A stretch of 64,000 nucleotides of DNA from Heteronotia binoei (taxonomy: Eukaryota), in the NCBI RefSeq assembly GCF_032191835.1, contig NC_083227.1, positions 27,714,001 to 27,778,000 on the forward strand. The letters run 5' to 3'. This document shows, one piece after another, positions 1 through 64,000 of this stretch. Under the pieces are notes generated by a model. That model was not told where the DNA came from. It was given only the letters and a program-made list of their open reading frames with translations, and did not search any database. The translations under genes and the position numbers were made by a program. How positions within the stretch are numbered: position 1 is the stretch's first letter; every line of letters starts with the position of its first letter.

Positions 1-517
1 AGGATTAGTATACGATCTCTTGCCCAGGCTTCAGCTTTCTGAAGATCTTGTATATTAGGACTGTTTGGCAAGGAGTTCTCATAAGCAGAGTTAGCAGTGT
101 CTGCGACTTTTGGGAAAGCAGATTGGATAGCAGAGAGTTGTTCCTTAATAGGAGTCAAGAATCGATTTATTTCAGCAAACATGTCTTCTTTAAGAGACGC
201 AAATAAGTCCTGGAATTCAGCAGGAGGAGTTATAGGTGAGTTTGTTTCCATTTCATCATCATCGGCGGCCCTCTTAGTTTCAGTTTGTTTTTGTGATGCA
301 GTTTTTTCCACTGTGTTCTCAGGCTTGAAACAAGTCTTTGCTACGCTTGTTTTTGCAGGAGATTGCTTCCCCTCCCCCCCCCCCTCAGTCTCAGAAGGGT
401 TCCCCATTGATGCTGAAGCAATAAAAAAGCCTTGGGAAAGATTTATGTTGGCAATTTAGGTAGTAGGGGAAGAGAGCTCGCCTAATGTGCATCCACACAA
501 CTGACGCCCCACCCCCC
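1..517 (-). mobile_element. 5' end of a probable L1 LINE (short 5'UTR plus start of ORF1, ATG at 407, open to the window edge)
   Basis: The minus frame from ATG 407 reads MGNPSETEGG...EFQDLFASLKEDMFAEINRFLTPIKEQLSAIQSAFPKVADTANSAYENSLPNSPNIQDLQKAEAWARDRILI with no stop to base 1. It has a low-complexity N-terminus then a heptad-like coiled coil, as in non-mammalian L1 ORF1p. It begins with a G-run at ~517, exactly where similarity to the paralogous ZNF ends stops. It is absent from the ORF track, probably because it runs off the window. Confidence 0.6.
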
Positions 518-1981
518 CTTTGTGTGTTCTTTGATGTTGTATCAGGTAGCATCTCCGTATGAATCTTTTCCCACAGTCCCTGCATCCATATTTTTTCTTT
601 TTGCTGTGGACTGTATGGTGTTCTGTAAGCCGTGACCTGACGGCAAAGTTCTTTCCACACTGCAAGCATTTAAATGGCTTCACTCCTGTGTGGATACTTT
701 GATGTACATTAAGGCTTGTGCTGTGACTGAACATTCTCCCACAATCCAGGCATTTATATGGCTTCTCCCCTGTGTGGATTCTTGCATGTGATGTAAGACC
801 TGTATGGATACGGAAACTCTTTCCACACTCCAAGCATTTATATGGCTTTTCTCCTGTGTGGACGCTTTGGTGTACCTTCAGGTGTGAGCTCTGACTGAAG
901 CCTTTACCACATTCCTGGCATTTATAGGGTTTCTCTCCAGAATGGATCCTTTGGTGGGAAACAAGGTGTGGTCTCTGAGTGAAGCGTTTTCCACACACTG
1001 TGCACTCGTAGGGTTTCTCCCCTGAGTGAATTCTCTGATGTGAAGTGAGGGCTGAGCTCCAACTGAAGGTCTTTCCACACTCCAGGCACTCATATGGTGT
1101 CTCCTTTGAATGGAATCTCTGATGGGAATTGAGGGCTGTGCTCCATCTGAAGGTCTTTCCGCACTCCAGGCACTCATACGGCTTCTCCTTTTTGTGGATT
1201 CTCTGATGGGAAGAGAGGCTTGCACTAACAGTGAAAGTCTTTCCACACAGCAAGCATTTGTATGGCTTCTCCCCTGAGTGGATTCTCTGATGGTAAGTGA
1301 AGGATACGTTCCACCTGAAGGTCTTTCCACACTCCAGGCACTCATATGGCCTCTCCTTTGTGTGGATTCTCTGATGGGAGGTGAGAGCTGTGCTCCAGCG
1401 GAAGCACTTTCCACATTCCAAACATTGATATTGTTTCTCCTCTGAATGGATTCTCTGATGTAAATTCAGAGCACTGTTATAGCTGAACCTCTTGCCGCAC
1501 TGTGAACATTGGCACGGTTTTTGCCCTGTTTGGGTTCTTTTATGGGAAGTAAGGTTTTCACTCATACTAAAAGATGTTTTGGACTCTGAACTCATGGAAC
1601 GCTCCTCCCTCATATGGATTCTCTGGTGAGAAGTGAGGCTTACGAGCCTGCCAAAGTCCTTTCCACATTCAGAGCATTTGTACGTTTCATTCCCTGCGTG
1701 GATTCTCTGATGGGAAGAAATGTTGGATTCATAGCTTAAGACTTCTCTGTGGGCAGAATGTTTATTCCTCCTCTTTCCTTTGTTATATGGTTCTTGGGCA
1801 GGATTTTCAAGGATGCCAGTCTGGAAAACTACAGCGTGATTACCTAACTTCTCTGCTTTGCTTTCGTCCTGCCTCTTTGATTGTTTTGGATTCCTGCAAG
1901 GCCTTTCCTCCACTTCATGGTCGGTCATTATGAAAGAGACCACACATCGCTCGCTATAATTCTCACCATCCTGCCTGTTAC
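456..1981 (-). CDS. Gene 1 zinc-finger exon (13 intact C2H2 fingers plus degenerate N-terminal fingers)
   Basis: ORF 456-1943 has CxxC-x12-HxxxH repeats and TGEKPY-type linkers. Acceptor ttcttccaccag|GT at 1982/1981 gives a phase-1 start (G|GT AAC AGG CAG...) in frame with the ORF. Stop TAA at 456-458. Confidence 0.96.
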
Positions 1982-2369
1982 CTGGTGGAAGAAAGACTTC
2001 TGATTAGAAGGGGAAATAAGTAATCTGCAGACATAACAGAGTGGACTTTTCTGCAGAGTTAAGAAAGACCAAGTTATTTTATCCATTTAAATATGGTTTC
2101 TATACTGGGAATGGGATGCTGGGAGCTTTGGTGAACCTCGTCAATTGTTTTCATGGGGAGTTCAATGCTTCCCTGTAGATACTTTTAGCATTTCCCAATG
2201 ACTTTTCACACAGCAGTCTGATAATATCCAAATGTAAAGGTACAAAATACACTTAAGACTAATGGGTTTCATATAAGTGGTTTCATTTAATTCATTAAAA
2301 AATATATATGTTAACCATTCACAAAAATATATATATTTACCATTCCTTCTAAGCTGATAGAACAAAGCA

Positions 2370-2755
2370 GTAGGCAAGTGTACCTTTAAGACCTTTATTC
2401 AGAATGTAAGCTTTCATATGCTCTTAAGCAGACTTCATCAGACAAATGGGAATGGAAGCAGCAATTCTTAATATAAGTGGGCAGTGAGGAATCATGGGAA
2501 TGTTTTTAGCAGATTAAAAGAATCACAAATAGGGATCTGTGTTTGGTAGTGTTAGGACAAAACAGGGCTGAAAAAAACACTGGAGGGTGATAAAAAGCAG
2601 ACTGCTGTTGTAGGTGCGAAGTGCCATAAATCTAGGTAACATTCTGGCTTTGTTAAAGCTGACATTCTGAATAAAACTTAGTTGGTCTTAACGGTGCACT
2701 TGTCTACTGCTTTGTTCTATTGCTTCAGACCAACACGGCTGCCCACTTGGATCGC
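2370..2755. mobile_element. Penelope-like element fragments
   Basis: Contains the motifs agacttcatcagac, gaataaaacttagttggtcttaa and ttcagaccaacacggctgccc, which recur at 11165-11585, ~31000-31125 and (reversed) ~63770-63880. They resemble reptile Penelope-like termini as I recall them. Confidence 0.45.
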
Positions 2756-3060
2756 TGTAAGCTGAGTTAGCATGAGCCAGCTCACACATTTCTAATATCC
2801 AGCTCACACATTTTTGTCTTAGCTCAGAAAGGAGGACCCCAGAGCACAATAATGTATGCAGTAGCTCGCAACTTTAATGCCAGCAGCTCAGAAAGTAGAA
2901 TTTTTGCTCACAAGATTCTACAGCTTAGAGGGGGAACATTGCTCACAGTGTAAAAAAAAGGTTTGTTAGAGAACGGATTGCAGCACCACAGAAGACACCC
3001 ACGCAAAGATGAGGGCAGAGTTAGACAGCGGCTGGTGTTCACCTTTAAAGCCCTCTATGG

Positions 3061-3196
3061 CAGGAGTTGCCAATGGTAGCTCTCCAGACGTTTTTTGCCT
3101 ACAACTTCCATCAGCCCCAACCATCAGCCATGCTGGCTGGGGCTGATGGGAGTTTAAGGCAAAAACCATCTAGAAAGCTATCGTTGGCCACCCCTG
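3061..3196. mobile_element. Palindromic hAT-type MITE
   Basis: Termini CAGGAGTTGCCAA/TTGGCCACCCCTG, almost fully self-complementary. 8-bp TSD CTCTATGG at 3053-3060 and 3197-3204. The empty site is visible in gene 2 at ~24965. Confidence 0.85.
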
Positions 3197-3510
3197 CTCT
3201 ATGGTTTGGGACCAACAGTCCTGAAGGGTTTTCATTAACTTACGAACCTACATGACCACTATGGACATCTCTGAATGCTCTACTTCAATGGCCCTACCTT
3301 CTGAGATGAGGCAGTAGCAATCCAGGAAAGGGCCTGCTTGGTTGTGGCACCAGAACTCTGGAACCATCTCACTGGGGAGGTTCCCCAGTTCCCCCTTGAA
3401 GCCATTTTCCACTAGTGGGTGAAGACTTTGTGATTTCATTTGACATTCCCTCAGTAGCTTTTCCATCCCACCCCGTGTTTGTTCTTTCATATTTTAGCTC
3501 TAGGTTTTAT

Positions 3511-3788
3511 GATGATGATGATATTGGATTTATATCCCGCCCTCCACTCCAAAGAGTCTCAGAGCGGCTCACAATCTCCTTTACCTTCCTCCCCCACAAC
3601 AGACACCCTGTGAGGTGGGTGGGGCTGGAGAGGGCTCTCAAAGCAGCTGCCCTTTCAAGGACAACCTTTGCCAGAGCTATGGCTGACCCAAGGCCATGCT
3701 AGCAGGTGCAAGTGGAGGAGTGGGGAATCAAACCCGGTTCTCCCAGATAAGAGTCCGCACACTTAACCACTACACCAAACTGGCTCTG
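3511..3788 (-). mobile_element. Squam3-like tRNA/CORE SINE
   Basis: tRNA-like head (TGGTGTAGTGG A box, GGTTTGATTCC B box), CORE-like cacaacagacaccctgtgagg, and (ATC)n tail. About ten near-identical copies occur in the window. Confidence 0.85.
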
Positions 3789-3883
3789 CAATCTCCCATG
3801 AATCTCAATGAGAAAGGCACATAATAAATAACTTAAAACAAAGAAGCAGGAGTGGCAAAAAAACACAGCTTCCACATCTATCA

Positions 3884-4060
<177 letters not shown>

Positions 4061-4127
4061 TCACAACTAATTCATTCACTCCTGCTCAAAGATGTTTTTG
4101 CTCACAAGACAGAAAAAAAGAACACAA

Positions 4128-4378
4128 GAGGGGAATGGATAAACATACGGAGCAGAGCAGAGGTCCATCAGCAGCTATTAGTCACAGCTTATCGTTGGAA
4201 CTCCCTGTCTGGGGCAGTGATGCTCTGTATTCTTGTGCTTGGGGGGATGGGGCACAGTGGAAGGGCTTCTAGCCCCACTGGTGGACCTCTTGATGGCATT
4301 TGGTTATTTTGGCCACTGTGTGACACAGGGTGTTGGACTGGATGGGCCATTGGCCTATCCAACATGGCTGTTCTTATG
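4128..4378 (+). mobile_element. CR1 LINE 3' fragment
   Basis: Ends in ggccactgtgtgacacagggtgttggactggatgggcc...ccaacatggctgttcttatg, the same 3'UTR as the long CR1 copies at 13945 and 48208. Confidence 0.8.
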
Positions 4379-4670
4379 AAGCAGCCTTGTACTGAATCAG
4401 CCACTCTTCTATCAAGGTCACTACTGTCCAGTTCAGCCAGCAGAGGCCCTCCAGAGACTCATGCTGGGATTGAACCAGGGGCCTTCTGCATGCCAAGCGG
4501 ACGCTCTACCACTGAGCCACGGCCCCTCCTCCAGCAACTGCAGATATTAAGACAGGAACACTTGAAGGTGCTGCCTACTGAGTCAGCTTCTTGCAGGGCC
4601 CTCATAAGCAAAATTAGACTATTCTAAATCTACTGACTGCTGGCCCATCAAGGTCAGTGTTATCTATTCT

Positions 4671-5594
4671 TAGAGAACTGGAGTTAAAGTTCCTCACAAA
4701 ATGGTACAGAACACCAGCAACATTAGCCAATATGTTCCAGGGTTTGAATTCTAACTGTTGGCACTGTGGAAAGAAAAAAGGATGGTATTCCCACATGTGG
4801 TGGGAATGCTCAGAAGTTAAACCCTTTTGGGAAAAGGTAATAGAGCATATCCATAACTTTTTTGCTATAAGACCAACGATAGATCTAGATTTAATGTTCG
4901 GGAGCATATTAAATAAATACGGAACCAATAAAGAAGGGCTGGATTTATTCAAAGCAATGGTGCTAGCTGGCAAGGCTGTAATAGCCTTTGGCTGGAAGGA
5001 TAAAACCAAATGGACGGAGCAAAACTGGCATAATTATTTATCTGAATATGTTCAGTCGGACATTATAGCTATGCTTAATCGTGATGAACAATGGGGGTCA
5101 AAAACAAAAAGGATAAAGGAGAAATGGTTTCCATATTTAAAGTGGTCACTAGAAGGTCAACGGCGGAACATTCGGTGGAAGCTTCTTAATTTGTGCCCCT
5201 GGCTAGAAAGTTGAGCACGCAAGGGAGGGAGGGAGGGATTAGGGAAGAGAAAAATAGATTGATGAATGTGATAGGAAATCAAATCCTATGTATTAAAACA
5301 TTCTCATCCCTATCGTCAGGGCAGGAAAAGCTCGGAAGTGACAAGAATATGAAGGTGAAAGAGAAAATGGACTTAATAAGGCCTAGAAGGAGAAGACTAA
5401 AGAACGACGGTACTACTTGGAAGCAAGAAGACCTCAATATGGACTGATATAAGAACATTTAAACTAAAAGGACCGAGCAAGAATACTCTGTAAAGGGAGA
5501 TAGAGATTCAGATGTATACTCTGTATGAGAAAAAGGATAAGCTCAATGTAAATGACTAAAACAATAAATATATTCATATATATATAAAAAAAAA
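4671..5594 (+). mobile_element. 5'-truncated L1 (ORF2 C-terminus plus 3'UTR and poly-A)
   Basis: ORF 4657-5214 has KWYRTP...CWHC...HMWWEC...FW...KWFPYL, the L1 ORF2 cysteine-rich C-terminus. Poly-A at 5586-5595. TSD ATCTATTCT at 4662-4670 and 5595-5603. Empty site at ~61245 in gene 4. Confidence 0.9.
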
Positions 5595-6096
5595 ATCTAT
5601 TCTAACTAGCAGCAGGACTCCAGAGGAAGTTTTTTAACACTGCTTCCTACCCGATTCAGAACAGGCTGTAAGAAAGCCGCAGGAATAAAATTTTATTTCT
5701 TCCTTCTTTTAAGCATGTTAGGCCCCTTTCCTCTGTGGAGAAATTGAAGGTGGCTTGCAAAAAGGAAAAGGTTCCAAATCACAAAGATAAACAGGAATGG
5801 TTCCTTCCAGCCCTGCTGGAGGAAAAAGAGACTCCAAGGCCCTGTTCAGACGCACAGTATAATCAGATGTTGCTGCTGTTTCCTTCCAGATTTAAAGTGG
5901 CCGATCAGACAGCAACATCTGTCTCCCGGTATTAACTTGGAGTGATTCGAATTGCAGTATGGCAGTCTGATTGATAATATCCGGAACAAAGATATTTGGA
6001 ACAGAACTGGGTCAGTTTAACATGGACTCAACACGCTGTGTGAACAGGGCCCAAGCTTCTCTTCACATGACTCTTCACAGGTGATCCATCCTTTAC

Positions 6097-6179
6097 CTGA
6101 GTGGGCTGCATCTTAAATGTTTCCACTCCGCCTCAGAAGGGAGATGTTCTGGAATCCGGCTGTGATGCTCTTCCACCAC
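6097..6179 (-). CDS. Gene 1 linker/start exon (ATG at 6111, MQPTQ)
   Basis: 83 bp between ccctacag| and CAG|gtaaag, conserved in all four paralogs and ending in phase 0 with the KRAB exon. An in-frame TGA lies upstream of the ATG in this copy, so only the last 15 nt are coding. Predicted protein 555 aa. Confidence 0.8.
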
Positions 6180-6752
6180 CTGTAGGGAGACACATGTATC
6201 TTCAGTGGTTTACTTCATTTCGACCCCCTCTTTCTCCTCAAAGGGGACCAAAAGTGGCTCAAATTGTTTTGCTCTCCTGTGTTCTGTCCTCACAACTAGC
6301 CTGTGGGGCAGGTCAAATAGAGACCATGCAACTGCCCCAAAGTCAGCCAGCAGCCTTCCATGGCAGAGTACATAGCTGAACTCGGACCTGGTCAGAGACT
6401 ACCCACTAAACCACACTGCCTCTGATAGCTGAAGGAGATTTTAAAACTCCCCTTTTTAAAAATGTGGAGATATTTCTACCCTCTTATTTCATGCTGCCTT
6501 CCTCCCCAACAGGGGACTTGTAAAAAGCTTCCACTGGTTCTCTTTCTCTCAATTTTATTCTCACAACAACCCTGTAAAGCAGGCTAGACTGAGTGTGTAT
6601 CACTGGCCCAAGCTTCCACGACACAGAGGGGATTTGAACCTGGGCCTCCCAGATCACAGTTTGATATGCTAACCACTTCACCAGTGTTTGACCTTCTCAG
6701 GGAGAGGAGAAGAGAAATAAAGAGGGGGGGAAACCCTGTGTGTGAGAATTAC

Positions 6753-6947
6753 CTTAAAAGCAAGACCCGATCTACATGTCAGATAGGTCCTAAATCTTCC
6801 AATGCTGGTAACTTCAGCTGGTGAATACCAAAACAGTTCAGTATTTGGCTCCCTCAGAAGCGTTTTCATACACTGAGTCTCTGTTCAAAGAAGGGATGGT
6901 CATATGGAGGCCACTGGCTTTCCCTGACTCCCAGAGAGCAGGTTGCC
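6753..6947 (-). other. Possible non-coding upstream exon of gene 1
   Basis: Acceptor tttccttcag| and donor AAG|gtaatt. A paralogous block with donor AAA|gtaagt is at ~27786-27985 in gene 2. No convincing reading frame. Confidence 0.35.
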
Positions 6948-8337
6948 CTGAAGGAAAGACCCAAACAACCTGTGAGGTGATTCACAGGGCAGTGTAATTT
7001 GAAGCAAAGAAGTTTCTAGAAGAGAAAAAGCGGCCCCTGTTGGATCAGGCCGTCCAGCCCTGCCTCCCATTTTGGACAGTAGCTGGGAAACCTGTCAGCA
7101 GAGACTGATGCCCCCTTCCAACCACTGCTTAACATATTTTAAAGCAAACTTCGTTGGGATTATGGAGAATTGATTTCAATATTTTTTTAAAAAGGCAGCC
7201 AGAAGCCGCAGCGATGAAGAGAGTAACTGGATTTGATGGGGGGAAAGGGAGTGCTCTTGAACCTCTATTCGTTGTATAGGAAGTTGTTAGGTTCACACAG
7301 GACCGAGAGAAGTGGTATATGCCAGAATCCCCCCTTCTGCACAGCAATGGAAAGGACAGGAACATGACCATGTCTTCAGACTTCCTTGACATGGAGCAAC
7401 CCTTTCCGCTCTTCCTTATACAGACATCCCCAACAGCAAGCTTTGCCATTCATTCCCTGAAGGAAACAAGAACAGTAGGCACTCTGGGACCCAAAATATT
7501 CTCTTTCTGCACCCTACTGTGGATAGGAAAGGAAAAATTCTCCTTGGAAGTGTGCAAAACTGGACAAGGGGGCTCCATAGAAATCCAGAATGACTCCATA
7601 GAAATCTATTGCTTTTGACTACACTAAAATCAAAATTATATTATTACTCAAAGCTGCATTATTTTGTCTCACTAGGAATCTTTGCTGTTATACAGAATTA
7701 TTATTACATCATAATTCACTCACTGTTTGCTTGACTTTATGGCATTTTGTAATCTGTTTACTGATCAACTTGAAAAAAAAATTAAATGAGAGTCACCATC
7801 CACCTTTGGGTCTCAGTGAAGAAGGTATACTATAAATGAGAATAATAAATATGTCACACAACAGATAGAGACAACCATATGTTAACAAAACAGGGGGAAA
7901 GCAAATCAAAGAATTTTAAAAATGCAGAAAAAAATTAAATTGCCTGCAACTCTCAAAATGTAAAATAGTCACAGTTATTTACAGCTGCATATGCATTTAT
8001 TCTTAAATCATTGCCCACCTTATATTCCCTGAACAATAAAGGATAGGGGGGAAAAAGCCATTCACTTTAGACTGTCAAAAATATACATACCATAAAGAAT
8101 ATCTGCACTCACTTAATTTGCTGCTAACCTAAACGGTTGAGTTATTTTCCCCAAAGAAAGATACATTGTGCAAACATACATACTGCGCAATCCTTCACTG
8201 AGATGTGCTTCTTTTTTTAACTCTCCCCCGCCCCATTTCTATTTCTCTCTTGCTTTAATTGCTTCTCCACCAAGAACCAACACTCCATCCTCCCCCCCCC
8301 TCCCTAAACCACATCTGAAAACTCTGTGCTCCCAAAG

Positions 8338-8628
8338 GAAAGGAAAGGTCCCCTGTGCAAGCACCAGTCCTTTCCGACTCTGGGGTGACGTTGCTTTCAC
8401 AACGTTTTCACAGCAGACTTTTTACGGGGTGGTTTGCCATTGCCTTCCCCAGTCATCTACACTCCCCCCCACCACACACAGCAAGCTGGGTACTCATTTT
8501 ACTGACCTCAGAAGGATGGAAGGCTGAGTCAGCCTCGAGTCGGCTACCTGAAAACCCAGCTTCCACTGGGGATCAAACTCAGGTCATGAGCAGAGCTTAG
8601 GACTACAGTACTGCAGCTTTAACACTCT
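8338..8628 (-). mobile_element. Sauria SINE
   Basis: Contains aagctgggtactcattttactgacctcagaaggatggaaggctgagtca and an (ACCTTT)-like tail. Confidence 0.85.
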
Positions 8629-8797
8629 CAAACAGGCCTTCTAAAGGAAACCTCCTACACAGAGATTTTTTGGGGGAAGTAGAGGGGCTAAAAGTGCACC
8701 TGCAATTGATCCTCCCCCCGTTTTTTTCTTCCTCTACAGGAATTTTGAACTTGCTTGTTGTAACCCTTGGAGCACCCAAAAGCTCTGGCTCTTATGG

Positions 8798-9088
8798 AAA
8801 AGGAAAGGAAACATCCCCTCTGCAAGCACCAGTTGTTTCCGACTCTGGGGTGACGTTGCTCTCACGTTTTCACGGAAGACTTTTTTACAGGGTGGTTTGC
8901 CATTGCCTTCCCCAGTCATCTACACTTTTCCCCCAGCAAGCTGGGTACCCATTTTACCGACCTCAGAAGGATGGAAGGCTGAGTCAACCTCGAGCTGGCT
9001 ACCTGAAAACCCAGCTTCTGCCAGGGATTGAACTCAGGTCGTGAGGAGTGCAGTACTGCAGCTTTAACACTCCGCGCCACGGGGCTCT
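8798..9088 (-). mobile_element. Sauria SINE (second copy)
   Basis: Same consensus as 8338-8628. Confidence 0.85.
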
Positions 9089-9223
9089 ATGCCTGTTAGG
9101 GAGGATGAGTCAAATCAGGATTTAACCCTGGGCTGGGAAGCTGTTTTTTTTGGAAGAGAGACCGGCAAGGAGGCGCAAGGGAATGACTGGGGGAGACCTG
9201 AGATATTTCTTAGCGGGTTAGCA

Positions 9224-9509
9224 GCAGCAGCAGAAGATATTGGATTTATATCCCGCCCTCCACTCCGAAGAGTCTCACTCAGAGCGGCTCACAATCTCCT
9301 TTACCTTCCTTCCCCCACAACAGACACCCTGTGGGGTGGGTGGGGCTGAAGAGAGCTCTCCCAGAAGCTGCCCCCTTTCAAGGACAACCTCTGCCAGAGC
9401 TAGGGCTGACCCAAGGCCATTCCAGCAGGTGCAAGTGGAGGAGTGGGGAATCAAACCCGGTTCTCCCAGATAAGAGTCCGCACACTTCACCACTACACCA
9501 AACTGGCTC
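9224..9509 (-). mobile_element. Squam3-like SINE
   Basis: Same consensus as 3511-3788. Confidence 0.85.
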
Positions 9510-9994
9510 ACCAAACAGCAGCAAAACCTTCCCCCCTAATTGCTCCAAAATCTGGCAGAAAAGGGCCTTGCAATAACACGAGGGAGAGGGGGAAAGCAAG
9601 GGGGTGGGCAGGGCCCGAGTTTTATTTTTTCGGGCTTGGGACAGACTTGTAACTTGCGCAGCCCACCCCCACTGGCACATTCCCCCCTCCCATACATACA
9701 ATCTCATGAGCCATGGGTGGGGGGGAAGTTAGCTGAGATTCCTCTTCCATGCATTGCATGGCTGAACAAAGCCTGCCTTCGCTAGTTTGGTGTAATAAAA
9801 CAAACAGCACCCAGCTGAGATTCCACGCGTTTGCAAACCATCTTGCAACTGGCTTTATGACTAAAAAGGGATTCTCCTGCCCATCGCTTGATTTTTTTTT
9901 TTTTAATACTGCAACGCATTACCAACGCAGCTGCAAACGTCAGTCCCGTTAACTTTAAAAGCTTTCTTTTCCCAGACTTTTTCATTTGACTTAC

Positions 9995-10134
9995 CTATAT
10001 TCTGGGTCCTGCGAATCCCACCAGAAGAAGCGGCCCCCCTTAGTCCAAATGTGTTTATGGGGCTTCGCTTCTCCCTTCCCAACGGGAGACCCTCCCTCCT
10101 GGCCCATGCTCAAGGAACTCTGGGACTTGTAGTT
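9995..10134 (-). promoter_or_regulatory. Gene 1 putative promoter and non-coding first exon
   Basis: Donor G|gtaagtc at 9995/9994. AACTACAAGTCCCAG (ZNF143/THAP11-type ACTACAnnTCCCA motif) at 10120-10134 next to an NRF1-like GCCCATGCTCA. The same arrangement occurs in genes 2 and 3. The TSS is not determinable from sequence. Confidence 0.65.
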
Positions 10135-10279
10135 CGACGAGGCCCTCCACATGGAAAGCCTGGTCTGTGTAATGCCCCCTTTGGGTTTGGGTTCTCAGGT
10201 TACAGTACTCACTCTGGTTCCCCTTCTCAGGTTCATTCAGTAGACCCAAAACAAGCTTACTCAAAACATCAGCTGCAAA

Positions 10280-10777
10280 TAGGGTTGCCAAGTCCAATTC
10301 AAGAAATATCTGGGGACTTTGGGGGTGGAGCCAGGAGATTTTGGAGATGGAGCCAAGAGCAAGGTTGCAACAAGAACAATGGGACTCCAAAGGGAGTTCT
10401 GGCCATCACCATTAAAGGGACTGCACACCTTTTAAATGCCTTCCCTCCATTGGAAATAATGAAGGTAGGGGCACCTTCTTTGGGGGCTCATAGAATTGGA
10501 CCTGATGGTCCAATCTTTTTGAAACTTGGAGGGTATTTTGGGGAGAGGCTATGTTGAATGCTGTGTTGAAAATGTGGCACCTCTATCTCAAAAAACAGCC
10601 CCCCAGATACCCACAGATCAATTCTCCATTATACCCTATGAGAATTGGTCTCTGTAGAGAACAATGGAATGCCCAGCAGACATTTCTCTCCCCGCCCCCC
10701 ACTTTCTATGACCCTGAAGTGGGGAGAGGGCCTCAGTCAGGGAATCCCCTGCTCCTATCTGGGGATTGGCAACCCTA
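10280..10777. mobile_element. hAT-type MITE (TAGGGTTGCCA termini)
   Basis: TIRs TAGGGTTGCCA/TGGCAACCCTA. Flanks GCTGCAAA/GCTGCAAG give a 7/8 TSD. Confidence 0.85.
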
Positions 10778-11164
10778 GCTGCAAGAAGACAACTTCAAAA
10801 GTGAACATCAGCCAACATACACCACTGGAAACTGAAACTAGAACTCCATAGGACCAAACCAAATCACACAGATACCAGAGGCAAAGCAGACTGTTCCATT
10901 ACATACAAATAGGTATACAATAAATATACCACAGTGTGGAATGGTAGATTGAAATGTATTTCTCTGGTCTGGAGACAGGGGAGATAGCAAATCACCCATT
11001 TTCAATCTCCACATTTTGACACTGTGTTTTATGCCAAGCTTAAACCCAAACAAATGGTAACTGTATAAAACTAAGATTGTTATTCCTGTTTGGTTCTAGA
11101 ATCTGCTAAACATCTTCCTTATGCTGCATGCTAATTTATTGCTCACGCTCTACCTACATGTATA

Positions 11165-11585
11165 GACTGGTCATTACCATTTCATTGTATCTGAAGAAGT
11201 GTGTGTGCAGATGAAAATTTATACCTTGAATAAAATTGTGTTAGTCTTAAAGGCACCACTGGACTCAGACTTTTTTCTGCTGCTTCAGACCAACGCAGTT
11301 ACCCACCTGAACCTGTTTGACATTGTCTATCTGACTGTCTTTCTGAATTTGTTAATTTTACTATTCTGCTATTGGATTTTAACTTTGTACCACTTTGTAT
11401 TCCAAACCCCACCAGCTATATGTGGCTCTGCTTACTGTACCTCATTCCTTGTCTGAAGAAGTGTGCATGCACACGAAAGCTTGTGTTCTGAATAAAACTA
11501 AGTTGGTCTTAAAGGTGGAATCGACTCCTATTTTGTTCTACTACTTCAGACCAACACTGCTGCCTACTTGGATCTATCTATCTGA
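11165..11585 (+). mobile_element. Two tandem Penelope-like terminal fragments
   Basis: Two diverged direct copies of tctgaagaagtgtg...gaataaaa...gtcttaaagg...cttcagaccaac. Only one copy is present at the paralogous site ~31000-31125. Confidence 0.45.
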
Positions 11586-11904
11586 CTACCTTTACCTTTT
11601 AAACTGATCAGGAAAAGAGCTTACTTCGTGGTGGGTCTCACCAATACTGGGTACCAGTACCTTTTGAGAAGGCTGTCCTAAGTCTGAGGGGGAAGTGGTA
11701 GAAATCAGAGCAATCTGATATAGAGAGGTGCTACCTGGGTTGGTATAGAGCCCTGTGGTGAAGAGTGGTAAAACTGCAGTTCTGGTAAAACTGCAGTACC
11801 CAATACTGGGTACCAGTACCTTTTGAGAAGGCTGTCCTAAGTCTGAGGGGGAAGTGGTAGAAATCAAAGCAATCTGATATAGAGAGGTGCTACCTGGGTT
11901 GGTA

Positions 11905-12186
11905 TAGAGCCCTGTGGTGAAGAGTGGTAAAACTGCAGTTCTGCAGTCCTAAGCTCTGCTCATGACCTGAGTTCGATCCCGGCGGAAGCTGGGTTCAGGT
12001 AGCCAGCTCAAGGTTGACTCAGCCTTCCATCCTTCCGAGGTCGGTAAAATGAGTACCCAGCTTGCTGAGGGGAAAGCATAGATGACTGGGGAAGACAATG
12101 GCAAACCACCCCATGAAAACGTTGAAAAAGCAACATCACCCCAGAGTCGGAAATGACTGGGGCTTGCACAGGGGACTACCTTTACC
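11905..12186 (+). mobile_element. Sauria SINE with TSD
   Basis: Full head-to-tail consensus, flanked by the direct repeat TACCTGGGTTGGTA. Confidence 0.88.
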
Positions 12187-12506
12187 TGGGTTGGTAAATC
12201 TCTGGGGGTGCAGCCTGAGGTTTAGGAAAGGGAGAGACTTCCATGGGATATAATGCCATAGAGTACCCCTTCCAAAGCAGCCGTTTTCTCCCAGTGACCT
12301 GATCTCTGCCACCTGGAGATGAGTTGTAAATAATCCCAGGAGAACTCTAGCCACTGCCTGGAGGCTGACTACCTGACATCTATATGCCTTTTTAAACAAC
12401 AATACTGGGGAAAAACAAATCTCCCTGTTCCTCAGACACACGCAAAGAGTTCTGTTTAACTGCGCTTCCTGTCCTTGGGAGAAAGGCTGGAAGGCTGGGT
12501 TCAGAA

Positions 12507-12920
12507 TAGGGTTGCCAAGTCCAATTCGAGAAATATCTGGGGACTTTGGGAGTGGAGCCAGGAGACTTTAGGGGTGGAGCCAGGAGCAATAGTGTGACAA
12601 GCATAATTGAACTCCAAAAGGAGTTCTAACCATCACATTTAAATGCCTTACCTCCACTGGAAATAATGAAGGATAGGGGCACCTTCTTTTTGGGGCTCAT
12701 AAAATTGGAACCCCTGGTCCAATCGTCTTGAAAACAGAGCCCCAGATACCTGCAGATCAGTTTTGCATTATAGCCTATGGGAATCAGTCTCCGCAGGGAA
12801 TAATGGAGTGCTCAGCAGACACTTTCTTTCCACGCGCCCCGCTTTCTGATGACCCTGAACCGAGGGGAGGGCCTCCAAACCGGGGAATCCCCTGCCCCCA
12901 CCTGGGAATTGACAACCCTA
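12507..12920. mobile_element. hAT-type MITE (TAGGGTTGCCA termini)
   Basis: TIRs plus a perfect 8-bp TSD GTTCAGAA at 12499-12506 and 12921-12928. Empty site gtgttcagaaggctgc at ~49257. Confidence 0.9.
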
Positions 12921-14029
12921 GTTCAGAAGGTTGCTTGAGACTGTTGCTATATTAGAGCTGCTAATCTCCTCAGGTGGGGTAGGGATGCCAACCTCCAGGT
13001 GGGATCCTGCAATCCCCCCAAATTATTATTTTTTTATTTATTTACTTTCAATTCATATCCTGCCCATTCTAAAAGCAGACTCAGGGTGGCTAATAGTCAT
13101 AATAAAACCAACAATCTCAGTTACAAGTATAAAATGATAAAACAAACAATTAACAATTTAAAATAAAATATTAGGTGCTATACAGAATCTTTAAGCATAG
13201 GCAAATCAGGTTATATTACATCTTCTGTTTATCTGTTGGTGGTCCTTCTAGTGATATTGCTCAGCAGCAGCCTTCTCCCACTAGTTAACTTTAGGCCAGT
13301 TGAAAAAGTTAAGTTTTACATGCCCTGCGGAATTGGGAGAGATCCTGCAGGGCTCTTACAGCTTCAGGGAGAGCATTCCACCTGGCCCCACTGATGGACC
13401 TCCTGGCACCTGGCTTTTTTGTTTTTTGGCCACTGTGTGACACAGAGTGTTGGACTGGATGGGCCATAGGCCTGATCCAACATGGGCTCTCTTAACGTTC
13501 TCGTCTCCAGAGGACAGAAGTCAGTTTCCCTGGGGGAAATGGAAGCTTTGGATGGTGGATTCTGTGGCATTGTACCCCACTGAATTCCCTGCCTTTCCAG
13601 AGGGGTCCATCCTCAAATCATCAGGAGCATCCTAACCTGGATCTGCAACCCTACCCCCCTGTTGCCTGGTCTCCCCCTCCCCCCGGCCACTAGTAGGGGA
13701 TGATTAGGGGTAGGGTTGCAGGGAGTGGGAGACCAGGCAACCCTAAGGTGGGCCCTGGAAATCTCCAAGAACTACAACTGATCACCACACTACAGAGATC
13801 AATTGTCCAGGAAAACACCTTGCTGCGATCGCTACCCTTCACCAAACCTCACCATCTCTAGGCCCCACCCCATGAATCACCTGGAATTGCCTTATCTGGA
13901 GTTGGCAGCCGTAGTCCTCTGCTACCGATCTCACTGGACATCTGAACATAACATAAGAGAAGCCATGTTGGATCAGGCCTATGGCCCATCCAGTCCAACA
14001 CTTTGTGTCACACAGTGGCCCAAAAAATT

Positions 14030-14194
14030 NNNNNNNNNNNNNNNNNNNNNNNNNNNNNNNNNNNNNNNNNNNNNNNNNNNNNNNNNNNNNNNNNNNNNNN
14101 NNNNNNNNNNNNNNNNNNNNNNNNNNNNNNNNNNNNNNNNNNNNNNNNNNNNNNNNNNNNNNNNNNNNNNNNNNNNNNNNNNNNNNNNNNNNNN
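14030..14194. other. Assembly gap (N run)
   Basis: 165 Ns inside the CR1 3'UTR. Confidence 1.
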
Positions 14195-15872
14195 CTGATG
14201 TACCTCCGCTCCATATTTTTATCTAACCCCCTCTTGAAGCTGGCTATGCTTGTAGCCGCCACCACCTCCTGTGGCAGTGAATTCCACATGTTACTCACCC
14301 TTTGGGTGAAGTACTTCCTTTTATCCGTTTTAACTTGACTGCTCAGCAATTTCATCAAATGCCCACGAGTTCTTGTATTGTGAGAAAGAGAGAAAAGGAC
14401 TTCTATTTTCTCCATCCCATGCATAATCTTGTAAACCTCTATCATGACACCCCACAGGCGACATTTCTCCAAGCTAAAGAGCCCCAAGTGTTTTAACCTT
14501 TCTTCATATGGAAACTGTTCCAACCCTTTAATCATTCTAGTTGCCCTTCTCTGCACTTTTTCCAATGCTATAATATCCTTTTTGAGGTGCGGTGACCAGA
14601 ATTGTACACAGTATTTCAAATGAGACCGCACCATCGATTTTTACAGGGGCATTATGATACTGGCTGATTTGTTTTCAATTCCCTTCCTAATAATTCCCAG
14701 CATGGCGTTGGCCTTTTTTATTGTAATCTCACACTGTCTTGACATTTTCAGTGAGTTATCTACCACGACCCCAAGATCTCTCTCTTGGTCAGTCTCTGCC
14801 AGTTCACACTCCATCAACTTGTATTTGTAGCTGGGATTTTTGGCCCCAATGTGCATTACTTCGCCCTTGGCCACAGTGAACCTCATCTGCCACGTTGATG
14901 CCCACTCACCCAGCCTCAACAGATCCCTTTGGAGTGCCTCACAATCCTCTCTGGTTCTCACCACCCTGAACAATTTAGTGCCATCTGCAAACTTGGCCAC
15001 TTCACTGCTTACTCCCAACTCCAAATTGTTTATGAGGAAGTTAAAGAGCATGGGACCCAGTACTGAGCCCTGCGGCACCCCACTGCTTACTGTCCTCCAC
15101 TGCGAAGACTGCCCATTTGTACTCACTCTCTGCTTCCTATTAATTAGCCAGTTTTTGATCCACAAGAGGACCTGTCCTTCTACTCCATGACTCTCAAGCT
15201 TACTAAGGAGCCTTTGATGAGGAACTTTTATCAAAAGCTTTCTGGAAGTCAAGGTAAACAACATCTATTGGGTCTCCTTTGTTCACCCCCTCAAAAAAAT
15301 GGAACAGGTGAGTGAGGCAAGATCTTCCCTTACAGAACCCATGCTGAGTCTTCCTCAATAACCCATGTTCATCAATGTGCCTACTCATTCTGTTCATGAT
15401 AATGGTTTCTACCAACTTTCCCGGTATTGAAGTCAGATTGACTGGCCTGTAATTTCCCGGATCTCCTCTGGAACCCTTTTTAAAGATGGGGGTGACATTT
15501 GCTACCTTCCAGTCCTCAGGAACGGAGGCAGATTTCAATGAAAGATTACATATTTTTGTTAGAATATCCACAAGTTCAACTTTGAGTTCTTTCAGAACTC
15601 TTCGATGTATGCCATCCGGACCTGGTGGCTTATTAGTTTTTAATTTGTCTATCAGTTGTAGGACCTCCTCTCTTGTCACCTCAATCTGACTCAGGTCTTT
15701 CAACACCCCTTCCAAAATAAGTGGTTCTGGAGCAGGCAAGCACTTCTCATCTTCCACAGTGAAGAGGCAAAAAATGGATTCAGCTTCTCAGCTATTTCCC
15801 TATCCTCCTTCAGTAATCCTTTTACCCCTTGGTCATCCAAGGGTCCCACTGCCTCCCTGGCTGGTTTCCTGC

Positions 15873-15877
<5 letters not shown>

Positions 15878-15938
<61 letters not shown>
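15878..15938. repeat. (TA)n microsatellite
   Basis: About 30 TA units at the tail of the nested L1 fragment. Confidence 0.98.
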
Positions 15939-15939
<1 letters not shown>

Positions 15940-16318
15940 TTTAAATTTTTTATTAATTTTTCAACCAAAACCAACAATCAAATACACACTCAACAACAAA
16001 TACTTACAATGATATACGTACATTATAGTCATGGCATAAATATCATTCATGTTAAGTAGAGCGCCTCTAAACCCTTTGATTGTTTTCCACTGTTACACAT
16101 TTCACCCATGTTTATAGTACATTATCATTCAATAAATAACTTATAATTTGTAATATAAAAGAATCTTCAATAATATGAAAAATTAATATACTTTTTTGGA
16201 ATATATTTTTCAAAATCTTCTTCTAAATTTATATAGTTAAAGAAAGGAAACCATTTCTCAATAAAGTTATTGTTCTTCTGTTGTATGTCTAATACTCTTA
16301 TTTGTATAGCTAATTTAT
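15884..16318 (-). mobile_element. L1 3' fragment nested in the CR1
   Basis: Minus frame DKLAIQIRVLDIQQKNNNFIEKWFPFFNY resembles the L1 ORF2 end. AATAAA before the (TA)n tail. 15-bp TSD CTGCTTCTAATATAT at 15869-15883 and 16319-16333. Confidence 0.75.
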
Positions 16319-16493
16319 CTGCTTCTAATATATTTGAAGAAATTTTTATTGTTGGTCTTTGTTTTTTGCAATATGCTCCTCATAGTCCCTTTTTGCCTGC
16401 CTGATCAGAGTCTTGCATTTGATTTGCCACAGCCTGTGTTCCCTTTTATTAATCTCACTTGGACTAGCTTTCCACCACTTAAAGGAGTCCTTC

Positions 16494-18871
16494 TAGGGTG
16501 GCCAGATCGTCCCGGTTGCCCGGGAAAGTCCCGATTCTGGCTCCCAATTCCCGCCTCCCGGGCTGGCTAAACCGGGACCATTAGAGGTCCCGGTTTAGCC
16601 GGCGGGCCGCGCGCGCGGTCGGGGAAGGCGGCGAGTGAGGGACCGAGTGTCCCTGCGCGTGCGCACGGCGGTGTGGCAGGCTCTGCGCATGCGCGGGGCC
16701 AGGAGAGTGGGCGGCGTAGGGCCCGCCACACCGCCGTGCGCACGCGCAGGGACGCTCGGTCCCTCACTCGCCGCCTTCCCCGACCGCACGCGCGGCCCAC
16801 CGGCTCCTCTCGCTGGCGTAGGGCCCCGGCGGCGGCAGAGGGGGAGGCGGCGGCGGAGGCCGTGGCCGGAGCGGGAGGCAGGCCGGCAGTGCCTGCGGTG
16901 GCGTGGCGGGAGGCCCTGGGTCGGTGGGCTCGGCCGCCTCCTCCTCAGCCGCCGCCAGCAGCACCAGCCGCCACTGCGCCTCCTGGCCAGCCCGCCCGCC
17001 CGGAGGGGAAGCCGTGCCCTGGGAGAAGGTAAGCCGGGCCCGGCAGGCAGGGAGGGAGGGGGCCGAAAGCGGGGGGGGCGGCTGGCGNNNNNNNNNNNNN
17101 NNNNNNNNNNNNNNNNNNNNNNNNNNNNNNNNNNNNNNNNNNNNNNNNNNNNNNNNNNNNNNNNNNNNNNNNNNNNNNNNNNNNNNNNNNNNNNNNNNNN
17201 NNNNNNNNNNNNNNNNNNNNNNNNNNNNNNNNNNNNNNNNNNNNNNNNNNNNNNNNNNNNNNNNNNNNNNNNNNNNNNNNNNNNNNNNNTCCGATGTTCA
17301 TGTCTTGCGGCTCTCAAACATCTGACCTTTATTCTGTGTTGCTCTTTTGTTAAGCAACTCTGGCCACCCCTGGAGTAGACAATACTGACTTTGGTGGACC
17401 CAAGCACTGATTCAGTGTAAGGGAGCTTTGTGTTTGTGTCTTCTGGTGCAATTTTGTTCTCAAATCCTGCATTTACTTCATCAGTATATGGGATAAGGCA
17501 CTTTCTCAACTGTGCTACATAATGCAGCCTATTTATTTTGTCCTGTTTGCTCTGTTGGCTCTATCTGCACCACCTTCATCACTTTCGGGGTGTGGATCCC
17601 CCAGTGGGGTGGGCTCCCGACTCCCTCCGCCGGCTGTTTCTGATAGCCCTGCGCCCCCTCTTTCATTTGATATGTGTCCCGTGCGGGTGCCACCCTCCCG
17701 CCGGGAGATGCCGCAAAATGAGCCCCCTTGAGGCTTATGGCGGCAGGGCTCGGGGGAAGCGAGCTAGACTGCTGTTCTTTTGAGGGGTTATAGAGTGTTT
17801 CGAGCCCGTCCCTGTGGCATCGGTCCCATCGTTGTGGGACCCAGGGGGCCGGCGCAGCGGCCCGCTGAAGCAGCCTGTCGGTCACTTCCGGGTTCCTGTC
17901 CTGCATCTCGACCTGTGTTATTAGTGACAGGCTGCTTCGGCGGGCCGCTGCGCCGGCCCCCTGGGTCCCACAACGATGGGACCGATGCCACAGGGACGGG
18001 CTCGAAACACTCTATAACCCCTCAAAAGAACAGCAGTCTAGCTCGCTTCCCCCGAGCCCTGCCGCCATAAGCCTCAAGGGGGCTCATTTTGCGGCATCTC
18101 CCGGCGGGAGGGTGGCACCCGCACGGGACACATATCAAATGAAAGAGGGGGCGCAGGGCTATCAGAAACAGCCAGCGGAGGGAGTCGGGAGACCACCCCA
18201 CTGGGGGATCCACACCCCGAAAGTGATGAAGGTGGCGCAGATAGAGCCAACAGAGCAAACAGGACAAAAGGGCGGGGTATAAATCTTAATATAAATAAAT
18301 AAATAAATAAATAAATAAAATAGGCTGCATTATGCAGCACAGTCTCACTGGAATCTCACTGGAATCTGACTGGCTTCTCAGCGTGGAACCCGTTCTCTCT
18401 AGTCTTCTCACTTTGAAAAAAGTAAAAAAAAGAGTTTTATTTAACTTTATTTCCCCCTTTCCCTCTCTATAAATAATCTTGGTGTTTCCGGCGGTGATAT
18501 TTGGGGGATTTTTGGGGACGTCACAGGAAGTGCTGTGAAGTCACTTCCTGTTTCCGGCAGTGGCATTTGTGGGAAATGATGTCATTTGTGGGAAATGATG
18601 TCACAGGAAGTGATGCCACTTCCTGCTTCCGGCAGGTGGCGCGGTGAAAATGATGTCACAGGAAGTGATGTCACTTCCTGCTTCCGGCAGGTGGCGCGGG
18701 GAAAATGATGTCACAGGAAGTGATGTCACTTCCTGTTTCCAGCGGTGGCATGCCGTCACTGGAAGTGACGTCACTTCCTGTTTCTGGCGTCTTGCGCTGC
18801 GCGCAGCGCGCACACATTCCTTCCCCCCTCAAGGTGTCCCTGGCTGGCCTGCAGATATTATGGCCACCCTA
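16494..18871. mobile_element. 2.4-kb non-autonomous hAT element nested in the CR1
   Basis: TIRs TAGGGTGGCCA/TGGCCACCCTA and a perfect 8-bp TSD AGTCCTTC at 16486-16493 and 18872-18879. No transposase ORF. GC-rich interior with inverted repeats. Confidence 0.9.
17088..17289. other. Assembly gap (N run)
   Basis: 202 Ns inside the GC-rich hAT interior. Confidence 1.
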
Positions 18872-20182
18872 AGTCCTTCTTACCTTTTACAGCTTCCATT
18901 ACTTTGTTAACCATGCAGGCCTTTTCTTATACCTGTTTGTGCCTTTCCTAATTTGTGGTATATATTTTATCTGAGCTTCTTGGATTGTAGTTTTAAATAG
19001 CATCCAAGCTTCCCCAAGGGTTTTGACTGTATTTACCTTTCCTTTCAGTTTTACCTGGACAACAGATGCATAGATAAAAGGATGTAGAATTCTATAAATA
19101 TCCTAAGGAACGATCTACGTTTTTTTCCTCCTCAGTATCGGGGTCTTCAGCCTGGGCTCCTGCTGTGTCCCTCTAGGCCCCTAAGCCCCAGTAAAGTGTG
19201 CCTCCCCTCCCCATGCGGCACTGAAGCCGAGGCAGTGAATGGAGCCCAAAGGCTGGGAGGCATCCAAAGAGGGAGAGATCTGAAACAGGAGTTAATTTAT
19301 TTATTGAGAAAACTTGGATGCTGCCTGTTCAGAGACACTGATGCTCCTCTAAAAAATCAGAGTGGATTATGGAATTTGAACAGCGGGTGGGCAATGAACT
19401 TTTCCTGCGATCTTTCGTGATAAAACAGCTTGCCAAGACAGCAGCACTCTAGGAATCTCCCCTTCCTTGAGACCTAGGAAGAAGCTAAGAGCATCCTTAT
19501 CCCACAGCTGACGTATGTTGGGGAGCCCCAGAGACTAAAGAAGTAAGATGAGCACCCCGACCTGATCCCCCTACACTGTTCTTTTTCCAATGTTAGCTTT
19601 CCTGACTCAGCTCACTTCACTAGATGTGGACACGAAGAGAAGTGGTTTGCACATTTCTACAACAGCCAGCTCCACCTCTGGTAAACAGGTAGGCTTAGTA
19701 CTTACTGGGTCCCAGAGTGACAGAAGCAAACCTGGGTGCACGAGTTAGCATGAATTCTTCCCCCTACCAGATATAGAAGGGCTGTCTTCTGTAAGCTGAG
19801 ACCTGGTGAGTTTGGTCCAACAAGCCATTGTGCCTTATAGGCTGCTCGATTGAGAACAGCCAGCTTTACTGAAGTTGGATGCTACATTTCTGGCAACAAC
19901 TCCTCTTTCGCTGGATGATTTCTGGTCATTTAAAAAAACTAACACTGCAAAAATGAAATGCGTTGGGAGTTTTTTCTTGTTCAAACCATCTGTGACTTTT
20001 GAAAATTCTTCCTTTCTTTGCTGCCCATTGTCAAACCATATTTACCCCTCTGTCATATTTTCCCAGGCAGAAATATATGTACTACACTTTGTGACAAAGA
20101 ACCCTTTTGGGATTTTTTGGGGGGGCGGGGGGAAGAGGGGAGAGGGTTTTTTCATGTTAGATTTGTTTAGTCTTTGGCATCA

Positions 20183-20456
20183 AGAAGATGAAGAAGATAT
20201 TGGATTTATATCCCGCCCTCCACTCCGAAGAGTCTCAGAGTGGCTCACAATCTCCTTTACCTTCCTCCCCCACAACAGACACCCTGTGAGGTGGGTGAGG
20301 CTGAGAGGGCTCTCACAGCAGCTGCCCTTTCAAGGACAACCTCTGCCAGGGCTATGGCTGACCCAAGGCCATGCCAGCAGGTGCAAGTGGAGGAGTGGGG
20401 AATCAAACCCGGCTCTCCCAGATAAGAGTCCATACACTTAACCACTACACCAAACT
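20183..20456 (-). mobile_element. Squam3-like SINE
   Basis: Same consensus as 3511-3788. Confidence 0.85.
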
Positions 20457-21387
20457 GCATCAGCACTTTAATCATACACATCTCTTCATTGTAGTGTATT
20501 TATTTGCATCAGTATGTCGATTTTTTGTTTAGTGCTTGATATATCTTGACACCATTCTTTCTCATTTGTTTATTGTATAATTTTGAATTGTTAATAAACT
20601 TTTGACGTTAACCCCCCCACCATATTTATCGCATATAAAACCTGCACTCAAAATTTATATTACTCCCTCAAAATTTCTGCCGTCCCATTTCTTCCTGTCC
20701 ACTCTATTTTGATCTTATATAAATCACCTTTCTACTGAAGCACAAGCTATTAAAACCCTTTAAAACAAAGGAATTGCAAATAGAGACAGAGAAAAACAGG
20801 GTTATGGACAGTCCAAAGCTTTTCCTGCTTAATTTTGTAGCATCTGAAAAAGACTTCACCGAAATAAATATTTCCTCATAAACATGAATAGTATATCTCT
20901 TATTAAATTTATAGAGAGAACAACTTCAAACACACTGAATGACAGTACAAAACATAAGGAAGGGTACACAGCTACAAAAGTCCATTCCAAATGGTATAAC
21001 TATTGAAGCCATGCAGATTTAAAGAGATAGCAGACCCACAGAATCCCAAAAGCTATTTGGAATGGACTTTTGTAGCTGCGAACTCTTAAGTTTTGCATTG
21101 TCATTCAGTGTGTTTCAACTTTAGTAAGATATATACTATTTACATTTATGAGGAAATATTTATTCTGGTGAAGTCTTTTTCAGTTGTTAGTACACCGGAA
21201 CCTGTCTTTAATATTCTAATTTTGTAGCATGGCTGGAGGATGATTTGCAGTCATTTGGAAACGGGTTTTGGACACTCAACACACATGAAACAGCCATGAC
21301 AGGCAACATCAGTCTCTCAGCTTTCAAGACAGGACACAGATCTCAGCTAGGAAGGCTTAGAAATAGTCATCTTGGTTGCCTATGGAG

Positions 21388-21686
21388 CAGGGGTGGCCAA
21401 ACTTGCTTAATGTAAGAGCCATATAAAATCAACATCATATTTGAGAGCCACAAGACATGAATGTCAAATGTTTGAGAGAAGGAAGGAAGGCGAACAGATG
21501 GGGAGGGAGGGGAGGTGGGAAGAAAGCAACTTTAACTTTAAATGCATTCTCCAAGCCACCTGCAGGCTTGGCTATAGAGACAAATGCCTTCTCCAATCCA
21601 GCCAACAGGGCAGTGGAGGTTTCAAGAGCCACAAAATATGTGTGAGAGCCACATGTTACTCCCGAGCTGCAGTTTGGCCACCCTTG
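21388..21686. mobile_element. hAT-Charlie-type MITE
   Basis: TIRs CAGGGGTGGCCAAAC/GTTTGGCCACCCTTG and TSD CTATGGAG. Empty site gcctgtggagtgttag at ~37380. Confidence 0.85.
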
Positions 21687-22912
21687 CTATGGAGTGTTAG
21701 ATTCACCGGTGTGGTATAGCCAGGAAGCTTTATTAGGCAGCAGAGTGCACAAGGCTTACACACAGCAGCAGCAGCTTCTCAGTACTGGGTGTGCCAGCAG
21801 TTACATGGAACCTTCTGTCAGTTTCAAGCTAATAAATCCTTTATCTAGAGAACTACATTCTAAATAGTGTAGGTTGAGAGACAGGGATAGGATCTAATCT
21901 AATTAGCTATGGTGGATTCAGATGCAAAAGGCATGCCCTACATCCGCGGTGCCAAAGATGGAGAGCATTCTTCTGCTTTGTGTGTGTAAGAGAGATGTGC
22001 TAAGCTGGAAGAAAGGAAAGCTTGTCGCCAATGTACCCTCTAAGCTGCAGCCTTGTAAGCAAAAATTCTACTTTGTGAGCTACTAGTATTAAAGTTGTGA
22101 ACTACTGTATAAATAATTGTCCTCTGGGGTCATCCTTCCTGAGCTAAGACAAGATTGTGTGATTTGGGGGCTACAAATCTGTGAGCTAGCTCACGCTAAT
22201 TCAGCTTAGCGGGAACACTGCTTGTCACTAAGAACAGGAAGTCTTGTCCCACTGAACAGCATTCTATTTCAAAGGGTAGTATCAGATTGCAGGAAGAAAA
22301 GGATGTTGTGTGTATCCCGACCCCTCTATTTGTCTCTAAACATCTGCTGCTGTCTCTAAAGTCTGAGGCAGGGAACACCACACAGTCCTCCATTTCCCAC
22401 CTGGAGAATGGTCCAAATATGTGCCAGAATTCAGCTGAATACCAGGAGGCAAGTAAATTGTGAATTGCAGTCTTATCAGTTTTTCAATTCAATTTTAATA
22501 TGGTCCATAAGCAGCACAAACAGTGCATTGCACTCACTGAAAACAAAGGATACAATGTTGGGCTGTAGAAGGCTTGACATGGAAGGGAAAATCAGTAGCA
22601 CTCTGCGGGGAGTTTCCCATCTGCAAGTACATTTCTGAGAAATTAAACCCCTGCAGCTATTTGGTGTCGTTATTGCCTCACCTACCCCTTGTAGGGAGAC
22701 TATGAATAACACACAATGTTACAGGGTCAGGTTTAGCACAAATCTCGAGAACTTCTTCCTTATTGGGTTCCTGGCTGTTTATAAAGGTTTGAGAACTCCC
22801 TGAGAAACAAAAGATTCTTAACTGATGAATCAGTAAATAATTTGGGGTTTCTGTGACTTATATGACATCTGTAAGGCTTGCTGAATTTCAGAAGCTCTTA
22901 GTCTGATCATTT

Positions 22913-23326
<414 letters not shown>

Positions 23327-24546
23327 TTACTCCCTTCTGTGAATTCTGTTGTGTGTATTAAAATCTGAACTGCTCCTAAAACCCTTTCCACATTCCATAC
23401 ATTTATATGGCCTCTCGCCTGTGTGGACTCTTTGATGTGTATTAAGGCTTGAGCTCTGATTGAAGCTTTTCCCGCAATCCAGGCATTTATATGGCTTCTC
23501 CCCTGTGTGGATTCTTTCATGTGTTGTAAGGCTTGTATTGATACGGAAGCTCTTTCCACACTCTAAGCATTTATACGGCTTTTCTCCTGTGTGGACACTT
23601 TGGTGTACCTTTAGGTGGGAGCTCTGACTGAAGCCTTTCCCACACTCCTGGCATTTAAAGGGTTTCTCTCCAGAATGCATTCTTCGGTGAGAAATAAGGT
23701 GTGGACTTTGAGAGAAGCATTTCCCACACACTGTGCACTCATAGGGTTTCTCCCCTGAGTGAGTTCTCTGATGTAAAGTGAGGGCTACCTTCCAACTGAA
23801 GGTCCTTCCACACTCCAGGCACTCATATGGCTTCTCCTTTGAGTGAAATTTCTGATGGGAAGTGAGGCACACGCTCCATCTGAAGGTCTTTCCACACTCC
23901 AGGCACTCATATGGTCTCTCCTTTGTGTGGACTCTCTGATGGGAAGTGAGGGCTGTGCTCCAGCGGAAGCTCTTTCCACATTCCAAACATTTATATTGTT
24001 TCTCCTCTGAATGGATTCTCTCATGCGAATTCAAACTGCTCTTATAACTGAACCTCTTGCCACACTCAGAACACTGGCACGGTTTTTGCACTGTGTGGGT
24101 TCTTTTATGGGAAGTAAGGTTTTCACTCAGACTAAAAAGTGTTTTGGACTCTGAACTCATGGAATGTTCTTCCCTCATATGGATTCTCTGGTGAGAAGTG
24201 AGGCTTGCAAACCTGCCAAAGCCCTTTCCACATTCAGAATACTTATACATTTCATCCCCTGTGTGGATTCTCTGATGGGAAGAAGAGCTGGATTCATAAC
24301 TCAAGACATCTCTGCTTTCAGAATGCTTATTCCTTCTCTTTCCTTTGCTGTATTTTTCTTGGGCTGGATTTTCAAGAATGCCAGCTTGGAAAACGACAGC
24401 GTGACTCCCTGAATTTTCTGCTTTGCTTTCTTCCTGCTTCTTTGACAGTTCTGGATTTCTGGAAGGCTTTTTCACCACAACATGGCTGGTCATTACAAAA
24501 GACACCACACAGCCCTCACTATAATTCTCCTCATCCTGGCTGTTAC
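23327..24546 (-). CDS. Gene 2 zinc-finger exon (9 intact fingers)
   Basis: ORF 23327-24508. Acceptor tttcaccag|GT at 24547/24546, phase 1 and in frame. Ends HRRE-TAA. Confidence 0.95.
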
Positions 24547-25180
24547 CTGGTGAAATGAAGATTTCTGGTTAGTAGGGGAAATAAGTCTATAATCTGCAGT
24601 TGTAACAGAGCAAAAATTTTTGGCAGAGATAAGAAATACTAAGTTCTTTTCTCCATTTTAGTTTAGTTTCTAAACTGGCAATGGGATACAGGCAACACTG
24701 GCACTCCTCATCAACGATTTTCATCTGGAATTCAATGCTTCCCTTTCACAGAGCAGCCGAAAAATACTTATACAGAAAGGAACAATATATGCTTAAACTA
24801 ATGGGTCCCACAAGTGGGTACATTTATTTTATTTTTAAAAAAAATATGAACCACTCACACAGTGAAAAAGAATGGTTTATCAGAGAGCAGAGTTCAGCAC
24901 CACAGAAGGAACCACACGCAGGGATGAGGGCAGAGTTCCATCGGGCCGGTGGTCATCTTTATAGCCCTCTATAGTTTGGGACCAACAGTCTTGAAGGGTT
25001 TCCACTGATTTATGAACCTACCTGACCACTATGGACATCTTTGAATGCTCTGCTTCAAGGGCCTCACTTGAGGCAGTGGAAACGCAGAAGGCCTTCTTAG
25101 TTATGGCACCAGAACTCTGGAGCCCTCGCCCCTGTTCCTCCTTGAAGCCATTCCCTCAGTGGTTTTTCCATCCCACCTAA

Positions 25181-25446
25181 TGTTTGGTATAGTGGTTAAG
25201 TGTGCAGACTCTTATCAGAGACAACCAGGTTTGATCCCCCACTCCACCACTTGCAGCTGCTGGAATGGTCTTGGGTCAGCCATAGCTCTTGTAGAGATGT
25301 CCTTGAAAGGGCAGCTTCTGGGAGAGCTCTCTCAGCCCCACCTACCTCACAGGGTGTTTGTTGTGGGGGAGGAAGATAAAGGAGATTGTGAGCCGCTCTG
25401 ACGCTCTCAAGAGTGGAGGGTAGGATATAAATCCAATACCATCATC
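25181..25446 (+). mobile_element. Squam3-like SINE in the KRAB-ZNF intron of gene 2
   Basis: Same consensus, plus orientation, (ATC)n tail. Confidence 0.82.
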
Positions 25447-25763
25447 GTTTCATATTTTAGCTTTGGTTTTAAATAGTGCTTTTCTTCATTTTAATGGTTT
25501 TTAAGGTGCAATTGTACTATATATTTTTTAATTTGATAGCTGCATTGGAGGCGTCTATGGAGTCAGAAAAGTGGGATATACAACTGTAGAATTAAATAAT
25601 CAGTAGCATTTATCTAATATCCACACAAAATCCTTGATCATACCAGCTTACACTATGATCTGCCTTGCATCTCATTGAGAAAGGCAAACTAGAAATAAAT
25701 TAAGAAGCAACGGTAGCAGAAACCACAGCTTCCACACCTATCAAGTAAGAGAAAAAACCTTAC

Positions 25764-25890
25764 CCAGAGAGGCCACAGTCCTGTAATTCTCCACCATGAC
25801 TTCTCTATACAAAACCCTCTGGTCAGGAGTCAGCAGCACCCACTCCGCTGTCGTGAAACGCACAGCCACCTCCTCGAAGGAAATTGGATG
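25764..25890 (-). CDS. Gene 2 KRAB-A exon
   Basis: 127 bp with canonical AG/GT. Translates [42 protein letters not shown]+G. Confidence 0.95.
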
Positions 25891-26544
25891 CTGAAAAAGA
25901 AGGAAGATGCTTTTTTCCCCTCATAATGTAGCTCACAGGTAAACCGCCCACTCCTGCCCAAAGATGCTTTTTCTCACAACACAGAAAAAAGAACACTGAA
26001 CCAGCCCACTCTCCTATCAAGGTCATTACTGTCCAGTCCAACCTGCAGAGGCTCAGGTTGGTATTGAACCAAGGGCCTTCCGCATGCCAAGCGGACACTC
26101 TACCTCTGAGCCTCTTCTCCAGCAACTGCAAAGATGAAAACAGGAACAATGCAAGATGCCATCTACCGAGTCAGACCCTTGCTGGACCCTCATAAATACA
26201 ATTACTAGTTTTTAAATCTGTTGATTGTTGGGCCATCAAGGTCACTACTATCGATTCTGACCACTACCAGCAGCTCTCCAGGATCTCAGGGGGGAGGTCT
26301 TTCACATTTCCTCCTACCTGATCCTGAATAGGCTCCAGTTATCAGAAAGCCACAGAACAGATTATCTTTCTCTCTTGATTCATGCATAATTAGGACCCTT
26401 TTCTCTGAGGAGAAATCTAAAGCAGCTTACAAAGAGAAAAAGGTCCCAAATCATAAGGACAAACAGGAATGGTTCCTTCCAGCCCTGCTGGAAGAAAAGG
26501 AGGCACCAAACATCTTTTCACACAGCTGGGGATCCATCCCTTAC

Positions 26545-26627
26545 CTGAGCGAGCTGCATCTTAAATGTTTCCACTCCACTCCAAAGAAAAGACATTCTGG
26601 AACCCGACTCTAATGCTCTTCCACTAC
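26545..26627 (-). CDS. Gene 2 linker/start exon
   Basis: 83 bp, open throughout in phase 1: (G)SGRALESGSRMSFLWSGVETFKMQLAQ. Conserved ATG at 26559 plus an upstream in-frame ATG. Predicted protein 453 aa from the conserved ATG. Confidence 0.8.
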
Positions 26628-26835
26628 CTGTAGGGAGATATATATATATATCTTCAGTGGTTTACTTCCTTCAGACCTCCTCTTTCTCCTCAAAGCGGAG
26701 CAAAAAGTGGTTTAAATGACTCTCTTCTCCTCCATTCTCTCCTCAGACAAAGGTAGGTAAGTCAGAGACCATACAACTAATCCAAAGCCAGCCAGGAACC
26801 TTTAGTGGCTGAGTGGACATTTGAACCTCCTAGAT

Positions 26836-27444
26836 CAGGGGTGTCAAACATGCAGTTTGGGGGCCAAATCAGGCCCCTGGAGGGCTACTATCAGGCCCCC
26901 GAGCAACTGGCTGTCATCTGCTTCCTTCTCCCTCTCTCTTGCTTCCTTCTGCATAACAGCTTGCTTTGCCAGGCTTGCTCAATTGCACAGGAGCTACAGA
27001 GCAAAACCTCTATTTTCTCCATTGGCTGAGGCTCCTCCCTTGGGGAGGAAGGGGAGAGGAATAGCTTGCTTTGCCAGGCTCTCTCAGTTGCACAGCAGAA
27101 CTACTGGGCCAAACCTCTCTTCCTGCTACTGACTGAGGCTTCCCACCCATCCCAGCCCGTGGGGAAGGAAGGAAAAAGCCAGAGCTTCCTTTGCCCAGTT
27201 CCCATGGGAGAAATACAAATAAAGCACCTTTAAGACCCATGAGTACTAATGTTTTAAGCATGTTTTAAGTTTTTAAAAATATATATGTGTTCTTTATAAA
27301 ATCTATATCTTTGCTACCTAATCTTAAATAGGTACCCACATGGCCCAGCCCGACATAGCTCAGTCCAACCCGACATGGCCCGGCCCCTCAAGGTCTCATT
27401 TATGTCAGATGTGGCCCTCATAACAAGCGAGTTCAACACCCCTG
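26836..27444. mobile_element. hAT-Charlie-type MITE
   Basis: TIRs CAGGGGTGTCAAAC/GTTCAACACCCCTG and TSD TCCTAGAT at 26828-26835 and 27445-27452. Empty site at ~45866 in gene 3. Confidence 0.9.
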
Positions 27445-27987
27445 TCCTAGATCCTAGCCAGAGACTCTGTCCATGAAACCACACTGGCTCTGAGGGCTCA
27501 GAGAAATTCTTAAAAGTTCCTTTGTTTTAAATGAGGAGGTATTTCCACTCTCCCTGTCTGCCTTCCCCCCCCCCCCCCCCACAACAGGGTACTTGTCAGC
27601 AGCTTCTGCTGTTCCCCTCATTTTATCCTCTGTAAAATAGGGTAAACTGAGTGTGCATAACCCGCTCAGCTTCCATGGTAGAGAGGGCATTAGAACCTCA
27701 GTCTCCCAGATCACCTCCCCAGGTTTTGACTTTCTCAGGGAGGGAGAGACTGAAGGGAGAGAGAGACACCCACATGCAGGACTTACTTTAAAAGTGAGGC
27801 CTACTCTGCACGTCTGATGGGCCCAGAATCTCACAGCACCGATAACTTCAGCTGGTGAATACCAAAACAACTCAATGCCAAAACAGTCCAGTATTTGACT
27901 CCCTCAGACATGTTTCTTGACACTAGGTCTCTGTCCAAAGCGGGGATGATTACATGGAAGCCATGCTGGGTCTCTGACTGCCAGAGA

Positions 27988-28140
27988 AGATGATGATGAT
28001 GATATTGGATTTATATCCCACCCTCCATTCCGAATCTCAGAGCGGCTCACAAGCTCCTTTATCTTCCTCCCCCACAACAGACACCCTGTGAGGCGGGTGG
28101 GGCTGAGAGGACTCTCACTCCCTTTCAAGGACAACTTCTG
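27988..28140 (-). mobile_element. Partial Squam3-like SINE
   Basis: 3' half of the SINE with (ATC)n tail, interrupting the paralog of the 6753-6947 block. Confidence 0.8.
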
Positions 28141-29520
28141 CCACTCTAACTTAATTTTACGATATTCTGTAATCTATTTACTCATTAACTGGACACTTTT
28201 GTACACATTACTTAATAAATCACCACTTTCCTTAATTTCCTGGAACTCAGTGCCTGGATAGGGGAAAAATAGTTCACTTTAGATTATCAAAAAAGATACA
28301 TACTATTAAGAAGATCTGCACTCATTTTATTTGCTGCTAACCTAATCTGTCGAGTTAGTTTTCCAAGTAAAAATATATTGTGCATAGTGTTCCCTCTAAG
28401 ATGAGTTTATGTGAGCTAGCTCAGTTTTTTAGCCTCTGGCTCACACATTTTTTGTCTTAGCTCAGCCTTCTAAGGAAAGATGGCCCCTGAGCACACTAAT
28501 TTAGGCAGTAGCTCACAACTTTAATGCCTGTAGCTTTGCAAAGTGTAATTTTTGCTGGCAACTTAGAGGGAACATTGAAGGCAGTCAAAAACCCCCACAC
28601 AATCCTTAATTGAATTGCACCTGTTTTTACTTACCCCCACCCAGTTTCTATTTCTCTCTTGTTTTAATTACTCCTCCCCCCAGAAACAACACACACACCC
28701 TTCGCCCCACCACACCCTGTCTCCAAATTGCACCTGAAAACTCTGTGCTTCCAACCAGACCTTCTAAACCAAACCTCTCCAAAGTTCCTGCACAAAGAGT
28801 TCTTCTGCACGTGGGAAACAGGGAAGCCGGAGGGTGCATTTGCAATTCATACCTCCAACCCCCCCTTCCTCTCTAGGGATTTCGATCTTGCTTTTTTTAA
28901 CCCTAGGAGCACCCAAAAGCTCAGTCTTTTACGGAGGATGAGCCAAATCAGGATTGAATCCTGGGCTGGGAAGCGGCTTTTTTGGAAGAGAGACCAGCAA
29001 GGAGGAGAGGGAGAAGAACCTAGGATTTTCCTAGGCAGGCTAGCAGCAGCAACCTCCCCACCACCCCTGCAAAATATGGCGGAAAATGCATTTGGGTGAA
29101 AAGGGATTTGCAATACCAGGAGTTGGAGGGGAACAGCAAGTGGGGGGGGGGAGGGGCGGGCAGAGCCCGAGTTTTATTTTTTTAGGGCTCCGAACAATCT
29201 TGCAACATGCGCTGCCCCCTTCCCGGCACATTCCTCCTCCCACACATACCATCTCAGGAGCCACGCAAAAAAGTTCACGCCGATTCTGAAATTACTCATC
29301 CACACACTGCATGGGTGGGAAATGCCTGCCTTTGCAAGATGGGTGTAATAACAACCACCCGGCTGAGATTCCACACGCTGGTTTGCTAACCACCTTGCAA
29401 CTGGCTTGGTCAATCAAAAAGGGATTCGCCTGTTAAATGCTCACTTACCAACGCAGTTGCAAACGTTGGACCCATTCACTTTAAAACGTTATTTCCCCAG
29501 CCTTTTTTCATTTCACTTAC

Positions 29521-29788
29521 TTCATTATGTTGGATAGATCCAGGTGGGCACCGGTCTGAAGCAGGAGAACAAAGCAGGAGTCCAGGGGCACCTTTCAGAC
29601 CAACAAAGTGGGAAAGCTGCAGCGCTGCAGTCCAAACTCTGCTCACGACCATGCAAGTTGCAGCCAGCGGATCCCGCCAGAGGAAGCAGCCGCGTTTGCC
29701 CAGCAGCCTTTTGGAGCTTTGCTTTTCCTTTCACAAGAAGTATCCCCTCCCGCCTGCCCATGCGCAAGGAACTCTGGGACTTGTAGTT
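29521..29788 (-). promoter_or_regulatory. Gene 2 putative promoter and non-coding first exon
   Basis: Donor |gtaagtga at 29521/29520. AACTACAAGTCCCAG at 29774-29788 next to an NRF1-like GCCCATGCGCA. Confidence 0.65.
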
Positions 29789-29847
29789 CCATGACTTCAT
29801 TGTGTCATGTCGCCTCTTTCTTTGGCCTCACTCAGGGGTCCGTTCCC

Positions 29848-30120
29848 AGCCAGTGTGGTGTAGTGGTTAAGTGTGCGGACTCTTATCTGGGAGAACTGGG
29901 TTTGATTCCCCACTCCTCCACTTATGCTGCTGGAATGCTGGGTCAGCCATAGCTCTGGCAGGGGTTGTCCTTGAAAGGACAGCTGCTGTGAGAGTCCTCT
30001 CAGCCCCACCCACCTCACAGGGTGTCTGTTGTGGGGGAGGAAGGGAAAGGAGATTGTGAGCTGCTCTGAGACTTTTGAGTCGAGGGCGGAATATAAATCC
30101 AATGTCATCGTCGTCTTCTT
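29848..30120 (+). mobile_element. Squam3-like SINE immediately upstream of the gene 2 promoter
   Basis: Same consensus, plus orientation. Confidence 0.85.
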
Positions 30121-30658
30121 CCATTCAGCTGGCTCAAAACATCAGCTGTTTATTTTGCAAGAAGACAACTTCAAAAACCGACAACTTCAGCCAACATACA
30201 AAACTGAAACTAGAGCTCCTCCCCATGAGATCAAATCAAACCACACAAATACCAGAGGAGGAGCAGATTGTTCCATTACATGCAACCAATGTTCCCTCTA
30301 AGTGGCAGTCTTGTGAGCAAAAAAATCTACTTTGTGAGCTACTGGTGTTAAAGTTTTGAGCTGCTGTTTAAATTATTGTGTTCTAGGGTCATCCTTCCTG
30401 AGTTAAGACAAAAATGTGTGAACTAGCTCACACTAACTCAGCTTAGAGGGAACACTGCATTCAACAGGTATACAGTAAATATACCACAGTGTAGAATGGT
30501 AGATTGGAATGTATTTCTCTGGCCTGGGGACAGGGGAGCTAACTCTACACAGCCAATCACCCCACTTCAAAAAAGGTGGCCTCCACATGCGAGAGACAGA
30601 CAGAGCGTAGTGGCAGGATCTCAGTTAATCTCAGTATTCCATAATTAAGGAAACATGC

Positions 30659-30829
30659 CAGGGGTGGAATTCTAGCAGGAGCTCCTTTACATATTACGCC
30701 ACAAACCCCTGATGTAGCCAATACTCCAAGAGCTTACAAGGCTCTTTTTTGTAAGCTCTTGGATGATTGGCTACATCAGGGGTATGTGGCCTAATATGCA
30801 AAGGAGTTCCTGCTAGAATTCCACCCCTG
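30659..30829. mobile_element. Palindromic MITE (~170 bp)
   Basis: CAGGGGTGGAATTCTAGCAGG...CCTGCTAGAATTCCACCCCTG, self-complementary along almost its whole length. A related piece is at ~60625-60820. Confidence 0.85.
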
Positions 30830-31446
30830 GAAACACCTACCCATCAACCACCAAATGTCGATATATTTTCTTCACTGTATTTTATCCCAGACTTAAATCC
30901 AAACAAATGGTAACCATATAAACTAAGCTTATTATTCCTGTTTAGTTCTAGAATGTTCAACATCTTCATTACGCTGCATGCTAATCTGCTCATCCTCTAC
31001 TTTCATTGTGTGTGTGCAGATGAAAGTTTATCCCTTGGATAAAATTTTGCTGTTCTTAAAGGTGCCCCTGGACTCCAACTTTGTTCCGCTGCTTCAGACT
31101 CACAGTTACCCACCTGAACCTGTTTGATATTGTCTATCTAAAGGGGGGAAAGCAGGGCTTTCTTTGTGGTGAGCCTTTTGAGAAGGTTCTCCTAAGTCCT
31201 GAGTGGAGCTGGTAGAAATCAGAGCAACCTTATATACAGGGGAATTTCTGGATGCATACCTGGGGATTTTGGGGTGCAGTCTGAGGTTTGGGAAGGGGAG
31301 AGACTTCAATGGGAAATAACGCCATAGTGTCCACCTTCTGAAGTGGCCATTTTCTCCCATTGACCTGATCTCAGCCACCTGGAGATGAGCTGTAACTAAT
31401 CCCAGGAGATCTCCAGCCACCACCTGGAGGCTTACATATGATCATT

Positions 31447-31728
31447 GGAGAGTTCGGTGTAGTGGTTAAGTGTGCGGACTCTTATCTGCGAGAACCGGGT
31501 TTGATTCCCCACTCCTCCACTTGCACCTGCTAGCATGGCCTTGGGTCAGCCATAGCTCTGGCAGAGGTTGTCCTTGAAAGGGCAGCTGCTGTGAGAGCCC
31601 TCTCCAGCCCCACCCACCTCACAGGGTGTCTGTTGTGGGGGAGGAAGGTAAAGAAGATTGTAAGCCGCTCTGAGACTCTTCGGAGTGGTGGATGGGATAT
31701 AAATCCAATATCATCATCATCTTCTTCA
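31447..31728 (+). mobile_element. Squam3-like SINE
   Basis: Same consensus. Confidence 0.85.
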
Positions 31729-32095
31729 TTGTCACTGACTTTTTAAACAGCAACAAAAACACTGGGGAACACAAACCTCCCTGTTCTTTAGATGCATTCA
31801 AGACTTTCATTTAACTACGCTTCCTCCTCTATTTTGCTAGATGATTTCTGGTTATTTAAAAAACTAACACTGCAAAAATGAAATGTGTTGGTTTTTTCTT
31901 GTTCAAACCATCTGTGACTTTTGAAAATTCTTCCTTTCTTTGCTGTCCCTTGCCAAACCGTATTTACGATGTACCAAACCTGCACTCAAAATTTATATTA
32001 CTCCCTCAACGCTTCCGTCATCCCATTTCTTCCTTTCCGTGCTATTTCAATCTTATATAAAATCACCTTTCTACTGAAGCAACTCATAAGGTATC

Positions 32096-32969
32096 TGTGG
32101 CGGAACCGGCCCGATTCTGACTTCAGACCCGGTCCCGTCAGCTCCCTATTGAGTCGCCAACTCCTGGAGGGAGCTATTCCTCCTCCTCCCCTTGGGCTCG
32201 CTGCCACCACCTGCTCAGTCCCGGGGTTCAGATTGAGAGGAACAGGACTCCCAATCCCCCTCTCCTGCTATGAGGCTAGGCCTCAAGGTCCTCTGCCACC
32301 CTGCACTTGGGTTTCACAGAGACCTCAGCGCTTCTTTGGGGCACCCCTGGAGGATTGGCACCTTATCCAACTGCATGCCTTCCCCCTTCCCCGGGGCCCC
32401 CTTCTCAAAACAGCGTGGTCTAAAGCGGTCTGGGGATCTAGGTGGTACAGAGATTGATTGCCAGCATTTAAACAGTAAAAATATATTTATTTAAAAAGAG
32501 AAAAAGATAGGAAAAGGAAAACAAACCAAAAACAGTTGCCTTTAAAAAGTTAACACAGCCTAGTACAGCACAACACAGCTCAGCAAACAGCATAACAAAA
32601 TAAAGGTGGTTTTTAAACGCATCGTATTGTCCCTGGTCTATACTTGATCTGCCTAAGAGAATGACTTACTTTGTCTTACTGCCTGGAGGCCTCATTTTCC
32701 TGAGCAGGCCCCCCACAGGCCGGAGCTCAGAGGCAAGCAGCCTCTCTTCCCGAGCCTCTGCTGCAAACTGAGAAACTCTTCCTGCCTAGCACATGGCAAG
32801 AACAACAGCCCTTCCTGCCTCTCTAGGAGACTTTCCCCCTAGCGTTGTTGGTTTGGCTCAGGAAGGGAGGGGGGGAGTGAGGGGAAGGCTACAAAGCCTG
32901 CTGAATGGATTTACTGATCCCTGCCTTTTTGGATGAAGCACCAACACTCTCAGATGGCGTTTCTCCACA
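32096..32969 (-). repeat. 3' LTR (874 bp)
   Basis: Direct repeat of 35611-36483, preceded on the minus strand by the PPT AAGGAGGGGGAAG. Confidence 0.97.
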
Positions 32970-33163
32970 CTTCCCCCTCCTTAAATTCTGAGCCAGAGGG
33001 GTTGCCTCCTACAGAGGTGACCCCGTAGCAGAATCCAAACAAACAAGGAGAAACCCATTAACCAAAACATTACACAAACATTCAGGTATTTCTCCAATAA
33101 TACACAAAGTCCAGCACCCTAGGTGCCCATGTCCTTTCTGGCCAACAAGTCGCATTGCTGCAT

Positions 33164-35461
33164 TCAGAAGGAATGTCCAGTCTTTAAGATGTACTCCTCC
33201 GTCTCCCAGGACCACCTCTGGAGTTTGGTGCTCTCCCTCCGTTGCTGCTGTTGCTGGGGTGAGGGGTCCATCAAAGGAGGAAATCCCTGGCCCCACATAT
33301 GGGGTTGGAAACTGCCCAGTTCCCACACAGTTGCTTCTTCTTTATCCTTCATTGGTGGAATGTTCCCTCTGTCCACTCTGTCCTCCCAGAAAACCACCTC
33401 TGGGGCTCCAAACAATTGCTGTCCCAGCTTCTTTTTGTCTCCTTCCTTCCTACCTCTATGCAACACCATGGACCTCGCAGAGACTGGCTGTGGTACATTC
33501 ACCTGCACCACTTGAACTGCCTTTCCCATTTTCTCCATAGCCCCCACACAGGTAGCATCGTCTAGGTCATCCACAATCACATGGGGTCCCTCCCATTCCA
33601 CTTTCCGTTCACCAGTATGAAGGGGTAGGAAATCCATCACCCTATCCCCTGTCTCAACTTCTGAGAACTCCACTTCCTGGTCCCTTGCCAACTCACACAG
33701 TGGTTCCAGCCTCGGGTCACTTTGAACCTCAGACAGGAACATTTCTGGCTGCCCCAGACTTCCTATCATCTGTTCCTTCAAGCCACCCCTAGTCCCACTG
33801 TTTCCAGAACACTCAGCCAAAGTTTGATCTGGGTTCTCCACCCCCTCAGTTGGTTTTTCAGTGTCAGCCAACTGAGCTCCTTCCTGCCTGGAAGTCTCCA
33901 CCGCATCCTGCTGCCCTTGCGGAAATTGGCACCCCTCTTCCCATTGGGCACACCCTCCTGCAGAGCTTGAGACAGGCTGGTCCTCCCCCTCCCTAGTTAG
34001 TGGTGAGGTGGCTTCCCTAAAGTTGCCTTCCTCCCCCCACCTTCCCCTGAGGGTTTGGCTTGGGTTCTCAGTCCCCTCGGTTGGTTTCTCAGCACTACCA
34101 AACTGACCCCCCTCTTGCTTGGAAGGTCCCACAGCTTCCCAGGACTCCTGTCTGCCCTGCTTCAAGACGACCTGTTTTGAGAGCGTCTCGGACGATCCCA
34201 CTTCCTGATCCACAGCTACTTGGTGAACCGGTTCCAACCTAAGGCCACTCCAGACCTCCTTCTGGAACCGCTCCCGTTCCCCCAAGCCTTCAGCTATGTG
34301 CTCCTCTGAGCCCACATTAGCCTTGCTGCTCTCAGAACCTCCTGTGAAATCTCCACTCTCCACCTTGGTCTCTTCAGCTTGCACATCCTTTATGCTAGAC
34401 AGGTTCCCTTCCTCGCTAGGAACATCCACAGCCTCCTGCTGCACTTGGGGAAAGCTACACCCCTTCTCCCCTTGAGAACACCCTACTCCAGGGCTTGAGA
34501 CAGGCTGGTCCTCCCCCTCCTGGGTGACTGCCCTCTCTTCGTCCTCAGTAACCTGGGTTGTTTCCCCCTCCCTGGTTGGTGGTGAGGTGGCTTCCTTAAA
34601 GTTGCCTTCCTCCTCCCACTTTCCCCTGGGGGTTTGGCTGTGGGTTACAGCATTGATAGAGTACTGGCCAACCAACAAATCCCGGCCCAATAACACTGGA
34701 ACTGTTTGTTCCTTCATTACCCCACATTCAGAATAGGATTTACCTTCTTGTGGAGCCAAACCCCTGAACTGCTTTCGGGAGTGGTCTGGCCCCAGTTTAA
34801 ACCTTTTAAATACAGTGGCCTTATAGGCCGCAAAAGTTATCCCCCCATCTTCCACAGGCATGCTGTAATAGATGGCTGAAAGCTCTCCAGTCAGGTTGCT
34901 ACAGAGGTAAGACATATAGTCCTCCTCTGCAATCCCCCACTGTTTGGCTGCCCTCTCAAAGTTGGAGAGGTACATGGAGGGGTCTTCTCCCTCTTTGTAC
35001 ACTGCAAAGTCTTTGGGGGTGACTTGGATCTCTTTGCTTAGTTCAGCTTCCAGACGTAGCACCTCAAGCTCATGGCGACGTTGCTCTTCCTGTTCCCGTC
35101 TGCGGATATCAGCTCTCTCTTTTTCTTCCTGTCTGCGGATCTCAGCTTTCTCTCTTTCCTCCTGCCGGCGGATCTCTGCTTCTTCCTGTCTGCGGATCGC
35201 ATCCCTCTCTGCTTGTCGTTCCTCTCTCTCTCGTTCCTCCTTGATACGCATTCTCTCCAGTTCCATCTGTAGCCGCAAGGTTGCTTCTGACTGGGTGGGG
35301 GCCACTTTTGCAGGTGCCCCTGCATGCTCAAGATGCTCCAACAGGAGGACTTGCATATCTACTACAGTCAGGTTGTCACACTCCAGCTCTTGCTTTGCGC
35401 ACTCTTCCTGGAGCTGTGGCTTTGTCATCTTCAGGATTTCCAGTTTCTTAGCACGCTCCAT
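33164..35461 (-). CDS. 765-aa retrotransposon polyprotein remnant (Gag N-terminus, PR end, repeat linker, IN GPY/F tail)
   Basis: E/R coiled coil, capsid-like YKEGEDPSMYLSNFERAAKQWG...LTGELSAIY...FKLGPDHSRKQFRGL, protease C-terminus VPVLLGRDL, and GPY/F-like GDRVMDFLP...WEGPHVI. RT, RNase H and the integrase catalytic core are absent. Confidence 0.8.
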   Translation of the reverse strand: MERAKKLEILKMTKPQLQEECAKQELECDNLTVVDMQVLLLEHLEHAGAPAKVAPTQSEATLRLQMELERMRIKEEREREERQAERDAIRRQEEAEIRRQEEREKAEIRRQEEKERADIRRREQEEQRRHELEVLRLEAELSKEIQVTPKDFAVYKEGEDPSMYLSNFERAAKQWGIAEEDYMSYLCSNLTGELSAIYYSMPVEDGGITFAAYKATVFKRFKLGPDHSRKQFRGLAPQEGKSYSECGVMKEQTVPVLLGRDLLVGQYSINAVTHSQTPRGKWEEEGNFKEATSPPTREGETTQVTEDEERAVTQEGEDQPVSSPGVGCSQGEKGCSFPQVQQEAVDVPSEEGNLSSIKDVQAEETKVESGDFTGGSESSKANVGSEEHIAEGLGERERFQKEVWSGLRLEPVHQVAVDQEVGSSETLSKQVVLKQGRQESWEAVGPSKQEGGQFGSAEKPTEGTENPSQTLRGRWGEEGNFREATSPLTREGEDQPVSSSAGGCAQWEEGCQFPQGQQDAVETSRQEGAQLADTEKPTEGVENPDQTLAECSGNSGTRGGLKEQMIGSLGQPEMFLSEVQSDPRLEPLCELARDQEVEFSEVETGDRVMDFLPLHTGERKVEWEGPHVIVDDLDDATCVGAMEKMGKAVQVVQVNVPQPVSARSMVLHRGRKEGDKKKLGQQLFGAPEVVFWEDRVDRGNIPPMKDKEEATVWELGSFQPHMWGQGFPPLMDPSPQQQQQRRESTKLQRWSWETEEYILKTGHSF

Positions 35462-35590
35462 CCTAACTAGCTAAACTTTCCCTACTCCAGTTGACCCGAA
35501 AAGAAAACAAAACCGCTGTTGCTTCCTCTGGGTGCTTGCACGCATCAAAAACCAAAAATGCCTGGCCAATCAAGTTCTCTGTTTGTTCTC

Positions 35591-35608
35591 ATCCCACCGC
35601 TGCCGCCA
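35591..35608 (-). other. Primer-binding site complementary to the tRNA-Leu(AAG/UAG-type) 3' end
   Basis: TGGCGGCAGCGGTGGGAT lies 2 nt after the 5' LTR. It matches 17/18 to the recalled tRNA-Leu end ATCCCACCGCTGCCACCA. Confidence 0.8.
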
Positions 35609-35610
35609 AG

Positions 35611-36483
35611 TGTGACGGAACCGGCCCGATTCTGACTTCAGACCCGGTCCCGTCAGCTCCCTATTGAGTCGCCAACTCCTGGAGGGAGTATTCCTCCTCC
35701 TCCCCTTGGGCTCGCTGCCACCACCTGCTCAGTCCCGGGGTTCAGATTGAGAGGAACAGGACTCCCAATCCCCCTCTCCTGCTATGAGGCTAGGCCTCAA
35801 GGTCCTCTGCCACCCTGCACTTGGGTTTCACAGAGACCTCAGCGCTTCTTTGGGGCACCCCTGGAGGATTGGCACCTTATCCAACTGCATGCCTTCCCCC
35901 TTCCCCGGGGCCCCCTTCTCAAAACAGCGTGGTCTAAAGCGGTCTGGGGATCTAGGTGGTACAGAGATTGATTGCCAGCATTTAAACAGTAAAAATATAT
36001 TTATTTAAAAAGAGAAAAAGATAGGAAAAGGAAAACAAACCAAAAACAGTTGCCTTTAAAAAGTTAACACAGCCTAGTACAGCACAACACAGCTCAGCAA
36101 ACAGCATAACAAAATAAAGGTGGTTTTTAAACGCATCGTATTGTCCCTGGTCTATACTTGATCTGCCTAAGAGAATGACTTACTTTGTCTTACTGCCTGG
36201 AGGCCTCATTTTCCTGAGCAGGCCCCCCACAGGCCGGAGCTCAGAGGCAAGCAGCCTCTCTTCCCGAGCCTCTGCTGCAAACTGAGAAACTCTTCCTGCC
36301 TAGCACATGGCAAGAACAACAGCCCTTCCTGCCTCTCTAGGAGACTTTCCCCCTAGCGTTGTTGGTTTGGCTCAGGAAGGGAGGGGGGGAGTGAGGGGAA
36401 GGCTACAAAGCCTGCTGAATGGATTTACTGATCCCTGCCTTTTTGGATGAAGCACCAACACTCTCAGATGGCGTTTCTCCACA
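35611..36483 (-). repeat. 5' LTR (873 bp)
   Basis: By eye it differs from the other LTR only at one substitution (tgtga/tgtgg) and one 1-bp indel (gagtattcc/gagctattcc). Confidence 0.97.
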
Positions 36484-36595
36484 GTATCTTTAAAAAAAAT
36501 TAAAGCACAGGAATTACAATTAAAAAGAGACTTTTCCTGCTTTATTTTGTAGCATGGCCACAGGATGATTTGCAGACATTTGGAAACAGGTTTTG

Positions 36596-37275
36596 GAACC
36601 ACATGGAATTCCCCAGGTTATAAATCTAAAACTTACAACATAAAATATCAGACAATTAAAATACTGATAAGGTGGTATATTCCACCAAATATGTTGCACC
36701 ACATGAGTCAAGACATTTCTCCATTATATAAAAAACAATGTGGGCTTGAAGGTAACTTTTTGCATTGCTGGTGGACCTGTAGATATATTAGACAATTTTG
36801 AAAATTACACTAATACATCTCCCATTTCTTCCTGAGATAGTTTTCTTAGGGAACTGGGTTAATTCTACAGGCAACAAGTATAAAATAGAAACGGTTCATA
36901 TTCTTTTATCAGTGGCCCACACATCTATTGCATCCTGCTGAATAGAGAACTCATTACCTACGATACCAGATTGGCAAAATAAGTTACGGGAATCCTTTGT
37001 GATACATAGAATTTCATTTAATGTTGATAATTTGATATCAACATATTTGTGACATAGTTTCCAATTGTTAACTATCTCAATCCAGAAGAAATCATTCCTA
37101 AGAATAAGGTTTATAAAAGAATGTATTTTTAATGTTATGCAATGCTTATCCTATACCTCTGCACATTAATTTTAATCTTCATCATTGCACTGTATAATTG
37201 ATATGATTTTGGAATGTGATTTTGACGTTAAAGTATACAGTATAATGTATAATTATATACAAACAAGACATTAAA
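36596..37275 (+). mobile_element. Degenerate L1 3' fragment
   Basis: Encodes YNIKYQTIKILIRWYIPP...CGLEGNFLHCWWTC, an L1 ORF2 C-terminal motif. Absent from the paralogous segment at ~21270. Confidence 0.75.
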
Positions 37276-37549
37276 GCACACACACATAGAACAGCCATGG
37301 CAGGCAACATCAGTCTCTCGTCTTTCAAGACAGAGGAAAGATATCAACTAAAAGGCTAAGAAATGGCCATCTTCTCTGCCTGTGGAGTGTTAGATTCACC
37401 AGTGTGGTATAGCCAGGAAGCTTTATTAGGCAGCAGAGTGCACAAAGCTTACACACAGCAGCAGCAGCTTCTCAGTACTGTGTGTGCCACAGAGTTCCAT
37501 GAAGCCTTCTGTCAGTTCCAAACTAACAAGAGTCCTTTATTTAGGGAGG

Positions 37550-37850
37550 AAAGGAAAGGTCCCCTGTGCAAGCACCAGTCGTTTCTGACTCTGGAGTGAC
37601 GTCGCTTTCACAACATTTTCACGGCAGACTTTTTACGGGGTGGTTTGCCATTGCCTTCCCCAGTCTTTTACATTTTCCCCCCAGCAAAGCTGGGGACTCA
37701 TTTTACCAACCTCGGAAGGATGGAAGGCTGAGTCAAACTTGGGCCGGCTACCTGAATCCAGCTTCCACTGGAATTGAACTCAGGTCATGAGCAGAGAGTT
37801 CAGACCACAGTATTGCAGTACTGCTGCTTTACCACTCTGCGCCATGGGGC
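37550..37850 (-). mobile_element. Sauria SINE
   Basis: Same consensus as 8338-8628. Confidence 0.85.
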
Positions 37851-38418
37851 CTGCATTAGGAAACTACATTATAAATAGTGTAGGTTGGGAGATAGGGACA
37901 GGATCTAATCTAACTAGCTATGGTGGATTCAGATGCAAAAGGCATGTCCTACATCCATCGTGCCAGAGATGGAGAGCATTCTCCTGCTTTGTGTAAGAGA
38001 GATGCGCTGGAACAAGGAAGTCTTGTCCCAAGAACAGCATTCTACTTCAAAGGATAGTATCAAATAGCAGGAAGAAAAAGATTATCTGTGTGTCCTGACC
38101 AATGATCTCTCTAAGCTGTGGAGCCTTGTGAGCAAAAATACTACATGAGCTACTGGCATTAAAGTTGTGAGCAACTGTATAAATTAGTGTGCTCTGGGGC
38201 CATCCTTCCTGAGCTAAGATAAAAATGTGTGAGCCAAGGGCTAAACAACTTGTGAGCTAGCTTACACTAACTCAGCTTAGAGGGAACACTGGTCCTGATA
38301 CCTCTCTGTCTCTAAATTTCTGGTGCTGCCTCTGGAGTCTGAGGCAGGGGATACCATACACTCTTCCACTTCCCACGCGGAGAACAGTACAAAGATGCGC
38401 CAGGGTGATTTGGCTGAA

Positions 38419-40734
38419 CAGGACTGGATAAACAATTAGGCAAATGAAGCACTTGACTATGGGGCCCCCCGTGGCCAGCTTTCCCCCCCCCCCCCGTTGG
38501 CCCTTTCCCCTCAGCTTACCTGCCTCGCCTCCTCCCCATCGCTTCCCCCTTCGTCCGCCCACCCCTTCCCTCCCCTCATTGCTGCTTCCCTGCTGTTCGT
38601 AGCTTCCCTCTTCACCTGACCCCTCCCCCTTGCTTTCTTCTTTGTCCACCTGTCCAGCCTCCTCCCCATCTGCCAGCCCAGCCCCAGGGAAACCCATCTC
38701 TGGAATGAGAAAACCGCTTCTGCGCTTGCAAGGCACTTTCGGCCGAGTTGGGCGGGGAGGGGAGGGAAGCCGTCTGGGCTCTGGTTGAGTGGTGGGCAGC
38801 GGGCACAGGACACTTCCCCCCCCCCCAAAGGCAGAAATCTGAATCGCCCGCAGCTAAAGAAAGTAGGAAAACCAGCCAGGCAAGCTGGCTCCATCCTTCG
38901 CAGCTCCTCAGCCCCTCTTCTGCAGCTGGCAGCGCCAGGCCAGCCAACATTGGCTCTCGTTGGGACAGGGAGAGAGATGGATTGGGCTGGCAAAATCGCT
39001 GCAAAGCTTCCTGCCTTGGGAGCTTGCTTCCCCGCCTCCCTCGGGAACTTGCAGGCTGCCTCTATCAGTACCAGAGGACAGATTTTTTTTAAAGTTCCCT
39101 TTGCTCTTTCGGCTGCCTCTGCTCTTTCTATCAAGTCCAGATGAGGGGGGCGGGGAAGACAACAACTTCCTTTCGTTCCCTGGGGAGGGGGAAGGGAGAC
39201 AGCGGAAAGACCAAGTTGTGCCGGAGTGCCTTGAGAAGCCCAGCAAAGTTTCCCTCCAGGTTTTGTGTGCAGTGCTTCTCTGAGATGGATGCTCCAGAGC
39301 CTCCAGTCAGTTCAGCAAAAGAGTCCTGTTTGTTTCTGTGATTCAGACTGGTTTGCAGGTTCTCTTTCAGTAGCAGAGGTAGGCCCTGCGCTAAGGGTGA
39401 AATGTATTTGGGAGCGGAGGCAAAAGGCGGCCGCGGGAAGACAACGGCGGCTGCGGGCAGGCGACAGAAGGTGGCAGGAAGACAGAGGCAGCTGCAGGAA
39501 GGTGGCAGGAAGGCAAAGGCAGCTGTGGGGAGGTGGCAGGACGGTGGTGGGAAGGCGGCAGCAGCTGCGGGGAGGCGGCGGAAAGTTATTATTTTTTATT
39601 ACTTTACATTTCTATCCCGCCCTCTCCGCAAGCGGACTCAGGGCGGCTAACAACATTCATTTTTACAAATTAACCAATAAAAAGCTAGTTTAAAATTATT
39701 TAAAAACATTTCATTTCATGGTGCTGTATCACTACAGTATAATATAAGTGGTGATCATGGTACTCTATATTGATGTATAGAGGCAGCAGCGGCTTCGGGG
39801 AGGTGGTGGGAAGGCTGCGGCAGCTGCGGGGAGGTGGCGGGAAGGCAGCAGCAACTGTGGAGAGGCAGCGGAAGACAGCGGCGGCTGCGGGAAGGCGGAG
39901 GCAGCTGCGGGAATACAGCAGCACCTGTGGTGAGGCGGCAGGTGGCAGCTCCTGCAGGAAGGTGGCGGGAAGGCAGCAGCGGCTGCGATGAAAGACAGTG
40001 GCGGCTGCAGGAAGGTGGCTGCGGGAATGCAGCAGCACCTGCGGGGAGGCAGCAGAAGATTGTGGCAGGAAGGTGGCGGCGGCTGCAGGGAGGCTGTGGA
40101 AGGCAGCAGCAGCTGTGGGGAGCAGGCGGAAAGTGGTGGGAAAATGGCAGCGGCAGCAAGAAGGCAGCCGCGGCTGTGAAGAGGTGGTGGGAAGGCAGCA
40201 GCGGCTGTGGAGAGGCGGCCAGCCTTATTCCTTGTGCTGCAGGGGGCTCTCTCACTGGTCTCTCCAGTAATCCTGACTTCATTTTCCTGCTCTGTCCTGT
40301 GTGAGGGTCTGCTTGACATCCCTGTCCTGCTTTAGCCATTCCAGACAGTTCAGCAGACGCAATATAGACTCCATCAAGGCTGGCCCCACCTGGCAGCCAA
40401 CTATAATCAACATTTCACATGAACACAGACATGAAGCTGCCTTATATAGATGAAGGGGAAATATAAGGGGCGCCATTTCCCCCCCCCCCTTAAAAATATG
40501 TAGATCCGGCCCTGTCCCCACAGCTTTGTCAAAGAGGCTTTTGAGGTTGCCAGCAGGCTGCAGTGGGGCAGACGCTAAGTCTCTGAGATAATTGGCAAGA
40601 CCCACCCCCCCCAGAGTTTGACTGCCTAGGGGTGTAGGCAGTGGGGTGGGTGCTCCAACTTGGAGATAGTTTGCGAGGGGGCCCCCCAAGATTTCAACTG
40701 CCTAGGGTCCTCCACAGGGTTTAATCCGGCCCTG
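38419..40734. mobile_element. 2.3-kb non-autonomous hAT element with GC-rich minisatellite
   Basis: Imperfect TIRs CAGGACTGGATAAAC / GTTTAATCCGGCCCTG and a perfect 8-bp TSD TGGCTGAA at 38411-38418 and 40735-40742. Empty site attcagctgaataccagg at ~22430. Confidence 0.85.
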
Positions 40735-41208
40735 TGGCTGAACACCACAGGAGGCGAGTAAATTGTGAATTGCACTCTTATCAAATTTTCAATTCAGTTT
40801 TAATATGGTCAACAGCCAGCACAAATAGTGCATTTCAATCACTGGGAATGAAGGATACAATGCTGGGCTGTAGAAGGCTTGAAATGCAAGAGTATATCTG
40901 TAGCATTTTGCGGGGAGTTTCCCATCTGCAAGTACATTTCAGAGAAATTAAACCCCTGCAGCTATTTGGTGTTATTGTTGTCTCATGGGATTATCCGCTA
41001 AACCCATGAAAAGCAAATTGTGCCATTTTATGTGGACAGAGCATCTACCCCTTGTAGGGATATTATGAATAATGAGCAATATTATAGGGCCAGGTTTACC
41101 ACAGATCTCTTGAGCACTTTTCCCTACAAGGGGTAGATGCTTCTGTAATTCGGAGCTTCTATGACTTGCCATCCATAAGGCTTGTTGTATTTCAAGAACT
41201 AGTCATTT

Positions 41209-41955
41209 ATTTTGGGGGGGGGGGCAGAAATTTAGCATACAATATTGAGTTAGAGCGATGGTCCCAGTTACGGAAAACAAACATTAGAATTACAAGATCT
41301 GCTGTGTTTAAAGAAAAAATATATAAAATGTTTTACCGTTGGCACATGACACCAGATAAGCTTGCAAAAATGTACCCGGGTTTATCAAATATATGCTGGA
41401 AATGTGAAAATCAGATAGGTACCTATTTTCATGCATGGTGGTCTTGTAAAAAAGTTAAGGGTTATTGGATACAAGTTCATGAGTTATTGCAAAAAAAAAA
41501 TTTAAAGCGGTTATTCCATTTAAACCAGAGTTGTTCTTGTTAAATTTGTTACCTCATAATATGGAAAAACAACTGAAATATATTACACTGTAAATGGTTA
41601 CCACTGTGAGAATTATATTTGCAAGATATTGGGAAAAAAAGGGATTTACCAACTATGGATGAACTTATGGCTAAGATATTGGATATAGCAGAAATGGACA
41701 TTCTTACAAATATGTTGAAAAAAGAATCTAACCAACTAGGAAACTGGACTCTATATTATGACTGGATACGTAAAAAGTAATTAGATAATAATGTCAAGAG
41801 ATTAATAATTGAGAGGTGAGAAATTAAAGGGGTCAAAAACAAGTTTAAAGAGATATTTGTTGTATATTGCTGCTTTGATATTTGTAGAAACCGCATTCTC
41901 CATCCTCTATTTTTTTTGTTATGAAAATAATAAAAGATTAAATATCTTTTTAAAA
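41209..41955 (+). mobile_element. 5'-truncated L1 in the 3'UTR of gene 3
   Basis: YRWHMTPDKLAKMYPGLSNICWKC...GTYFHAWWSC, the L1 ORF2 C-terminus, with an A-rich tail. 15-bp TSD AAGAACTA(G/A)TCATTT at 41194-41208 and 41956-41970. Confidence 0.88.
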
Positions 41956-41970
41956 AAGAACTAATCATTT

Positions 41971-42391
<421 letters not shown>

Positions 42392-43614
42392 TTACTCCCT
42401 TCTGTGAATTCTGTTGTGTGTGTTAAGGTCTGAACTGCACCTAAAATCCTTTCCACATTCCATACATTTATATGGCCTCTCACCTGTGTGTACTCTTCGA
42501 TGTGTATTAAGGCTTGAGCTCTGACTGAAGCTTTTCCCACAATCCAGGCATTTATATGGCTTCTCGCCTGTGTGGATTCTTTCATGTGATGTAAGGCTTG
42601 TCTGGACACTGAAACTCTTTCCACACTCCAAGCATTTATATGGCTTTTCTCCTGTGTGGCTTCTTCGGTGTATATTCAGGTGTGTGCTCTGACTGAAGCC
42701 TTTCCCACACTCCTGGCATTTAAAGGGTTTCTCTCCAGAATGCATTCTTCGGTGGGAAATAAGGTGCGGACTCTGAGAGAAGCATTTCCCACACACTGTG
42801 CACTCGTAGGGTTTCTCCCCTGAGTGAGTTCTCTGATGTGAAGTGAGGGATGCGCTCCAACTGAAGGTCCTTCCACACTCCAGGCACTCATATGGTTTCT
42901 CCTTTGTGTGGAATCTCTGATGGGAAGTGAGGCACGTGCTCCATCTGAAGGTCTTTCCACACTCCAGGCACCCATATGGTCTCTCCTTTGTGTGGATTCT
43001 CTGATGGGAAGTGAAGCCTGCACTCCAACGGAAGCTCTTTCCACATTCCAAACATTTATATTGTTTCTCCTCTGAATGGACTCTCTCATGCAAATTTAGA
43101 GAGCTCTTACAGCTGAATCTCTTGCCGCACTCTGAACACTGCCATGGTTTTTGCCCCGTGTGGGTTCTTTGATGGGAAGTAAGGTTTTCACTCAGACCAA
43201 AAGTATTTTCACACTCTGAATTCTCAGATGGTTCCTTTCTCTTATGGATTCTCTGGTGAGAAGTGAGGCTTGCAAGCCTGCCGAAGGGCTTTCCACATTC
43301 TGAGCATTTGTACGTTTCATCCCCTGCATGGATTCTCTGGTGGGAAGAAAAGCTGGATTCACAGCTCAAGACTTCTCTGCTTTCAGAATGTCTATACCTC
43401 CTTTTTCCTTTGGCACATGGTTCTTGGGATAGCTTTTCAAGAAGGATGCCAGTGTGGAAAACTACAGACTGATTCTCTGACTTCTCTGCCTTGCTTTCTT
43501 CCTGCCTCTTAGACTGTTCTGGATTCCTGGAAGGCTTTTCCGCCACTTTATAGCAGGCCATTATGAAAGAGACCACACAGCGCTCACTATAATTCTCATC
43601 ATCCTGCCTGTTAC
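42392..43614 (-). CDS. Gene 3 zinc-finger exon (10 intact fingers)
   Basis: ORF 42392-43576. Acceptor ttccatcag|GT at 43615/43614, phase 1 and in frame. Ends HRRE-TAA. Confidence 0.95.
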
Positions 43615-44674
43615 CTGATGGAAGAAAGACTCCTGATTAGTATGGGAAATAAGTCTGTAATCTGCAGCCATAACAGAGCTAACTTTTCCGCAAATTTAGG
43701 AAACGCCGAGTTATTTTAGTTTGGTTTCTAAACTGGCAGTGGGATACAGGCAACTTTGGCGCTCCTCATCAACAATTTTCTTCTGGAATTCAATGCTTCC
43801 CTTTCACAGAGCAGCCCAAAAATTATACATAAAGGTATAAAATACACTTGACCTAATGGGTTTCAAGTGAGTGGGTTCATTTATTTCATTTTTTTAAAAA
43901 AAATATGTACCACTCACAGACTAAAGGCTTTAATTTATTACTTTCTTCTTATCATGAACGACTCACAGGTATTAAAGAAAGGTTTATCAGAGAGCAGAGT
44001 TTAGCACCAGAGAAGGCACCACCCACATGGATGAGAGTAGAGTTCCACAGGGGCTGGTGTTCGCCTTTAAAGCCCCTCTATGGTTTGGGACCAACAGTCT
44101 TGAAGGGCTTCCACTGACTTATGAGCCTACATAACCACTATGGACATCTTTGAATGTTCTGCTTCAAGGGCCCCTACATTCTGAGGCAGTGGCAAAGTTA
44201 GGAGAGGGCCTTCTTAGTTTTGGATCCGGAACTCTGGAACCCTCTCCTTGGGGAGATCCCCCTGTTTCTTCCTGAAGCCGTTTTCCGCCAGTGGGTGAAG
44301 ACTTTGTGATTTCATTTGACATTCCCTCAGAGTTTTTTCCATCCCACCCCACGTTTATTCTTTCGTATTTTAGCTCTAGGTTTTTTATACTGCTTTTCGT
44401 CATTTTAATGGTTCTTAAGATGTGATTGGATTATATACATTTTAATTCAATAGCAGCATTGGTAACTCTTATGGAGTCAGAAAAGTGGGATGTAACACTG
44501 TAGAATGAAATAAAAAAATTTGCAGCACGTATTTAATATTCACACAAATTCCTCAATTCTATTAATTGTATCAACTAATGCTGTAAAAGTTCCCTGAGTC
44601 TCAGTGAAAAAGGCAGACTACAAATAACTTAAATAAAGACGCAACAGTGGCAGAAACCACAGCTTCCACACCTA

Positions 44675-44851
<177 letters not shown>

Positions 44852-45151
44852 TCACAACTAATGCTCTCACTCCTGCCCCAAGGTGGTTTTGCTCACAATA
44901 CAGAAAAAAAGGAACACACGAGGCAGCCTTGTACTGCATCAGCCACTCTTCTATCAAGGTCACTACTGTCCAGTCCAACCAAACAGATGCTCTACCATGG
45001 AACCACGGCCCCTTTTCAAACAGAAGACTTGAAGATGCTGTCTAATGAGTCAGACCATTGCTGGACCCTCATAAGCACAACTGCACCAAGCTGTGAACAT
45101 GCTGTGGTTGTCAGAGAGCCACAGAAATAAATTTTCTTTCTTTCTTGATTT

Positions 45152-45428
45152 AAGAAGAAGAAAACCGTAGATTTATATTCCACCCTTCTCTCTGAATCAG
45201 AGTCTCAAAGTGGCTTACAACGTCCTTTATCTTCTTTCCCCACAACAGACACCCTGTGAGGTAGGTGAGGCTGAGAAAGCTCTGACAGAAGCTGCCCTTT
45301 CAAGGACAACTCTGTGAGAGCTATGGCTGACTCAAGGCCATTCCAGCAGCTGCAAGCAGAGGAGTGGGGAATCAAATCCAGTTCTCCAAGATAAGATTCG
45401 ACACACTTAACCACTACACCAAACTGGT
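45152..45428 (-). mobile_element. Squam3-like SINE (more diverged)
   Basis: Same architecture with more substitutions. Confidence 0.8.
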
Positions 45429-45570
45429 AGCATATGAAGCCTCTTTTCTCTGTGGAGAAAAAGGTTCCAAATCACAAAGACAAACAGGAATGGCTCCTTC
45501 CAGCCCTGCAGGAGGAAAAGGAGGCACCAAACTTCGCTTCACGTGACTCCACAGTAGATCCATCCCTTAC

Positions 45571-45653
45571 CTGAGTGGGCTGCATCTTAAATGTTTCCAC
45601 TCCACCTCAAAGAGGAGATGTCCTGGAATCCAACTGTGATGCTCTCCCACTAC
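45571..45653 (-). CDS. Gene 3 linker/start exon (ATG at 45585)
   Basis: 83 bp with canonical splice sites and an in-frame TGA upstream of ATG CAG CCC ACT CAG. Predicted protein 454 aa. Confidence 0.8.
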
Positions 45654-47108
45654 CTGTAGGGAGACACGTGTATCTTGAATGGTTTATTTCATTTAGACCC
45701 CCTCTTTTTCTCCTCAAAGGGGGCCAAAAGTGGTTTACGTTGTTTTCCTCGTCTCCGCTCTCCTCAGACAAAGGTAGGTCAGTCAGAGGTAGGTCAGACA
45801 GAGACCATGCAACTGACCCAAAACCAGCCAGGACCCTTCTGTGGCCGAGTGGACATTTGAACCTCCTGGATCCTAGTCAGAGACTCTGTCCACGAAACCA
45901 CATTGGATCTGATAGCTCAGGGAAATTCTTAAAATCCCTTTGTTTTAAATGGGGGGATATTTCTACTCTCCCAGTTTGCCTTCCTCCACCCCCTAATAGG
46001 GCACTTGTAAGCAGCTTCTATTGTTCTCATTTTATCCTCACAGCATATCTGTAAAATAGGGTAAATTGAGTGTGCCTAAGCAGCCCAAGCTTCCAGGGTA
46101 GAGAGGCGAGTCAAACATCGCTCTCCCATTCCCAGATCACTTCCCCAGCTTTTGACCTTCTCAGGGAGGGAAGGAAGGAAAACAATCCTTCATTGAATTG
46201 CTCCTGATTTTAATTCTCCCTCATCCTATTTCTCTTTCTCTCTTGCCTTAATTGCTCCTCCTCCCAGAAACAACACCCCCTTCGCCCCACCCCCGCGCTC
46301 CCAATTGCACCTGAAAACTCTCCGCTTCCAACCAGACCTTCTAAACGAACATCGCAAAGTTCCTGCACAAAGAGTTCCTCTGCACGTGGGAAACAGGGAA
46401 GCCGGAGGGTGCATTTGCTATTCATACCTCCAACCCCCTTCCCCCGCCCCTTCCTCTCCAAGGATCTCGATTTTGCTTGTTTTAACCCTTGGAGCACCCA
46501 AAAGCTCTGCCTCTTACGGAAGGATGAGCCAAATCAGAATTGAATCCTGGGCTGGGAAGCGGCTTTTTTGGAAGAGACCAGCAAGGAGGAGCGGGAAAAG
46601 AACCTCGGATTTCCCCAGGCAGGCTACCAGCAGCCACCTCCCCACAACTGCAAAAATCTGGCAGAAAATGCATTTGGCGGGAAAGGGATTTGCAATACCA
46701 GGAGGGGGAGGGAAAGAGCAAGAGAGGGGCAGAGGCGGATTTTATTTTTTTCGGGTTCAGAACAATCTTGCAGCATGCGCTGCCCACCCCCCTCCCCGGC
46801 ACATTCCTCCTCCCAGATAATCACATGAGCCGTGAAAAAAAGTTCACTCTTGAGTCTGAAATTACTCATCCATATGTTGCATGGGTGAAAATTTGCCTGC
46901 CTTTGCTAGTTGGGTGGGTATAACAACAACACCCGACTGAGATTCCACGCGTTTGCTAACCATCTTGCAACTGGCTTGGTCGCTAAAAAGAGATTCTCCT
47001 GCCCATCTCTTGATTTTTGAACAAAATGCTCACTTACCAACGCAGCTACAAACGTTAGACCCATGAACTTTAAAACTTTATTTTTCCAGTCTTTTTCATT
47101 TCACTTAC

Positions 47109-47247
47109 ATAGATATTGGAGCCTGCGATTCCCGCCAGACGAAACCGCCACACTTGCTCCAGCGCACTTCCGGAGCTTTGCTTTCCCTTTCCCACTGGGT
47201 ATCCCCTCCCCCCCGCCCATGCACAAGGAACTCTGGGAGTTGTAGTC
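47109..47247 (-). promoter_or_regulatory. Gene 3 putative promoter and non-coding first exon
   Basis: Donor |gtaagtga at 47109/47108 and GACTACAACTCCCAG at 47233-47247. Confidence 0.65.
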
Positions 47248-47447
47248 CCTCGTTTGTGTGACGCTCTCTTTTGTCTCTGGCCTCCCAGGTTAAGCTACTC
47301 ACTCAGGTATCCGTTCCCAGCTCCATTCAGCAGACTCAAAACAAGCTGGCTCAAAATATCAGCTGTTTATTTTGCAAGAAGACAACTTCAACTTCAGCCA
47401 ACATACAAAACTGGAAACTGAAACTAGAGCTCCTCCCCATGGGATAT

Positions 47448-47650
47448 GAACATATGAAGCTGCCTTATGTTGAATCAGACCCTCGGTCCATCAAGTCAGT
47501 ATTGTCTACTCAGACTGAAAGTGGCTCTCCAGGGTCTCAAGCTGAGGTTTTCACACCTATTTGCCTGGACCCTTTTTAGTTGGAGAAACCAGGGATTGAA
47601 CCTGGGACCTTCTGCTTACTAAGCAGATGCTCTGCCACTGACTCACCGTC
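47448..47650 (-). mobile_element. tRNA-headed SINE with CR1-like tail
   Basis: Head gggattgaacctgggaccttctgc...ctctgccactga is a reverse-strand tRNA-like sequence; tail aacatatgaagctgcctt. Related heads occur at ~4460, ~26060, ~60870 and ~61345. Confidence 0.65.
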
Positions 47651-48207
47651 CCTCCCCCTTAAACCAAACCACACAAATACCAGAGGAGGAGCAGACTGTT
47701 CCAATTACATACAAATATGTATGCCACAAATATACCCACAGTGTAGAATGGTACATTGGAATGTATTTCTCTGGCCCGCCGCCCGGGAACTGGGGAAATC
47801 ACTCTGCAAAGCCAAGACCCCCTACTTCAAAAAATAACATGGCCTCCATGCTGAGAGGGGATGGAGTATAATGGCAGGGTCTCAATTAATCTCTGCACTC
47901 CATAATTAAAGATACATCTATCCATCAACCACCAAGCTTTGATATATTTTTTTCACTATATCTTATCCCAGACTTAAACCCAAACAAATGGTAACCATAT
48001 AAACTAAGCTTTTTGTTCCTGTTTGGCTCTACAATCTGTTAAAACATCTCATTATGCTGCATGCTAATTTCCTGCTCATCCTCTATTTATGTGTATGGAC
48101 CAGTGTTCCTGCTAAGCTGAGTTTAAGTGAGCTAGCTCACAATTTTTAAGCCTCTGGTTCACACATTTTGTCTTAGTTCAGGAAAAATGGCCCCAGAGCA
48201 AACTAGT

Positions 48208-49195
48208 TAACATAAGAGAAGCCATGTTAGATCAGGCCAATGGCCCATCCAGTCCAACACTNNNNNNNNNNNNNNNNNNNNNNNNNNNNNNNNNNNNNNN
48301 NNNNNNNNNNNNNNNNNNNNNNNNNNNNNNNNNNNNNNNNNNNNNNNNNNNNNNNNNNNNNNNNNNNNNNNNNNNNNNNNNNNNNNNNNNNNNNNNNNNN
48401 NNNNNNNNNNNNNNNNNNNNNNNNNNNNNNNNNCTCTGCTCCATATTTTTATCTAAACCCCTCTTGAAGGTGGCTATACTTGTGGCCGCCACCACCTCCT
48501 GTGGCAGTGAATTCCACATGTTAATCACCCTTTGGGTGAAGAAGTACTTCCTTTTATCCATTTTAACCTGTCTGCTCAGCAATTTCATCAAATGCCCATG
48601 AGTTCTTGTATCGTGAGAAAGGGAGAAAAGTACCTCTTTCTCTACTTTTTCCATCCCATGCATTATCTTGTAAACCTCTATCATGTCACCCCGCAGTCGA
48701 CGTTTCTCCAAGCTAAAGAGCCCTAAGCGTTTCAACCTTTCTTCATAGGGAAAGTGTTCCAGCCCTTTAATCATTCTAGTTGCCCTTTTCTGCACTTTCT
48801 CCAATGCTATAATATCCTTTTTGAGGTGCGGCGACCAGAACTGCACACAGGACTCCAAATGAGACCGCACCATCGATTTATACAGGGGCATTATGATACT
48901 GGCTGATTTGTTTTCAATTCCCTTCCTAATAATTCCCAGCATGGCGTTGGCCTTTTTTATTGCAAGTGCACACTGTCTTGACATTTTCAGTGAGTTATCT
49001 ACCACGACCCCAAGATCTCTCTCTTGGTCAGTCTCTACCAGTTCACACCCCATCAACTTGTATTTGTAGCTGGGATTCTTGGCCCCAATGTGCATTACTT
49101 TGCGCTTGGCCACACTGAACCTCATCTGCCACGTTGACGCCCACTCACCCAGCCTCAACAGATCCCTTTGGAGCGCCTCACAATCCTCTCTGTTT
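48208..49195 (-). mobile_element. 5'-truncated CR1 LINE
   Basis: ORF 48232-49206 is the CR1 ORF2 C-terminus (YKSMVRSHLESCVQFWSPHLKKD...LFSLEKRRLRGD). It is closely similar to the 13945 copy. Contains the gap 48262-48433. Confidence 0.92.
48262..48433. other. Assembly gap (N run)
   Basis: 172 Ns at the same CR1 3'UTR position as the 14030 gap. Confidence 1.
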
Positions 49196-50114
49196 CTCAG
49201 ATGCACTCAAGAGTTATTTAACTGCGCTTCGTTTCTTGGAGAGAAGGCCAAAGGCTGTGTTCAGAAGGCTGCTTGAGACTGTTGCTATACTAGGGCTACT
49301 AATATCCTCAGATGGGCTATGGATGCCAATCTCCAGGTTTCCCTAGAATTTCGGCTCATCTGCAGACTAGAGATCCATTCCTAGGGACAAAATGGGGGCT
49401 TTGGAGGGTAGACTCTATGGCATTGTACCCCATTGATTTCCCTGTCCTTTCCGGGGGGTCTATCCCCAAATCTACAGGAGTATCCTATCCTGGATCTGCA
49501 ACCCTACCTCCCACATACCCTGATAGTGGCTAGGGCAAACCAGGCAATCCTAAGGTGGGGTGTGGAAATCTCCTGGAACTACAACCGATCAGCACACTGC
49601 AGAGATCAATTGTCCAGGAAAGCAGGGTTCCTTTGGAGGGGCGACTCCAGGGCATGACACCTAGTTGAGATCCCCACCCTCCACCAAATCTCATCATCTT
49701 CAGCCCCCTCCCCTCACAAAAAAAATCACCACAGATTTCTCTATCTGGGATTTGGCATCTGTAGCTCTCAAGTAGTGCTTCTGATCTCACTAGTCATCTG
49801 GACAATAGATGCCTAGATAAAGGGATGTAGAATTCTGTAAACAGCTATAAACATCCTAAGACCTGATCTACAATGCCCCCTCTCAATAATAATAATAATT
49901 ATTATTAATAATGTATGGTTGCCAGGTCAGTGTTGGAAAATACTTGGAGACTTTGTGGGTGGAGCCGGGAAAGGGCAGGGTTTGGGGAAGGGAGGGGCCT
50001 CAGCATGGTCCAGTGCCACAGTGTCCACCCTTCCCAGCAGCCATTTCCTCCCGGGGAGCTGATCTCTGCCAGCTGGAGATCAGTTGGAAAGGTGGGAGAT
50101 CTCCAGGCTCCACC

Positions 50115-50274
50115 TGAATCATAGAGTTGGAAGGGACCTCCAGGGTCATCTAGTCCAACCCCCTGCTCAAAGCAGGAAACTCACAAATACCTCCCCCCAA
50201 ATTCACAGGATCTGCATTGTTGTCAGATGGCCATCTAACCTCTGTTTAAAAACCTCCAAGGAAGGAGAACCCAT
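50115..50274 (-). mobile_element. CR1 3' fragment (second subfamily)
   Basis: gaatcatagagttggaagggacctccagggtcatctagtccaacccc, same family as 55220-55663 and 62583-63140. Confidence 0.85.
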
Positions 50275-53200
50275 TGTTAAGCCAATTGCCCTAAAAATAG
50301 CGTTCTGGGGAATTTAGATTGGTGGGCAATCAGCCTTTCAGTGAGATCAAAAACCTATTCATACAGAAGGTGTCTTCTTTGAGAATTACCCTCTTAATAA
50401 CGAGGAGACTTGGTCTAATAATAATAAGGGGTTTTATTATGAACTACAAGCAAACATACAAGAGTATAAACTCATCCAACATACATACATGTCTAAGAAA
50501 AATAGGATTGAAATAGACAGAAGTAAACATATGGGTAGACAAACAGGGTGATAATTACCTAGCGTAGTCTTTGAGGAAGGCTCCAATGGCGACGAAAAAG
50601 GGAATGGGGGAGATGGCCCTCAACTGATCAGATATCGGGGGTGTATCTAAACAGCAGGGTAGGGGTACTGTCAGAGACACACGTGTGGGGAGTTGGATCA
50701 GAGGTTATAAGGACTACCTTGAACCCTTAGGGGGTAGAAGATCGAGCAGATTATGAAACAGGGTCACATGGGACATGATGCTGTACCACATGGTACATTA
50801 CCTCAGAAAAGGGGAGGCTCCATAAGTGACCGTTTTGGGCAAGGAATGAGTGAGTCCTGGGTAGAGGGGATTAACATAATCCACTCAAATTTATCTAAAA
50901 AGGACAATAGAGAGTCGAATTGAAACCTAAGGTGACACCCAATCTATACAATGGCTCTGGTCTTGGAATACAGCTCCTCTTCCTCTTCTGGCTGGAACCT
51001 TTCTTTATCAAGAGTTCCGCTTGACAAAGACTTGGGCAATTGGACAGAATGCACACCCAAGATATGCTTGATTGCCTTATGCAGATCTTTGCAACAGCTG
51101 TGGTGTACGTGGGCCTCTTGCTTCTCTGTCATGGAGTCTGGCACCGCAGGAAGATGGTCGCTGGTGATGTTAAGACTACCAACGTGGCTTTCATGGAAAA
51201 GGATGGAAACCGCTTGCCTGGGCAGTTCCTGACAGCGCAATTTCTTCCATTGCAACAGCTGAGATGGTGCACGCACGGAGCTGCTGGGAGCTGGTCTCCA
51301 CTACTGGCTAGCACACTTCCAGAGATATAGAGTGCCGTCATAACACTGAGGCTGTTAGTATCCATATAAGTCTCTTAGGAAACGTTGGTACACCCATGTT
51401 TCAGAACAGATATGTGAGAGCTGCCTCTCCAGGCATCCTGGCAACCAAACCAGTGATCACGATGTCCGTATAAATGAATAATAGGGGGCTCTCCATCACA
51501 GTGCCCCCCCTTCAAGACTTCCTTCACTGGATGGAGATGGGGTCTTGACTTATCACAGGGTTCATAGCTGGTCTTGACAGGTGACGTGTTCGTTAAGAAC
51601 CAGGCTTTAATCGGGGTGCCCCTCCTAACTAAAACATGGAGCCAATAAGCCAAACTATTCAAAACTGCAATTAAAAAAATTCAGTATCCAATGGGCCAAA
51701 GGCTACTTCCTCAAAGGCTAGGACGTGGGGACAATTAATATTAGCTACATTGTTCCATATTCATCATATTTGACACATGGCTGCAACTTCATAATCAGTG
51801 GTATATAAAAGGGTAATATTTTATAAAGTCATTGCTATCATTCAGATGAGATAAATCACAGTAATTGATTGGAAAAATACATAAATATATCTGAATTCAT
51901 GGTTACAAGTCAAACTCACATTATCTACCTACAACTAAACTAATAAATTTGTTTCTTATTCGCTATTTAACCTTGAGTCTTCTTTTCTTCTCTCCCGCCC
52001 CCCGCCCCCCGATAAGCTTCTTGTGCTGAGGGCCGGGGAGGCACTGCTCCAGTACCTCTATTATGTAGGTGCATTTCCTGGTGGAGGGAGAGAGAGAGGA
52101 TGCCTGGTGGCATTCATTATTCTTCCCACCCCCCTTGTATCTAGAATGTCCAGGTTTGAAGCTAAGTCTCAACGCGGAAACTCCCGATGCCTCCCGAATA
52201 AGATCAGGTTTCTCCGCCTCCCTTAGTTCTGGCTTCACATAGCACAGCCAGACCCAAATAGAGGGAGACCTCAATCTGTATATGCAAACTGGCGATCGCA
52301 AAGGCTTCTGGGAAAGATATTTGGATCACTATCTTGCCTAACATGCTTTAATCCAACCCATCCAACCTTAAATACAGTAAGTTTTCTCTTGACCCAGACT
52401 CTAAGGTTCTATTTTACAGTGACTGGATCTTATACACTATGTCCTTAAGGTATGTCTGCTCGCATGCCTTGAGAGCTGTTATTGCAGGTGATCATGCTTC
52501 CTGGAAGAAGATGGCCACCGGGTTGACCCTCCGAACCAGGGAGCCTGCACATGCACGGTGCCCCTCCCCCGGCAATGGGTTTGGAGAAGCCAGCCTAGTG
52601 TGCCTCCTCCCCTTTTTAATCTAGAGCCTTTGTGGCTCTGAGGGGCCTGGTGTCAGCCTGGCTCCTTTTTAGGGCCTGCTTGGAGTCCTTCACTGGTCGG
52701 GGGACTTCCACTATACAAAGTCAAAAACAGAACGATCCATGCTCATACACAATCAGTACAGCTTGCCACTCACTCTGGGGTCTGTCCTCCAACAAGCCTT
52801 TCTCTTACTTGAAGTGGGAGGGGCTCTTACAGTCTTGTACCACACAACCTATTATACGTGTTCAAGCTTTCTTCGGGTTTGGTCAGCCCTACTTGGAGCG
52901 TGGGCTGAATTATGCACATTGATCCGATTGCTTGCAATGAATGATGGTAAAACATATTTATTAACAATATTTTAAAAACACAGCCATAAACAGTTGCTGC
53001 CTCAATCCTTAAAAGCATTTGTACCCAATTGACCTACTGTGCTCTGATGCCTGTCGTTTACTCTGGGCACATTTGGACACTTAAACCTGACAATGGATCA
53101 GACTGGATGGGCTGCTGGACGAGACGCCCATGCTAAGGCTATCTTCTCCGAACCCACTGGGAAGTGCAGGGGCACGCCCCTCGTTTCTGCCATTGATGGT

Positions 53201-53975
53201 CTGGTTCTGGCCTCCCTCGGGGTCCTGATACAGGTTCAGACTCCCCGGTTCGGCTGATAGACTACCTCAAAGCCAGCCCTCTCAGGGCTGGCCCACCTTT
53301 TCCTTGTAAAGGAATAGGCTTAAAAATACATATACAGTCATGTCCAATTCTCAAATTATTATTGTAGCGCTATCTCCCGCCCAGGAGATGGCAACTGTTG
53401 ACTGGACACATCACATATCTGACGTACTAAGCGTTGCCTCAGGTTGGCGGCTGAGGCGGCATATTGGAGAAGGAGGAGGGAATATGCAAATCACTTTCCT
53501 ACTGAAATGGAAATTCCAAGCCTATGTTTGTATCGGCCTCACCAGAAAACCCACAACATATTGATACTGGCAAAACATAATTCACAGTAACATTTTAGTG
53601 GTGGATTGGGGAACACACAGCAGCGCTTAGTCGCTGTAACTGATAAGCACTCTCCATCGCGTGGCCCGGCTTGGCTGTGATGGGCCCAACCATTCTTCTC
53701 CCTCCATTTTCCATCTCTCTCTGCATCCGGGACTTGGGCTGAGGCATGTACAGAGTGTGCAAATGCAAATGCCCTGAGCCCGAGGTCGTCTGGGGGCAAT
53801 AATTAGGACATTAATCAAACAAAACAGTCGTGTTTGTGGCTTGAAGACCAAAAGAGACATTTAATTGTCGGAAAAGAAAATGGAAGACCTGATTTGCAAG
53901 AAAACAATGACTCTGCCGGCCTAGTTTTAACCAAAAGGCTAGGTGGCGGAAAAAGGATGTGCTGAAAATAATGCC
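50275..53975 (-). mobile_element. Unassigned ~3.7-kb insert, possibly an ERV/LTR element remnant (candidate LTR 50275-50937)
   Basis: Non-paralogous, SINE-free block. The left ~660 bp reads TGTCACC...TTAACA on the minus strand, with a TATA-like site near 50707 and AATAAA near 50433. No second LTR or recognisable ORF. Confidence 0.35.
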
Positions 53976-54357
53976 AGGTAGCAGAGATATGAACTTTATA
54001 AAGACAAGAACAATTAAGAGATTTTTAAAAACTTAAAACTTGCTTAAAAAATTAGCACTTGTTGGTCCTAATGGTGCTTTCTTTGCATCTCTCCTGTGAG
54101 ATCCAGGGAACTGGGCATAAGCTGCTCTGGCTCTTTCCTTCCTTCCCCAGGGGACCAGGAGGGGGAGGAGTCTCAGCCAATAGGCTTAGCTCAGTAGCTC
54201 TGCTGTGTGATTGAGCAAGCCGGGCAGAGTTAGCTGTGATGCAGAAGGAAGCAAGAGAGAGGGAGAAGGAAGCAGATGGCAGCCAGATGCTTGGGGGCCT
54301 AATAGGAGCCCACCTGGGGCCTGATTCAGCCCCTGGGCCACATGTTTGACATTCCTG
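53975..54357. mobile_element. Partial hAT-Charlie-type MITE (inverted)
   Basis: Reverse-complement match to 26836-27444, ending gtttgacattcctg. Confidence 0.75.
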
Positions 54358-54483
54358 GATTACTGCATTTGAACTGCAGGTGGAAAACAACCAAGAATTT
54401 TCCTGTGATCTCTGGTGGTAAAACAGCCTGCCAAGAGGGCCACACTCTAGGAATCTCTGCTGCCTAGTCTCTATGATGTAGCC

Positions 54484-55066
54484 CAGGGGAGTCAAACATG
54501 CAGTTTGGGGGCCAAATCAGGCCCCCGGAGGGCTCCTATCAGGCCCCCAAACAACTGGACCCCTTCTCCCTATATCTTGCTTTGCAAGGCTTGCTCATCA
54601 ATTGCACAGGAGCTACAGAGGAGCACAGGAGCTACAGAGCAAAGTCTCTATATTCTCCATTGGCTGAGGCAATGGGTAGGAAGGGGCCGGGGAGGATACC
54701 TTACTTTGCCAGGATCTCTCAATTGCACAGCAGAGCTACTGAGCCAAGCCTCTCTTCCTTCTATTGGCTGAGTCTCCTCCCCCTCCTGATTCCCTGGGAA
54801 AGGAAGGAAAGAGCCAGAGTTTCCTTTGCCCAATTCCCTAGATCCCATGGGAGAAATACAAAGAAAGCCAATGAGTGCTAACGGTTTAAACATGTTTTTA
54901 GTTTAAAAAAAAAATTGTGTTTGTGTTCTTTGTAAAATTTCTCTTTCTGCTACCTGTACACACATGGCCCAGCCTGACATGGCTCAGCCCAACCTGACAT
55001 GGCCTGGCCCAACAATGTCATTTTTGTCAGATTCGGCCCTCATAACAAATGAGTTTGACACTCCTG
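54484..55066. mobile_element. hAT-Charlie-type MITE
   Basis: TIRs CAGGGGAGTCAAAC/GTTTGACACTCCTG. Same family as 26836-27444. Confidence 0.85.
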
Positions 55067-55219
55067 CTCTAGGCTGATCCTGCACTGAATAGGGGGTTTG
55101 GACAGATGGCCTGTATGGCCCCTTCCAACTCTATGATTCTACAATATAACTTGGGGCTTCTGTGACATATTTGACATCTGTAAAGCTTGTTGTATTTCAA
55201 AAACTCCTAGTCTGATCAT

Positions 55220-55663
55220 GGTGGTGGTGAGGGGTCCGGAGACCAAATCCTACAAGGAAAGGTTGAAGAAGCTGGGCTTGTTTAGCCTGGAGAGGCGGCA
55301 GAGAGGTGATATGATCACCATCTTCAAGGACTTGAAGGGCTGTCATTATAGAGGATGGTGTGGAATTGTTTTCTGTGGTCCCAGAAGGTAGGACCAGAAC
55401 CAATGGGTTGAAATTTAATCAAGAGAGTTTCTGGCTCAACTTTAGGAAGCACTTCCTGACGATTACAGCAGTTTCTCAGTGGAACAGGCTTCCTCAGGAG
55501 GTGATGGGCTCTCCTTCCTTGGGAGGTTTTTGAACAGAGGCTGGATGGCCGACAGTAATGAAGATCCTGTGAATTTAGGGGGAGGTATTTGTGAATTTCC
55601 TGCATTGTGCAGGGGGTTGGACTAGATGACCCTGGAGATCCCTTCCAACTTTATGATTCTATG
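55220..55663 (+). mobile_element. CR1 3' fragment overlapping the stop codon of gene 4
   Basis: CR1 ORF2 end (ggcttgtttagcctggagagg...) through the terminal ccttccaactttatgattctatg. The flanks rejoin to the paralog consensus gatcat-t-tctatg. Confidence 0.9.
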
Positions 55664-57397
55664 TCTGTGATTCCTCCTCTTTGTGCATTCTTTGATGTTG
55701 TATCAGATACCATCTCTGTACAAATCTTTTCCCACAGTCCCTGCATTCATGTTTTTTCTCTTCACTGTGGACTATGTGGTGTTTTGTGAGCTGTGACTTG
55801 GTGGCGAATTTCTTTCCACACTGCAAGCATTTAAATGGCTTCACTCCTGTGTGGATACTTCGATGTATATTAAGGCTTGTGCTGTGACTGAACCTTCTCC
55901 CACAATCCAGGCATTCATATGGCTTCTCCCCTGAGTGGATTCTTTCATGTGATTTAAGGTGTGTAGAGATACGGAAACTCTTTCCACACTCCAAGCATTT
56001 ATATCGCTTTTCTCCTGTGTGGACGCTTTGGTGCACCTTCAGGTGTGAACTCTGACTGAAGCCTTTCCCACATTCCTGGCATTTAAAGGGTTTCTCTCCA
56101 GAGTGGATTCTTCGGTGGGAAGAAAGGTGTGGATGCTGAGAGAAGCATTTCCCACACACTGTGCATTCGTAGGGTTTCTCCCCTGAGTGAGTTCTCTTAT
56201 GTAAAGTGAGGGATGAGGTCCAACTGAAGGTCCTTCCACACTCCAGGCACTCATAGGGCTTCTCCTTTGTATGGAATCTCTGATGGGAAGAGAGGGCCGA
56301 ACTGACAGAGAAGCTCTTCCCACAAATCAAGCATTTATATGGTTTCTCCCCTGAGTGGGTTCTCTGGTGTGAAGAGAGGGCTGTGCTCCAACTGAAAGTC
56401 CTTCCACACTCCAGGCACTCATAGGGCTTCTCCTTTGTGTGCAGCCTCTGATGGGAATTGAGGGATGTGCTCCAGTGGAAGCTCTTCCCACATTCCAAGC
56501 ATTGATATCGTTTCTCCCCTGAATGGATTCTCTGATGCATATTCAGAGCACTCTTACAGCTGTACCTCTTGCCACACTCTAAACACTGGCAAAGTTTTTG
56601 CCCTCTGTGCGTTCTTTGGTGTATCTTCAGGCTGGAGCTCTGACTGAAGCCTTTCCCACACTCCTGGCATTTATAAGGTTTTTCCCCAGAGTGGATTCTT
56701 CGGTGGGAAATAAGGTGTGGACTCTGAGAGAAGCATTTCCCACACACTGTGCACTCAAAAGGTTTCTCTCCTGAGTGAGTTCTCTGATGTGAGGTGAGGG
56801 CCGCGCTCCGGCAGAAGCTCTTTCCACATTCCAAACATTTATATTGTCTCTCCTCTGAATGGACTCTCTCATGCAAATTCAGATGACTCCTACAGCTGAA
56901 TCTCTTGCCACACTCTGAACACTGCCATGGTTTTTGCCCTGTGCGGGTTCTTTGATGGGAAGTAAGGTTTTCACTCAGACCCAAAGTATTTTCACATTCT
57001 GAACTCTCGAATGGTCTCTTTCTCTTATGGATTTTCTGATGAGAAGTGAGGCTTGCAAGCCTGCCGAAGCCCTTTCCACATTCAGAGCATCTGTACGTTT
57101 CATCCCCTGCATAGATCCTTGGATGGAAAGAAAAGCTGGATTCACAAACCAAGACTTCTCTGCTTTCAGAATGTTTAGTCCTCCTCTTTCCTTTGCTGTA
57201 TTTTTCTTGAGCTGGATTTTCAAGGGAGATGCCAGCCTGCAAAGCCACAGACTGATTCCCTGACTTCTCTGCTCTGCTTTCTTCCCACCTTTTTGACTGT
57301 TCTGGATTTCTGGAAGGCTTTTCCTCTGCTTCGTGGTTGGTCATTAGGAAAGAGACCACACACTGCTTGCTATAATTTTCCTCATCCTGCCTGTGAC
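55659..57397 (-). CDS. Gene 4 zinc-finger exon (16 intact fingers)
   Basis: ORF 55659-57359. Acceptor ttcctccag|GT at 57398/57397, phase 1 and in frame. Confidence 0.96.
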
Positions 57398-58077
57398 CTG
57401 GAGGAAGAAAACCCCTGATTAGTAGGGGAAATAAGCCTGTAATCTGCAGTCATAACAGAGCTAACTTTTCTGCAAATTTAGGAAAGGCCGAGTTATTTTC
57501 TCCATTTTAGTGTGGTTTCTAAACTGGCAGTGAGGTACAGGCAATTTTGTTGCATCTGATCCATGATTTTCATCTGAAGGGTGAACTGCTTCCCTGCCAA
57601 GACTTTTAATATTTCCCAGCAACTTTTGACACAGCAGCCCGATAATATTCAAGCATAAAGGAACAAAATGTATTTAGACTAAAGGGTTTCATAGGAGTGG
57701 TTTCACTTATTTATTTTTTCTTAACATGAACCACTCACAAGGTATTGCAGAAGACATGTTTATCAGAGAGCAGAGTTCAACAGCATAGATGTCACCACAT
57801 GCAGGGTTGAGGGCAGAGTTCCACAGGGGCTGGTATTCATCTTTAAAGACCTCTGTGGTTGGGGACCAAAAGCCCCAAGAACTTCCACTGACTTATCAAC
57901 CCACCTGACCACTATGGACATCTCTGAATGCTCTACTTCAAGGGTCCCGCCCTCTGAGGTAAGGCAGTGGCAATCCAGGAAAGGGTCTTCTCAGTTGTGG
58001 CACCAGAATTCTGGAACTTTCTGCCTGGAGAGACTCTCCCCTGTCCATTTCTGATAACTTTTTTCATCAATGGGTTA

Positions 58078-58338
58078 AGAAGAAGAAGATGATATTGGAT
58101 TTATATCCCGCCCTCCACTCCGAAGAGTCTCAGAGCGGCTCACAATCTCTTTTACCTTCCTCCCCCACAACAGACACCCTGTAAGGTGGATGGGGCTGAG
58201 AGAGCTCTGACAAAGGCTGCCCTTTCAAGGACAACCTCTGCCAGAGCTATGGCTGACCCAAGGCCATGCTAGCAGGTGCAAGTGGAGGAGTGGGGAATCA
58301 AACCCGGTTCTCCCAGATAAGAGTCTGCACACTTAACC
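58078..58338 (-). mobile_element. Squam3-like SINE
   Basis: Same consensus. Confidence 0.85.
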
Positions 58339-58654
58339 ACTATACCAAATTGGCTCTCTCTGAAGACTTTGTTGTTTCATTTAGCATTCCCTCAGTGATT
58401 TTTTCCCTTCCCGCCCACTGTTTGTCATTTTACATTTCAGCTCTGGATTTTCAATTTCAATTTCAGACCTTTAATGGCATAGCATAAGATACAGAAAGAC
58501 TGGAATGGACAACATAAATCAGGATTAAACTTAGGTTGAACATAAAATCAAGCATAGCCAGAGTTGTGTTGGAGAATGGCGGCCAAGAATTTTGCTACAG
58601 CACAGGTAACTTTTTAATTAAGAGTCGTTCAGGAAAAATCAGCTGGCAGCCCCA

Positions 58655-59095
58655 AGCTGCAGCACTGCAGGTGAAGTTCTCTGCTCATGACCTGAGTTCG
58701 ATCCTGGTGGAAGCTGGGTTCAGGTAGACAGCTCAAGGTTGACTCAGCCTTCCATCCTTCTGAAGTCGGTAAAATGAGTACCCAGCTTGCTGGGGGAAAA
58801 GTGCAGATGACTGAGCGGCCACAAGTATAGCCACCTTCAAGAGGGGGTTCGATAAAAATATGGAGCCGAGGTCCATCAGTGGCTATTAGCCACAGTGTGT
58901 ATATATGTGTGTGTGTGTGTATATAATTTTTTTGGCCACTGTGTGACACAGAGTGTTGGACTGGATGGGCCACTGGCCTGATCCAACATGGCTTCTCTTA
59001 TGTTCTTAGGAAGGCAATGGCAAACCACCCCATAAAAAGTCTGCCGTGAAAGCATTGTGATGCGACATCACCGCAGAGTCGGAAACAACTGCTGC
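58655..59095 (+). mobile_element. Sauria SINE interrupted by a CR1 3' fragment (~58812-59008)
   Basis: The SINE breaks at gcagatgactg and resumes at ggaaggcaatggcaaacc. The insert ends in the CR1 tail catggcttctcttatgttctta. Confidence 0.8.
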
Positions 59096-59234
59096 TTCCA
59101 CAGCTGTGGTTGCAACTAGTGCTTGCAATTTTCTTTTTTTTTTAAGGAAAAATCGACAAAAAGACAAATCATTCCGATTGACGGTAGGCAGGGAGAATCT
59201 GTGAAACAGTTCCTGACAGGGTTTTTTATGTCAA

Positions 59235-59525
59235 AAGGTGAAGGTAGCCCCCTGCGCAAGCACCAGTCATTTCTGAATCTGGGGTGACGTCGCATCGCAA
59301 CACTTTCATGGCAGACTTTTTACAGGGTGGTTTGCCATTGCCTTCCCCAGTTATCTGCACTTTACCCCCAGCAAGCTGGGTACTCATTTTACTGACCTCG
59401 GAAGGATGGAAGGCTGAGTCAACCTGGAGCCGGCTACCTGAACCCAGCTTCTGCCAGGATCGAACTCAGGTCATGAGCAGAGCTTGGACTGCAGTACTGC
59501 AGCTGACCAGTCTGCACCTCAGGGC
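59235..59525 (-). mobile_element. Sauria SINE
   Basis: Same consensus. Confidence 0.85.
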
Positions 59526-59919
59526 TCTGGTTTTTCCTATAGATGACAATTATTCAATAAGTTGTATCAGGCAGTTTGAAACAGTTTGATAAGTTGTATC
59601 ATGCGGTTGTATCAGGCAATAAGAAAATTGTATCAGGCAGTTTGCAACTCAGAAGCAGAGTCTTTCATGAATAGGGATTTGGAGATATCTCCCCTGCAAA
59701 ACCTTGGAAGGAAACGCATTCCATCTGGCCAACATAAAAGCCCTATCATAGGTAGGGATCCCTAGGTTTTATAAAGCATTTTTCTTCATTTTAATGGTTT
59801 TTAAGATGTGATTGTATTATATACAATTTAATTCAATAGCACCACGGGTAGCTCAATGGAGGCAGAACGATGGGTTATAAAATTATAAGATACATTAAAT
59901 AAATAAATTGTAAAAAAAA

Positions 59920-60195
59920 AAAAGGTAAAGGCAGTCCCCTGTGCAAGCACCAGTTGTTTCCAACTCTGGAGTGACGTTGCTTTCACAACGTTTTCACAGC
60001 AGACTTTTTATGGGGTGGTTTGCCATTGCCTTCCCCAGTCATCTATACTTCCCCCCAGCAAGCTGGGTACTCATTTTACCGACCTCGGAAAGATGGAAGA
60101 CTGAGTCAACCTGGAGCCGGCTACCTGAACCAGCTTCCGCTGGGATCAAACTCAGGTTGTGAGCAGAGGGCTCCAACTGCAGTACTGCAGCTTTA
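59920..60195 (-). mobile_element. Sauria SINE
   Basis: Same consensus with an A-rich/ACCTTT tail. Confidence 0.85.
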
Positions 60196-60351
60196 CCTGT
60201 ACTGTACTGTAGCATGTATTTAATATCCACACAAATTCCTTGATCGTACCGATTTACACTGTTGTCTGCCTTGAGTCTCCATGAGAAAGGCAGGTTTCAA
60301 ATAACAAAGAAGCAATCACGGCAAAAACCCCAGAGCTTCCCCCATCTATCA

Positions 60352-60528
<177 letters not shown>

Positions 60529-61885
60529 TCACAGCTGAGCTCACAGATAATCCACCCGCTCCTGCCCAAAGATGCTTTTGCTCACAAGACAGAAACAAAG
60601 AACACACAAGGTGGCCCTGTACTCGGGGCATTTTTTGCAGAGAAAGCCCAGCAGGAACCCACTTTCATATTAGGCCACACCCCCTGACATCACCATCGTT
60701 TAGCATAGGGCTTTTAAAATAAAAGGCCCAGCAGAAACTCATTTGCATATTAGGCCACACACCCCTTATGTCAAGCCAGCCAGAACTGCATTCCTGCGTG
60801 TTCCTGCTCAAAAAAAGCAGGAACTGAATCAGCCTCTCTTCTATCAAGGACCAGAGACTCAGGTTAGGATTGAACCAGGAGCCTTCTGCATGCCAAGCGG
60901 ACGCTCTACCGCTGAGCAAGGTTCCCTCTAAGCTGCGGAGTCTTGTGAGCAAACATTCCACTTCGTGAGCTACTGGCATTAAATTTGTGAGCTGCTGCAT
61001 CAATCAGTGTGCTCCGGGGCCCTCCTTCCTGAGCGGGCTGAGCTAAGACAAAAATGAGTCAGCCAGAGGCTAAAAAACTATGAGCTAGCTCACATGAACT
61101 CAGCTTAGAAGAAACACTGCTTCCTAGCAATTGTATTAAAACAGAACACGTGAAGATGCCTTCTAATGAGTCAGGCCCTTCTGAGCCCTTGTGAGCACAG
61201 TCACACTCTTTTAAATCCCCTGAGTATTGGTCCACCAAGGTCAGTGTCATCTATTCTAACTATCAGCAGCACTCCATCACCTCAGGGGGAGCTCTTTCAT
61301 GTCACCTCCTACCTGATCCTTTTTCTTAAGTAGAGATGCCAAGGACTGAACCTGGGACCTTCTGCATTGCAAGCAGGTGCTCTACCCCTGAGCCATGGGC
61401 TCTCCTTCTCATCCAGGCCCTTCATTGGAGGTTCTTTACACCCCAAGAGAGAGCTCTACCTCCAAGGAATACTTGTCATGCCACAGAGAAACAAGATCAC
61501 CTGCCTGGGTAATGTATAGGCATCCTCCCTTCTCATTCATGGAAAAACATTGGTGGACCACACAGCCTCCTGAACAGGTTGCTGGGTTTCCTTGCAGTTA
61601 TTAGAAAGCCAAGAAGGGGTGGGGTGTGTGTGGAATTATTTATTTTTTCATTTAAGCATAGAAGGCCCCTTCCGTCTGTGGGGAAATCTAAGGTGGCTAA
61701 CAAAAAGAAAAAGCTTCCAAATCACAAACAGGAAGGGTCCCTTCCAGCCCGGCAGGAGGAAAAGTGAGCCAGAGGTGGAACCAACTGCCAGAGGAAGTGA
61801 GGGCCTTGTGGAACCTTGCCCAGTTCCGCAAAGCCTGCAAGACCACTCTCTTTTGGTTGGCTTTCAATCGACATGGAGCCTATAT

Positions 61886-62000
61886 CAGGGGTGGCCAACG
61901 GTAGCTCTCCAGACTTTTTTTGCCTACATGGCCATGCTGGCTGGGGCTGATGGGAGTTGTAGGCAAAAAACATCTGAAGAGCTACCGTTGGCCACCCCTG
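61886..62000. mobile_element. Palindromic hAT-type MITE
   Basis: TIRs CAGGGGTGGCCAAC and TSD GCCTATAT at 61878-61885 and 62001-62008. Same family as 3061-3196. Confidence 0.88.
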
Positions 62001-62259
62001 GCCTATATCATAGAAAACTGAAGAAATACCATAGCCACTGAAACAGATAACATCAAAGCAATGAGCACCGAACTAATTTTCATTGTTTTAATTATAGAAT
62101 GTGTAATTTTATAACATGTATTGTTTTTAATTGTTTATGGTGATATTGTATCGTGAGCCGCCCTGAGCCTCCTTCGGCGGGGAGGGCAGGCTATAAATCA
62201 AATCAAATAAAAATAAAAGGAGGCACCGAGCTTCTCTTCGCTGGTGACCCATCCCTTAC

Positions 62260-62330
62260 CTGAGTGGGCTGCATCTTCAGTGTTTCCACTCCACCCCAGA
62301 GAGGAGATGTCCTGGAACCTGGCTCTGATG
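62260..62330 (-). CDS. Gene 4 linker/start exon (ATG at 62274)
   Basis: 71 bp, 12 nt shorter at the 5' end than in the paralogs. Acceptor ttcccacag|, donor CAG|gtaagg, open in phase 1. Predicted protein 626 aa from the ATG. The promoter lies beyond the window: 63670-64000 is paralogous to the gene 1 intron at ~7610-7860. Confidence 0.78.
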
Positions 62331-62582
62331 CTGTGGGAAGACACACTGATCTTGATTTATTTACTTCATTTTAGACCCCACCTCAAAGGGGACCAAAGAG
62401 GCTTACTTTATTCTCTCTTCCATTCTATCCTCACAACCACCCTGTGAGGTATGTCAAAGTGAGAACATGCAACTGACCCAAAATCTGCCAGCAACCTTCT
62501 GTGGCTGAGTGAACATTTGAATCTCCCAGATCCTAGTCAGAGACCCTGTGCACGAAACCACACTGGTCCTGATAGCTCGCCT

Positions 62583-63140
62583 TAGAATCATAGAACCATA
62601 GAGTTGGAAGGGACCTCCAGGGTCATCTAATCCAACCCCTTGCACAATGCAGGAAACTCACAAATGCCTCCCCCAAAATTCACAGAATCCTTATTGCTGT
62701 CAGATGGCCATCTAGCCTCTGTTTAAAAACTTCCAAGGAAGGAGAGCCCACCACCTCCCAAGGAAGCCTGTTCCACTGAGGAACCGCTCTAATGGTCAGG
62801 AAGTTCTTCCTAATGTTGAGCTGGAAACTTTTCTGATTTAATTTCAGCCCATTGTTCTACGTTCTATGGTCCTATGTTCTGGGGCCACAGAGAACACTTC
62901 CACCCCATCCTCTATATGACAGCCCTTCAAGTACTAAGAAGATGGTGATCGTATCACCACCTCTCAGCCACCTCCTCTCCAGGCTAAACATCTCCAGCTC
63001 CTTCAACCTTTCTTCATAGGACCTGGCCTTCAGATCCCTCACCGTCGCCCTCCTCTGGACCTGTTCCAGCTTGTCTATATCCTTCTTAAAATGTGGTGCA
63101 CAAAATTGAACACGATACTCCAGGTGAGGTCTTTCCAGAG
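62583..63140 (-). mobile_element. CR1 3' fragment
   Basis: agaatcatagaaccatagagttggaagg tail followed by the reverse strand of the CR1 ORF2 end. Confidence 0.88.
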
Positions 63141-63284
63141 CAGAGAAGAGCCTTGTTTTAAATGAGGAGATATGTCCACCCTCCCAGCCTGTGCTACCTG
63201 TCTCCCCAATGGGGACATGTAGAGGAGATGAAGAAGATGGAAGAGGAGACTGAGGAGGAGATGGAAATTGAGGAGGAGGAAATG

Positions 63285-63562
63285 AAGATGATGATACTGG
63301 ATTTACAGCCTGCCCTATACTCTAAATTTCAAGAGTCTCAGAGCAACTTACAGTGTCCTCTACTTTCCCCCCTCCAACAACAGACACCCTGTGAGGTGGG
63401 TGGGGCTGAGAGGATTCTCACAGGAGCTGCCCTTTCAAGGACAATCTCTGTGAGAGCTATGGCTGAGCCAAGGCCATTCCAGCAGGTGCAAATGGAGAAG
63501 TGGGGAATCAAACCCGGTTCTCCCAGATAAGAGTCCGCACACTTAACCACTACACCAAACTG
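63285..63562 (-). mobile_element. Squam3-like SINE with expanded purine-rich tail
   Basis: Same consensus. The tail merges into a (GAG/GAA/GAT) repeat at ~63222-63295. Confidence 0.85.
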
Positions 63563-64000
63563 ATGGATCTTTGCTCCATATGTTTATCCAATCCCCTCTT
63601 GAAGCTGGCTATGCTTGTAGCTGCCACCACCTCCCTGTGGCCAGGGTGACTCTGTAGAAATTGACTGGTTTTGACTACACGCAGAACAATATTATGTTAT
63701 TATTCACAGCTGCATTATTTTGTCTTACTAAGCCTATTTGCTTTCAATGACAGAAGATTCAGGTGGGGTTGCTGTTGCCGTGTTGGTCTGAAGCAGCAGA
63801 ATAAAATTAGAGCCCAGTGGCACCTTGAAGAGATCAACAAAGTTCTGCTCAAGGTATGAGCTTCCGTTTACACACACACTTTCTCAGATACTTTGCAATT
63901 TGAGGTGACCTCTGAAACTTTAAGAATCATGTTTGGAATCCACCTTTGGGTCTCAGTGAGAAAGGCAAGAGTTGAAATGGAAATAACAAATAAATACAAC

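Follow-up and report, generated by a model that had tools for sequence, protein, structure and literature searches.

A probable L1 insertion with a short 5′UTR at the very end of the coding region of a KRAB zinc-finger gene in Heteronotia binoei

Genes of the KRAB zinc-finger (KRAB-ZNF) family usually repress retrotransposons, among which the LINEs are copied 3′ to 5′ by target-primed reverse transcription. Published L1 elements include forms with short 5′UTRs (0.14-0.23 kb), inter-ORF spacers of 257-1,032 bp and conserved G-rich 5′ ends (PMC5381506). KRAB genes adjoining transposon coding sequence are represented by KRABINER, in which KRAB is combined with a mariner transposase (bioRxiv 10.1101/2020.05.07.082677); in fusions of this type, which are expressed, the host gene is spliced to captured transposase exons. 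Furthermore, gene breaking and premature polyadenylation in A-rich L1 ORFs have been described (Perepelitsa-Belancio and Deininger 2003, as cited in PMC5381506). Here, we analysed a stretch of 64,000 nucleotides from Heteronotia binoei (the window) in which the last zinc finger of one KRAB-ZNF gene, gene 1, is followed directly by L1-like sequence. We consider it highly probable that the very end of the KRAB-ZNF coding region was hit by an L1 of known structural type and that the frame match between gene 1 and the L1 ORF1 is coincidental. As in KRABINER, a KRAB gene adjoins transposon coding sequence of the same orientation, but at this locus a stop codon parts the two frames.

Gene 1 is located on the minus strand and has a KRAB-A exon at 3881-4012 (Pfam KRAB box, E = 1.7e-19, 69.6 bits) and, on the same strand, a tandem C2H2 array, the combination characteristic of KRAB zinc-finger genes. 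Its zinc-finger open frame (1943-456, minus) encodes 495 residues with 13 C2H2 fingers, and the host part of this last exon spans 518-1943 (minus), up to ...QHQRTHK, with matches to zf-C2H2 and zf-H2C2_2; an AG acceptor near 1985 is probably the true start of the exon. Four paralogous ZNF genes are present on the minus strand of the window, among which the last fingers of gene 1 are shared only with gene 4 (57359-55659, minus). At the same place, gene 1 reads CAC AAA GGG GGG and gene 4 reads CAC AAA GAG GAG; host sequence on the far side of an L1 insertion would be expected to resemble AGGAGGAATCACAG of gene 4. The alignment of the two genes reaches CACAAAG, is ambiguous through the G-run at 518-512 and gives way to complete divergence beyond. 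The ancestral 3′ end is inferred from only ~15 nt, because gene 4 is interrupted by another repeat ~5 codons further on. The stop codon of gene 4, TAG (55661-55659, minus), is found inside the first bases (TAGAATCATAGAGTTGGAAGGGA...) of that repeated element, at 55659-55663, and the window holds copies of the element at 62589-63043, 50116-50274 and 55078-55141. Genes 1 and 4, both of them long-array paralogs, end in different transposon sequences, 2 to 9 codons past the last finger.

An earlier note on this DNA, made from the sequence alone, had placed foreign sequence from ~517 downwards after the last finger of gene 1, and the match to gene 4 indeed ends at 518/517, with a G7 homopolymer (512-518) exactly at the junction. 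The tail and stop codon of gene 1, which the note likewise took to be foreign, consist of 20 codons past ...QHQRTHK and a TAA at 458-456 (minus), with A as the next base. Its further description of a single TAA, 16 sense codons (IANINLSQGFFIASAS) and an ATG at 407-405 in the frame of gene 1 is exact in its coordinates, and the ORF that starts at this ATG, 48 nt beyond the gene 1 stop, continues without a stop for 135 codons, as far as the window edge. The insertion point lies two codons beyond the final zinc-finger histidine of gene 1, and the finger array is therefore intact.

Homology searches support the assignment of the 135-codon ORF (3-407, minus), which is cut by the window edge, to an L1-type ORF1 protein, of which it covers the N-terminus and the coiled coil; the reading comes by way of relatives. 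In an exhaustive phmmer search of the 135-aa peptide against 1.84 billion cluster representatives, eight matches were obtained at E ≤ 1e-3 (4.6e-7 to 9e-4 in this 1.84-billion-protein library). Proteins P0002, P0003, P0004 and P0005 were matched at E values of 4.6e-7 to 1.7e-4 and 33-37% identity; the best match is P0002 (E = 4.6e-7, 37% identity), and the other three proteins are 291-338 aa long. The similarity covers residues ~42-134 of the window peptide and stops precisely at the point from which the relatives go on into '…NLKLRGxPE…' and a globular C-terminal half. The profile built from the relatives matched the solved structures of human L1 ORF1p (2ykp, 2yko) and mouse ORF1p (2ldy) over the RRM and CTD, as well as P0013 (E = 1.2e-19), which itself scores above the Pfam Transposase_22 gathering score (26.3 vs 22.4 bits). 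Thus, the similarity to L1 ORF1p profiles that was anticipated for the peptide at 407-1 was obtained through the relatives' profile (E ~3e-7), whereas a direct Pfam match was lacking: a Pfam scan of the 135-aa peptide returned no family, even at E = 10. A word-indexed protein search with the peptide also gave no match, full-length ORF1 proteins being outside the length range searched, and an ESM Atlas feature search produced weak leads to unnamed chordate clusters (0.90) and to L1 ORF1 clusters (0.80-0.82). The coiled-coil pattern noted earlier reappeared in the AlphaFold2 model, in which long helices are predicted at residues 63-112 and 117-134 (pLDDT 76-94) and residues 1-60 are disordered, so that an N-terminal coiled coil, as expected of the ORF1p of the L1 clade, is present. 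The order of coiled coil, RRM and CTD known from human and mouse L1 ORF1p (Transposase_22) is shared by the relatives, whereas the window peptide is confined to the fast-evolving N-terminus and coiled coil, without direct similarity to the human and mouse proteins; the RRM would begin just past ORF1 codon 135, where the window ends.

The contigs that carry the relatives reveal what follows ORF1 in such elements. An L1-type ORF2 endonuclease is encoded ~0.74-1 kb past ORF1 on contigs L002, L003 and L005. In L002, ~740 nt separate ORF1 (307-1287) from a downstream ORF that begins MALSNLKVGTLNCRGLN… and matches L1 endonuclease structures (1vyb and others) at E = 1.9e-11. The downstream frame of L003 matches residues 78-257 of human ORF2p (E = 1.7e-21), and in L005, a chromosome of assembly GCA_051903775.1, the start of the endonuclease is found at 4717-4833, ~830 nt past ORF1. 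The presence of the ORF2 endonuclease after ORF1 in all three identifies the relatives as members of the L1 clade whose two ORFs are separated by a long spacer; a spacer of 0.74-1 kb ahead of an APE-endonuclease ORF2 is shared with the published short-5′UTR L1s. No L1 endonuclease was found in the 64-kb window. The inter-ORF spacers of L002 (1288-2026) and L005 (~3870-4716) contain G-rich stretches and long spurious ORFs, in agreement with the description of lizard clade 2. L005 also carries, at 6254-6455 and 2483-2695, two SINE-like repeat families that occur in the window at 66-85% identity, with many matching sites, for example 38109-38292, 48100-48208 and 20230-20313. The comparison suggests that the genome holding the closest ORF1 relative may belong to a related host lineage.

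Upstream of ORF1, the L1 5′UTR in the window measures 110 nt (408-517, minus); it bears no likeness to gene 4 past 518-512, and its length fits the short 5′UTRs of the relatives. At its start is a G-rich 5′-terminal motif, GGGGGTGGGGCGTCAGT (500-516, minus), which is identical at 15 of 17 positions to the start of the L005 5′UTR. In L005, the region upstream of the ORF1 ATG consists of a T-run followed by GGGGGCGGGGCGTCGGT, and in the window the foreign sequence at 516 reads GGGGGTGGGGCGTCAGT; the GGGGGTGGGGCGTC motif would mark the 5′ start of the L1 copy. MAFFT alignments of the 5′UTRs displaced the terminal motif and were replaced by local alignment with shuffles, in which the motif score against L005 was reached in 2 of 500 shuffles, and the similarity to L002 alone was insignificant (355 of 500). 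The sequence GGCGTC lies upstream of the ATG by 101 nt in the window and by 105 nt in both L005 and L002. Accordingly, there is a defined 5′ terminus common to family members, as in the L1 clade, and this terminus coincides with the end of the paralog homology. The suggestion of an intact 5′ end of a sense-oriented L1, also put forward in the earlier note, is upheld by the ORF1 homology combined with the terminal motif at an equal distance from the ATG. These observations support the presence of what appears to be the complete 5′ terminus of a short-5′UTR L1. Its completeness would mean that the whole template RNA was copied. No second copy of 1-511 was found within the 64-kb window.

Set against the published short-5′UTR L1s, the element has a 5′UTR of ~110 nt with a G-rich, Sp1-like start and an ORF1 with a disordered N-terminus and a coiled coil. 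The 5′ terminus of the published frog consensus is GGGGGCGTGGCC and that of the window element GGGGCGTC; from the lizard clade 2 consensus, GGGNGCTGCGCATGC, the window element differs in part (PMC5381506). Two other assignments were considered and rejected. The tail GGVGRQ...PTT could have been native to gene 1, with the L1 starting further down, but this is ruled out by the terminal motif of the L1 family, which begins at 516-517. A domesticated, ORF1-derived host gene of the L1TD1 type is unlikely, since the L1 5′UTR terminus is attached.

The insertion has changed the end of gene 1. The final 20 codons of the gene are now read from the first 59 nt of the L1 5′UTR (517-459), and its TAA (456-458, minus) is likewise supplied by the 5′UTR. 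Between this stop and the window edge, the only canonical AATAAA is inside ORF1 (166-171, minus), so any gene 1 mRNA would carry an L1 3′UTR; as predicted from the sequence, the mature transcript would continue into the L1 as its 3′ untranslated part. Gene 1 thereby resembles genes whose C-terminus, stop codon and 3′UTR are supplied by a transposable element: it ends in L1 sequence and meets its first downstream AATAAA within ORF1. The AATAAA in ORF1 is a candidate poly-A signal. For the words of 1-1200, the share contained in any public sequencing run was at most 16%, and for those of 1-620 at most 8%; an Rfam search of 1-3000 returned no meaningful match.

The history that we favour would begin after the duplication that yielded the paralog gene 4, with the L1 arriving later. 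Target-primed reverse transcription would have extended to the end of the template RNA, leaving the 5′ terminus complete, and the host frame would have come to run 59 nt into the L1 5′UTR, gaining a new 20-residue tail and a TAA with the finger array unharmed. A full-length element would lie beyond the window, and the ORF1 start codon, 48 nt past the stop, would share the frame of gene 1 by accident, without any fusion product. Points against this history are that no more than 135 codons of the element are visible, that identity to the relatives is at most 37% with no direct Pfam match, that the 64-kb window has no second copy, and that the junction falls in a G7 run. The window indeed ends at ORF1 codon 135, before any ORF2, which would suit an ORF2-less or internally deleted, HAL1-like derivative that kept the L1 5′UTR and ORF1. 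We regard such a derivative as unlikely, because the ORF2 endonuclease is present in all 3 of the relatives with enough downstream sequence, and because a template copied through to an intact 5′ terminus was copied completely, and that template is usually a full element. The G7 homopolymer located exactly at the junction could instead point to an assembly chimera formed at the G-run near 517, in which case gene 1 would not really adjoin the L1. However, the paralog homology ends exactly where the L1 5′-terminal motif begins, which is the signature of a real insertion, and assembly collapses normally join sequences within repeats rather than at the terminus of an element; we therefore consider a chimera very improbable.

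There remains the question of the frame shared by gene 1 and ORF1, which lie in one frame and are separated by a single stop and 16 sense codons. This arrangement might be functional, with read-through or a stop-less allele giving a KRAB-ZNF-ORF1p fusion that takes part, for instance, in the control of L1. Two frames coincide by chance in 1/3 of cases, and multiplication by ~0.46 for 16 stop-free codons gives ~0.15; the arrangement is thus expected by chance in ~15-33% of such insertions, which gives substance to the earlier caveat that the register could be a 1-in-3 coincidence. For vertebrate termination, UAA with A as the next base ranks with the most efficient contexts; UGA-CUAG is the context favoured in known cases of read-through. 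The stop of gene 1 is UAA followed by A rather than a leaky context (UGA with a 3′ CUAG or similar). In addition, a G11 homopolymer (374-384, minus; codons GGG GGG GGG) is located between the ATG and the homologous, conserved part of ORF1, and the frame link between gene 1 and ORF1 is for this reason sensitive to homopolymer length and fragile. A functional role of the frame match is accordingly extremely improbable in our estimation, and coincidence is the most likely explanation of the in-frame ORF1 downstream of gene 1. We give hardly more credence to a view of the insertion as the standing precursor of such a fusion, realized in some individuals or by low read-through. If it were true, a zinc-finger repressor extended by the ORF1p coiled coil could co-assemble with ORF1p multimers on L1 RNA, and KZNF genes would have a new way of gaining a domain from a retrotransposon protein, through stop loss instead of exon capture.

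With the insertion as the preferred reading, the locus provides a base-resolved case in which a retrotransposon rewrites the C-terminus, the stop codon and, presumably, the 3′UTR of a KRAB-ZNF gene. In addition, it records an L1 lineage whose 5′UTR measures ~110 nt and whose G-rich terminus is conserved. The insertion is a well-known, ordinary kind of event and holds no pointer to new biology; its value for annotation is that it places the true end of gene 1 and an L1 5′ terminus.

The window contains several other features. Between genes 2 and 3, a 765-aa ORF (33164-35461, minus) is rich in charged residues and coiled-coil-like, without a Pfam match. Related reverse-transcriptase fragments (Pfam RVT_1) of another LINE family, parts of which are masked as N, are located at 14008-15757 (minus) and 48232-49206 (minus). 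On the plus strand, at 4657-5214, a 185-aa ORF with a Cys/His motif resembles the C-terminal region of human L1 ORF2p (residues ~1100-1231, E = 2.5e-9); this L1 3′ fragment is antisense to gene 1 and lies just upstream of its KRAB exon.

What the first reader, a model, noticed from the sequence alone, without database searches (positions are those of the whole stretch)
23327..57397. The four zinc-finger exons form a complete 2x2 mosaic of N-terminal and C-terminal types
Seen: the N-terminal part groups genes 1+2 (HAVVFQ, SYES, [13 protein letters not shown], CQCS..FSY) against 3+4 (NQSV, CESSFS, KRK, SECENTxGL, WQCS..FSC, HERVHSEE). The intron just before the acceptor also groups 3+4. The C-terminal part groups 1+4 ([27 protein letters not shown]) against 2+3 ([32 protein letters not shown]). 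The KRAB exon ([10 protein letters not shown]) and a deletion deeper in the intron group 2+3, while the linker-exon TGA groups 1+3. All four N/C combinations exist, which a single duplication tree cannot produce without homoplasy. Inference: gene conversion or unequal crossover between neighbours shuffles finger modules combinatorially.
Basis: partly seen in the sequence, partly recalled or inferred. Interest (0 to 1): 0.7.

Follow-up and report, generated by a model that had tools for sequence, protein, structure and literature searches.

The report
Gene-conversion patches in gecko KRAB-ZNF cluster
Four neighbouring KRAB zinc-finger repressor genes of a lizard-type genome have swapped short pieces of their last exon, so different parts of the genes give different family trees; the mosaic is real but is an ordinary, already documented way in which this gene family evolves.

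Summary
The window holds four tandem KRAB-C2H2 genes on the minus strand. Their zinc-finger exons are g1 456-1981, g2 23327-24546, g3 42392-43614 and g4 55659-57397. From about 120 nt before the splice acceptor to the middle of the third finger (~640 nt), the 12|34 tree wins (AU p<0.001 for the other two). The KRAB-A exon, the 5' exon, the deeper intron and the rest of the finger array all favour 14|23 (AU p 0.005 to 3e-5). A permutation test of the patch gave 0 of 300.

The neat "2x2" is partly an orthology artefact. The 1+4 C-terminus is the ancestral state. It also survives in g2 and g3 as decayed fingers behind a shared four-finger insertion that carries a premature stop. So 14|23 simply means that g2 and g3 are sisters.

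The conflict is one internal patch flanked on both sides by the background tree. This is the signature of short ectopic gene conversion, not of single-breakpoint hybrid genes. At least two events are needed: a g3-lineage to g4 transfer that landed out of register and added fingers, and a short g1-g2 tract. GENECONV studies have already reported such tracts among poly-ZF paralogs (PMC2604467). Low novelty.

The parts
456..1981 (-). g1 zinc-finger exon (13 canonical fingers; A-type start, ancestral-type tail)
23327..24546 (-). g2 zinc-finger exon (A-type start; ends at the shared premature stop HRRE*)
42392..43614 (-). g3 zinc-finger exon (B-type start; the same premature stop). The acceptor at 43614 is confirmed by a spliced contig.
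55659..57397 (-). g4 zinc-finger exon (16 canonical fingers; B-type start, ancestral-type tail)
3907..4033 (-). g1 KRAB-A exon ([10 protein letters not shown])
   Evidence: PF01352, E 2e-22
25764..25890 (-). g2 KRAB-A exon ([10 protein letters not shown])
   Evidence: E 2.9e-19
44698..44824 (-). g3 KRAB-A exon ([10 protein letters not shown]). The donor at 44698 is confirmed by a spliced contig.
60375..60501 (-). g4 KRAB-A exon ([10 protein letters not shown])
   Evidence: E 1.9e-22
1480..2111 (-). g1 copy of the 12|34 patch (about -120 of the intron to mid finger c03)
24045..24681 (-). g2 copy of the patch. Identity to g3 falls from 0.93 to 0.78-0.83 here and returns to 0.92 after it.
43110..43739 (-). 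g3 copy of the patch. The best g3-g4 fragment is 43081-43762.
56893..57530 (-). g4 copy of the patch. The best g3-g4 fragment is 56864-57553.
1575..1599 (-). g1 side of the short g1-g2 tract at the c01/c02 junction (12 consecutive concordant polymorphic sites). The g2 side is 24140-24164.
22904..23323 (-). g2 relic fingers behind the stop (c08', c09', c10', c11, c12), decayed
41969..42388 (-). g3 relic fingers behind the stop, decayed
56592..56927 (-). g4 extra finger block u03-u06. It groups with g2/g3. u04 (56760-56843) is a c04/c06 hybrid and u06 (56592-56675) is a c08/c02 hybrid.
48262..48433 (.). Assembly gap inside a CR1-like LINE copy between g3 and g4. It is not part of any compared block and was not filled.

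Best explanation
Four tandem, same-strand KRAB-C2H2 paralogs have a background history in which g2 and g3 are sisters, and g1 and g4 branch off separately (unrooted 14|23). On this background lie a few short ectopic, non-crossover exchanges (interlocus gene conversion) at the 5' end of the zinc-finger exon.

Shown:
- A ~0.64 kb internal segment has a different, strongly supported topology (12|34).
- This segment is flanked on both sides by 14|23.

Inferred sequence of events:
1. A g3-lineage segment, running from about -140 nt of the intron to the middle of finger c08, was copied into neighbouring g4. It landed out of register on g4's degenerate finger c02. This gave g4 the B-type start and extra fingers. 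A later in-register two-finger deletion made hybrid finger u04.
2. A short tract around the c01/c02 junction was exchanged between the neighbours g1 and g2, giving both the A type.
3. Possibly further micro-tracts in the pre-finger linker.

The '1+4 C-terminal type' needs no event. It is the ancestral tail. g2 and g3 lost it through a shared four-finger insertion that carries a stop codon.
For: - Site-pattern series and two-breakpoint scan: inside the patch A29/B8/C2, outside A15/B14/C75, 0 of 300 permutations. Event-collapsed Fisher p = 5e-7.
- AU tests: upstream favours 14|23 (delta lnL 21, others p 0.004-0.005). The patch favours 12|34 (delta lnL 32-33, others p<0.001). Downstream favours 14|23 (delta lnL 72, others p~3e-5).
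- GENECONV-like test: g3-g4 fragment of 692 columns, p=0.0034. g1-g2 run of 12 concordant sites, p=0.014.
- Sliding windows: g2-g3 identity goes 0.93, then 0.78-0.83, then 0.92. g3-g4 identity rises to 0.88-0.93.
- The 12|34 pattern includes 7 intronic and ~5 synonymous sites, so it is inherited or transferred, not convergent.
- Five-taxon trees place g4's first finger block with g2/g3 and its second block with g1 (bootstrap 75-87). Hybrid fingers u04 and u06 mark the junctions.
- Relic fingers behind the stop in g2 and g3 are homologous to the tail of g1 and g4.
- Short conversion tracts among poly-ZF paralogs are documented, and are frequent in chicken (PMC2604467).
Against: - The pre-finger coding part inside the patch (~300 nt) shows no g3-g4 closeness (0.81) and is star-like. 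A single continuous tract therefore does not fit. Separate tracts, patchy repair or later events must be assumed.
- Directions and the number of events rest on distances from 84-250 nt segments and on bootstraps of 71-87.
- No close outgroup was available. The best database relatives are ~50% identical.
- GENECONV-like p values are only marginal after correction for 12 tests.
- Informative sites are clustered, so they are not independent.
Confidence: 0.72

Rival explanations
1. The 12|34 patch records the true duplication history: adjacent pairs 4-3 and 2-1 arose by tandem duplication. The flanks (KRAB-A, intron, 3' fingers) were later homogenised between the neighbours g2 and g3 by long conversion tracts on both sides.
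For: - Gene order is 4-3-2-1, so adjacent duplicates are the simplest duplication model.
- In the patch both pairs carry apparently derived states. g1 and g2 share the Cys losses. g3 and g4 share the W at the start of c03.
Against: - It needs two long tracts (at least 3.5 kb upstream and at least 1.3 kb downstream) that spare a 0.64 kb island.
- The five-taxon trees put g4's native c03 copy (u07) with g1, and g2 with g3 plus g4's first block. That fits the 14|23 background.
- The pre-finger exon part does not support 12|34.
Confidence: 0.13
2. Single-breakpoint unequal crossover made hybrid (Lepore-type) genes: g2 is the 5' part of g1 joined to the 3' part of g3, and g4 is the 5' part of g3 joined to the 3' part of g1.
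For: - The order g3-g2-g1 matches the expected P, Q5'/P3', Q product.
- g4's array has out-of-register hybrid fingers.
Against: Everything 5' of the patch (deeper intron, KRAB-A exon, 5' exon) groups g2 with g3, not with g1, and does not group g4 with g3. Upstream sites are C28 against A8, p=0.001, and AU rejects 12|34 there.
Confidence: 0.07
3. There was no exchange. The 12|34 pattern is homoplasy from parallel selection or a mutation-rate artefact in a fast-evolving degenerate-finger region.
For: - 17 of 22 coding 12|34 sites are non-synonymous.
- The sites are clustered: 11 sites lie within 38 nt.
Against: - Seven intronic and about five synonymous sites show the same split.
- After collapsing clusters the contrast stays at p = 5e-7.
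- The fall in g2-g3 identity is abrupt and bounded on both sides.
Confidence: 0.05
4. Chimeric assembly of paralogs.
For: - The cluster is repeat-rich and has three N runs.
- Raw WGS reads gave only ~1x depth, so the read test was not decisive.
Against: - Partners in the patch still differ by 8-11%. A mis-join would give identical stretches.
- Contigs of another sample (X1) match g3 with 0 differences over 43051-43201, across the 3' patch border.
- X1 contigs also match with 4 differences over 43246-43610, and join that stretch to KRAB-A sequence (27 nt that are identical in all four genes, so it does not show which gene's KRAB-A).
Confidence: 0.03

Closest known systems
Interlocus (ectopic) gene conversion among tandem poly-zinc-finger paralogs, as detected with GENECONV by Emerson & Thomas 2009 (PMC2604467)
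   Same: - Short tracts between paralogs of lineage-specific KRAB/poly-ZF expansions.
- Detected as local phylogenetic incongruence.
- Reported as especially common in a sauropsid (chicken).
   Different: - Here the tract covers intron, linker and degenerate fingers rather than the DNA-contacting array.
- One event appears to have landed out of register and added fingers.
Zinc-finger gain and loss by in-register or out-of-register unequal exchange within KZFP arrays ('drifting and shifting' of arrays, Kauzlaric et al. 2017, PMC5363842; also PMC2604467)
   Same: - g4's hybrid fingers u04 and u06.
- The four-finger insertion in g2 and g3.
- Finger numbers differ among the paralogs (9 to 16 intact fingers).
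   Different: In g4 the donor of the added block seems to be a neighbouring gene, not the same array (bootstrap only 75-87).
Lepore/anti-Lepore-type hybrid genes from unequal crossover (my own knowledge of the globin cluster, not tested here)
   Same: Chimeric paralogs in a tandem array.
   Different: Such a hybrid has a single breakpoint, with all upstream DNA from one parent. Here the background topology returns upstream of the patch.

Membership tests
KRAB-C2H2 zinc-finger (KZFP) genes | KRAB box encoded by a separate exon upstream of the finger exon | tested here: met
   PF01352 hits for all four exons, E 2e-22 to 2.9e-19, all above the cut-off
KRAB-C2H2 zinc-finger (KZFP) genes | Tandem array of C2H2 fingers with TGEKP-type linkers in one large last exon | tested here: met
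   9-16 canonical fingers per exon. PF00096 and PF13465 hits for g3.
KRAB-C2H2 zinc-finger (KZFP) genes | KRAB exon spliced in frame to the finger exon and transcribed | tested here: met
   For g3 only. An X1 contig removes 43615-44697 at GT..AG borders, and the frame is kept.
Interlocus gene conversion (non-crossover tract) | Significant change of tree topology along the alignment | tested here: met
   AU tests and permutation scan
Interlocus gene conversion (non-crossover tract) | The tract is internal, with the background topology restored on both sides | tested here: met
   14|23 upstream (delta lnL 21) and downstream (delta lnL 72) of the 12|34 patch
Interlocus gene conversion (non-crossover tract) | One pair of sequences is unusually similar over a bounded fragment (Sawyer-type test) | tested here: met
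   g3-g4 p=0.0034. g1-g2 p=0.014, which is marginal after multiple-test correction.
Interlocus gene conversion (non-crossover tract) | Donor and recipient identified with an outgroup, or the event seen in haplotypes | not testable with these tools
   No close orthologue in the protein collections. Vertebrate genome collections are not on hand.
Unequal-crossover hybrid gene (single breakpoint) | All sequence 5' of the breakpoint derives from one parent | tested here: not met
   The upstream blocks group g2 with g3, and do not group g4 with g3

The most novel reading that the evidence does not exclude
The exchanged cassette (splice-acceptor region, linker, degenerate fingers c00-c02 and finger c03) is a functional module, for example a protein-interaction or regulatory surface. 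Under this reading it is swapped between neighbours and kept by selection, so that the cluster samples head/tail combinations of repressor proteins.
Probability: 0.06. Interest if true: 0.5.

Novelty: new member of a known kind. Interest (0 to 1): 0.25.

Why it matters
It is a clean, statistically supported example of reticulate evolution in a squamate KRAB-ZNF cluster. It warns that gene trees, positive-selection tests and orthology calls for such clusters must be made segment by segment. It also shows that a shared 'type' can be an ancestral leftover. It does not change what is known about how KZFP families evolve.

Tried and rejected
- **Protein searches for an outgroup.** Two searches were run, on residues 1-190 and 1-112 of the g3 exon product. 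They found only generic or distant zinc-finger proteins (at most ~57% identity, mostly squamates). These were too far to polarise nucleotide changes. A protein alignment with five of them helped for only a few residues.
- **Read laying.** Raw WGS runs gave ~1x depth, and most reads were partial matches from other ZNF genes. The patch borders could not be tested with raw reads.
- **One continuous g4-to-g3 tract.** Rejected because the pre-finger coding part is not g3-g4-like, and because g4's first finger block groups with g2/g3.
- **Intragenic duplication as the origin of g4's extra fingers.** Not favoured by the five-taxon trees.
- **Origin of the last coding finger of g2 and g3 (u11).** No close relative in the window.
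- **'Linker-exon TGA'.** It is one site, in the exon upstream of KRAB-A, and lies within the noise of 13|24 sites.
- Exons were searched separately by reference. The big HMMER search was not used because it was not needed.
Full report
**Anatomy**

The window carries four KRAB-C2H2 genes, all on the minus strand and collinear over their whole length. The zinc-finger exons are g1 456-1981, g2 23327-24546, g3 42392-43614 and g4 55659-57397. g1 lies outside the finding's coordinates.

Each gene has a KRAB-A exon, at 3907-4033, 25764-25890, 44698-44824 and 60375-60501 respectively. All four hit Pfam PF01352 with E 2e-22 to 2.9e-19. Each also has an upstream exon carrying an ATG.

A contig in public run X1 removes 43615-44697 at GT..AG borders. 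So g3 is transcribed, and its KRAB-A exon is spliced in frame directly onto the finger exon. I searched exons separately by reference.

Earlier notes of this scan call the genome a gecko. I did not verify the species. The closest database proteins are squamate zinc-finger proteins at about 50% identity.

**The assembly gap**

The N run 48262-48433 lies in a CR1-like LINE copy in the g3-g4 spacer. Its right flank, 48434-49199, is 92% identical to 14204-14960, which abuts another N run. The gap is more than 2 kb from the nearest block I aligned. Whether the two sides are continuous or in frame cannot be judged and has no bearing on the result. I did not fill it.

**Check of the observation**

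The 'linker-exon TGA' is a single site in the exon upstream of KRAB-A. g1 6135-6133 and g3 45609-45607 read TGA, where g2 and g4 read TGG.

**Orthology of the C-termini**

I cut the arrays into 84-nt finger units and compared all of them.
- Behind the HRRE* stop, g2 (22904-23323) and g3 (41969-42388) continue in frame with five decayed fingers.
- These relics are homologous to fingers c08-c12 of g1 and g4.
- Relative to g1 and g4, g2 and g3 share a four-unit insertion: a second copy of c08-c10 plus a finger of unclear origin, u11. The insertion ends in a stop.
- The '1+4 type' is therefore the ancestral tail, which g2 and g3 still carry as relics. The '2+3 type' is one shared derived change.
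- In an unrooted four-gene tree, 14|23 says only that g2 and g3 are sisters.

**Test of incongruence**

I built a 3784-column four-way alignment of orthologous blocks: the 5' exon block, KRAB-A, two intron blocks, the pre-finger exon part, fingers c01-c10 assigned by unit orthology, and the tail.

Informative sites are 44 for 12|34 (A), 22 for 13|24 (B) and 77 for 14|23 (C). A two-breakpoint scan finds one patch, from about 120 nt before the acceptor to the middle of c03. In window coordinates this is g1 2111-1480, g2 24681-24045, g3 43739-43110 and g4 57530-56893.

| Region | A (12\|34) | B (13\|24) | C (14\|23) |
|---|---|---|---|
| Inside the patch | 29 | 8 | 2 |
| Outside the patch | 15 | 14 | 75 |

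The LLR is 31.9, and none of 300 permutations reached it. Collapsing clustered sites into events leaves 16/6/2 against 14/14/48, Fisher p = 5e-7.

Likelihood tests of the three topologies:

| Segment | Best tree | delta lnL | AU p for the others |
|---|---|---|---|
| Upstream | 14\|23 | 21 | 0.004-0.005 |
| Patch | 12\|34 | 32-33 | <0.001 |
| Downstream | 14\|23 | 72 | ~3e-5 |

Within the patch, only c01-c03 is strong on its own (delta lnL 42.7). The last 120 nt of the intron lean to 12|34. The ~300-nt pre-finger coding part is star-like, with 13|24 marginally best. That lean comes partly from a cluster of sites where g2 and g4 share EKYSKGK.

**What kind of exchange**

The conflicting segment is internal, and the background topology returns on both sides. 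g2-g3 identity runs 0.93, then 0.78-0.83, then 0.92. This is the signature of non-crossover ectopic conversion. It is not the signature of single-breakpoint hybrid genes, which would carry one parent's KRAB-A exon and intron as well.

The 12|34 pattern includes 7 intronic sites and about 5 synonymous sites. This argues against convergence by selection.

A Sawyer-type test gives a g3-g4 fragment of 692 columns (g3 43762-43081), p=0.0034. It also gives a run of 12 concordant sites between g1 and g2 at the c01/c02 junction, p=0.014.

**The g4 array**

g4 carries two copies of finger c03 (u03 and u07) and two hybrid units.
- u04 is the 5' half of c04 joined to the 3' half of c06.
- u06 is the first 54 nt of c08 joined to the last 30 nt of c02.
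- In five-taxon trees the first block (u03, u05, u06) groups with g2/g3, and for c03 with g3 specifically.
- The second block (u07, u12, u13) groups with g1. Bootstraps are 71-87.

**Most economical reading**

1. A g3-lineage segment was copied into neighbouring g4. Its 5' end lay about 140 nt inside the intron. Its 3' end landed out of register, with c08 on c02.
2. A short tract was exchanged between the neighbours g1 and g2 at c01/c02.
3. Further micro-tracts in the linker are possible.

Polarity hints agree with two events.
- Distant squamate proteins and the canonical finger pattern show that the B type keeps Cys and Phe residues which the A type lost in c00 and c02.
- The W that opens c03 in g3 and g4 looks derived, because the outgroups have Y, and g1, g2 and g4's native copy u07 have C.

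The directions and the number of events remain inferences from short segments. The opposite reading cannot be excluded: 12|34 could be the true history, with the flanks homogenised between g2 and g3.

**Assembly artefact**

The partners in the patch still differ by 8-11%. A mis-join of paralogs would give identical stretches.

X1 contigs from another sample match g3 in two places:
- with 0 differences over 43051-43201, across the 3' border of the patch;
- with 4 differences over 43246-43610 plus the splice to KRAB-A.

Raw WGS reads were too sparse (~1x) and were dominated by partial matches from other ZNF genes, so they decide nothing.

**Comparison with what is known**

Tandem duplication, finger gain and loss, and short gene-conversion tracts among lineage-specific poly-ZF paralogs are established. 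Emerson & Thomas removed GENECONV-positive genes from their selection tests and found most chicken genes affected (PMC2604467). Kauzlaric et al. describe recombination and shifting of finger arrays in mouse clusters (PMC5363842).

This locus is a well-resolved new example of that kind. The only mildly unusual point is an apparently inter-genic, out-of-register tract that added fingers to g4.

**Verdict**

The mechanism is ordinary, so interest is low to moderate.

Noticed in passing
window 43614 / 44698 (g3): Run X1 is labelled 'DNA?' but holds a contig with the 1083-nt intron removed at GT..AG borders. It therefore behaves as a transcriptome and shows that g3 is expressed, with KRAB-A spliced directly onto the finger exon.
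   Followed up: partly
window 14030-14194 and 48262-48433: Two of the three N runs sit at equivalent places beside two CR1-like LINE copies (14204-14960 and 48434-49199, 92% identical).
   Followed up: no
window 3511-3787, 9233-9509, 20182-20457, 25182-25446, 29848-30120, 31451-31721, 45170-45427, 58077-58353, 63284-63562: A ~270-bp SINE-like repeat occurs at least nine times, in both orientations, at 80-96% identity. Several copies lie in the introns of the four genes.
   Followed up: no
window 32096-36483: An element with 874-bp direct terminal repeats that are 99.8% identical encloses a 765-aa ORF (33164-35461, minus strand). The ORF has no Pfam hit. The insertion is young and lies upstream of g2. 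It was described only, not reconstructed.
   Followed up: partly
window 23324-23407 and 42389-42472: The last coding finger of g2 and g3 (u11, which ends in HRRE*) has no close relative among the window's fingers (at most 0.73 identity). Its origin is open.
   Followed up: partly
window about 24340-24355 (g2) and 57190-57205 (g4): A cluster of 13|24 sites lies within ~12 nt of the pre-finger exon part. g2 and g4 share EKYSKGK, where g1 and g3 have EP... . This is either a micro-conversion between non-neighbours or a multi-nucleotide change.
   Followed up: no
window 16635-17509: A very GC-rich stretch around the N run 17088-17289, with long ORFs on both strands. It looks like a CpG island or promoter between g1 and g2.
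   Followed up: no

Follow-up and report, generated by a model that had tools for sequence, protein, structure and literature searches.

The origin of SCAN-KRAB-ZNF proteins was set out by Emerson and Thomas (2011), and the summaries of that account in PMC4592553, PMC3406341 and bioRxiv 10.1101/2025.03.03.638093 give as the proposed starting layout a Gmr1-like element lying upstream of a KRAB-ZNF gene in the same orientation. Capture of SCAN is thought to have been a single event, and the Gmr1-like elements themselves, which carry integrase ahead of RT-RH, are depleted in reptiles other than turtles (bioRxiv 10.1101/2025.03.03.638093). Transcripts that start in an LTR and run into a neighboring gene are a well-documented class (for example PMC4056533). 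In lizards and a turtle, RefSeq models fuse host exons to a Gmr1-like capsid (TRIM-Gag, GRTP1-Gag). Finally, non-autonomous LTR elements of the LARD/TRIM type keep LTRs, primer-binding site (PBS) and polypurine tract (PPT), are devoid of enzymes, and are mobilized in trans.

The locus described here touches on all of these systems. Within the window, meaning the whole 64,000-nucleotide stretch analyzed, a Gmr1-like element lies upstream of a KRAB zinc-finger (KZNF) gene, gene 2, in the same orientation, as in the proposed SCAN-KRAB-ZNF layout; SCAN, however, corresponds to the C-terminal lobe of the capsid, which is deleted here, and a join would bring in the N-terminal lobe and a coiled coil instead. 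The element has an intact pair of LTRs on the strand of gene 2 and contains donor-like sites, with a natural acceptor further along, which recalls the LTR-initiated chimeric transcripts; membership of that class, however, depends on RNA having been observed, and the likeness here is one of DNA layout. LTRs, PBS and PPT are kept and enzymes are absent, as in LARD/TRIM-type elements, except that a long unbroken gag-derived ORF takes the place of non-coding filler. In the TRIM5-like models XP_042304474.1 (Sceloporus undulatus) and XP_053159221.1 (Hemicordylus capensis), this capsid N-lobe (39-43% identity) is likewise attached to domains of host type, but with reverse polarity, host RING/B-box being upstream and gag downstream; moreover, they retain the SCAN-like lobe, accompanied in the 766-aa Hemicordylus model by a CCHC knuckle, and have neither KRAB nor fingers. 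The reading that we favor, with a probability of about 0.8, is that a young non-autonomous Gmr1-like element inserted near an ordinary KZNF gene, and that the match in phase between gag codon 240 and exon 2 of this gene is a coincidence.

Table 1. Features of the LTR element and of gene 2, in the direction of transcription (window coordinates; a slash marks a splice boundary).
Feature	Positions	Strand	Remarks
Target-site duplication GATAC, upstream copy	36484..36488	minus	Direct reading; same 5 bases at other end
LTR element	36483-32096	minus	In spacer that separates two KRAB zinc-finger paralogs arranged in tandem
5' LTR, TG...CA	35611..36483	minus	873 nt; local alignment with 3' LTR
PBS-like 18-mer starting TGG	35591..35608	minus	Two bases past 5' LTR; direct reading
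Single 765-aa ORF of element	33164..35461	minus	All segments homologous to gecko relative P0001 share its one frame
Gag part, aa 1-250	34712..35461	minus	BLASTP against P0001 residues 1-250, 54% identity
Donor-like 9-mer AAG/GTAAAT	34738..34746	minus	Exon end would be 34744, phase 1, codon 240; approximate-matrix score 4.69
Protease end and protease-integrase spacer, aa 246-437	34151..34726	minus	Aligns with P0001 487-702
Diverged internal duplicate of spacer, aa 468-601	33659..34060	minus	52% aa identity, dS 0.87
Integrase C-terminal SH3-like remnant, aa 594-673	33443..33682	minus	Matches P0001 1012-1091, a segment that Pfam assigns to Integrase_p58_C / SH3_Tf2-1
RNase H tail remnant	33128..33364	minus	tblastn against P0001 1189-1271; downstream of integrase remnant
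PPT, 13-nt purine run	32970..32982	minus	Abuts 3' LTR; direct reading
3' LTR	32096..32969	minus	874 nt; AATAAA from 32491
Target-site duplication GATAC, downstream copy	32091..32095	minus	Direct reading
Gene 2 promoter motif ACTACAAGTCCCAGAGTTCCTTGCG	29763..29787	minus	Kept upstream of paralogs 1 and 3
Putative non-coding exon 1, gene 2	29449..29750	minus	Start inferred; donor TTG/GTAAGT after 29449
Exon 2, gene 2	26545..26627	minus	83 nt; 5'UTR and conserved start ATG 26559-26557 (MQLAQ)
KRAB-A exon	25764..25890	minus	127 nt, phase 0 to phase 1; Pfam KRAB E = 5.1e-20; splice sites by direct reading
Zinc-finger exon	23327..24546	minus	Starts phase 1; spacer, 2 degenerate and 9 canonical C2H2 fingers, stop codon

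A young, non-autonomous Gmr1-like element

The element is a young, recently inserted LTR retrotransposon and, taken overall, a real and ordinary one (Table 1). It has the hallmarks of the class, also found in Gmr1-like Ty3/Gypsy (Metaviridae) elements, namely near-identical direct repeats with TG..CA ends and a 5-bp target duplication, together with a PBS-like tract after the 5' LTR and a PPT before the 3' LTR. Local alignment of the LTR pair gives 872 matches (872/873 identical), 1 mismatch and 1 single-base indel, and the 5' LTR holds an AATAAA and a donor-like AAA/GTAAGT at 36183. The PBS-like 18-mer may resemble the complement of the 3' end of a tRNA-Leu.

Searching 1.84 billion (1.84e9) representative proteins with HMMER, using residues 140-250 of the ORF as query, yielded 117 relatives, the best of which is XP_048357553.1 of Sphaerodactylus townsendi (71% identity). 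These relatives carry SCAN-like CA, CCHC, PR, IN, RT and RNase H, ordered as in Gmr1; IN precedes RT in P0063 and P0100, and P0063 runs on into RNase H. Downstream of the capsid region homologous to that of our element, relatives have a domain that matches Pfam SCAN, which in the closest relative, the gecko protein P0001, spans residues 227-314 (E = 2.6e-11), and P0001 likewise has integrase ahead of RNase H. In the element, too, what is left of integrase comes ahead of what is left of RNase H, matching the IN before RT-RH order of full-length relatives. Judged from its sequence, the element is Gmr1-like (Ty3/Gypsy-type), as originally predicted; RT, by which members are grouped with the Gmr1 clade in phylogenies, is deleted from this copy.

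The ORF has been through three internal deletions and one old internal duplication, each of which left the frame intact (BLASTP and tblastn). One in-frame deletion fuses gag to the protease end and removes the counterpart of P0001 251-~486, which is the remainder of the SCAN-like lobe through to the end of the protease and, in related elements, includes the CCHC knuckle and the protease; the zinc-binding and core domains of integrase are also deleted (BLASTP/tblastn against P0001). The gag part that remains consists of a short N-terminal helical domain, an 86-residue helix (a coiled coil that contains an 11-aa tandem repeat), the capsid N-terminal lobe, and no more of the SCAN-like C-terminal lobe than its first helix. 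The AlphaFold2 model of this part has a pLDDT of 92.5, and its best fold matches are retroelement capsids, although weak ones (E ≥ 0.15). Pfam assigns no family to the whole 765-aa ORF at E ≤ 1 and gives only chance-level non-retroelement matches (E ≥ 1) for two ORF pieces at E ≤ 10; SCAN is not among the Pfam matches to the ORF even at E ≤ 10, the lobe being cut after about 24 residues. The ORF has no Pfam retroelement catalytic domain, and of the enzymes only end fragments align with P0001; the element is non-autonomous, without protease core, integrase core or RT. It thereby differs from Gmr1-like elements, which have these parts and CCHC, as it also does in its duplicated spacer and in being a very young copy in a squamate-type genome, given the reported depletion in non-turtle reptiles.

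The persistence of one frame through these rearrangements raises the question of whether the ORF functions in its own right, as a gag-like protein that rides on or interferes with autonomous Gmr1-like particles or as an open frame needed for copying, in which case the adjacency of gene 2 would be irrelevant. Support for this idea is also provided by the dN/dS of 0.42 between the duplicate spacers, a value that comes from just 132 codons, and by the 71% identity of the capsid N-lobe to that of the gecko relative. Against it, the gene model P0001 may have been drawn around defects of its own, and since the insertion is very young, the fact that the frame has stayed open from that time is uninformative. 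We regard a function of this kind as unlikely.

Gene 2 and its start-codon exon

In its predicted structure, gene 2 is an ordinary KZNF gene of four exons: a non-coding exon 1, a start-codon exon 2, a KRAB-A exon and a finger exon. Its promoter motif, which resembles a ZNF143/Staf binding site, has counterparts that differ at no more than 2 positions ahead of paralogs 1 and 3 (10109-10133 and 47222-47246) against a chance expectation of 0, and putative exon 1 is drawn from the paralog-conserved blocks 29435-29520 and 29658-29787. The element shares the strand of the gene and ends at 32096, 2309 bp from the motif at 29787, in agreement with the roughly 2.3 kb of the original prediction. KRAB-A followed by a tandem C2H2 array makes gene 2 a KRAB zinc-finger gene; it is not of the SCAN-KRAB-ZNF type, even when the joinable piece of gag is counted with its exons, since Pfam SCAN is absent from both.

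Exon 2 begins after an acceptor AG at 26629-26628 and closes in phase 0 at CAG/GTAAGG. The original prediction placed an acceptor at 26627 and an exon open in the required phase behind it, and both are borne out: past the first two bases the exon reads SGRALESG...MQLAQ and is stop-free. The same prediction took this exon for a "linker", which is corrected here. The exon consists of 5'UTR and the conserved start codon, five codons ahead of its end, and an MQPTQ motif ahead of KRAB-A is also present in a Sphaerodactylus KZNF model. Paralogs 1 and 3 have a TGA in the needed frame, 8 codons before the conserved ATG, and among the three paralogs compared the frame is therefore open in gene 2 only, which has TGG (26583-26581) at the site of this TGA. 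A further in-frame ATG, at 26595-26593, is private to gene 2.

The same arrangement would permit an effect of the element on the regulation of gene 2 rather than on its protein, with the 3' LTR (or transcription that runs on from the 5' LTR) acting as alternative promoter or enhancer or interfering with the gene 2 promoter. Any chimeric RNA would then have a non-coding first exon supplied by the LTR and joined to exon 2, and its translation would begin at the native ATG as before. An intact second copy of the 5' LTR, the 3' LTR, stands just 2.3 kb from that promoter, any upstream exon would be tolerated because the native ATG lies inside exon 2, and known LTR-initiated chimeric transcripts, that well-documented class, mostly change the 5'UTR and not the protein. 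KZNF clusters, however, are often heterochromatic, and we hold a regulatory effect to be quite improbable.

The candidate junction between gag and exon 2

The original prediction envisaged a phase-1 donor at gag codon 240 that would splice in frame into gene 2, and the underlying arithmetic is correct, as are all of its coordinates and frames. Codon 240 is GGT (34744-34742), the 239 codons before it are stop-free, and Gag1-239, exon 2, KRAB-A and the nine fingers can be joined in frame; the piece that would be joined is indeed coiled coil plus capsid N-terminal part and not a full SCAN (BLASTP, Pfam, AlphaFold2 model), the SCAN-like domain contributing no more than about 14 residues. The donor-like site fits the consensus at 8 of 9 positions. 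Scored with an approximate matrix, which is not MaxEntScan, it equals or outscores accepted donors of the gene family (3.7 for KRAB-A TGG/GTAAGG and 3.8 for gene 1 exon 2 CAG/GTAAAG, the latter likewise without the +5 G), and by the same approximate matrix 68 of the 6233 GT sites in the window (1.1%, a density of about 0.5 per kb per strand) reach or exceed its score. The ORF, however, has three donor-like sites of about equal score, one per phase, of which the codon-240 site is one, and the in-frame fit is about what chance predicts.

These features bear on the proposal that 5' LTR transcripts splice gag codon 240 to exon 2 and are translated as Gag(1-239)-KRAB-9 fingers, a present-day replay of SCAN-KRAB-ZNF capture. 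The parts lie on one strand, in the right order, with an exact fit of frame and no stop in any piece; the site ranks in the top 1.1%; host exons joined to a Gmr1-like capsid are predicted elsewhere, as noted above; and the long coiled coil of gag could supply the self-association that is SCAN's role. Against this, the exon to be joined is 5'UTR in the gene family and closed by TGA in the paralogs, two further ORF sites score equally, and so little of the SCAN-like lobe would be kept. Moreover, the intron would span 8.1 kb and hold the 3' LTR, six poly(A) hexamers, the gene 2 promoter and the strong exon 1 donor, and KRAB or C2H2 fingers occur in 0 of the 117 relatives, so that none of these proteins joins the gag N-lobe to either. 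A chimera, whose frame was checked exon by exon on the DNA, would be possible but is unsupported, as is the fresh gag capture that had been put forward, and we consider use of the junction very improbable. The private loss of TGA and the extra in-frame ATG of gene 2 could be read as more than coincidence, but the fullest form of the proposal, in which LTR transcripts exploit this 5'UTR stop loss in a live domain-capture intermediate, giving a KRAB-ZNF with gag coiled coil and capsid N-lobe as self-association or capsid-binding module, an independent non-SCAN replay of SCAN-KRAB-ZNF birth possibly aimed at Gmr1-like particles or DNA, is the least credible of all.

In the reading that we favor, the young element inserted between the tandem paralogs with a 5-bp target duplication, 2.3 kb upstream of the conserved promoter of gene 2 and in the same orientation. 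Its ORF keeps the gag N-terminus and, still in frame, small pieces of protease, of the integrase C-terminus and of RNase H; every catalytic domain and nearly all of the SCAN-like capsid C-terminal lobe are lost, and the element was presumably copied in trans by autonomous relatives. The GTAAAT of codon 240 is most likely mere coding sequence (Gly-Lys codons), and its phase match with exon 2 was helped by the fact that gene 2 alone lost the upstream 5'UTR TGA. Read-through splicing from gag into exon 2, if there is any, is expected to be rare.

A recent Gmr1-like insertion within a KZNF cluster

At this locus a non-autonomous Gmr1-like element inserted very recently into a genome of squamate type, in which elements of the clade are reportedly scarce, and so recent an insertion of an element of this kind implies that autonomous partners were recently active. 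The element sits, moreover, within a KZNF cluster, a kind of locus thought to police such elements. If the junction with gene 2 were used after all, the first step of the textbook capture of gag by a KRAB-ZNF gene could be watched in a living species.

Structure, age and identity of the element

The element upstream of gene 2, a KRAB zinc-finger (KZNF) gene, is a complete and very recent insertion. Its two LTRs are identical at 872 of 873 positions, with one additional single-base indel, and GATAC is duplicated at both ends of the element. An 18-mer beginning TGG comes after the 5' LTR, a 13-nt purine run directly adjoins the 3' LTR, and no further LTR copy was found elsewhere in the window. 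At the rates usual for vertebrates, the LTR divergence (1 substitution per 873 bp) suggests that the insertion is much younger than a million years.

The gag portion of the open reading frame (ORF) could not be named from Pfam alone because no retroelement family matched the whole ORF or either half of it. A PDB sequence search with gag residues 1-239 returned chance-level matches only and no SCAN domain, and a word-index protein search with ORF residues 1-240 was blank. Treating this blank as a sign of absence was rejected, since HMMER later found a relative of 1273 aa, inside the permitted length range and 54% identical across the region of gag residues 1-240. The candidate list had probably been filled by words from the low-complexity coiled coil, and a blank word-index result on a low-complexity query is not evidence of absence. 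Exhaustive HMMER comparison of ORF residues 140-250 with 1.84 billion representative proteins identified 117 relatives, the top-ranked being that same 1273-aa protein, XP_048357553.1 from the gecko Sphaerodactylus townsendi (71% identity, with matching residue positions), and the second a Gekko kuhli protein. With geckos supplying its nearest proteins, the window has a squamate-like character. Pfam places a SCAN-like domain in the relatives right after the matched lobe, followed by a CCHC knuckle, protease, integrase, reverse transcriptase (RT) and RNase H. Integrase ahead of RT is the Gmr1-like order (bioRxiv 10.1101/2025.03.03.638093).

When the ORF was aligned to the S. townsendi protein by BLASTP and tblastn, every piece proved homologous to it in a single frame (Table). 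The Pfam SCAN domain of the gecko protein spans residues 227-314, and the deletion junction in the ORF sits at a short VMK motif common to both sides. Because the pieces map to this relative in one frame with domains missing, sequence comparison indicates that the element is Gmr1-like but non-autonomous. The ORF has been deleted internally in three places and carries an old duplication of the spacer, yet it keeps its frame throughout and has no catalytic domain; the spacer duplicates (aa 275-425 vs 468-601) give a dS of 0.87 and a dN/dS of 0.42. Between the element and gene 3 lies a GC-rich minisatellite with a period of about 31 (39456-39895, within 38.3-40.3 kb), which yields long spurious ORFs on both strands.

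Table. Features of the element, its ORF and gene 2 (nucleotide positions in the window unless residues are stated)
Feature	Position	Strand	Details
5' LTR	36483-35611	minus	LTR pair alignment; TG start, CA end
Element ORF	35461..33164	minus	765 aa
3' LTR	32969-32096	minus	LTR pair alignment; TG start, CA end
Small helical domain	residues 2-47		AlphaFold2 model; three helices, ahead of coiled coil
Single helix	residues 57 to 142		AlphaFold2 model; holds 11-residue tandem repeat
Four-helix lobe	residues 161-220		AlphaFold2 model
One additional helix	residues 225-234		AlphaFold2 model
Region collinear with gecko protein	ORF residues 1-250		gecko residues 1-250
Deleted from ORF	gecko residues 251 to about 486		rest of SCAN-like lobe through end of protease
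Protease end and protease-integrase spacer	ORF residues 246-437
Second, diverged spacer copy	ORF residues 468-601
Integrase zinc and core domains			missing from ORF
Integrase C-terminal SH3-like piece	ORF residues 594-673
RNase H tail	ORF end
25-nt promoter motif of gene 2	29787-29763	minus	2309 bp downstream of element
Same motif, ACTACAAGTCCCAGAGTTCC-type	10109-10133, 29763-29787, 47222-47246	minus	upstream of three paralogs
Gene 2 exon 2	26627-26545	minus	83 nt; acceptor AG 26629-26628; phase-0 end at CAG/GTAAGG
Gene 2 KRAB-A exon	25890-25764	minus	classical 127 nt; Pfam KRAB E = 5.1e-20
Gene 2 last exon	24546-23327	minus	phase-1 start; two degenerate and nine canonical C2H2 fingers

The gag segment and host-gag models

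The AlphaFold2 model of gag residues 1-239, built on a 50-sequence alignment, has a mean pLDDT of 92.5. Its N-terminal domain (aa 2-47; 35320-35461), which is shared with the gecko relative and has no match in a Pfam search, looks SAP-like. A fold search with the model gave no match at E <= 0.001; the best matches, weak at E 0.15-3, are all to retroelement capsid lobes (dArc1, PEG10, PNMA2, Ty1, HIV), and are supportive only. Alignment with the gecko protein puts the start of the SCAN-like lobe near ORF residue 226. Of the ~88 residues of that lobe, about 14 would be retained by a cut at residue 239, in agreement with the original prediction that the gag piece comprises a coiled coil and the N-terminal part of the capsid, without a full SCAN domain.

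Neither pattern matching for KRAB or C2H2 motifs nor phmmer searches that took the KRAB and finger exons of the window as queries (E <= 10) identified a KRAB domain or zinc fingers in the 117 relatives, a negative that covers cluster representatives, so that a model inside a 50% cluster may escape. Host-gag chimeric models do occur, with a TRIM5-like protein joined to capsid in two lizards and GRTP1 joined to gag in one turtle. In RefSeq, the Sceloporus undulatus TRIM5-like isoform X2 (P0003; 587 aa) has a RING and a Gmr1-like capsid (N-lobe and SCAN-like lobe), and the Hemicordylus capensis model (P0004; 766 aa) has a RING, a B-box, a Gmr1-like capsid and a CCHC knuckle. These two lizard models are possibly TRIM-Gag restriction-factor-like genes or annotation artefacts. 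In both, gag is downstream of the host part, the reverse of the polarity proposed for a Gag-KRAB-ZNF protein.

The proposed junction and the start of gene 2

Splicing from gag codon 240 into a "linker exon" of gene 2 had been proposed to yield such a Gag-KRAB-ZNF chimera. The ORF, donor-like site, acceptor, exon 2, KRAB-A and finger exons all lie where that proposal placed them, and, read exon by exon, the frame agrees with no stop in the pieces. Codon 240 is GGT at 34744-34742, within the 9-mer AAG/GTAAAT, so that cleavage after 34744 would give a phase-1 end; no stop occurs in the first 239 ORF codons, and exon 2 past its first two bases reads SGRALESG...MQLAQ without a stop to a phase-0 end. 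Using an approximate matrix, based on published vertebrate frequencies rather than on MaxEntScan, the codon-240 site scores 4.69, a value equalled or exceeded by 68 of 6233 GT sites in the window, or about 0.5 per kb per strand. Three donor-like sites near this score are present in the ORF, at 33502 (phase 0), 34040 (phase 2) and 34743 (phase 1). A phase-0 donor matches the KRAB-A exon and a phase-1 donor matches exon 2 or the finger exon; an in-frame partner therefore exists for two phases out of three. The codon-240 site is plausible because its score is no worse than those of accepted donors of the KZNF family (3.7 for KRAB-A and 3.8 for CAG/GTAAAG of gene 1 exon 2 in the same matrix), yet it is not distinguished. 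The proposed 8.1-kb intron would span the complete 3' LTR along with six poly(A) hexamers, the gene 2 promoter and the strong exon 1 donor.

Four tandem KZNF paralogs, all on the minus strand, are present in the window (456-1943, 23327-24508, 42392-43576 and 55659-57359), and the gene 2 unit aligns collinearly with the gene 3 unit and in part with that of gene 1. All three paralogs compared have an exon 2 of 83 nt. In the frame required for the chimera, gene 3 reads ...SPL, a stop and then GGVETFKMQPTQ, and gene 1 reads ...SPF, a stop and then GGVETFKMQPTQ; gene 2 alone has TGG (26583-26581) where genes 1 and 3 have TGA, and it carries a private in-frame ATG at 26595-26593. Given the TGA codons of genes 1 and 3, the conserved start is the ATG five codons ahead of the exon 2 end (26559-26557 in gene 2), with the remainder of exon 2 being 5'UTR. 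A Sphaerodactylus KZNF model has MQPTQ immediately ahead of KRAB-A. The supposed linker is thus a start-codon exon, with TGA in the same frame in two paralogs. An upstream coding exon entering exon 2 in phase 1 was rejected because the paralogs carry TGA in that frame. The chimera would need translation through a stretch that normally serves as leader.

The 25-nt motif of gene 2 is found upstream of genes 1 and 3 with <=2 mismatches (chance expectation 0), and is likely to be a shared promoter element of the KZNF family in the window; it resembles a ZNF143/Staf site. An insertion of ~137 bp in the putative exon 1 region of gene 2 (29521-29657), absent from paralogs 1 and 3, is probably a small repeat because parts of it recur in the window, e.g. 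at 31046-31099 and 2676-2731. A tRNA-derived SINE (about 270 bp) is present many times in both orientations, with 83-96% identity between copies (25182-25446, 29848-30120, 31451-31730 and at least six others), and some copies lie in gene 2 introns or immediately upstream of its promoter. LINE reverse-transcriptase ORFs at 14008-15757 and 48232-49206 (minus strand) are broken by N runs; the window has runs of N at 14030-14194, 17088-17289 and 48262-48433, all kept unfilled. When the finger exon was the query of a word search, the matches were generic KZNFs, of which the best (Sphaerodactylus) is 50% identical. Genes 2 and 3 end at ...HRRE and a stop, genes 1 and 4 run on into more fingers, and finger-like sequence (PFKCLQCGK) persists past the stop of gene 2.

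With the element upstream of gene 2 on the same strand, the locus matches the starting layout proposed for the origin of SCAN-KRAB-ZNF genes. Half of the insertions between tandem genes fall on the strand of the gene, however, so this layout alone is expected. The observation behind the original prediction is confirmed and its interpretation is partly supported as to anatomy, while functional capture by gene 2 is unsupported; the locus is a young non-autonomous Gmr1-like retrotransposon beside an ordinary KZNF gene.

What the first reader, a model, noticed from the sequence alone, without database searches (positions are those of the whole stretch)
41194..41990. Three independent LINE insertions hit the same ~15-bp site at the ancestral stop in three of four paralogs
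Seen: the reconstructed ancestral end on the minus strand is CAC AAA G^AG GAG GAA TCA YRG ^A^AA TGA TCA GAC. The gene 1 L1 junction is at the first caret, one edge of the gene 3 L1 TSD at the second, and the gene 4 CR1 at the third. The elements differ in family, part and orientation, so the events are independent. Only gene 2 is empty. In gene 3 the site is already 3'UTR, so coding selection cannot explain that case. Inference: either a local endonuclease or breakage hotspot (nearby TC|AAAG and TTC|AAGAA fit L1-type nicking), or selection for TE-derived 3' ends, for example placing ZNF mRNAs under TE-directed small-RNA control.
Basis: partly seen in the sequence, partly recalled or inferred. 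Interest (0 to 1): 0.7.

Follow-up and report, generated by a model that had tools for sequence, protein, structure and literature searches.

The report
Three LINE insertions near ZNF stop
In a gecko cluster of four tandem zinc-finger genes, three copies each picked up a different retrotransposon fragment within 15-45 bases of the gene's end. The events are real and independent, but this DNA is so full of insertions, and the site so resembles the CR1 element's own tail, that it is most likely an ordinary coincidence.

Summary
Four minus-strand ZNF paralogs share a 3' end. Gene 3 carries a 747-bp antisense L1 3' fragment with a 15-bp target-site duplication. Gene 4 carries a 444-bp antisense, 5'-truncated CR1 3' end, after which the flank resumes. 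Gene 1 is joined to the 5' end of a sense L1 that runs off the window. Gene 2 is empty.

"Same 15-bp site" is true only for the nearest junction edges. The initiating nicks span about 44 bp, and the CR1 junction is ambiguous over 10 bp.

The locus is saturated with lineage-specific insertions, about 1.2-3 per kb per copy. Under a uniform null, three lineages fall within 16 bp somewhere in this locus in 4-20% of simulations, and within 44 bp in 22-72%. A second triple cluster of three independent SINEs within about 83 bp lies in the intron.

The CR1 site has a local cause: the ancestral end encodes TCTRTGATTC, a 10-nt copy of the CR1 octamer tail (6 hits in the window, 0.24 expected). The L1 sites fit TTCTT|GA nicks.

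I found no evidence for selection or small-RNA control. An earlier scan note on gene 1's L1, on this same window, agrees. Ordinary; low interest.

The parts
518..584 (-). Gene 1: last zinc finger (522-584) and the retained tail, ending CACAAAG at 518
1..517 (-). Gene 1 insert: 5' end of a sense-oriented L1. G-run at 506-517, short 5'UTR, ORF1 start at 405-407, ORF1 N-terminus at 3-407. It runs off the window start.
   Evidence: The ORF's relatives, aligned with it (A3), match human and mouse L1 ORF1p at E 2.4e-7 and 3.2e-7. The atlas gave only a weak lead.
22907..22933 (-). Gene 2: empty ancestral site (…AAAGAGGAGGAATCATAGAAATGA)
22912..22921 (+). CR1-tail-like decamer TCTATGATTC at the empty site of gene 2
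   Evidence: 6 hits in the window against 0.24 expected
41956..41970 (-). Gene 3: target-site duplication, gene-side copy (AAATGATTAGTTCTT)
41209..41955 (+). Gene 3 insert: 5'-truncated L1 (ORF2 C-terminus plus 3'UTR, short A tail), antisense to the gene. Filler ATTTT plus 11 G at 41209-41224.
41214..41540 (+). Open remnant of the L1 ORF2 C-terminal cysteine-rich domain
   Evidence: E 1.3e-8 to human ORF2p residues 1094-1165; zf-RVT at E 0.027, below the cut-off.
41194..41208 (-). Gene 3: target-site duplication, distal copy (AAATGACTAGTTCTT). The first-strand nick TTCTT|GAAA lies at 41194/41193.
55220..55663 (+). Gene 4 insert: 5'-truncated CR1 3' end (hairpin plus octamer tail), antisense to the gene, no TSD
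55664..55673 (+). Gene 4: CR1-tail-like decamer TCTGTGATTC of the target, abutting the CR1 tail. The junction is ambiguous over these 10 nt.
55146..55219 (-). Gene 4: the ancestral 3' flank resuming after the CR1 (86% to gene 2 at 22837-22910)
55065..55142 (+). Second CR1-type 3' end, where gene 4's flank homology stops. It has a 6-nt GATTCT overlap with the empty sites of genes 2 and 3.

Best explanation
Three separate, essentially neutral target-primed reverse-transcription events hit the 3' end of three copies of a tandemly duplicated ZNF gene, in a region saturated with retroposon insertions. Their closeness is mostly coincidence, helped by three ordinary factors.

1. The ancestral end (…GAG GAA TCA YAG A…) is, on the opposite strand, a 10-nt copy of the CR1 3' octamer repeat. 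The nicked target strand can therefore base-pair with the CR1 RNA tail and prime cDNA synthesis there (inferred mechanism).

2. Two pyrimidine-run|GA sites (TTCTT|GA) that fit L1 endonuclease lie about 44 bp apart on opposite strands. The roughly 15-bp staggered cuts point inward, which brings the two L1 5' junctions to within 15 bp of each other. This is shown for gene 3 and inferred for gene 1.

3. In the intact genes 1 and 4, any insertion further upstream would destroy zinc fingers and be purged. The first tolerated position is therefore just behind the last finger.
For: Elements and junctions.

Insertion density: the U2/U3 chain has 6448 aligned bp with 9 and 5 clean lineage-specific segments plus 5 two-sided gaps. 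The other pairs are similar.

Simulations: a cluster of at least 3 lineages somewhere in 5.5 kb occurs with P = 0.04/0.11/0.20 at 16 bp, 0.12/0.33/0.52 at 31 bp and 0.22/0.52/0.72 at 44 bp, for low, mid and high insertion rates.

A second triple cluster exists: three independent SINEs within about 83 bp of the intron.

CR1-tail decamer: 6 hits against 0.24 expected. Three are inside CR1 tails and two are at the paralogous gene ends. The second CR1-type junction 75 bp downstream also overlaps its target, by 6 nt.

Literature: the CR1 3' hairpin and octamer microsatellite are conserved (PMC4316615). The 3' ends of CR1, L2 and RTE elements overlap their targets, which is explained by RNA-target base pairing, and L1 TSDs are mostly 13-15 bp (PMC6007223). 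Near-parallel and precise parallel insertions are documented (PMC554112, PMC10531181).
Against: At a pre-specified 16-bp window the chance of 3 of 4 lineages being hit is only about 1.2e-4, and the stop codon is a biologically marked place. The coincidence is therefore not trivial if the site had been named in advance.

Two other CR1 3' junctions in the window that have empty paralogous sites show little or no overlap. A further TCTGTGATTC at 39335 carries no CR1. The tail mimic is therefore neither necessary nor sufficient.

Gene 1's TSD and nick site are inferred, not seen. Only four paralogs could be examined.
Confidence: 0.7

Rival explanations
1. A true insertion hotspot. Something about this place beyond short target motifs (chromatin at ZNF 3' ends, a fragile or bent DNA segment, transcription-termination R-loops) makes it nicked or broken unusually often, so that LINEs of different clades land there.
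For: Three different elements have junctions within 15 bp, and a pre-specified-site probability is about 1e-4. A fourth LINE-type junction lies 75 bp downstream in gene 4.
Against: After allowing for all positions in the locus the coincidence is expected in 4-20% of cases. The initiating nicks are about 44 bp apart and on both strands. Gene 2 is empty. A comparable triple cluster occurs in the intron. No further paralogs could be obtained.
Confidence: 0.17
2. Selection for TE-derived 3' ends. Copies whose mRNA ends in LINE sequence were favoured, for example because antisense LINE sequence places them under piRNA or siRNA control or supplies a polyadenylation site.
For: Two inserts are antisense to the gene. 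The filler plus TSD in gene 3 creates AATAAA on the gene strand at 41206-41211. Gene 1 takes its last 20 codons and stop from the L1.
Against: Gene 3 is already truncated by an upstream stop at 42392, so there is little to select. Gene 4's protein is virtually unchanged. The three inserts differ in orientation and part, so they share no common function. No RNA or small-RNA evidence could be obtained.
Confidence: 0.05
3. The events are not three independent events at one site. Either the CR1 predates the gene 1/gene 4 split, or gene conversion or assembly error shaped the pattern.
For: Genes 1 and 4 are sisters in the last two fingers (87%, against about 70% to genes 2 and 3). The site behind gene 1's L1 is off the window. 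Relationships differ between segments, which suggests exchange between units.
Against: Even then the L1 of gene 1, the L1 of gene 3 and the CR1 are three distinct events with different elements, orientations and junctions. Gene 3 has a clean TSD, and gene 4 has both junctions with a resuming flank.
Confidence: 0.05

Closest known systems
Near-parallel and precise parallel independent retroposon insertions (Alu in primates, PMC554112; CHR SINEs in toothed whales, PMC10531181)
   Same: Different elements, sometimes in opposite orientation, insert independently at or within tens of bp of the same homologous site. This is attributed to chance plus endonuclease target preference.
   Different: Here the homologous sites are paralogs inside one genome, not orthologs in different species. 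Two LINE clades (L1 and CR1) are involved, not one SINE family.
Microhomology between LINE 3' tails and the target at 3' junctions (Ichiyanagi and Okada 2008, as summarised in PMC6007223)
   Same: The CR1 tail and the target overlap at the 3' junction. This is consistent with the nicked target strand pairing with the RNA tail to prime reverse transcription.
   Different: Reported overlaps for CR1, L2 and RTE are one to several bp. Here the target holds 10 nt of the octamer repeat, joined 2 nt out of perfect register.
CR1 3' UTR module: hairpin plus octamer microsatellite (PMC4316615)
   Same: All four copies in the window have the conserved hairpin directly followed by TCTATGAT-type repeats. 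They are 5'-truncated and lack a TSD.
   Different: Only the 3' 444 bp is present, so no RT or EN coding sequence is available for assigning a subfamily.
L1 target-primed reverse transcription with 13-15 bp TSDs at TT|AAAA-like sites
   Same: Gene 3 has a 15-bp TSD, 5' truncation, a short A tail and a pyrimidine-run|purine nick site.
   Different: The nick site is TTCTT|GAAA, which matches only 4 of 6 positions of the mammalian consensus. There are 16 nt of filler (ATTTT plus 11 G) at the 5' junction.

Membership tests
L1 (gene 3 insert) | ORF2 C-terminal cysteine-rich domain homologous to L1 ORF2p | tested here: met
   E 1.3e-8 to human ORF2p residues 1094-1165, with the CWxC…H…C pattern kept; zf-RVT at E 0.027, below the cut-off.
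L1 (gene 3 insert) | Target-site duplication of about 7-18 bp flanking the insert, with an A-rich 3' end | tested here: met
   15-bp TSD with 14 of 15 positions identical. The + strand 3' end is …TTTTTAAAA(AA). TSD range from PMC6007223.
L1 (gene 1 insert) | ORF1p (coiled coil, RRM, CTD) homology | tested here: inconclusive
   Only the first 135 residues lie in the window. There was no direct Pfam or PDB hit. Relatives at E 4.6e-7 to 6e-4, aligned with it, match L1 ORF1p at 2.4e-7, but through their RRM/CTD part, which the window lacks.
L1 (gene 1 insert) | TSD and poly(A) at the far end | not testable with these tools
   The element runs off the window start.
CR1 (gene 4 insert) | 3' UTR hairpin followed by an octamer microsatellite | tested here: met
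   a hairpin of 8+2+4 pairs is kept in 4 copies, followed by a TCTATGAT-type tail. Feature as described in PMC4316615.
CR1 (gene 4 insert) | Severe 5' truncation and no target-site duplication | tested here: met
   444 bp only, and the flank resumes with 1-2 nt lost and no duplication. PMC2169234 states that CR1 elements lack a TSD.
CR1 (gene 4 insert) | CR1-clade RT/EN coding sequence | not testable with these tools
   The fragment holds only the 3' end.
Insertion hotspot | Insertion frequency at the site exceeds what the local TE density gives | tested here: inconclusive
   locus-wide P is 0.04-0.20 at 16 bp. Only four paralogs were available, and further ones could not be retrieved.

The most novel reading that the evidence does not exclude
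The conserved C-terminal/stop sequence of this ZNF subfamily is an antisense mimic of the CR1 tail, flanked by two L1 endonuclease sites. It acts as a genuine recurrent landing pad, so that across the whole subfamily and related geckos LINEs are captured at the stop far more often than in the neighbouring flank. This would repeatedly remodel the 3' ends of TE-controlling zinc-finger genes.
Probability: 0.12. Interest if true: 0.55.

Novelty: new member of a known kind. Interest (0 to 1): 0.22.

Why it matters
If the site were a real hotspot, it would give a sequence-level landing pad for two LINE clades at the end of genes that are themselves thought to police transposons. As it stands, it is a worked example of near-parallel insertions among paralogs, and a caution for anyone using retroposon presence or absence as homoplasy-free characters. 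It is also a clean case where a CR1 3' junction coincides with a 10-nt copy of the CR1 tail in the target, which fits the base-pairing model for priming.

Tried and rejected
1. Getting more paralogs or orthologs through proteins. A word search with the last 147 residues returned only generic many-finger ZNFs at no more than 59% identity, and none had the subfamily tail. The subfamily-specific spacer found nothing. The last three fingers as a short query found no candidate.

2. Reads. There is therefore no RNA 3' ends, no polymorphism data and no paralog survey from contigs.

3. Direct identification of gene 1's ORF by Pfam, PDB and the atlas failed or was weak. It was solved only transitively.

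4. Looking for gene 4's flank further downstream: it does not resume within 48000-55146.

5. The bacterial promoter/terminator scan was irrelevant.

6. I considered a shared ancestral insertion for genes 1 and 3 and rejected it. The orientations are opposite, the junctions differ, and gene 2, the sister of gene 3, is empty.

7. The N stretches (14030-14194, 17088-17289, 48262-48433) were left alone.

Full report
WHAT IS THERE

The window holds four tandem units of about 18 kb each, and each unit carries a C2H2 zinc-finger exon on the minus strand. The last fingers end at about 522 (gene 1), 22934 (gene 2), 41989 (gene 3) and 55683 (gene 4).

In the last two fingers, genes 1 and 4 are sisters (87%) and genes 2 and 3 are sisters (88%). 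Identity between the pairs is about 70%. Other segments give star-like or different relationships, which suggests exchange between units. Genes 2 and 3 both stop about 400 bp upstream of the ancestral stop (ORF ends at 23327 and 42392).

THE THREE INSERTS

Gene 3. The insert at 41209-41955 (747 bp) is bracketed by AAATGAYTAGTTCTT at 41956-41970 and 41194-41208. On the + strand it encodes an open 109-residue remnant that matches the C-terminal domain of human L1 ORF2p (residues 1094-1165, E 1.3e-8; zf-RVT weak). A 3'UTR and a short A run follow. At the 5' junction there are 16 filler bases (ATTTT plus 11 G). It is a 5'-truncated L1, antisense to the gene, with a 15-bp TSD, which is the modal L1 TSD length (PMC6007223). 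The first-strand nick is at the far TSD edge, TTCTT|GAAA on the minus strand.

Gene 4. The insert at 55220-55663 aligns with two other copies in the window. All copies, plus a fourth related one, share a conserved hairpin followed directly by TCTATGAT-type repeats. This is the 3' module described for amniote CR1 (PMC4316615). The element is on the + strand with its tail abutting the gene, is 5'-truncated and has no TSD. The ancestral flank resumes at 55219 and matches gene 2 at 86% for 74 bp. It then ends at a second CR1-type tail and nested transposons, and does not resume.

Gene 1. After CACAAAG (518) come a G-run, about 110 bp of leader and an ORF that runs off the window. The ORF has no direct Pfam or PDB hit and only a weak atlas lead to L1 ORF1 families. 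An exhaustive search found 291-338-residue relatives (E 2.6e-6 to 1.7e-4). A profile of these plus the query matches human and mouse L1 ORF1p at 2.4e-7 and 3.2e-7. The match is through their RRM/CTD part, so the assignment is transitive. The far end and TSD cannot be seen. A 15-bp TSD would put the nick at TTCTTT|GATG on the + strand (inferred).

Gene 2 is empty.

HOW CLOSE THE EVENTS REALLY ARE

The 15-bp figure joins the 5' junction of gene 1's L1, the 5' junction of gene 3's L1 and the 3' junction of the CR1.
- gene 1: about 15 nt upstream (inferred);
- gene 4: about 15 nt downstream, ambiguous from 5 to 15 nt;
- gene 3: about 29 nt downstream.

That is a spread of about 44 bp, on both strands.

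IS IT MORE THAN CHANCE?

I chained the four units pairwise. For units 2 and 3 there are 6448 aligned bp, of which about 2.2 kb is exon. This pair has 9 and 5 clean lineage-specific segments plus 5 two-sided gaps. That gives roughly 1.2-3 insertions per kb per lineage.

Simulating four independent uniform Poisson lineages on 5.5 kb, a window holding junctions from at least 3 lineages appears somewhere with these probabilities for low, mid and high rates:
- 16-bp window: 0.04 / 0.11 / 0.20
- 31-bp window: 0.12 / 0.33 / 0.52
- 44-bp window: 0.22 / 0.52 / 0.72

Only for a window named in advance is it rare (1.2e-4 for 16 bp).

The same four units show another triple: three independent copies of the abundant 280-bp SINE within about 83 bp of the intron. 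They lie at 3509-3790, at 25182-25446 in the opposite orientation, and at 58082-58357. Real insertion is also not uniform, which raises the clustering further.

LOCAL CAUSES

On the + strand the ancestral end reads TCTRTGATTC, which is 10 nt of the CR1 octamer repeat. The window has 6 such decamers against 0.24 expected. Three are inside CR1 tails, one is at gene 2's empty site (22912), one abuts the CR1 in gene 4 (55664), and one is elsewhere (39335). The nicked minus strand ending …GAATCACAGA can therefore pair with the CR1 RNA tail. Overlaps at CR1, L2 and RTE 3' junctions, and this pairing model, are described in the literature (PMC6007223). The join is 2 nt out of perfect register.

The second CR1-type junction, 75 bp downstream, overlaps its target by 6 nt (GATTCT). 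Two further CR1 junctions that have empty paralogous sites show little overlap. The mimic therefore helps but is not required.

For the intact genes 1 and 4, purifying selection against insertions inside the finger array makes the position just behind the last finger the first tolerated one (inference).

SELECTION AND SMALL RNA

Nothing supports this. Gene 4's product changes from …EES(Q/W/stop)(K) to …EESQT. Gene 1 gains 20 L1-derived residues. Gene 3 is already truncated.

No RNA could be examined. I worked beside those places afterwards.

FURTHER PARALOGS

VERDICT

The excess over chance is unproven and is plausibly explained by saturation, a CR1-tail mimic, L1-type nick sites and survivorship. 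This is a known kind of event: near-parallel insertions (PMC554112, PMC10531181).

Noticed in passing
window 3509-3790, 25182-25446, 58082-58357: Three independent insertions of the same abundant SINE family (about 280 bp), one in the opposite orientation, lie within about 83 bp of the ancestral intron just 5' of the ZNF exon in units 1, 2 and 4. Unit 3 is empty.
   Followed up: partly
window 506-517 and 41209-41224: Both L1 5' junctions carry G-runs: GGGGGGGTGGGG in gene 1, and ATTTT plus 11 G in gene 3, although the latter L1 is 5'-truncated inside ORF2. This may be untemplated filler.
   Followed up: no
window 41206-41211 (minus strand): The filler plus TSD at gene 3's L1 junction creates a canonical AATAAA hexamer on the gene strand. 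Whether it is used is unknown.
   Followed up: no
window 55065-55142, 53975-54956: Gene 4's 3' flank homology ends after 75 bp at a second CR1-type 3' end. That element is itself interrupted by an element with inverted repeats at 53975-54233 and 54700-54956. The flank never resumes within 48000-55146.
   Followed up: partly
window 32096-32969 and 35611-36483: Two 874-bp direct repeats 99.8% identical (LTRs) flank a 765-codon ORF with no Pfam hit. This is a very young LTR-type element between units 2 and 3.
   Followed up: no
window 4663-4845 and 36625-36798: Two more L1 ORF2 C-terminal remnants are only 39% and 24% identical in protein to the one in gene 3. Several divergent L1 lineages have therefore inserted in this cluster.
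   Followed up: no
window, units 1-4: Which paralogs are closest changes from segment to segment. The 3' end groups 1+4 and 2+3, while the intron blocks are star-like or group 1+3. This suggests gene conversion or unequal exchange between the tandem units.
   Followed up: partly
window 14030-14194, 17088-17289, 48262-48433: Three N stretches. Two of them sit at homologous places of units 1 and 3, next to a block that is 92% identical (14204-14960 and 48434-49199).
   Followed up: no
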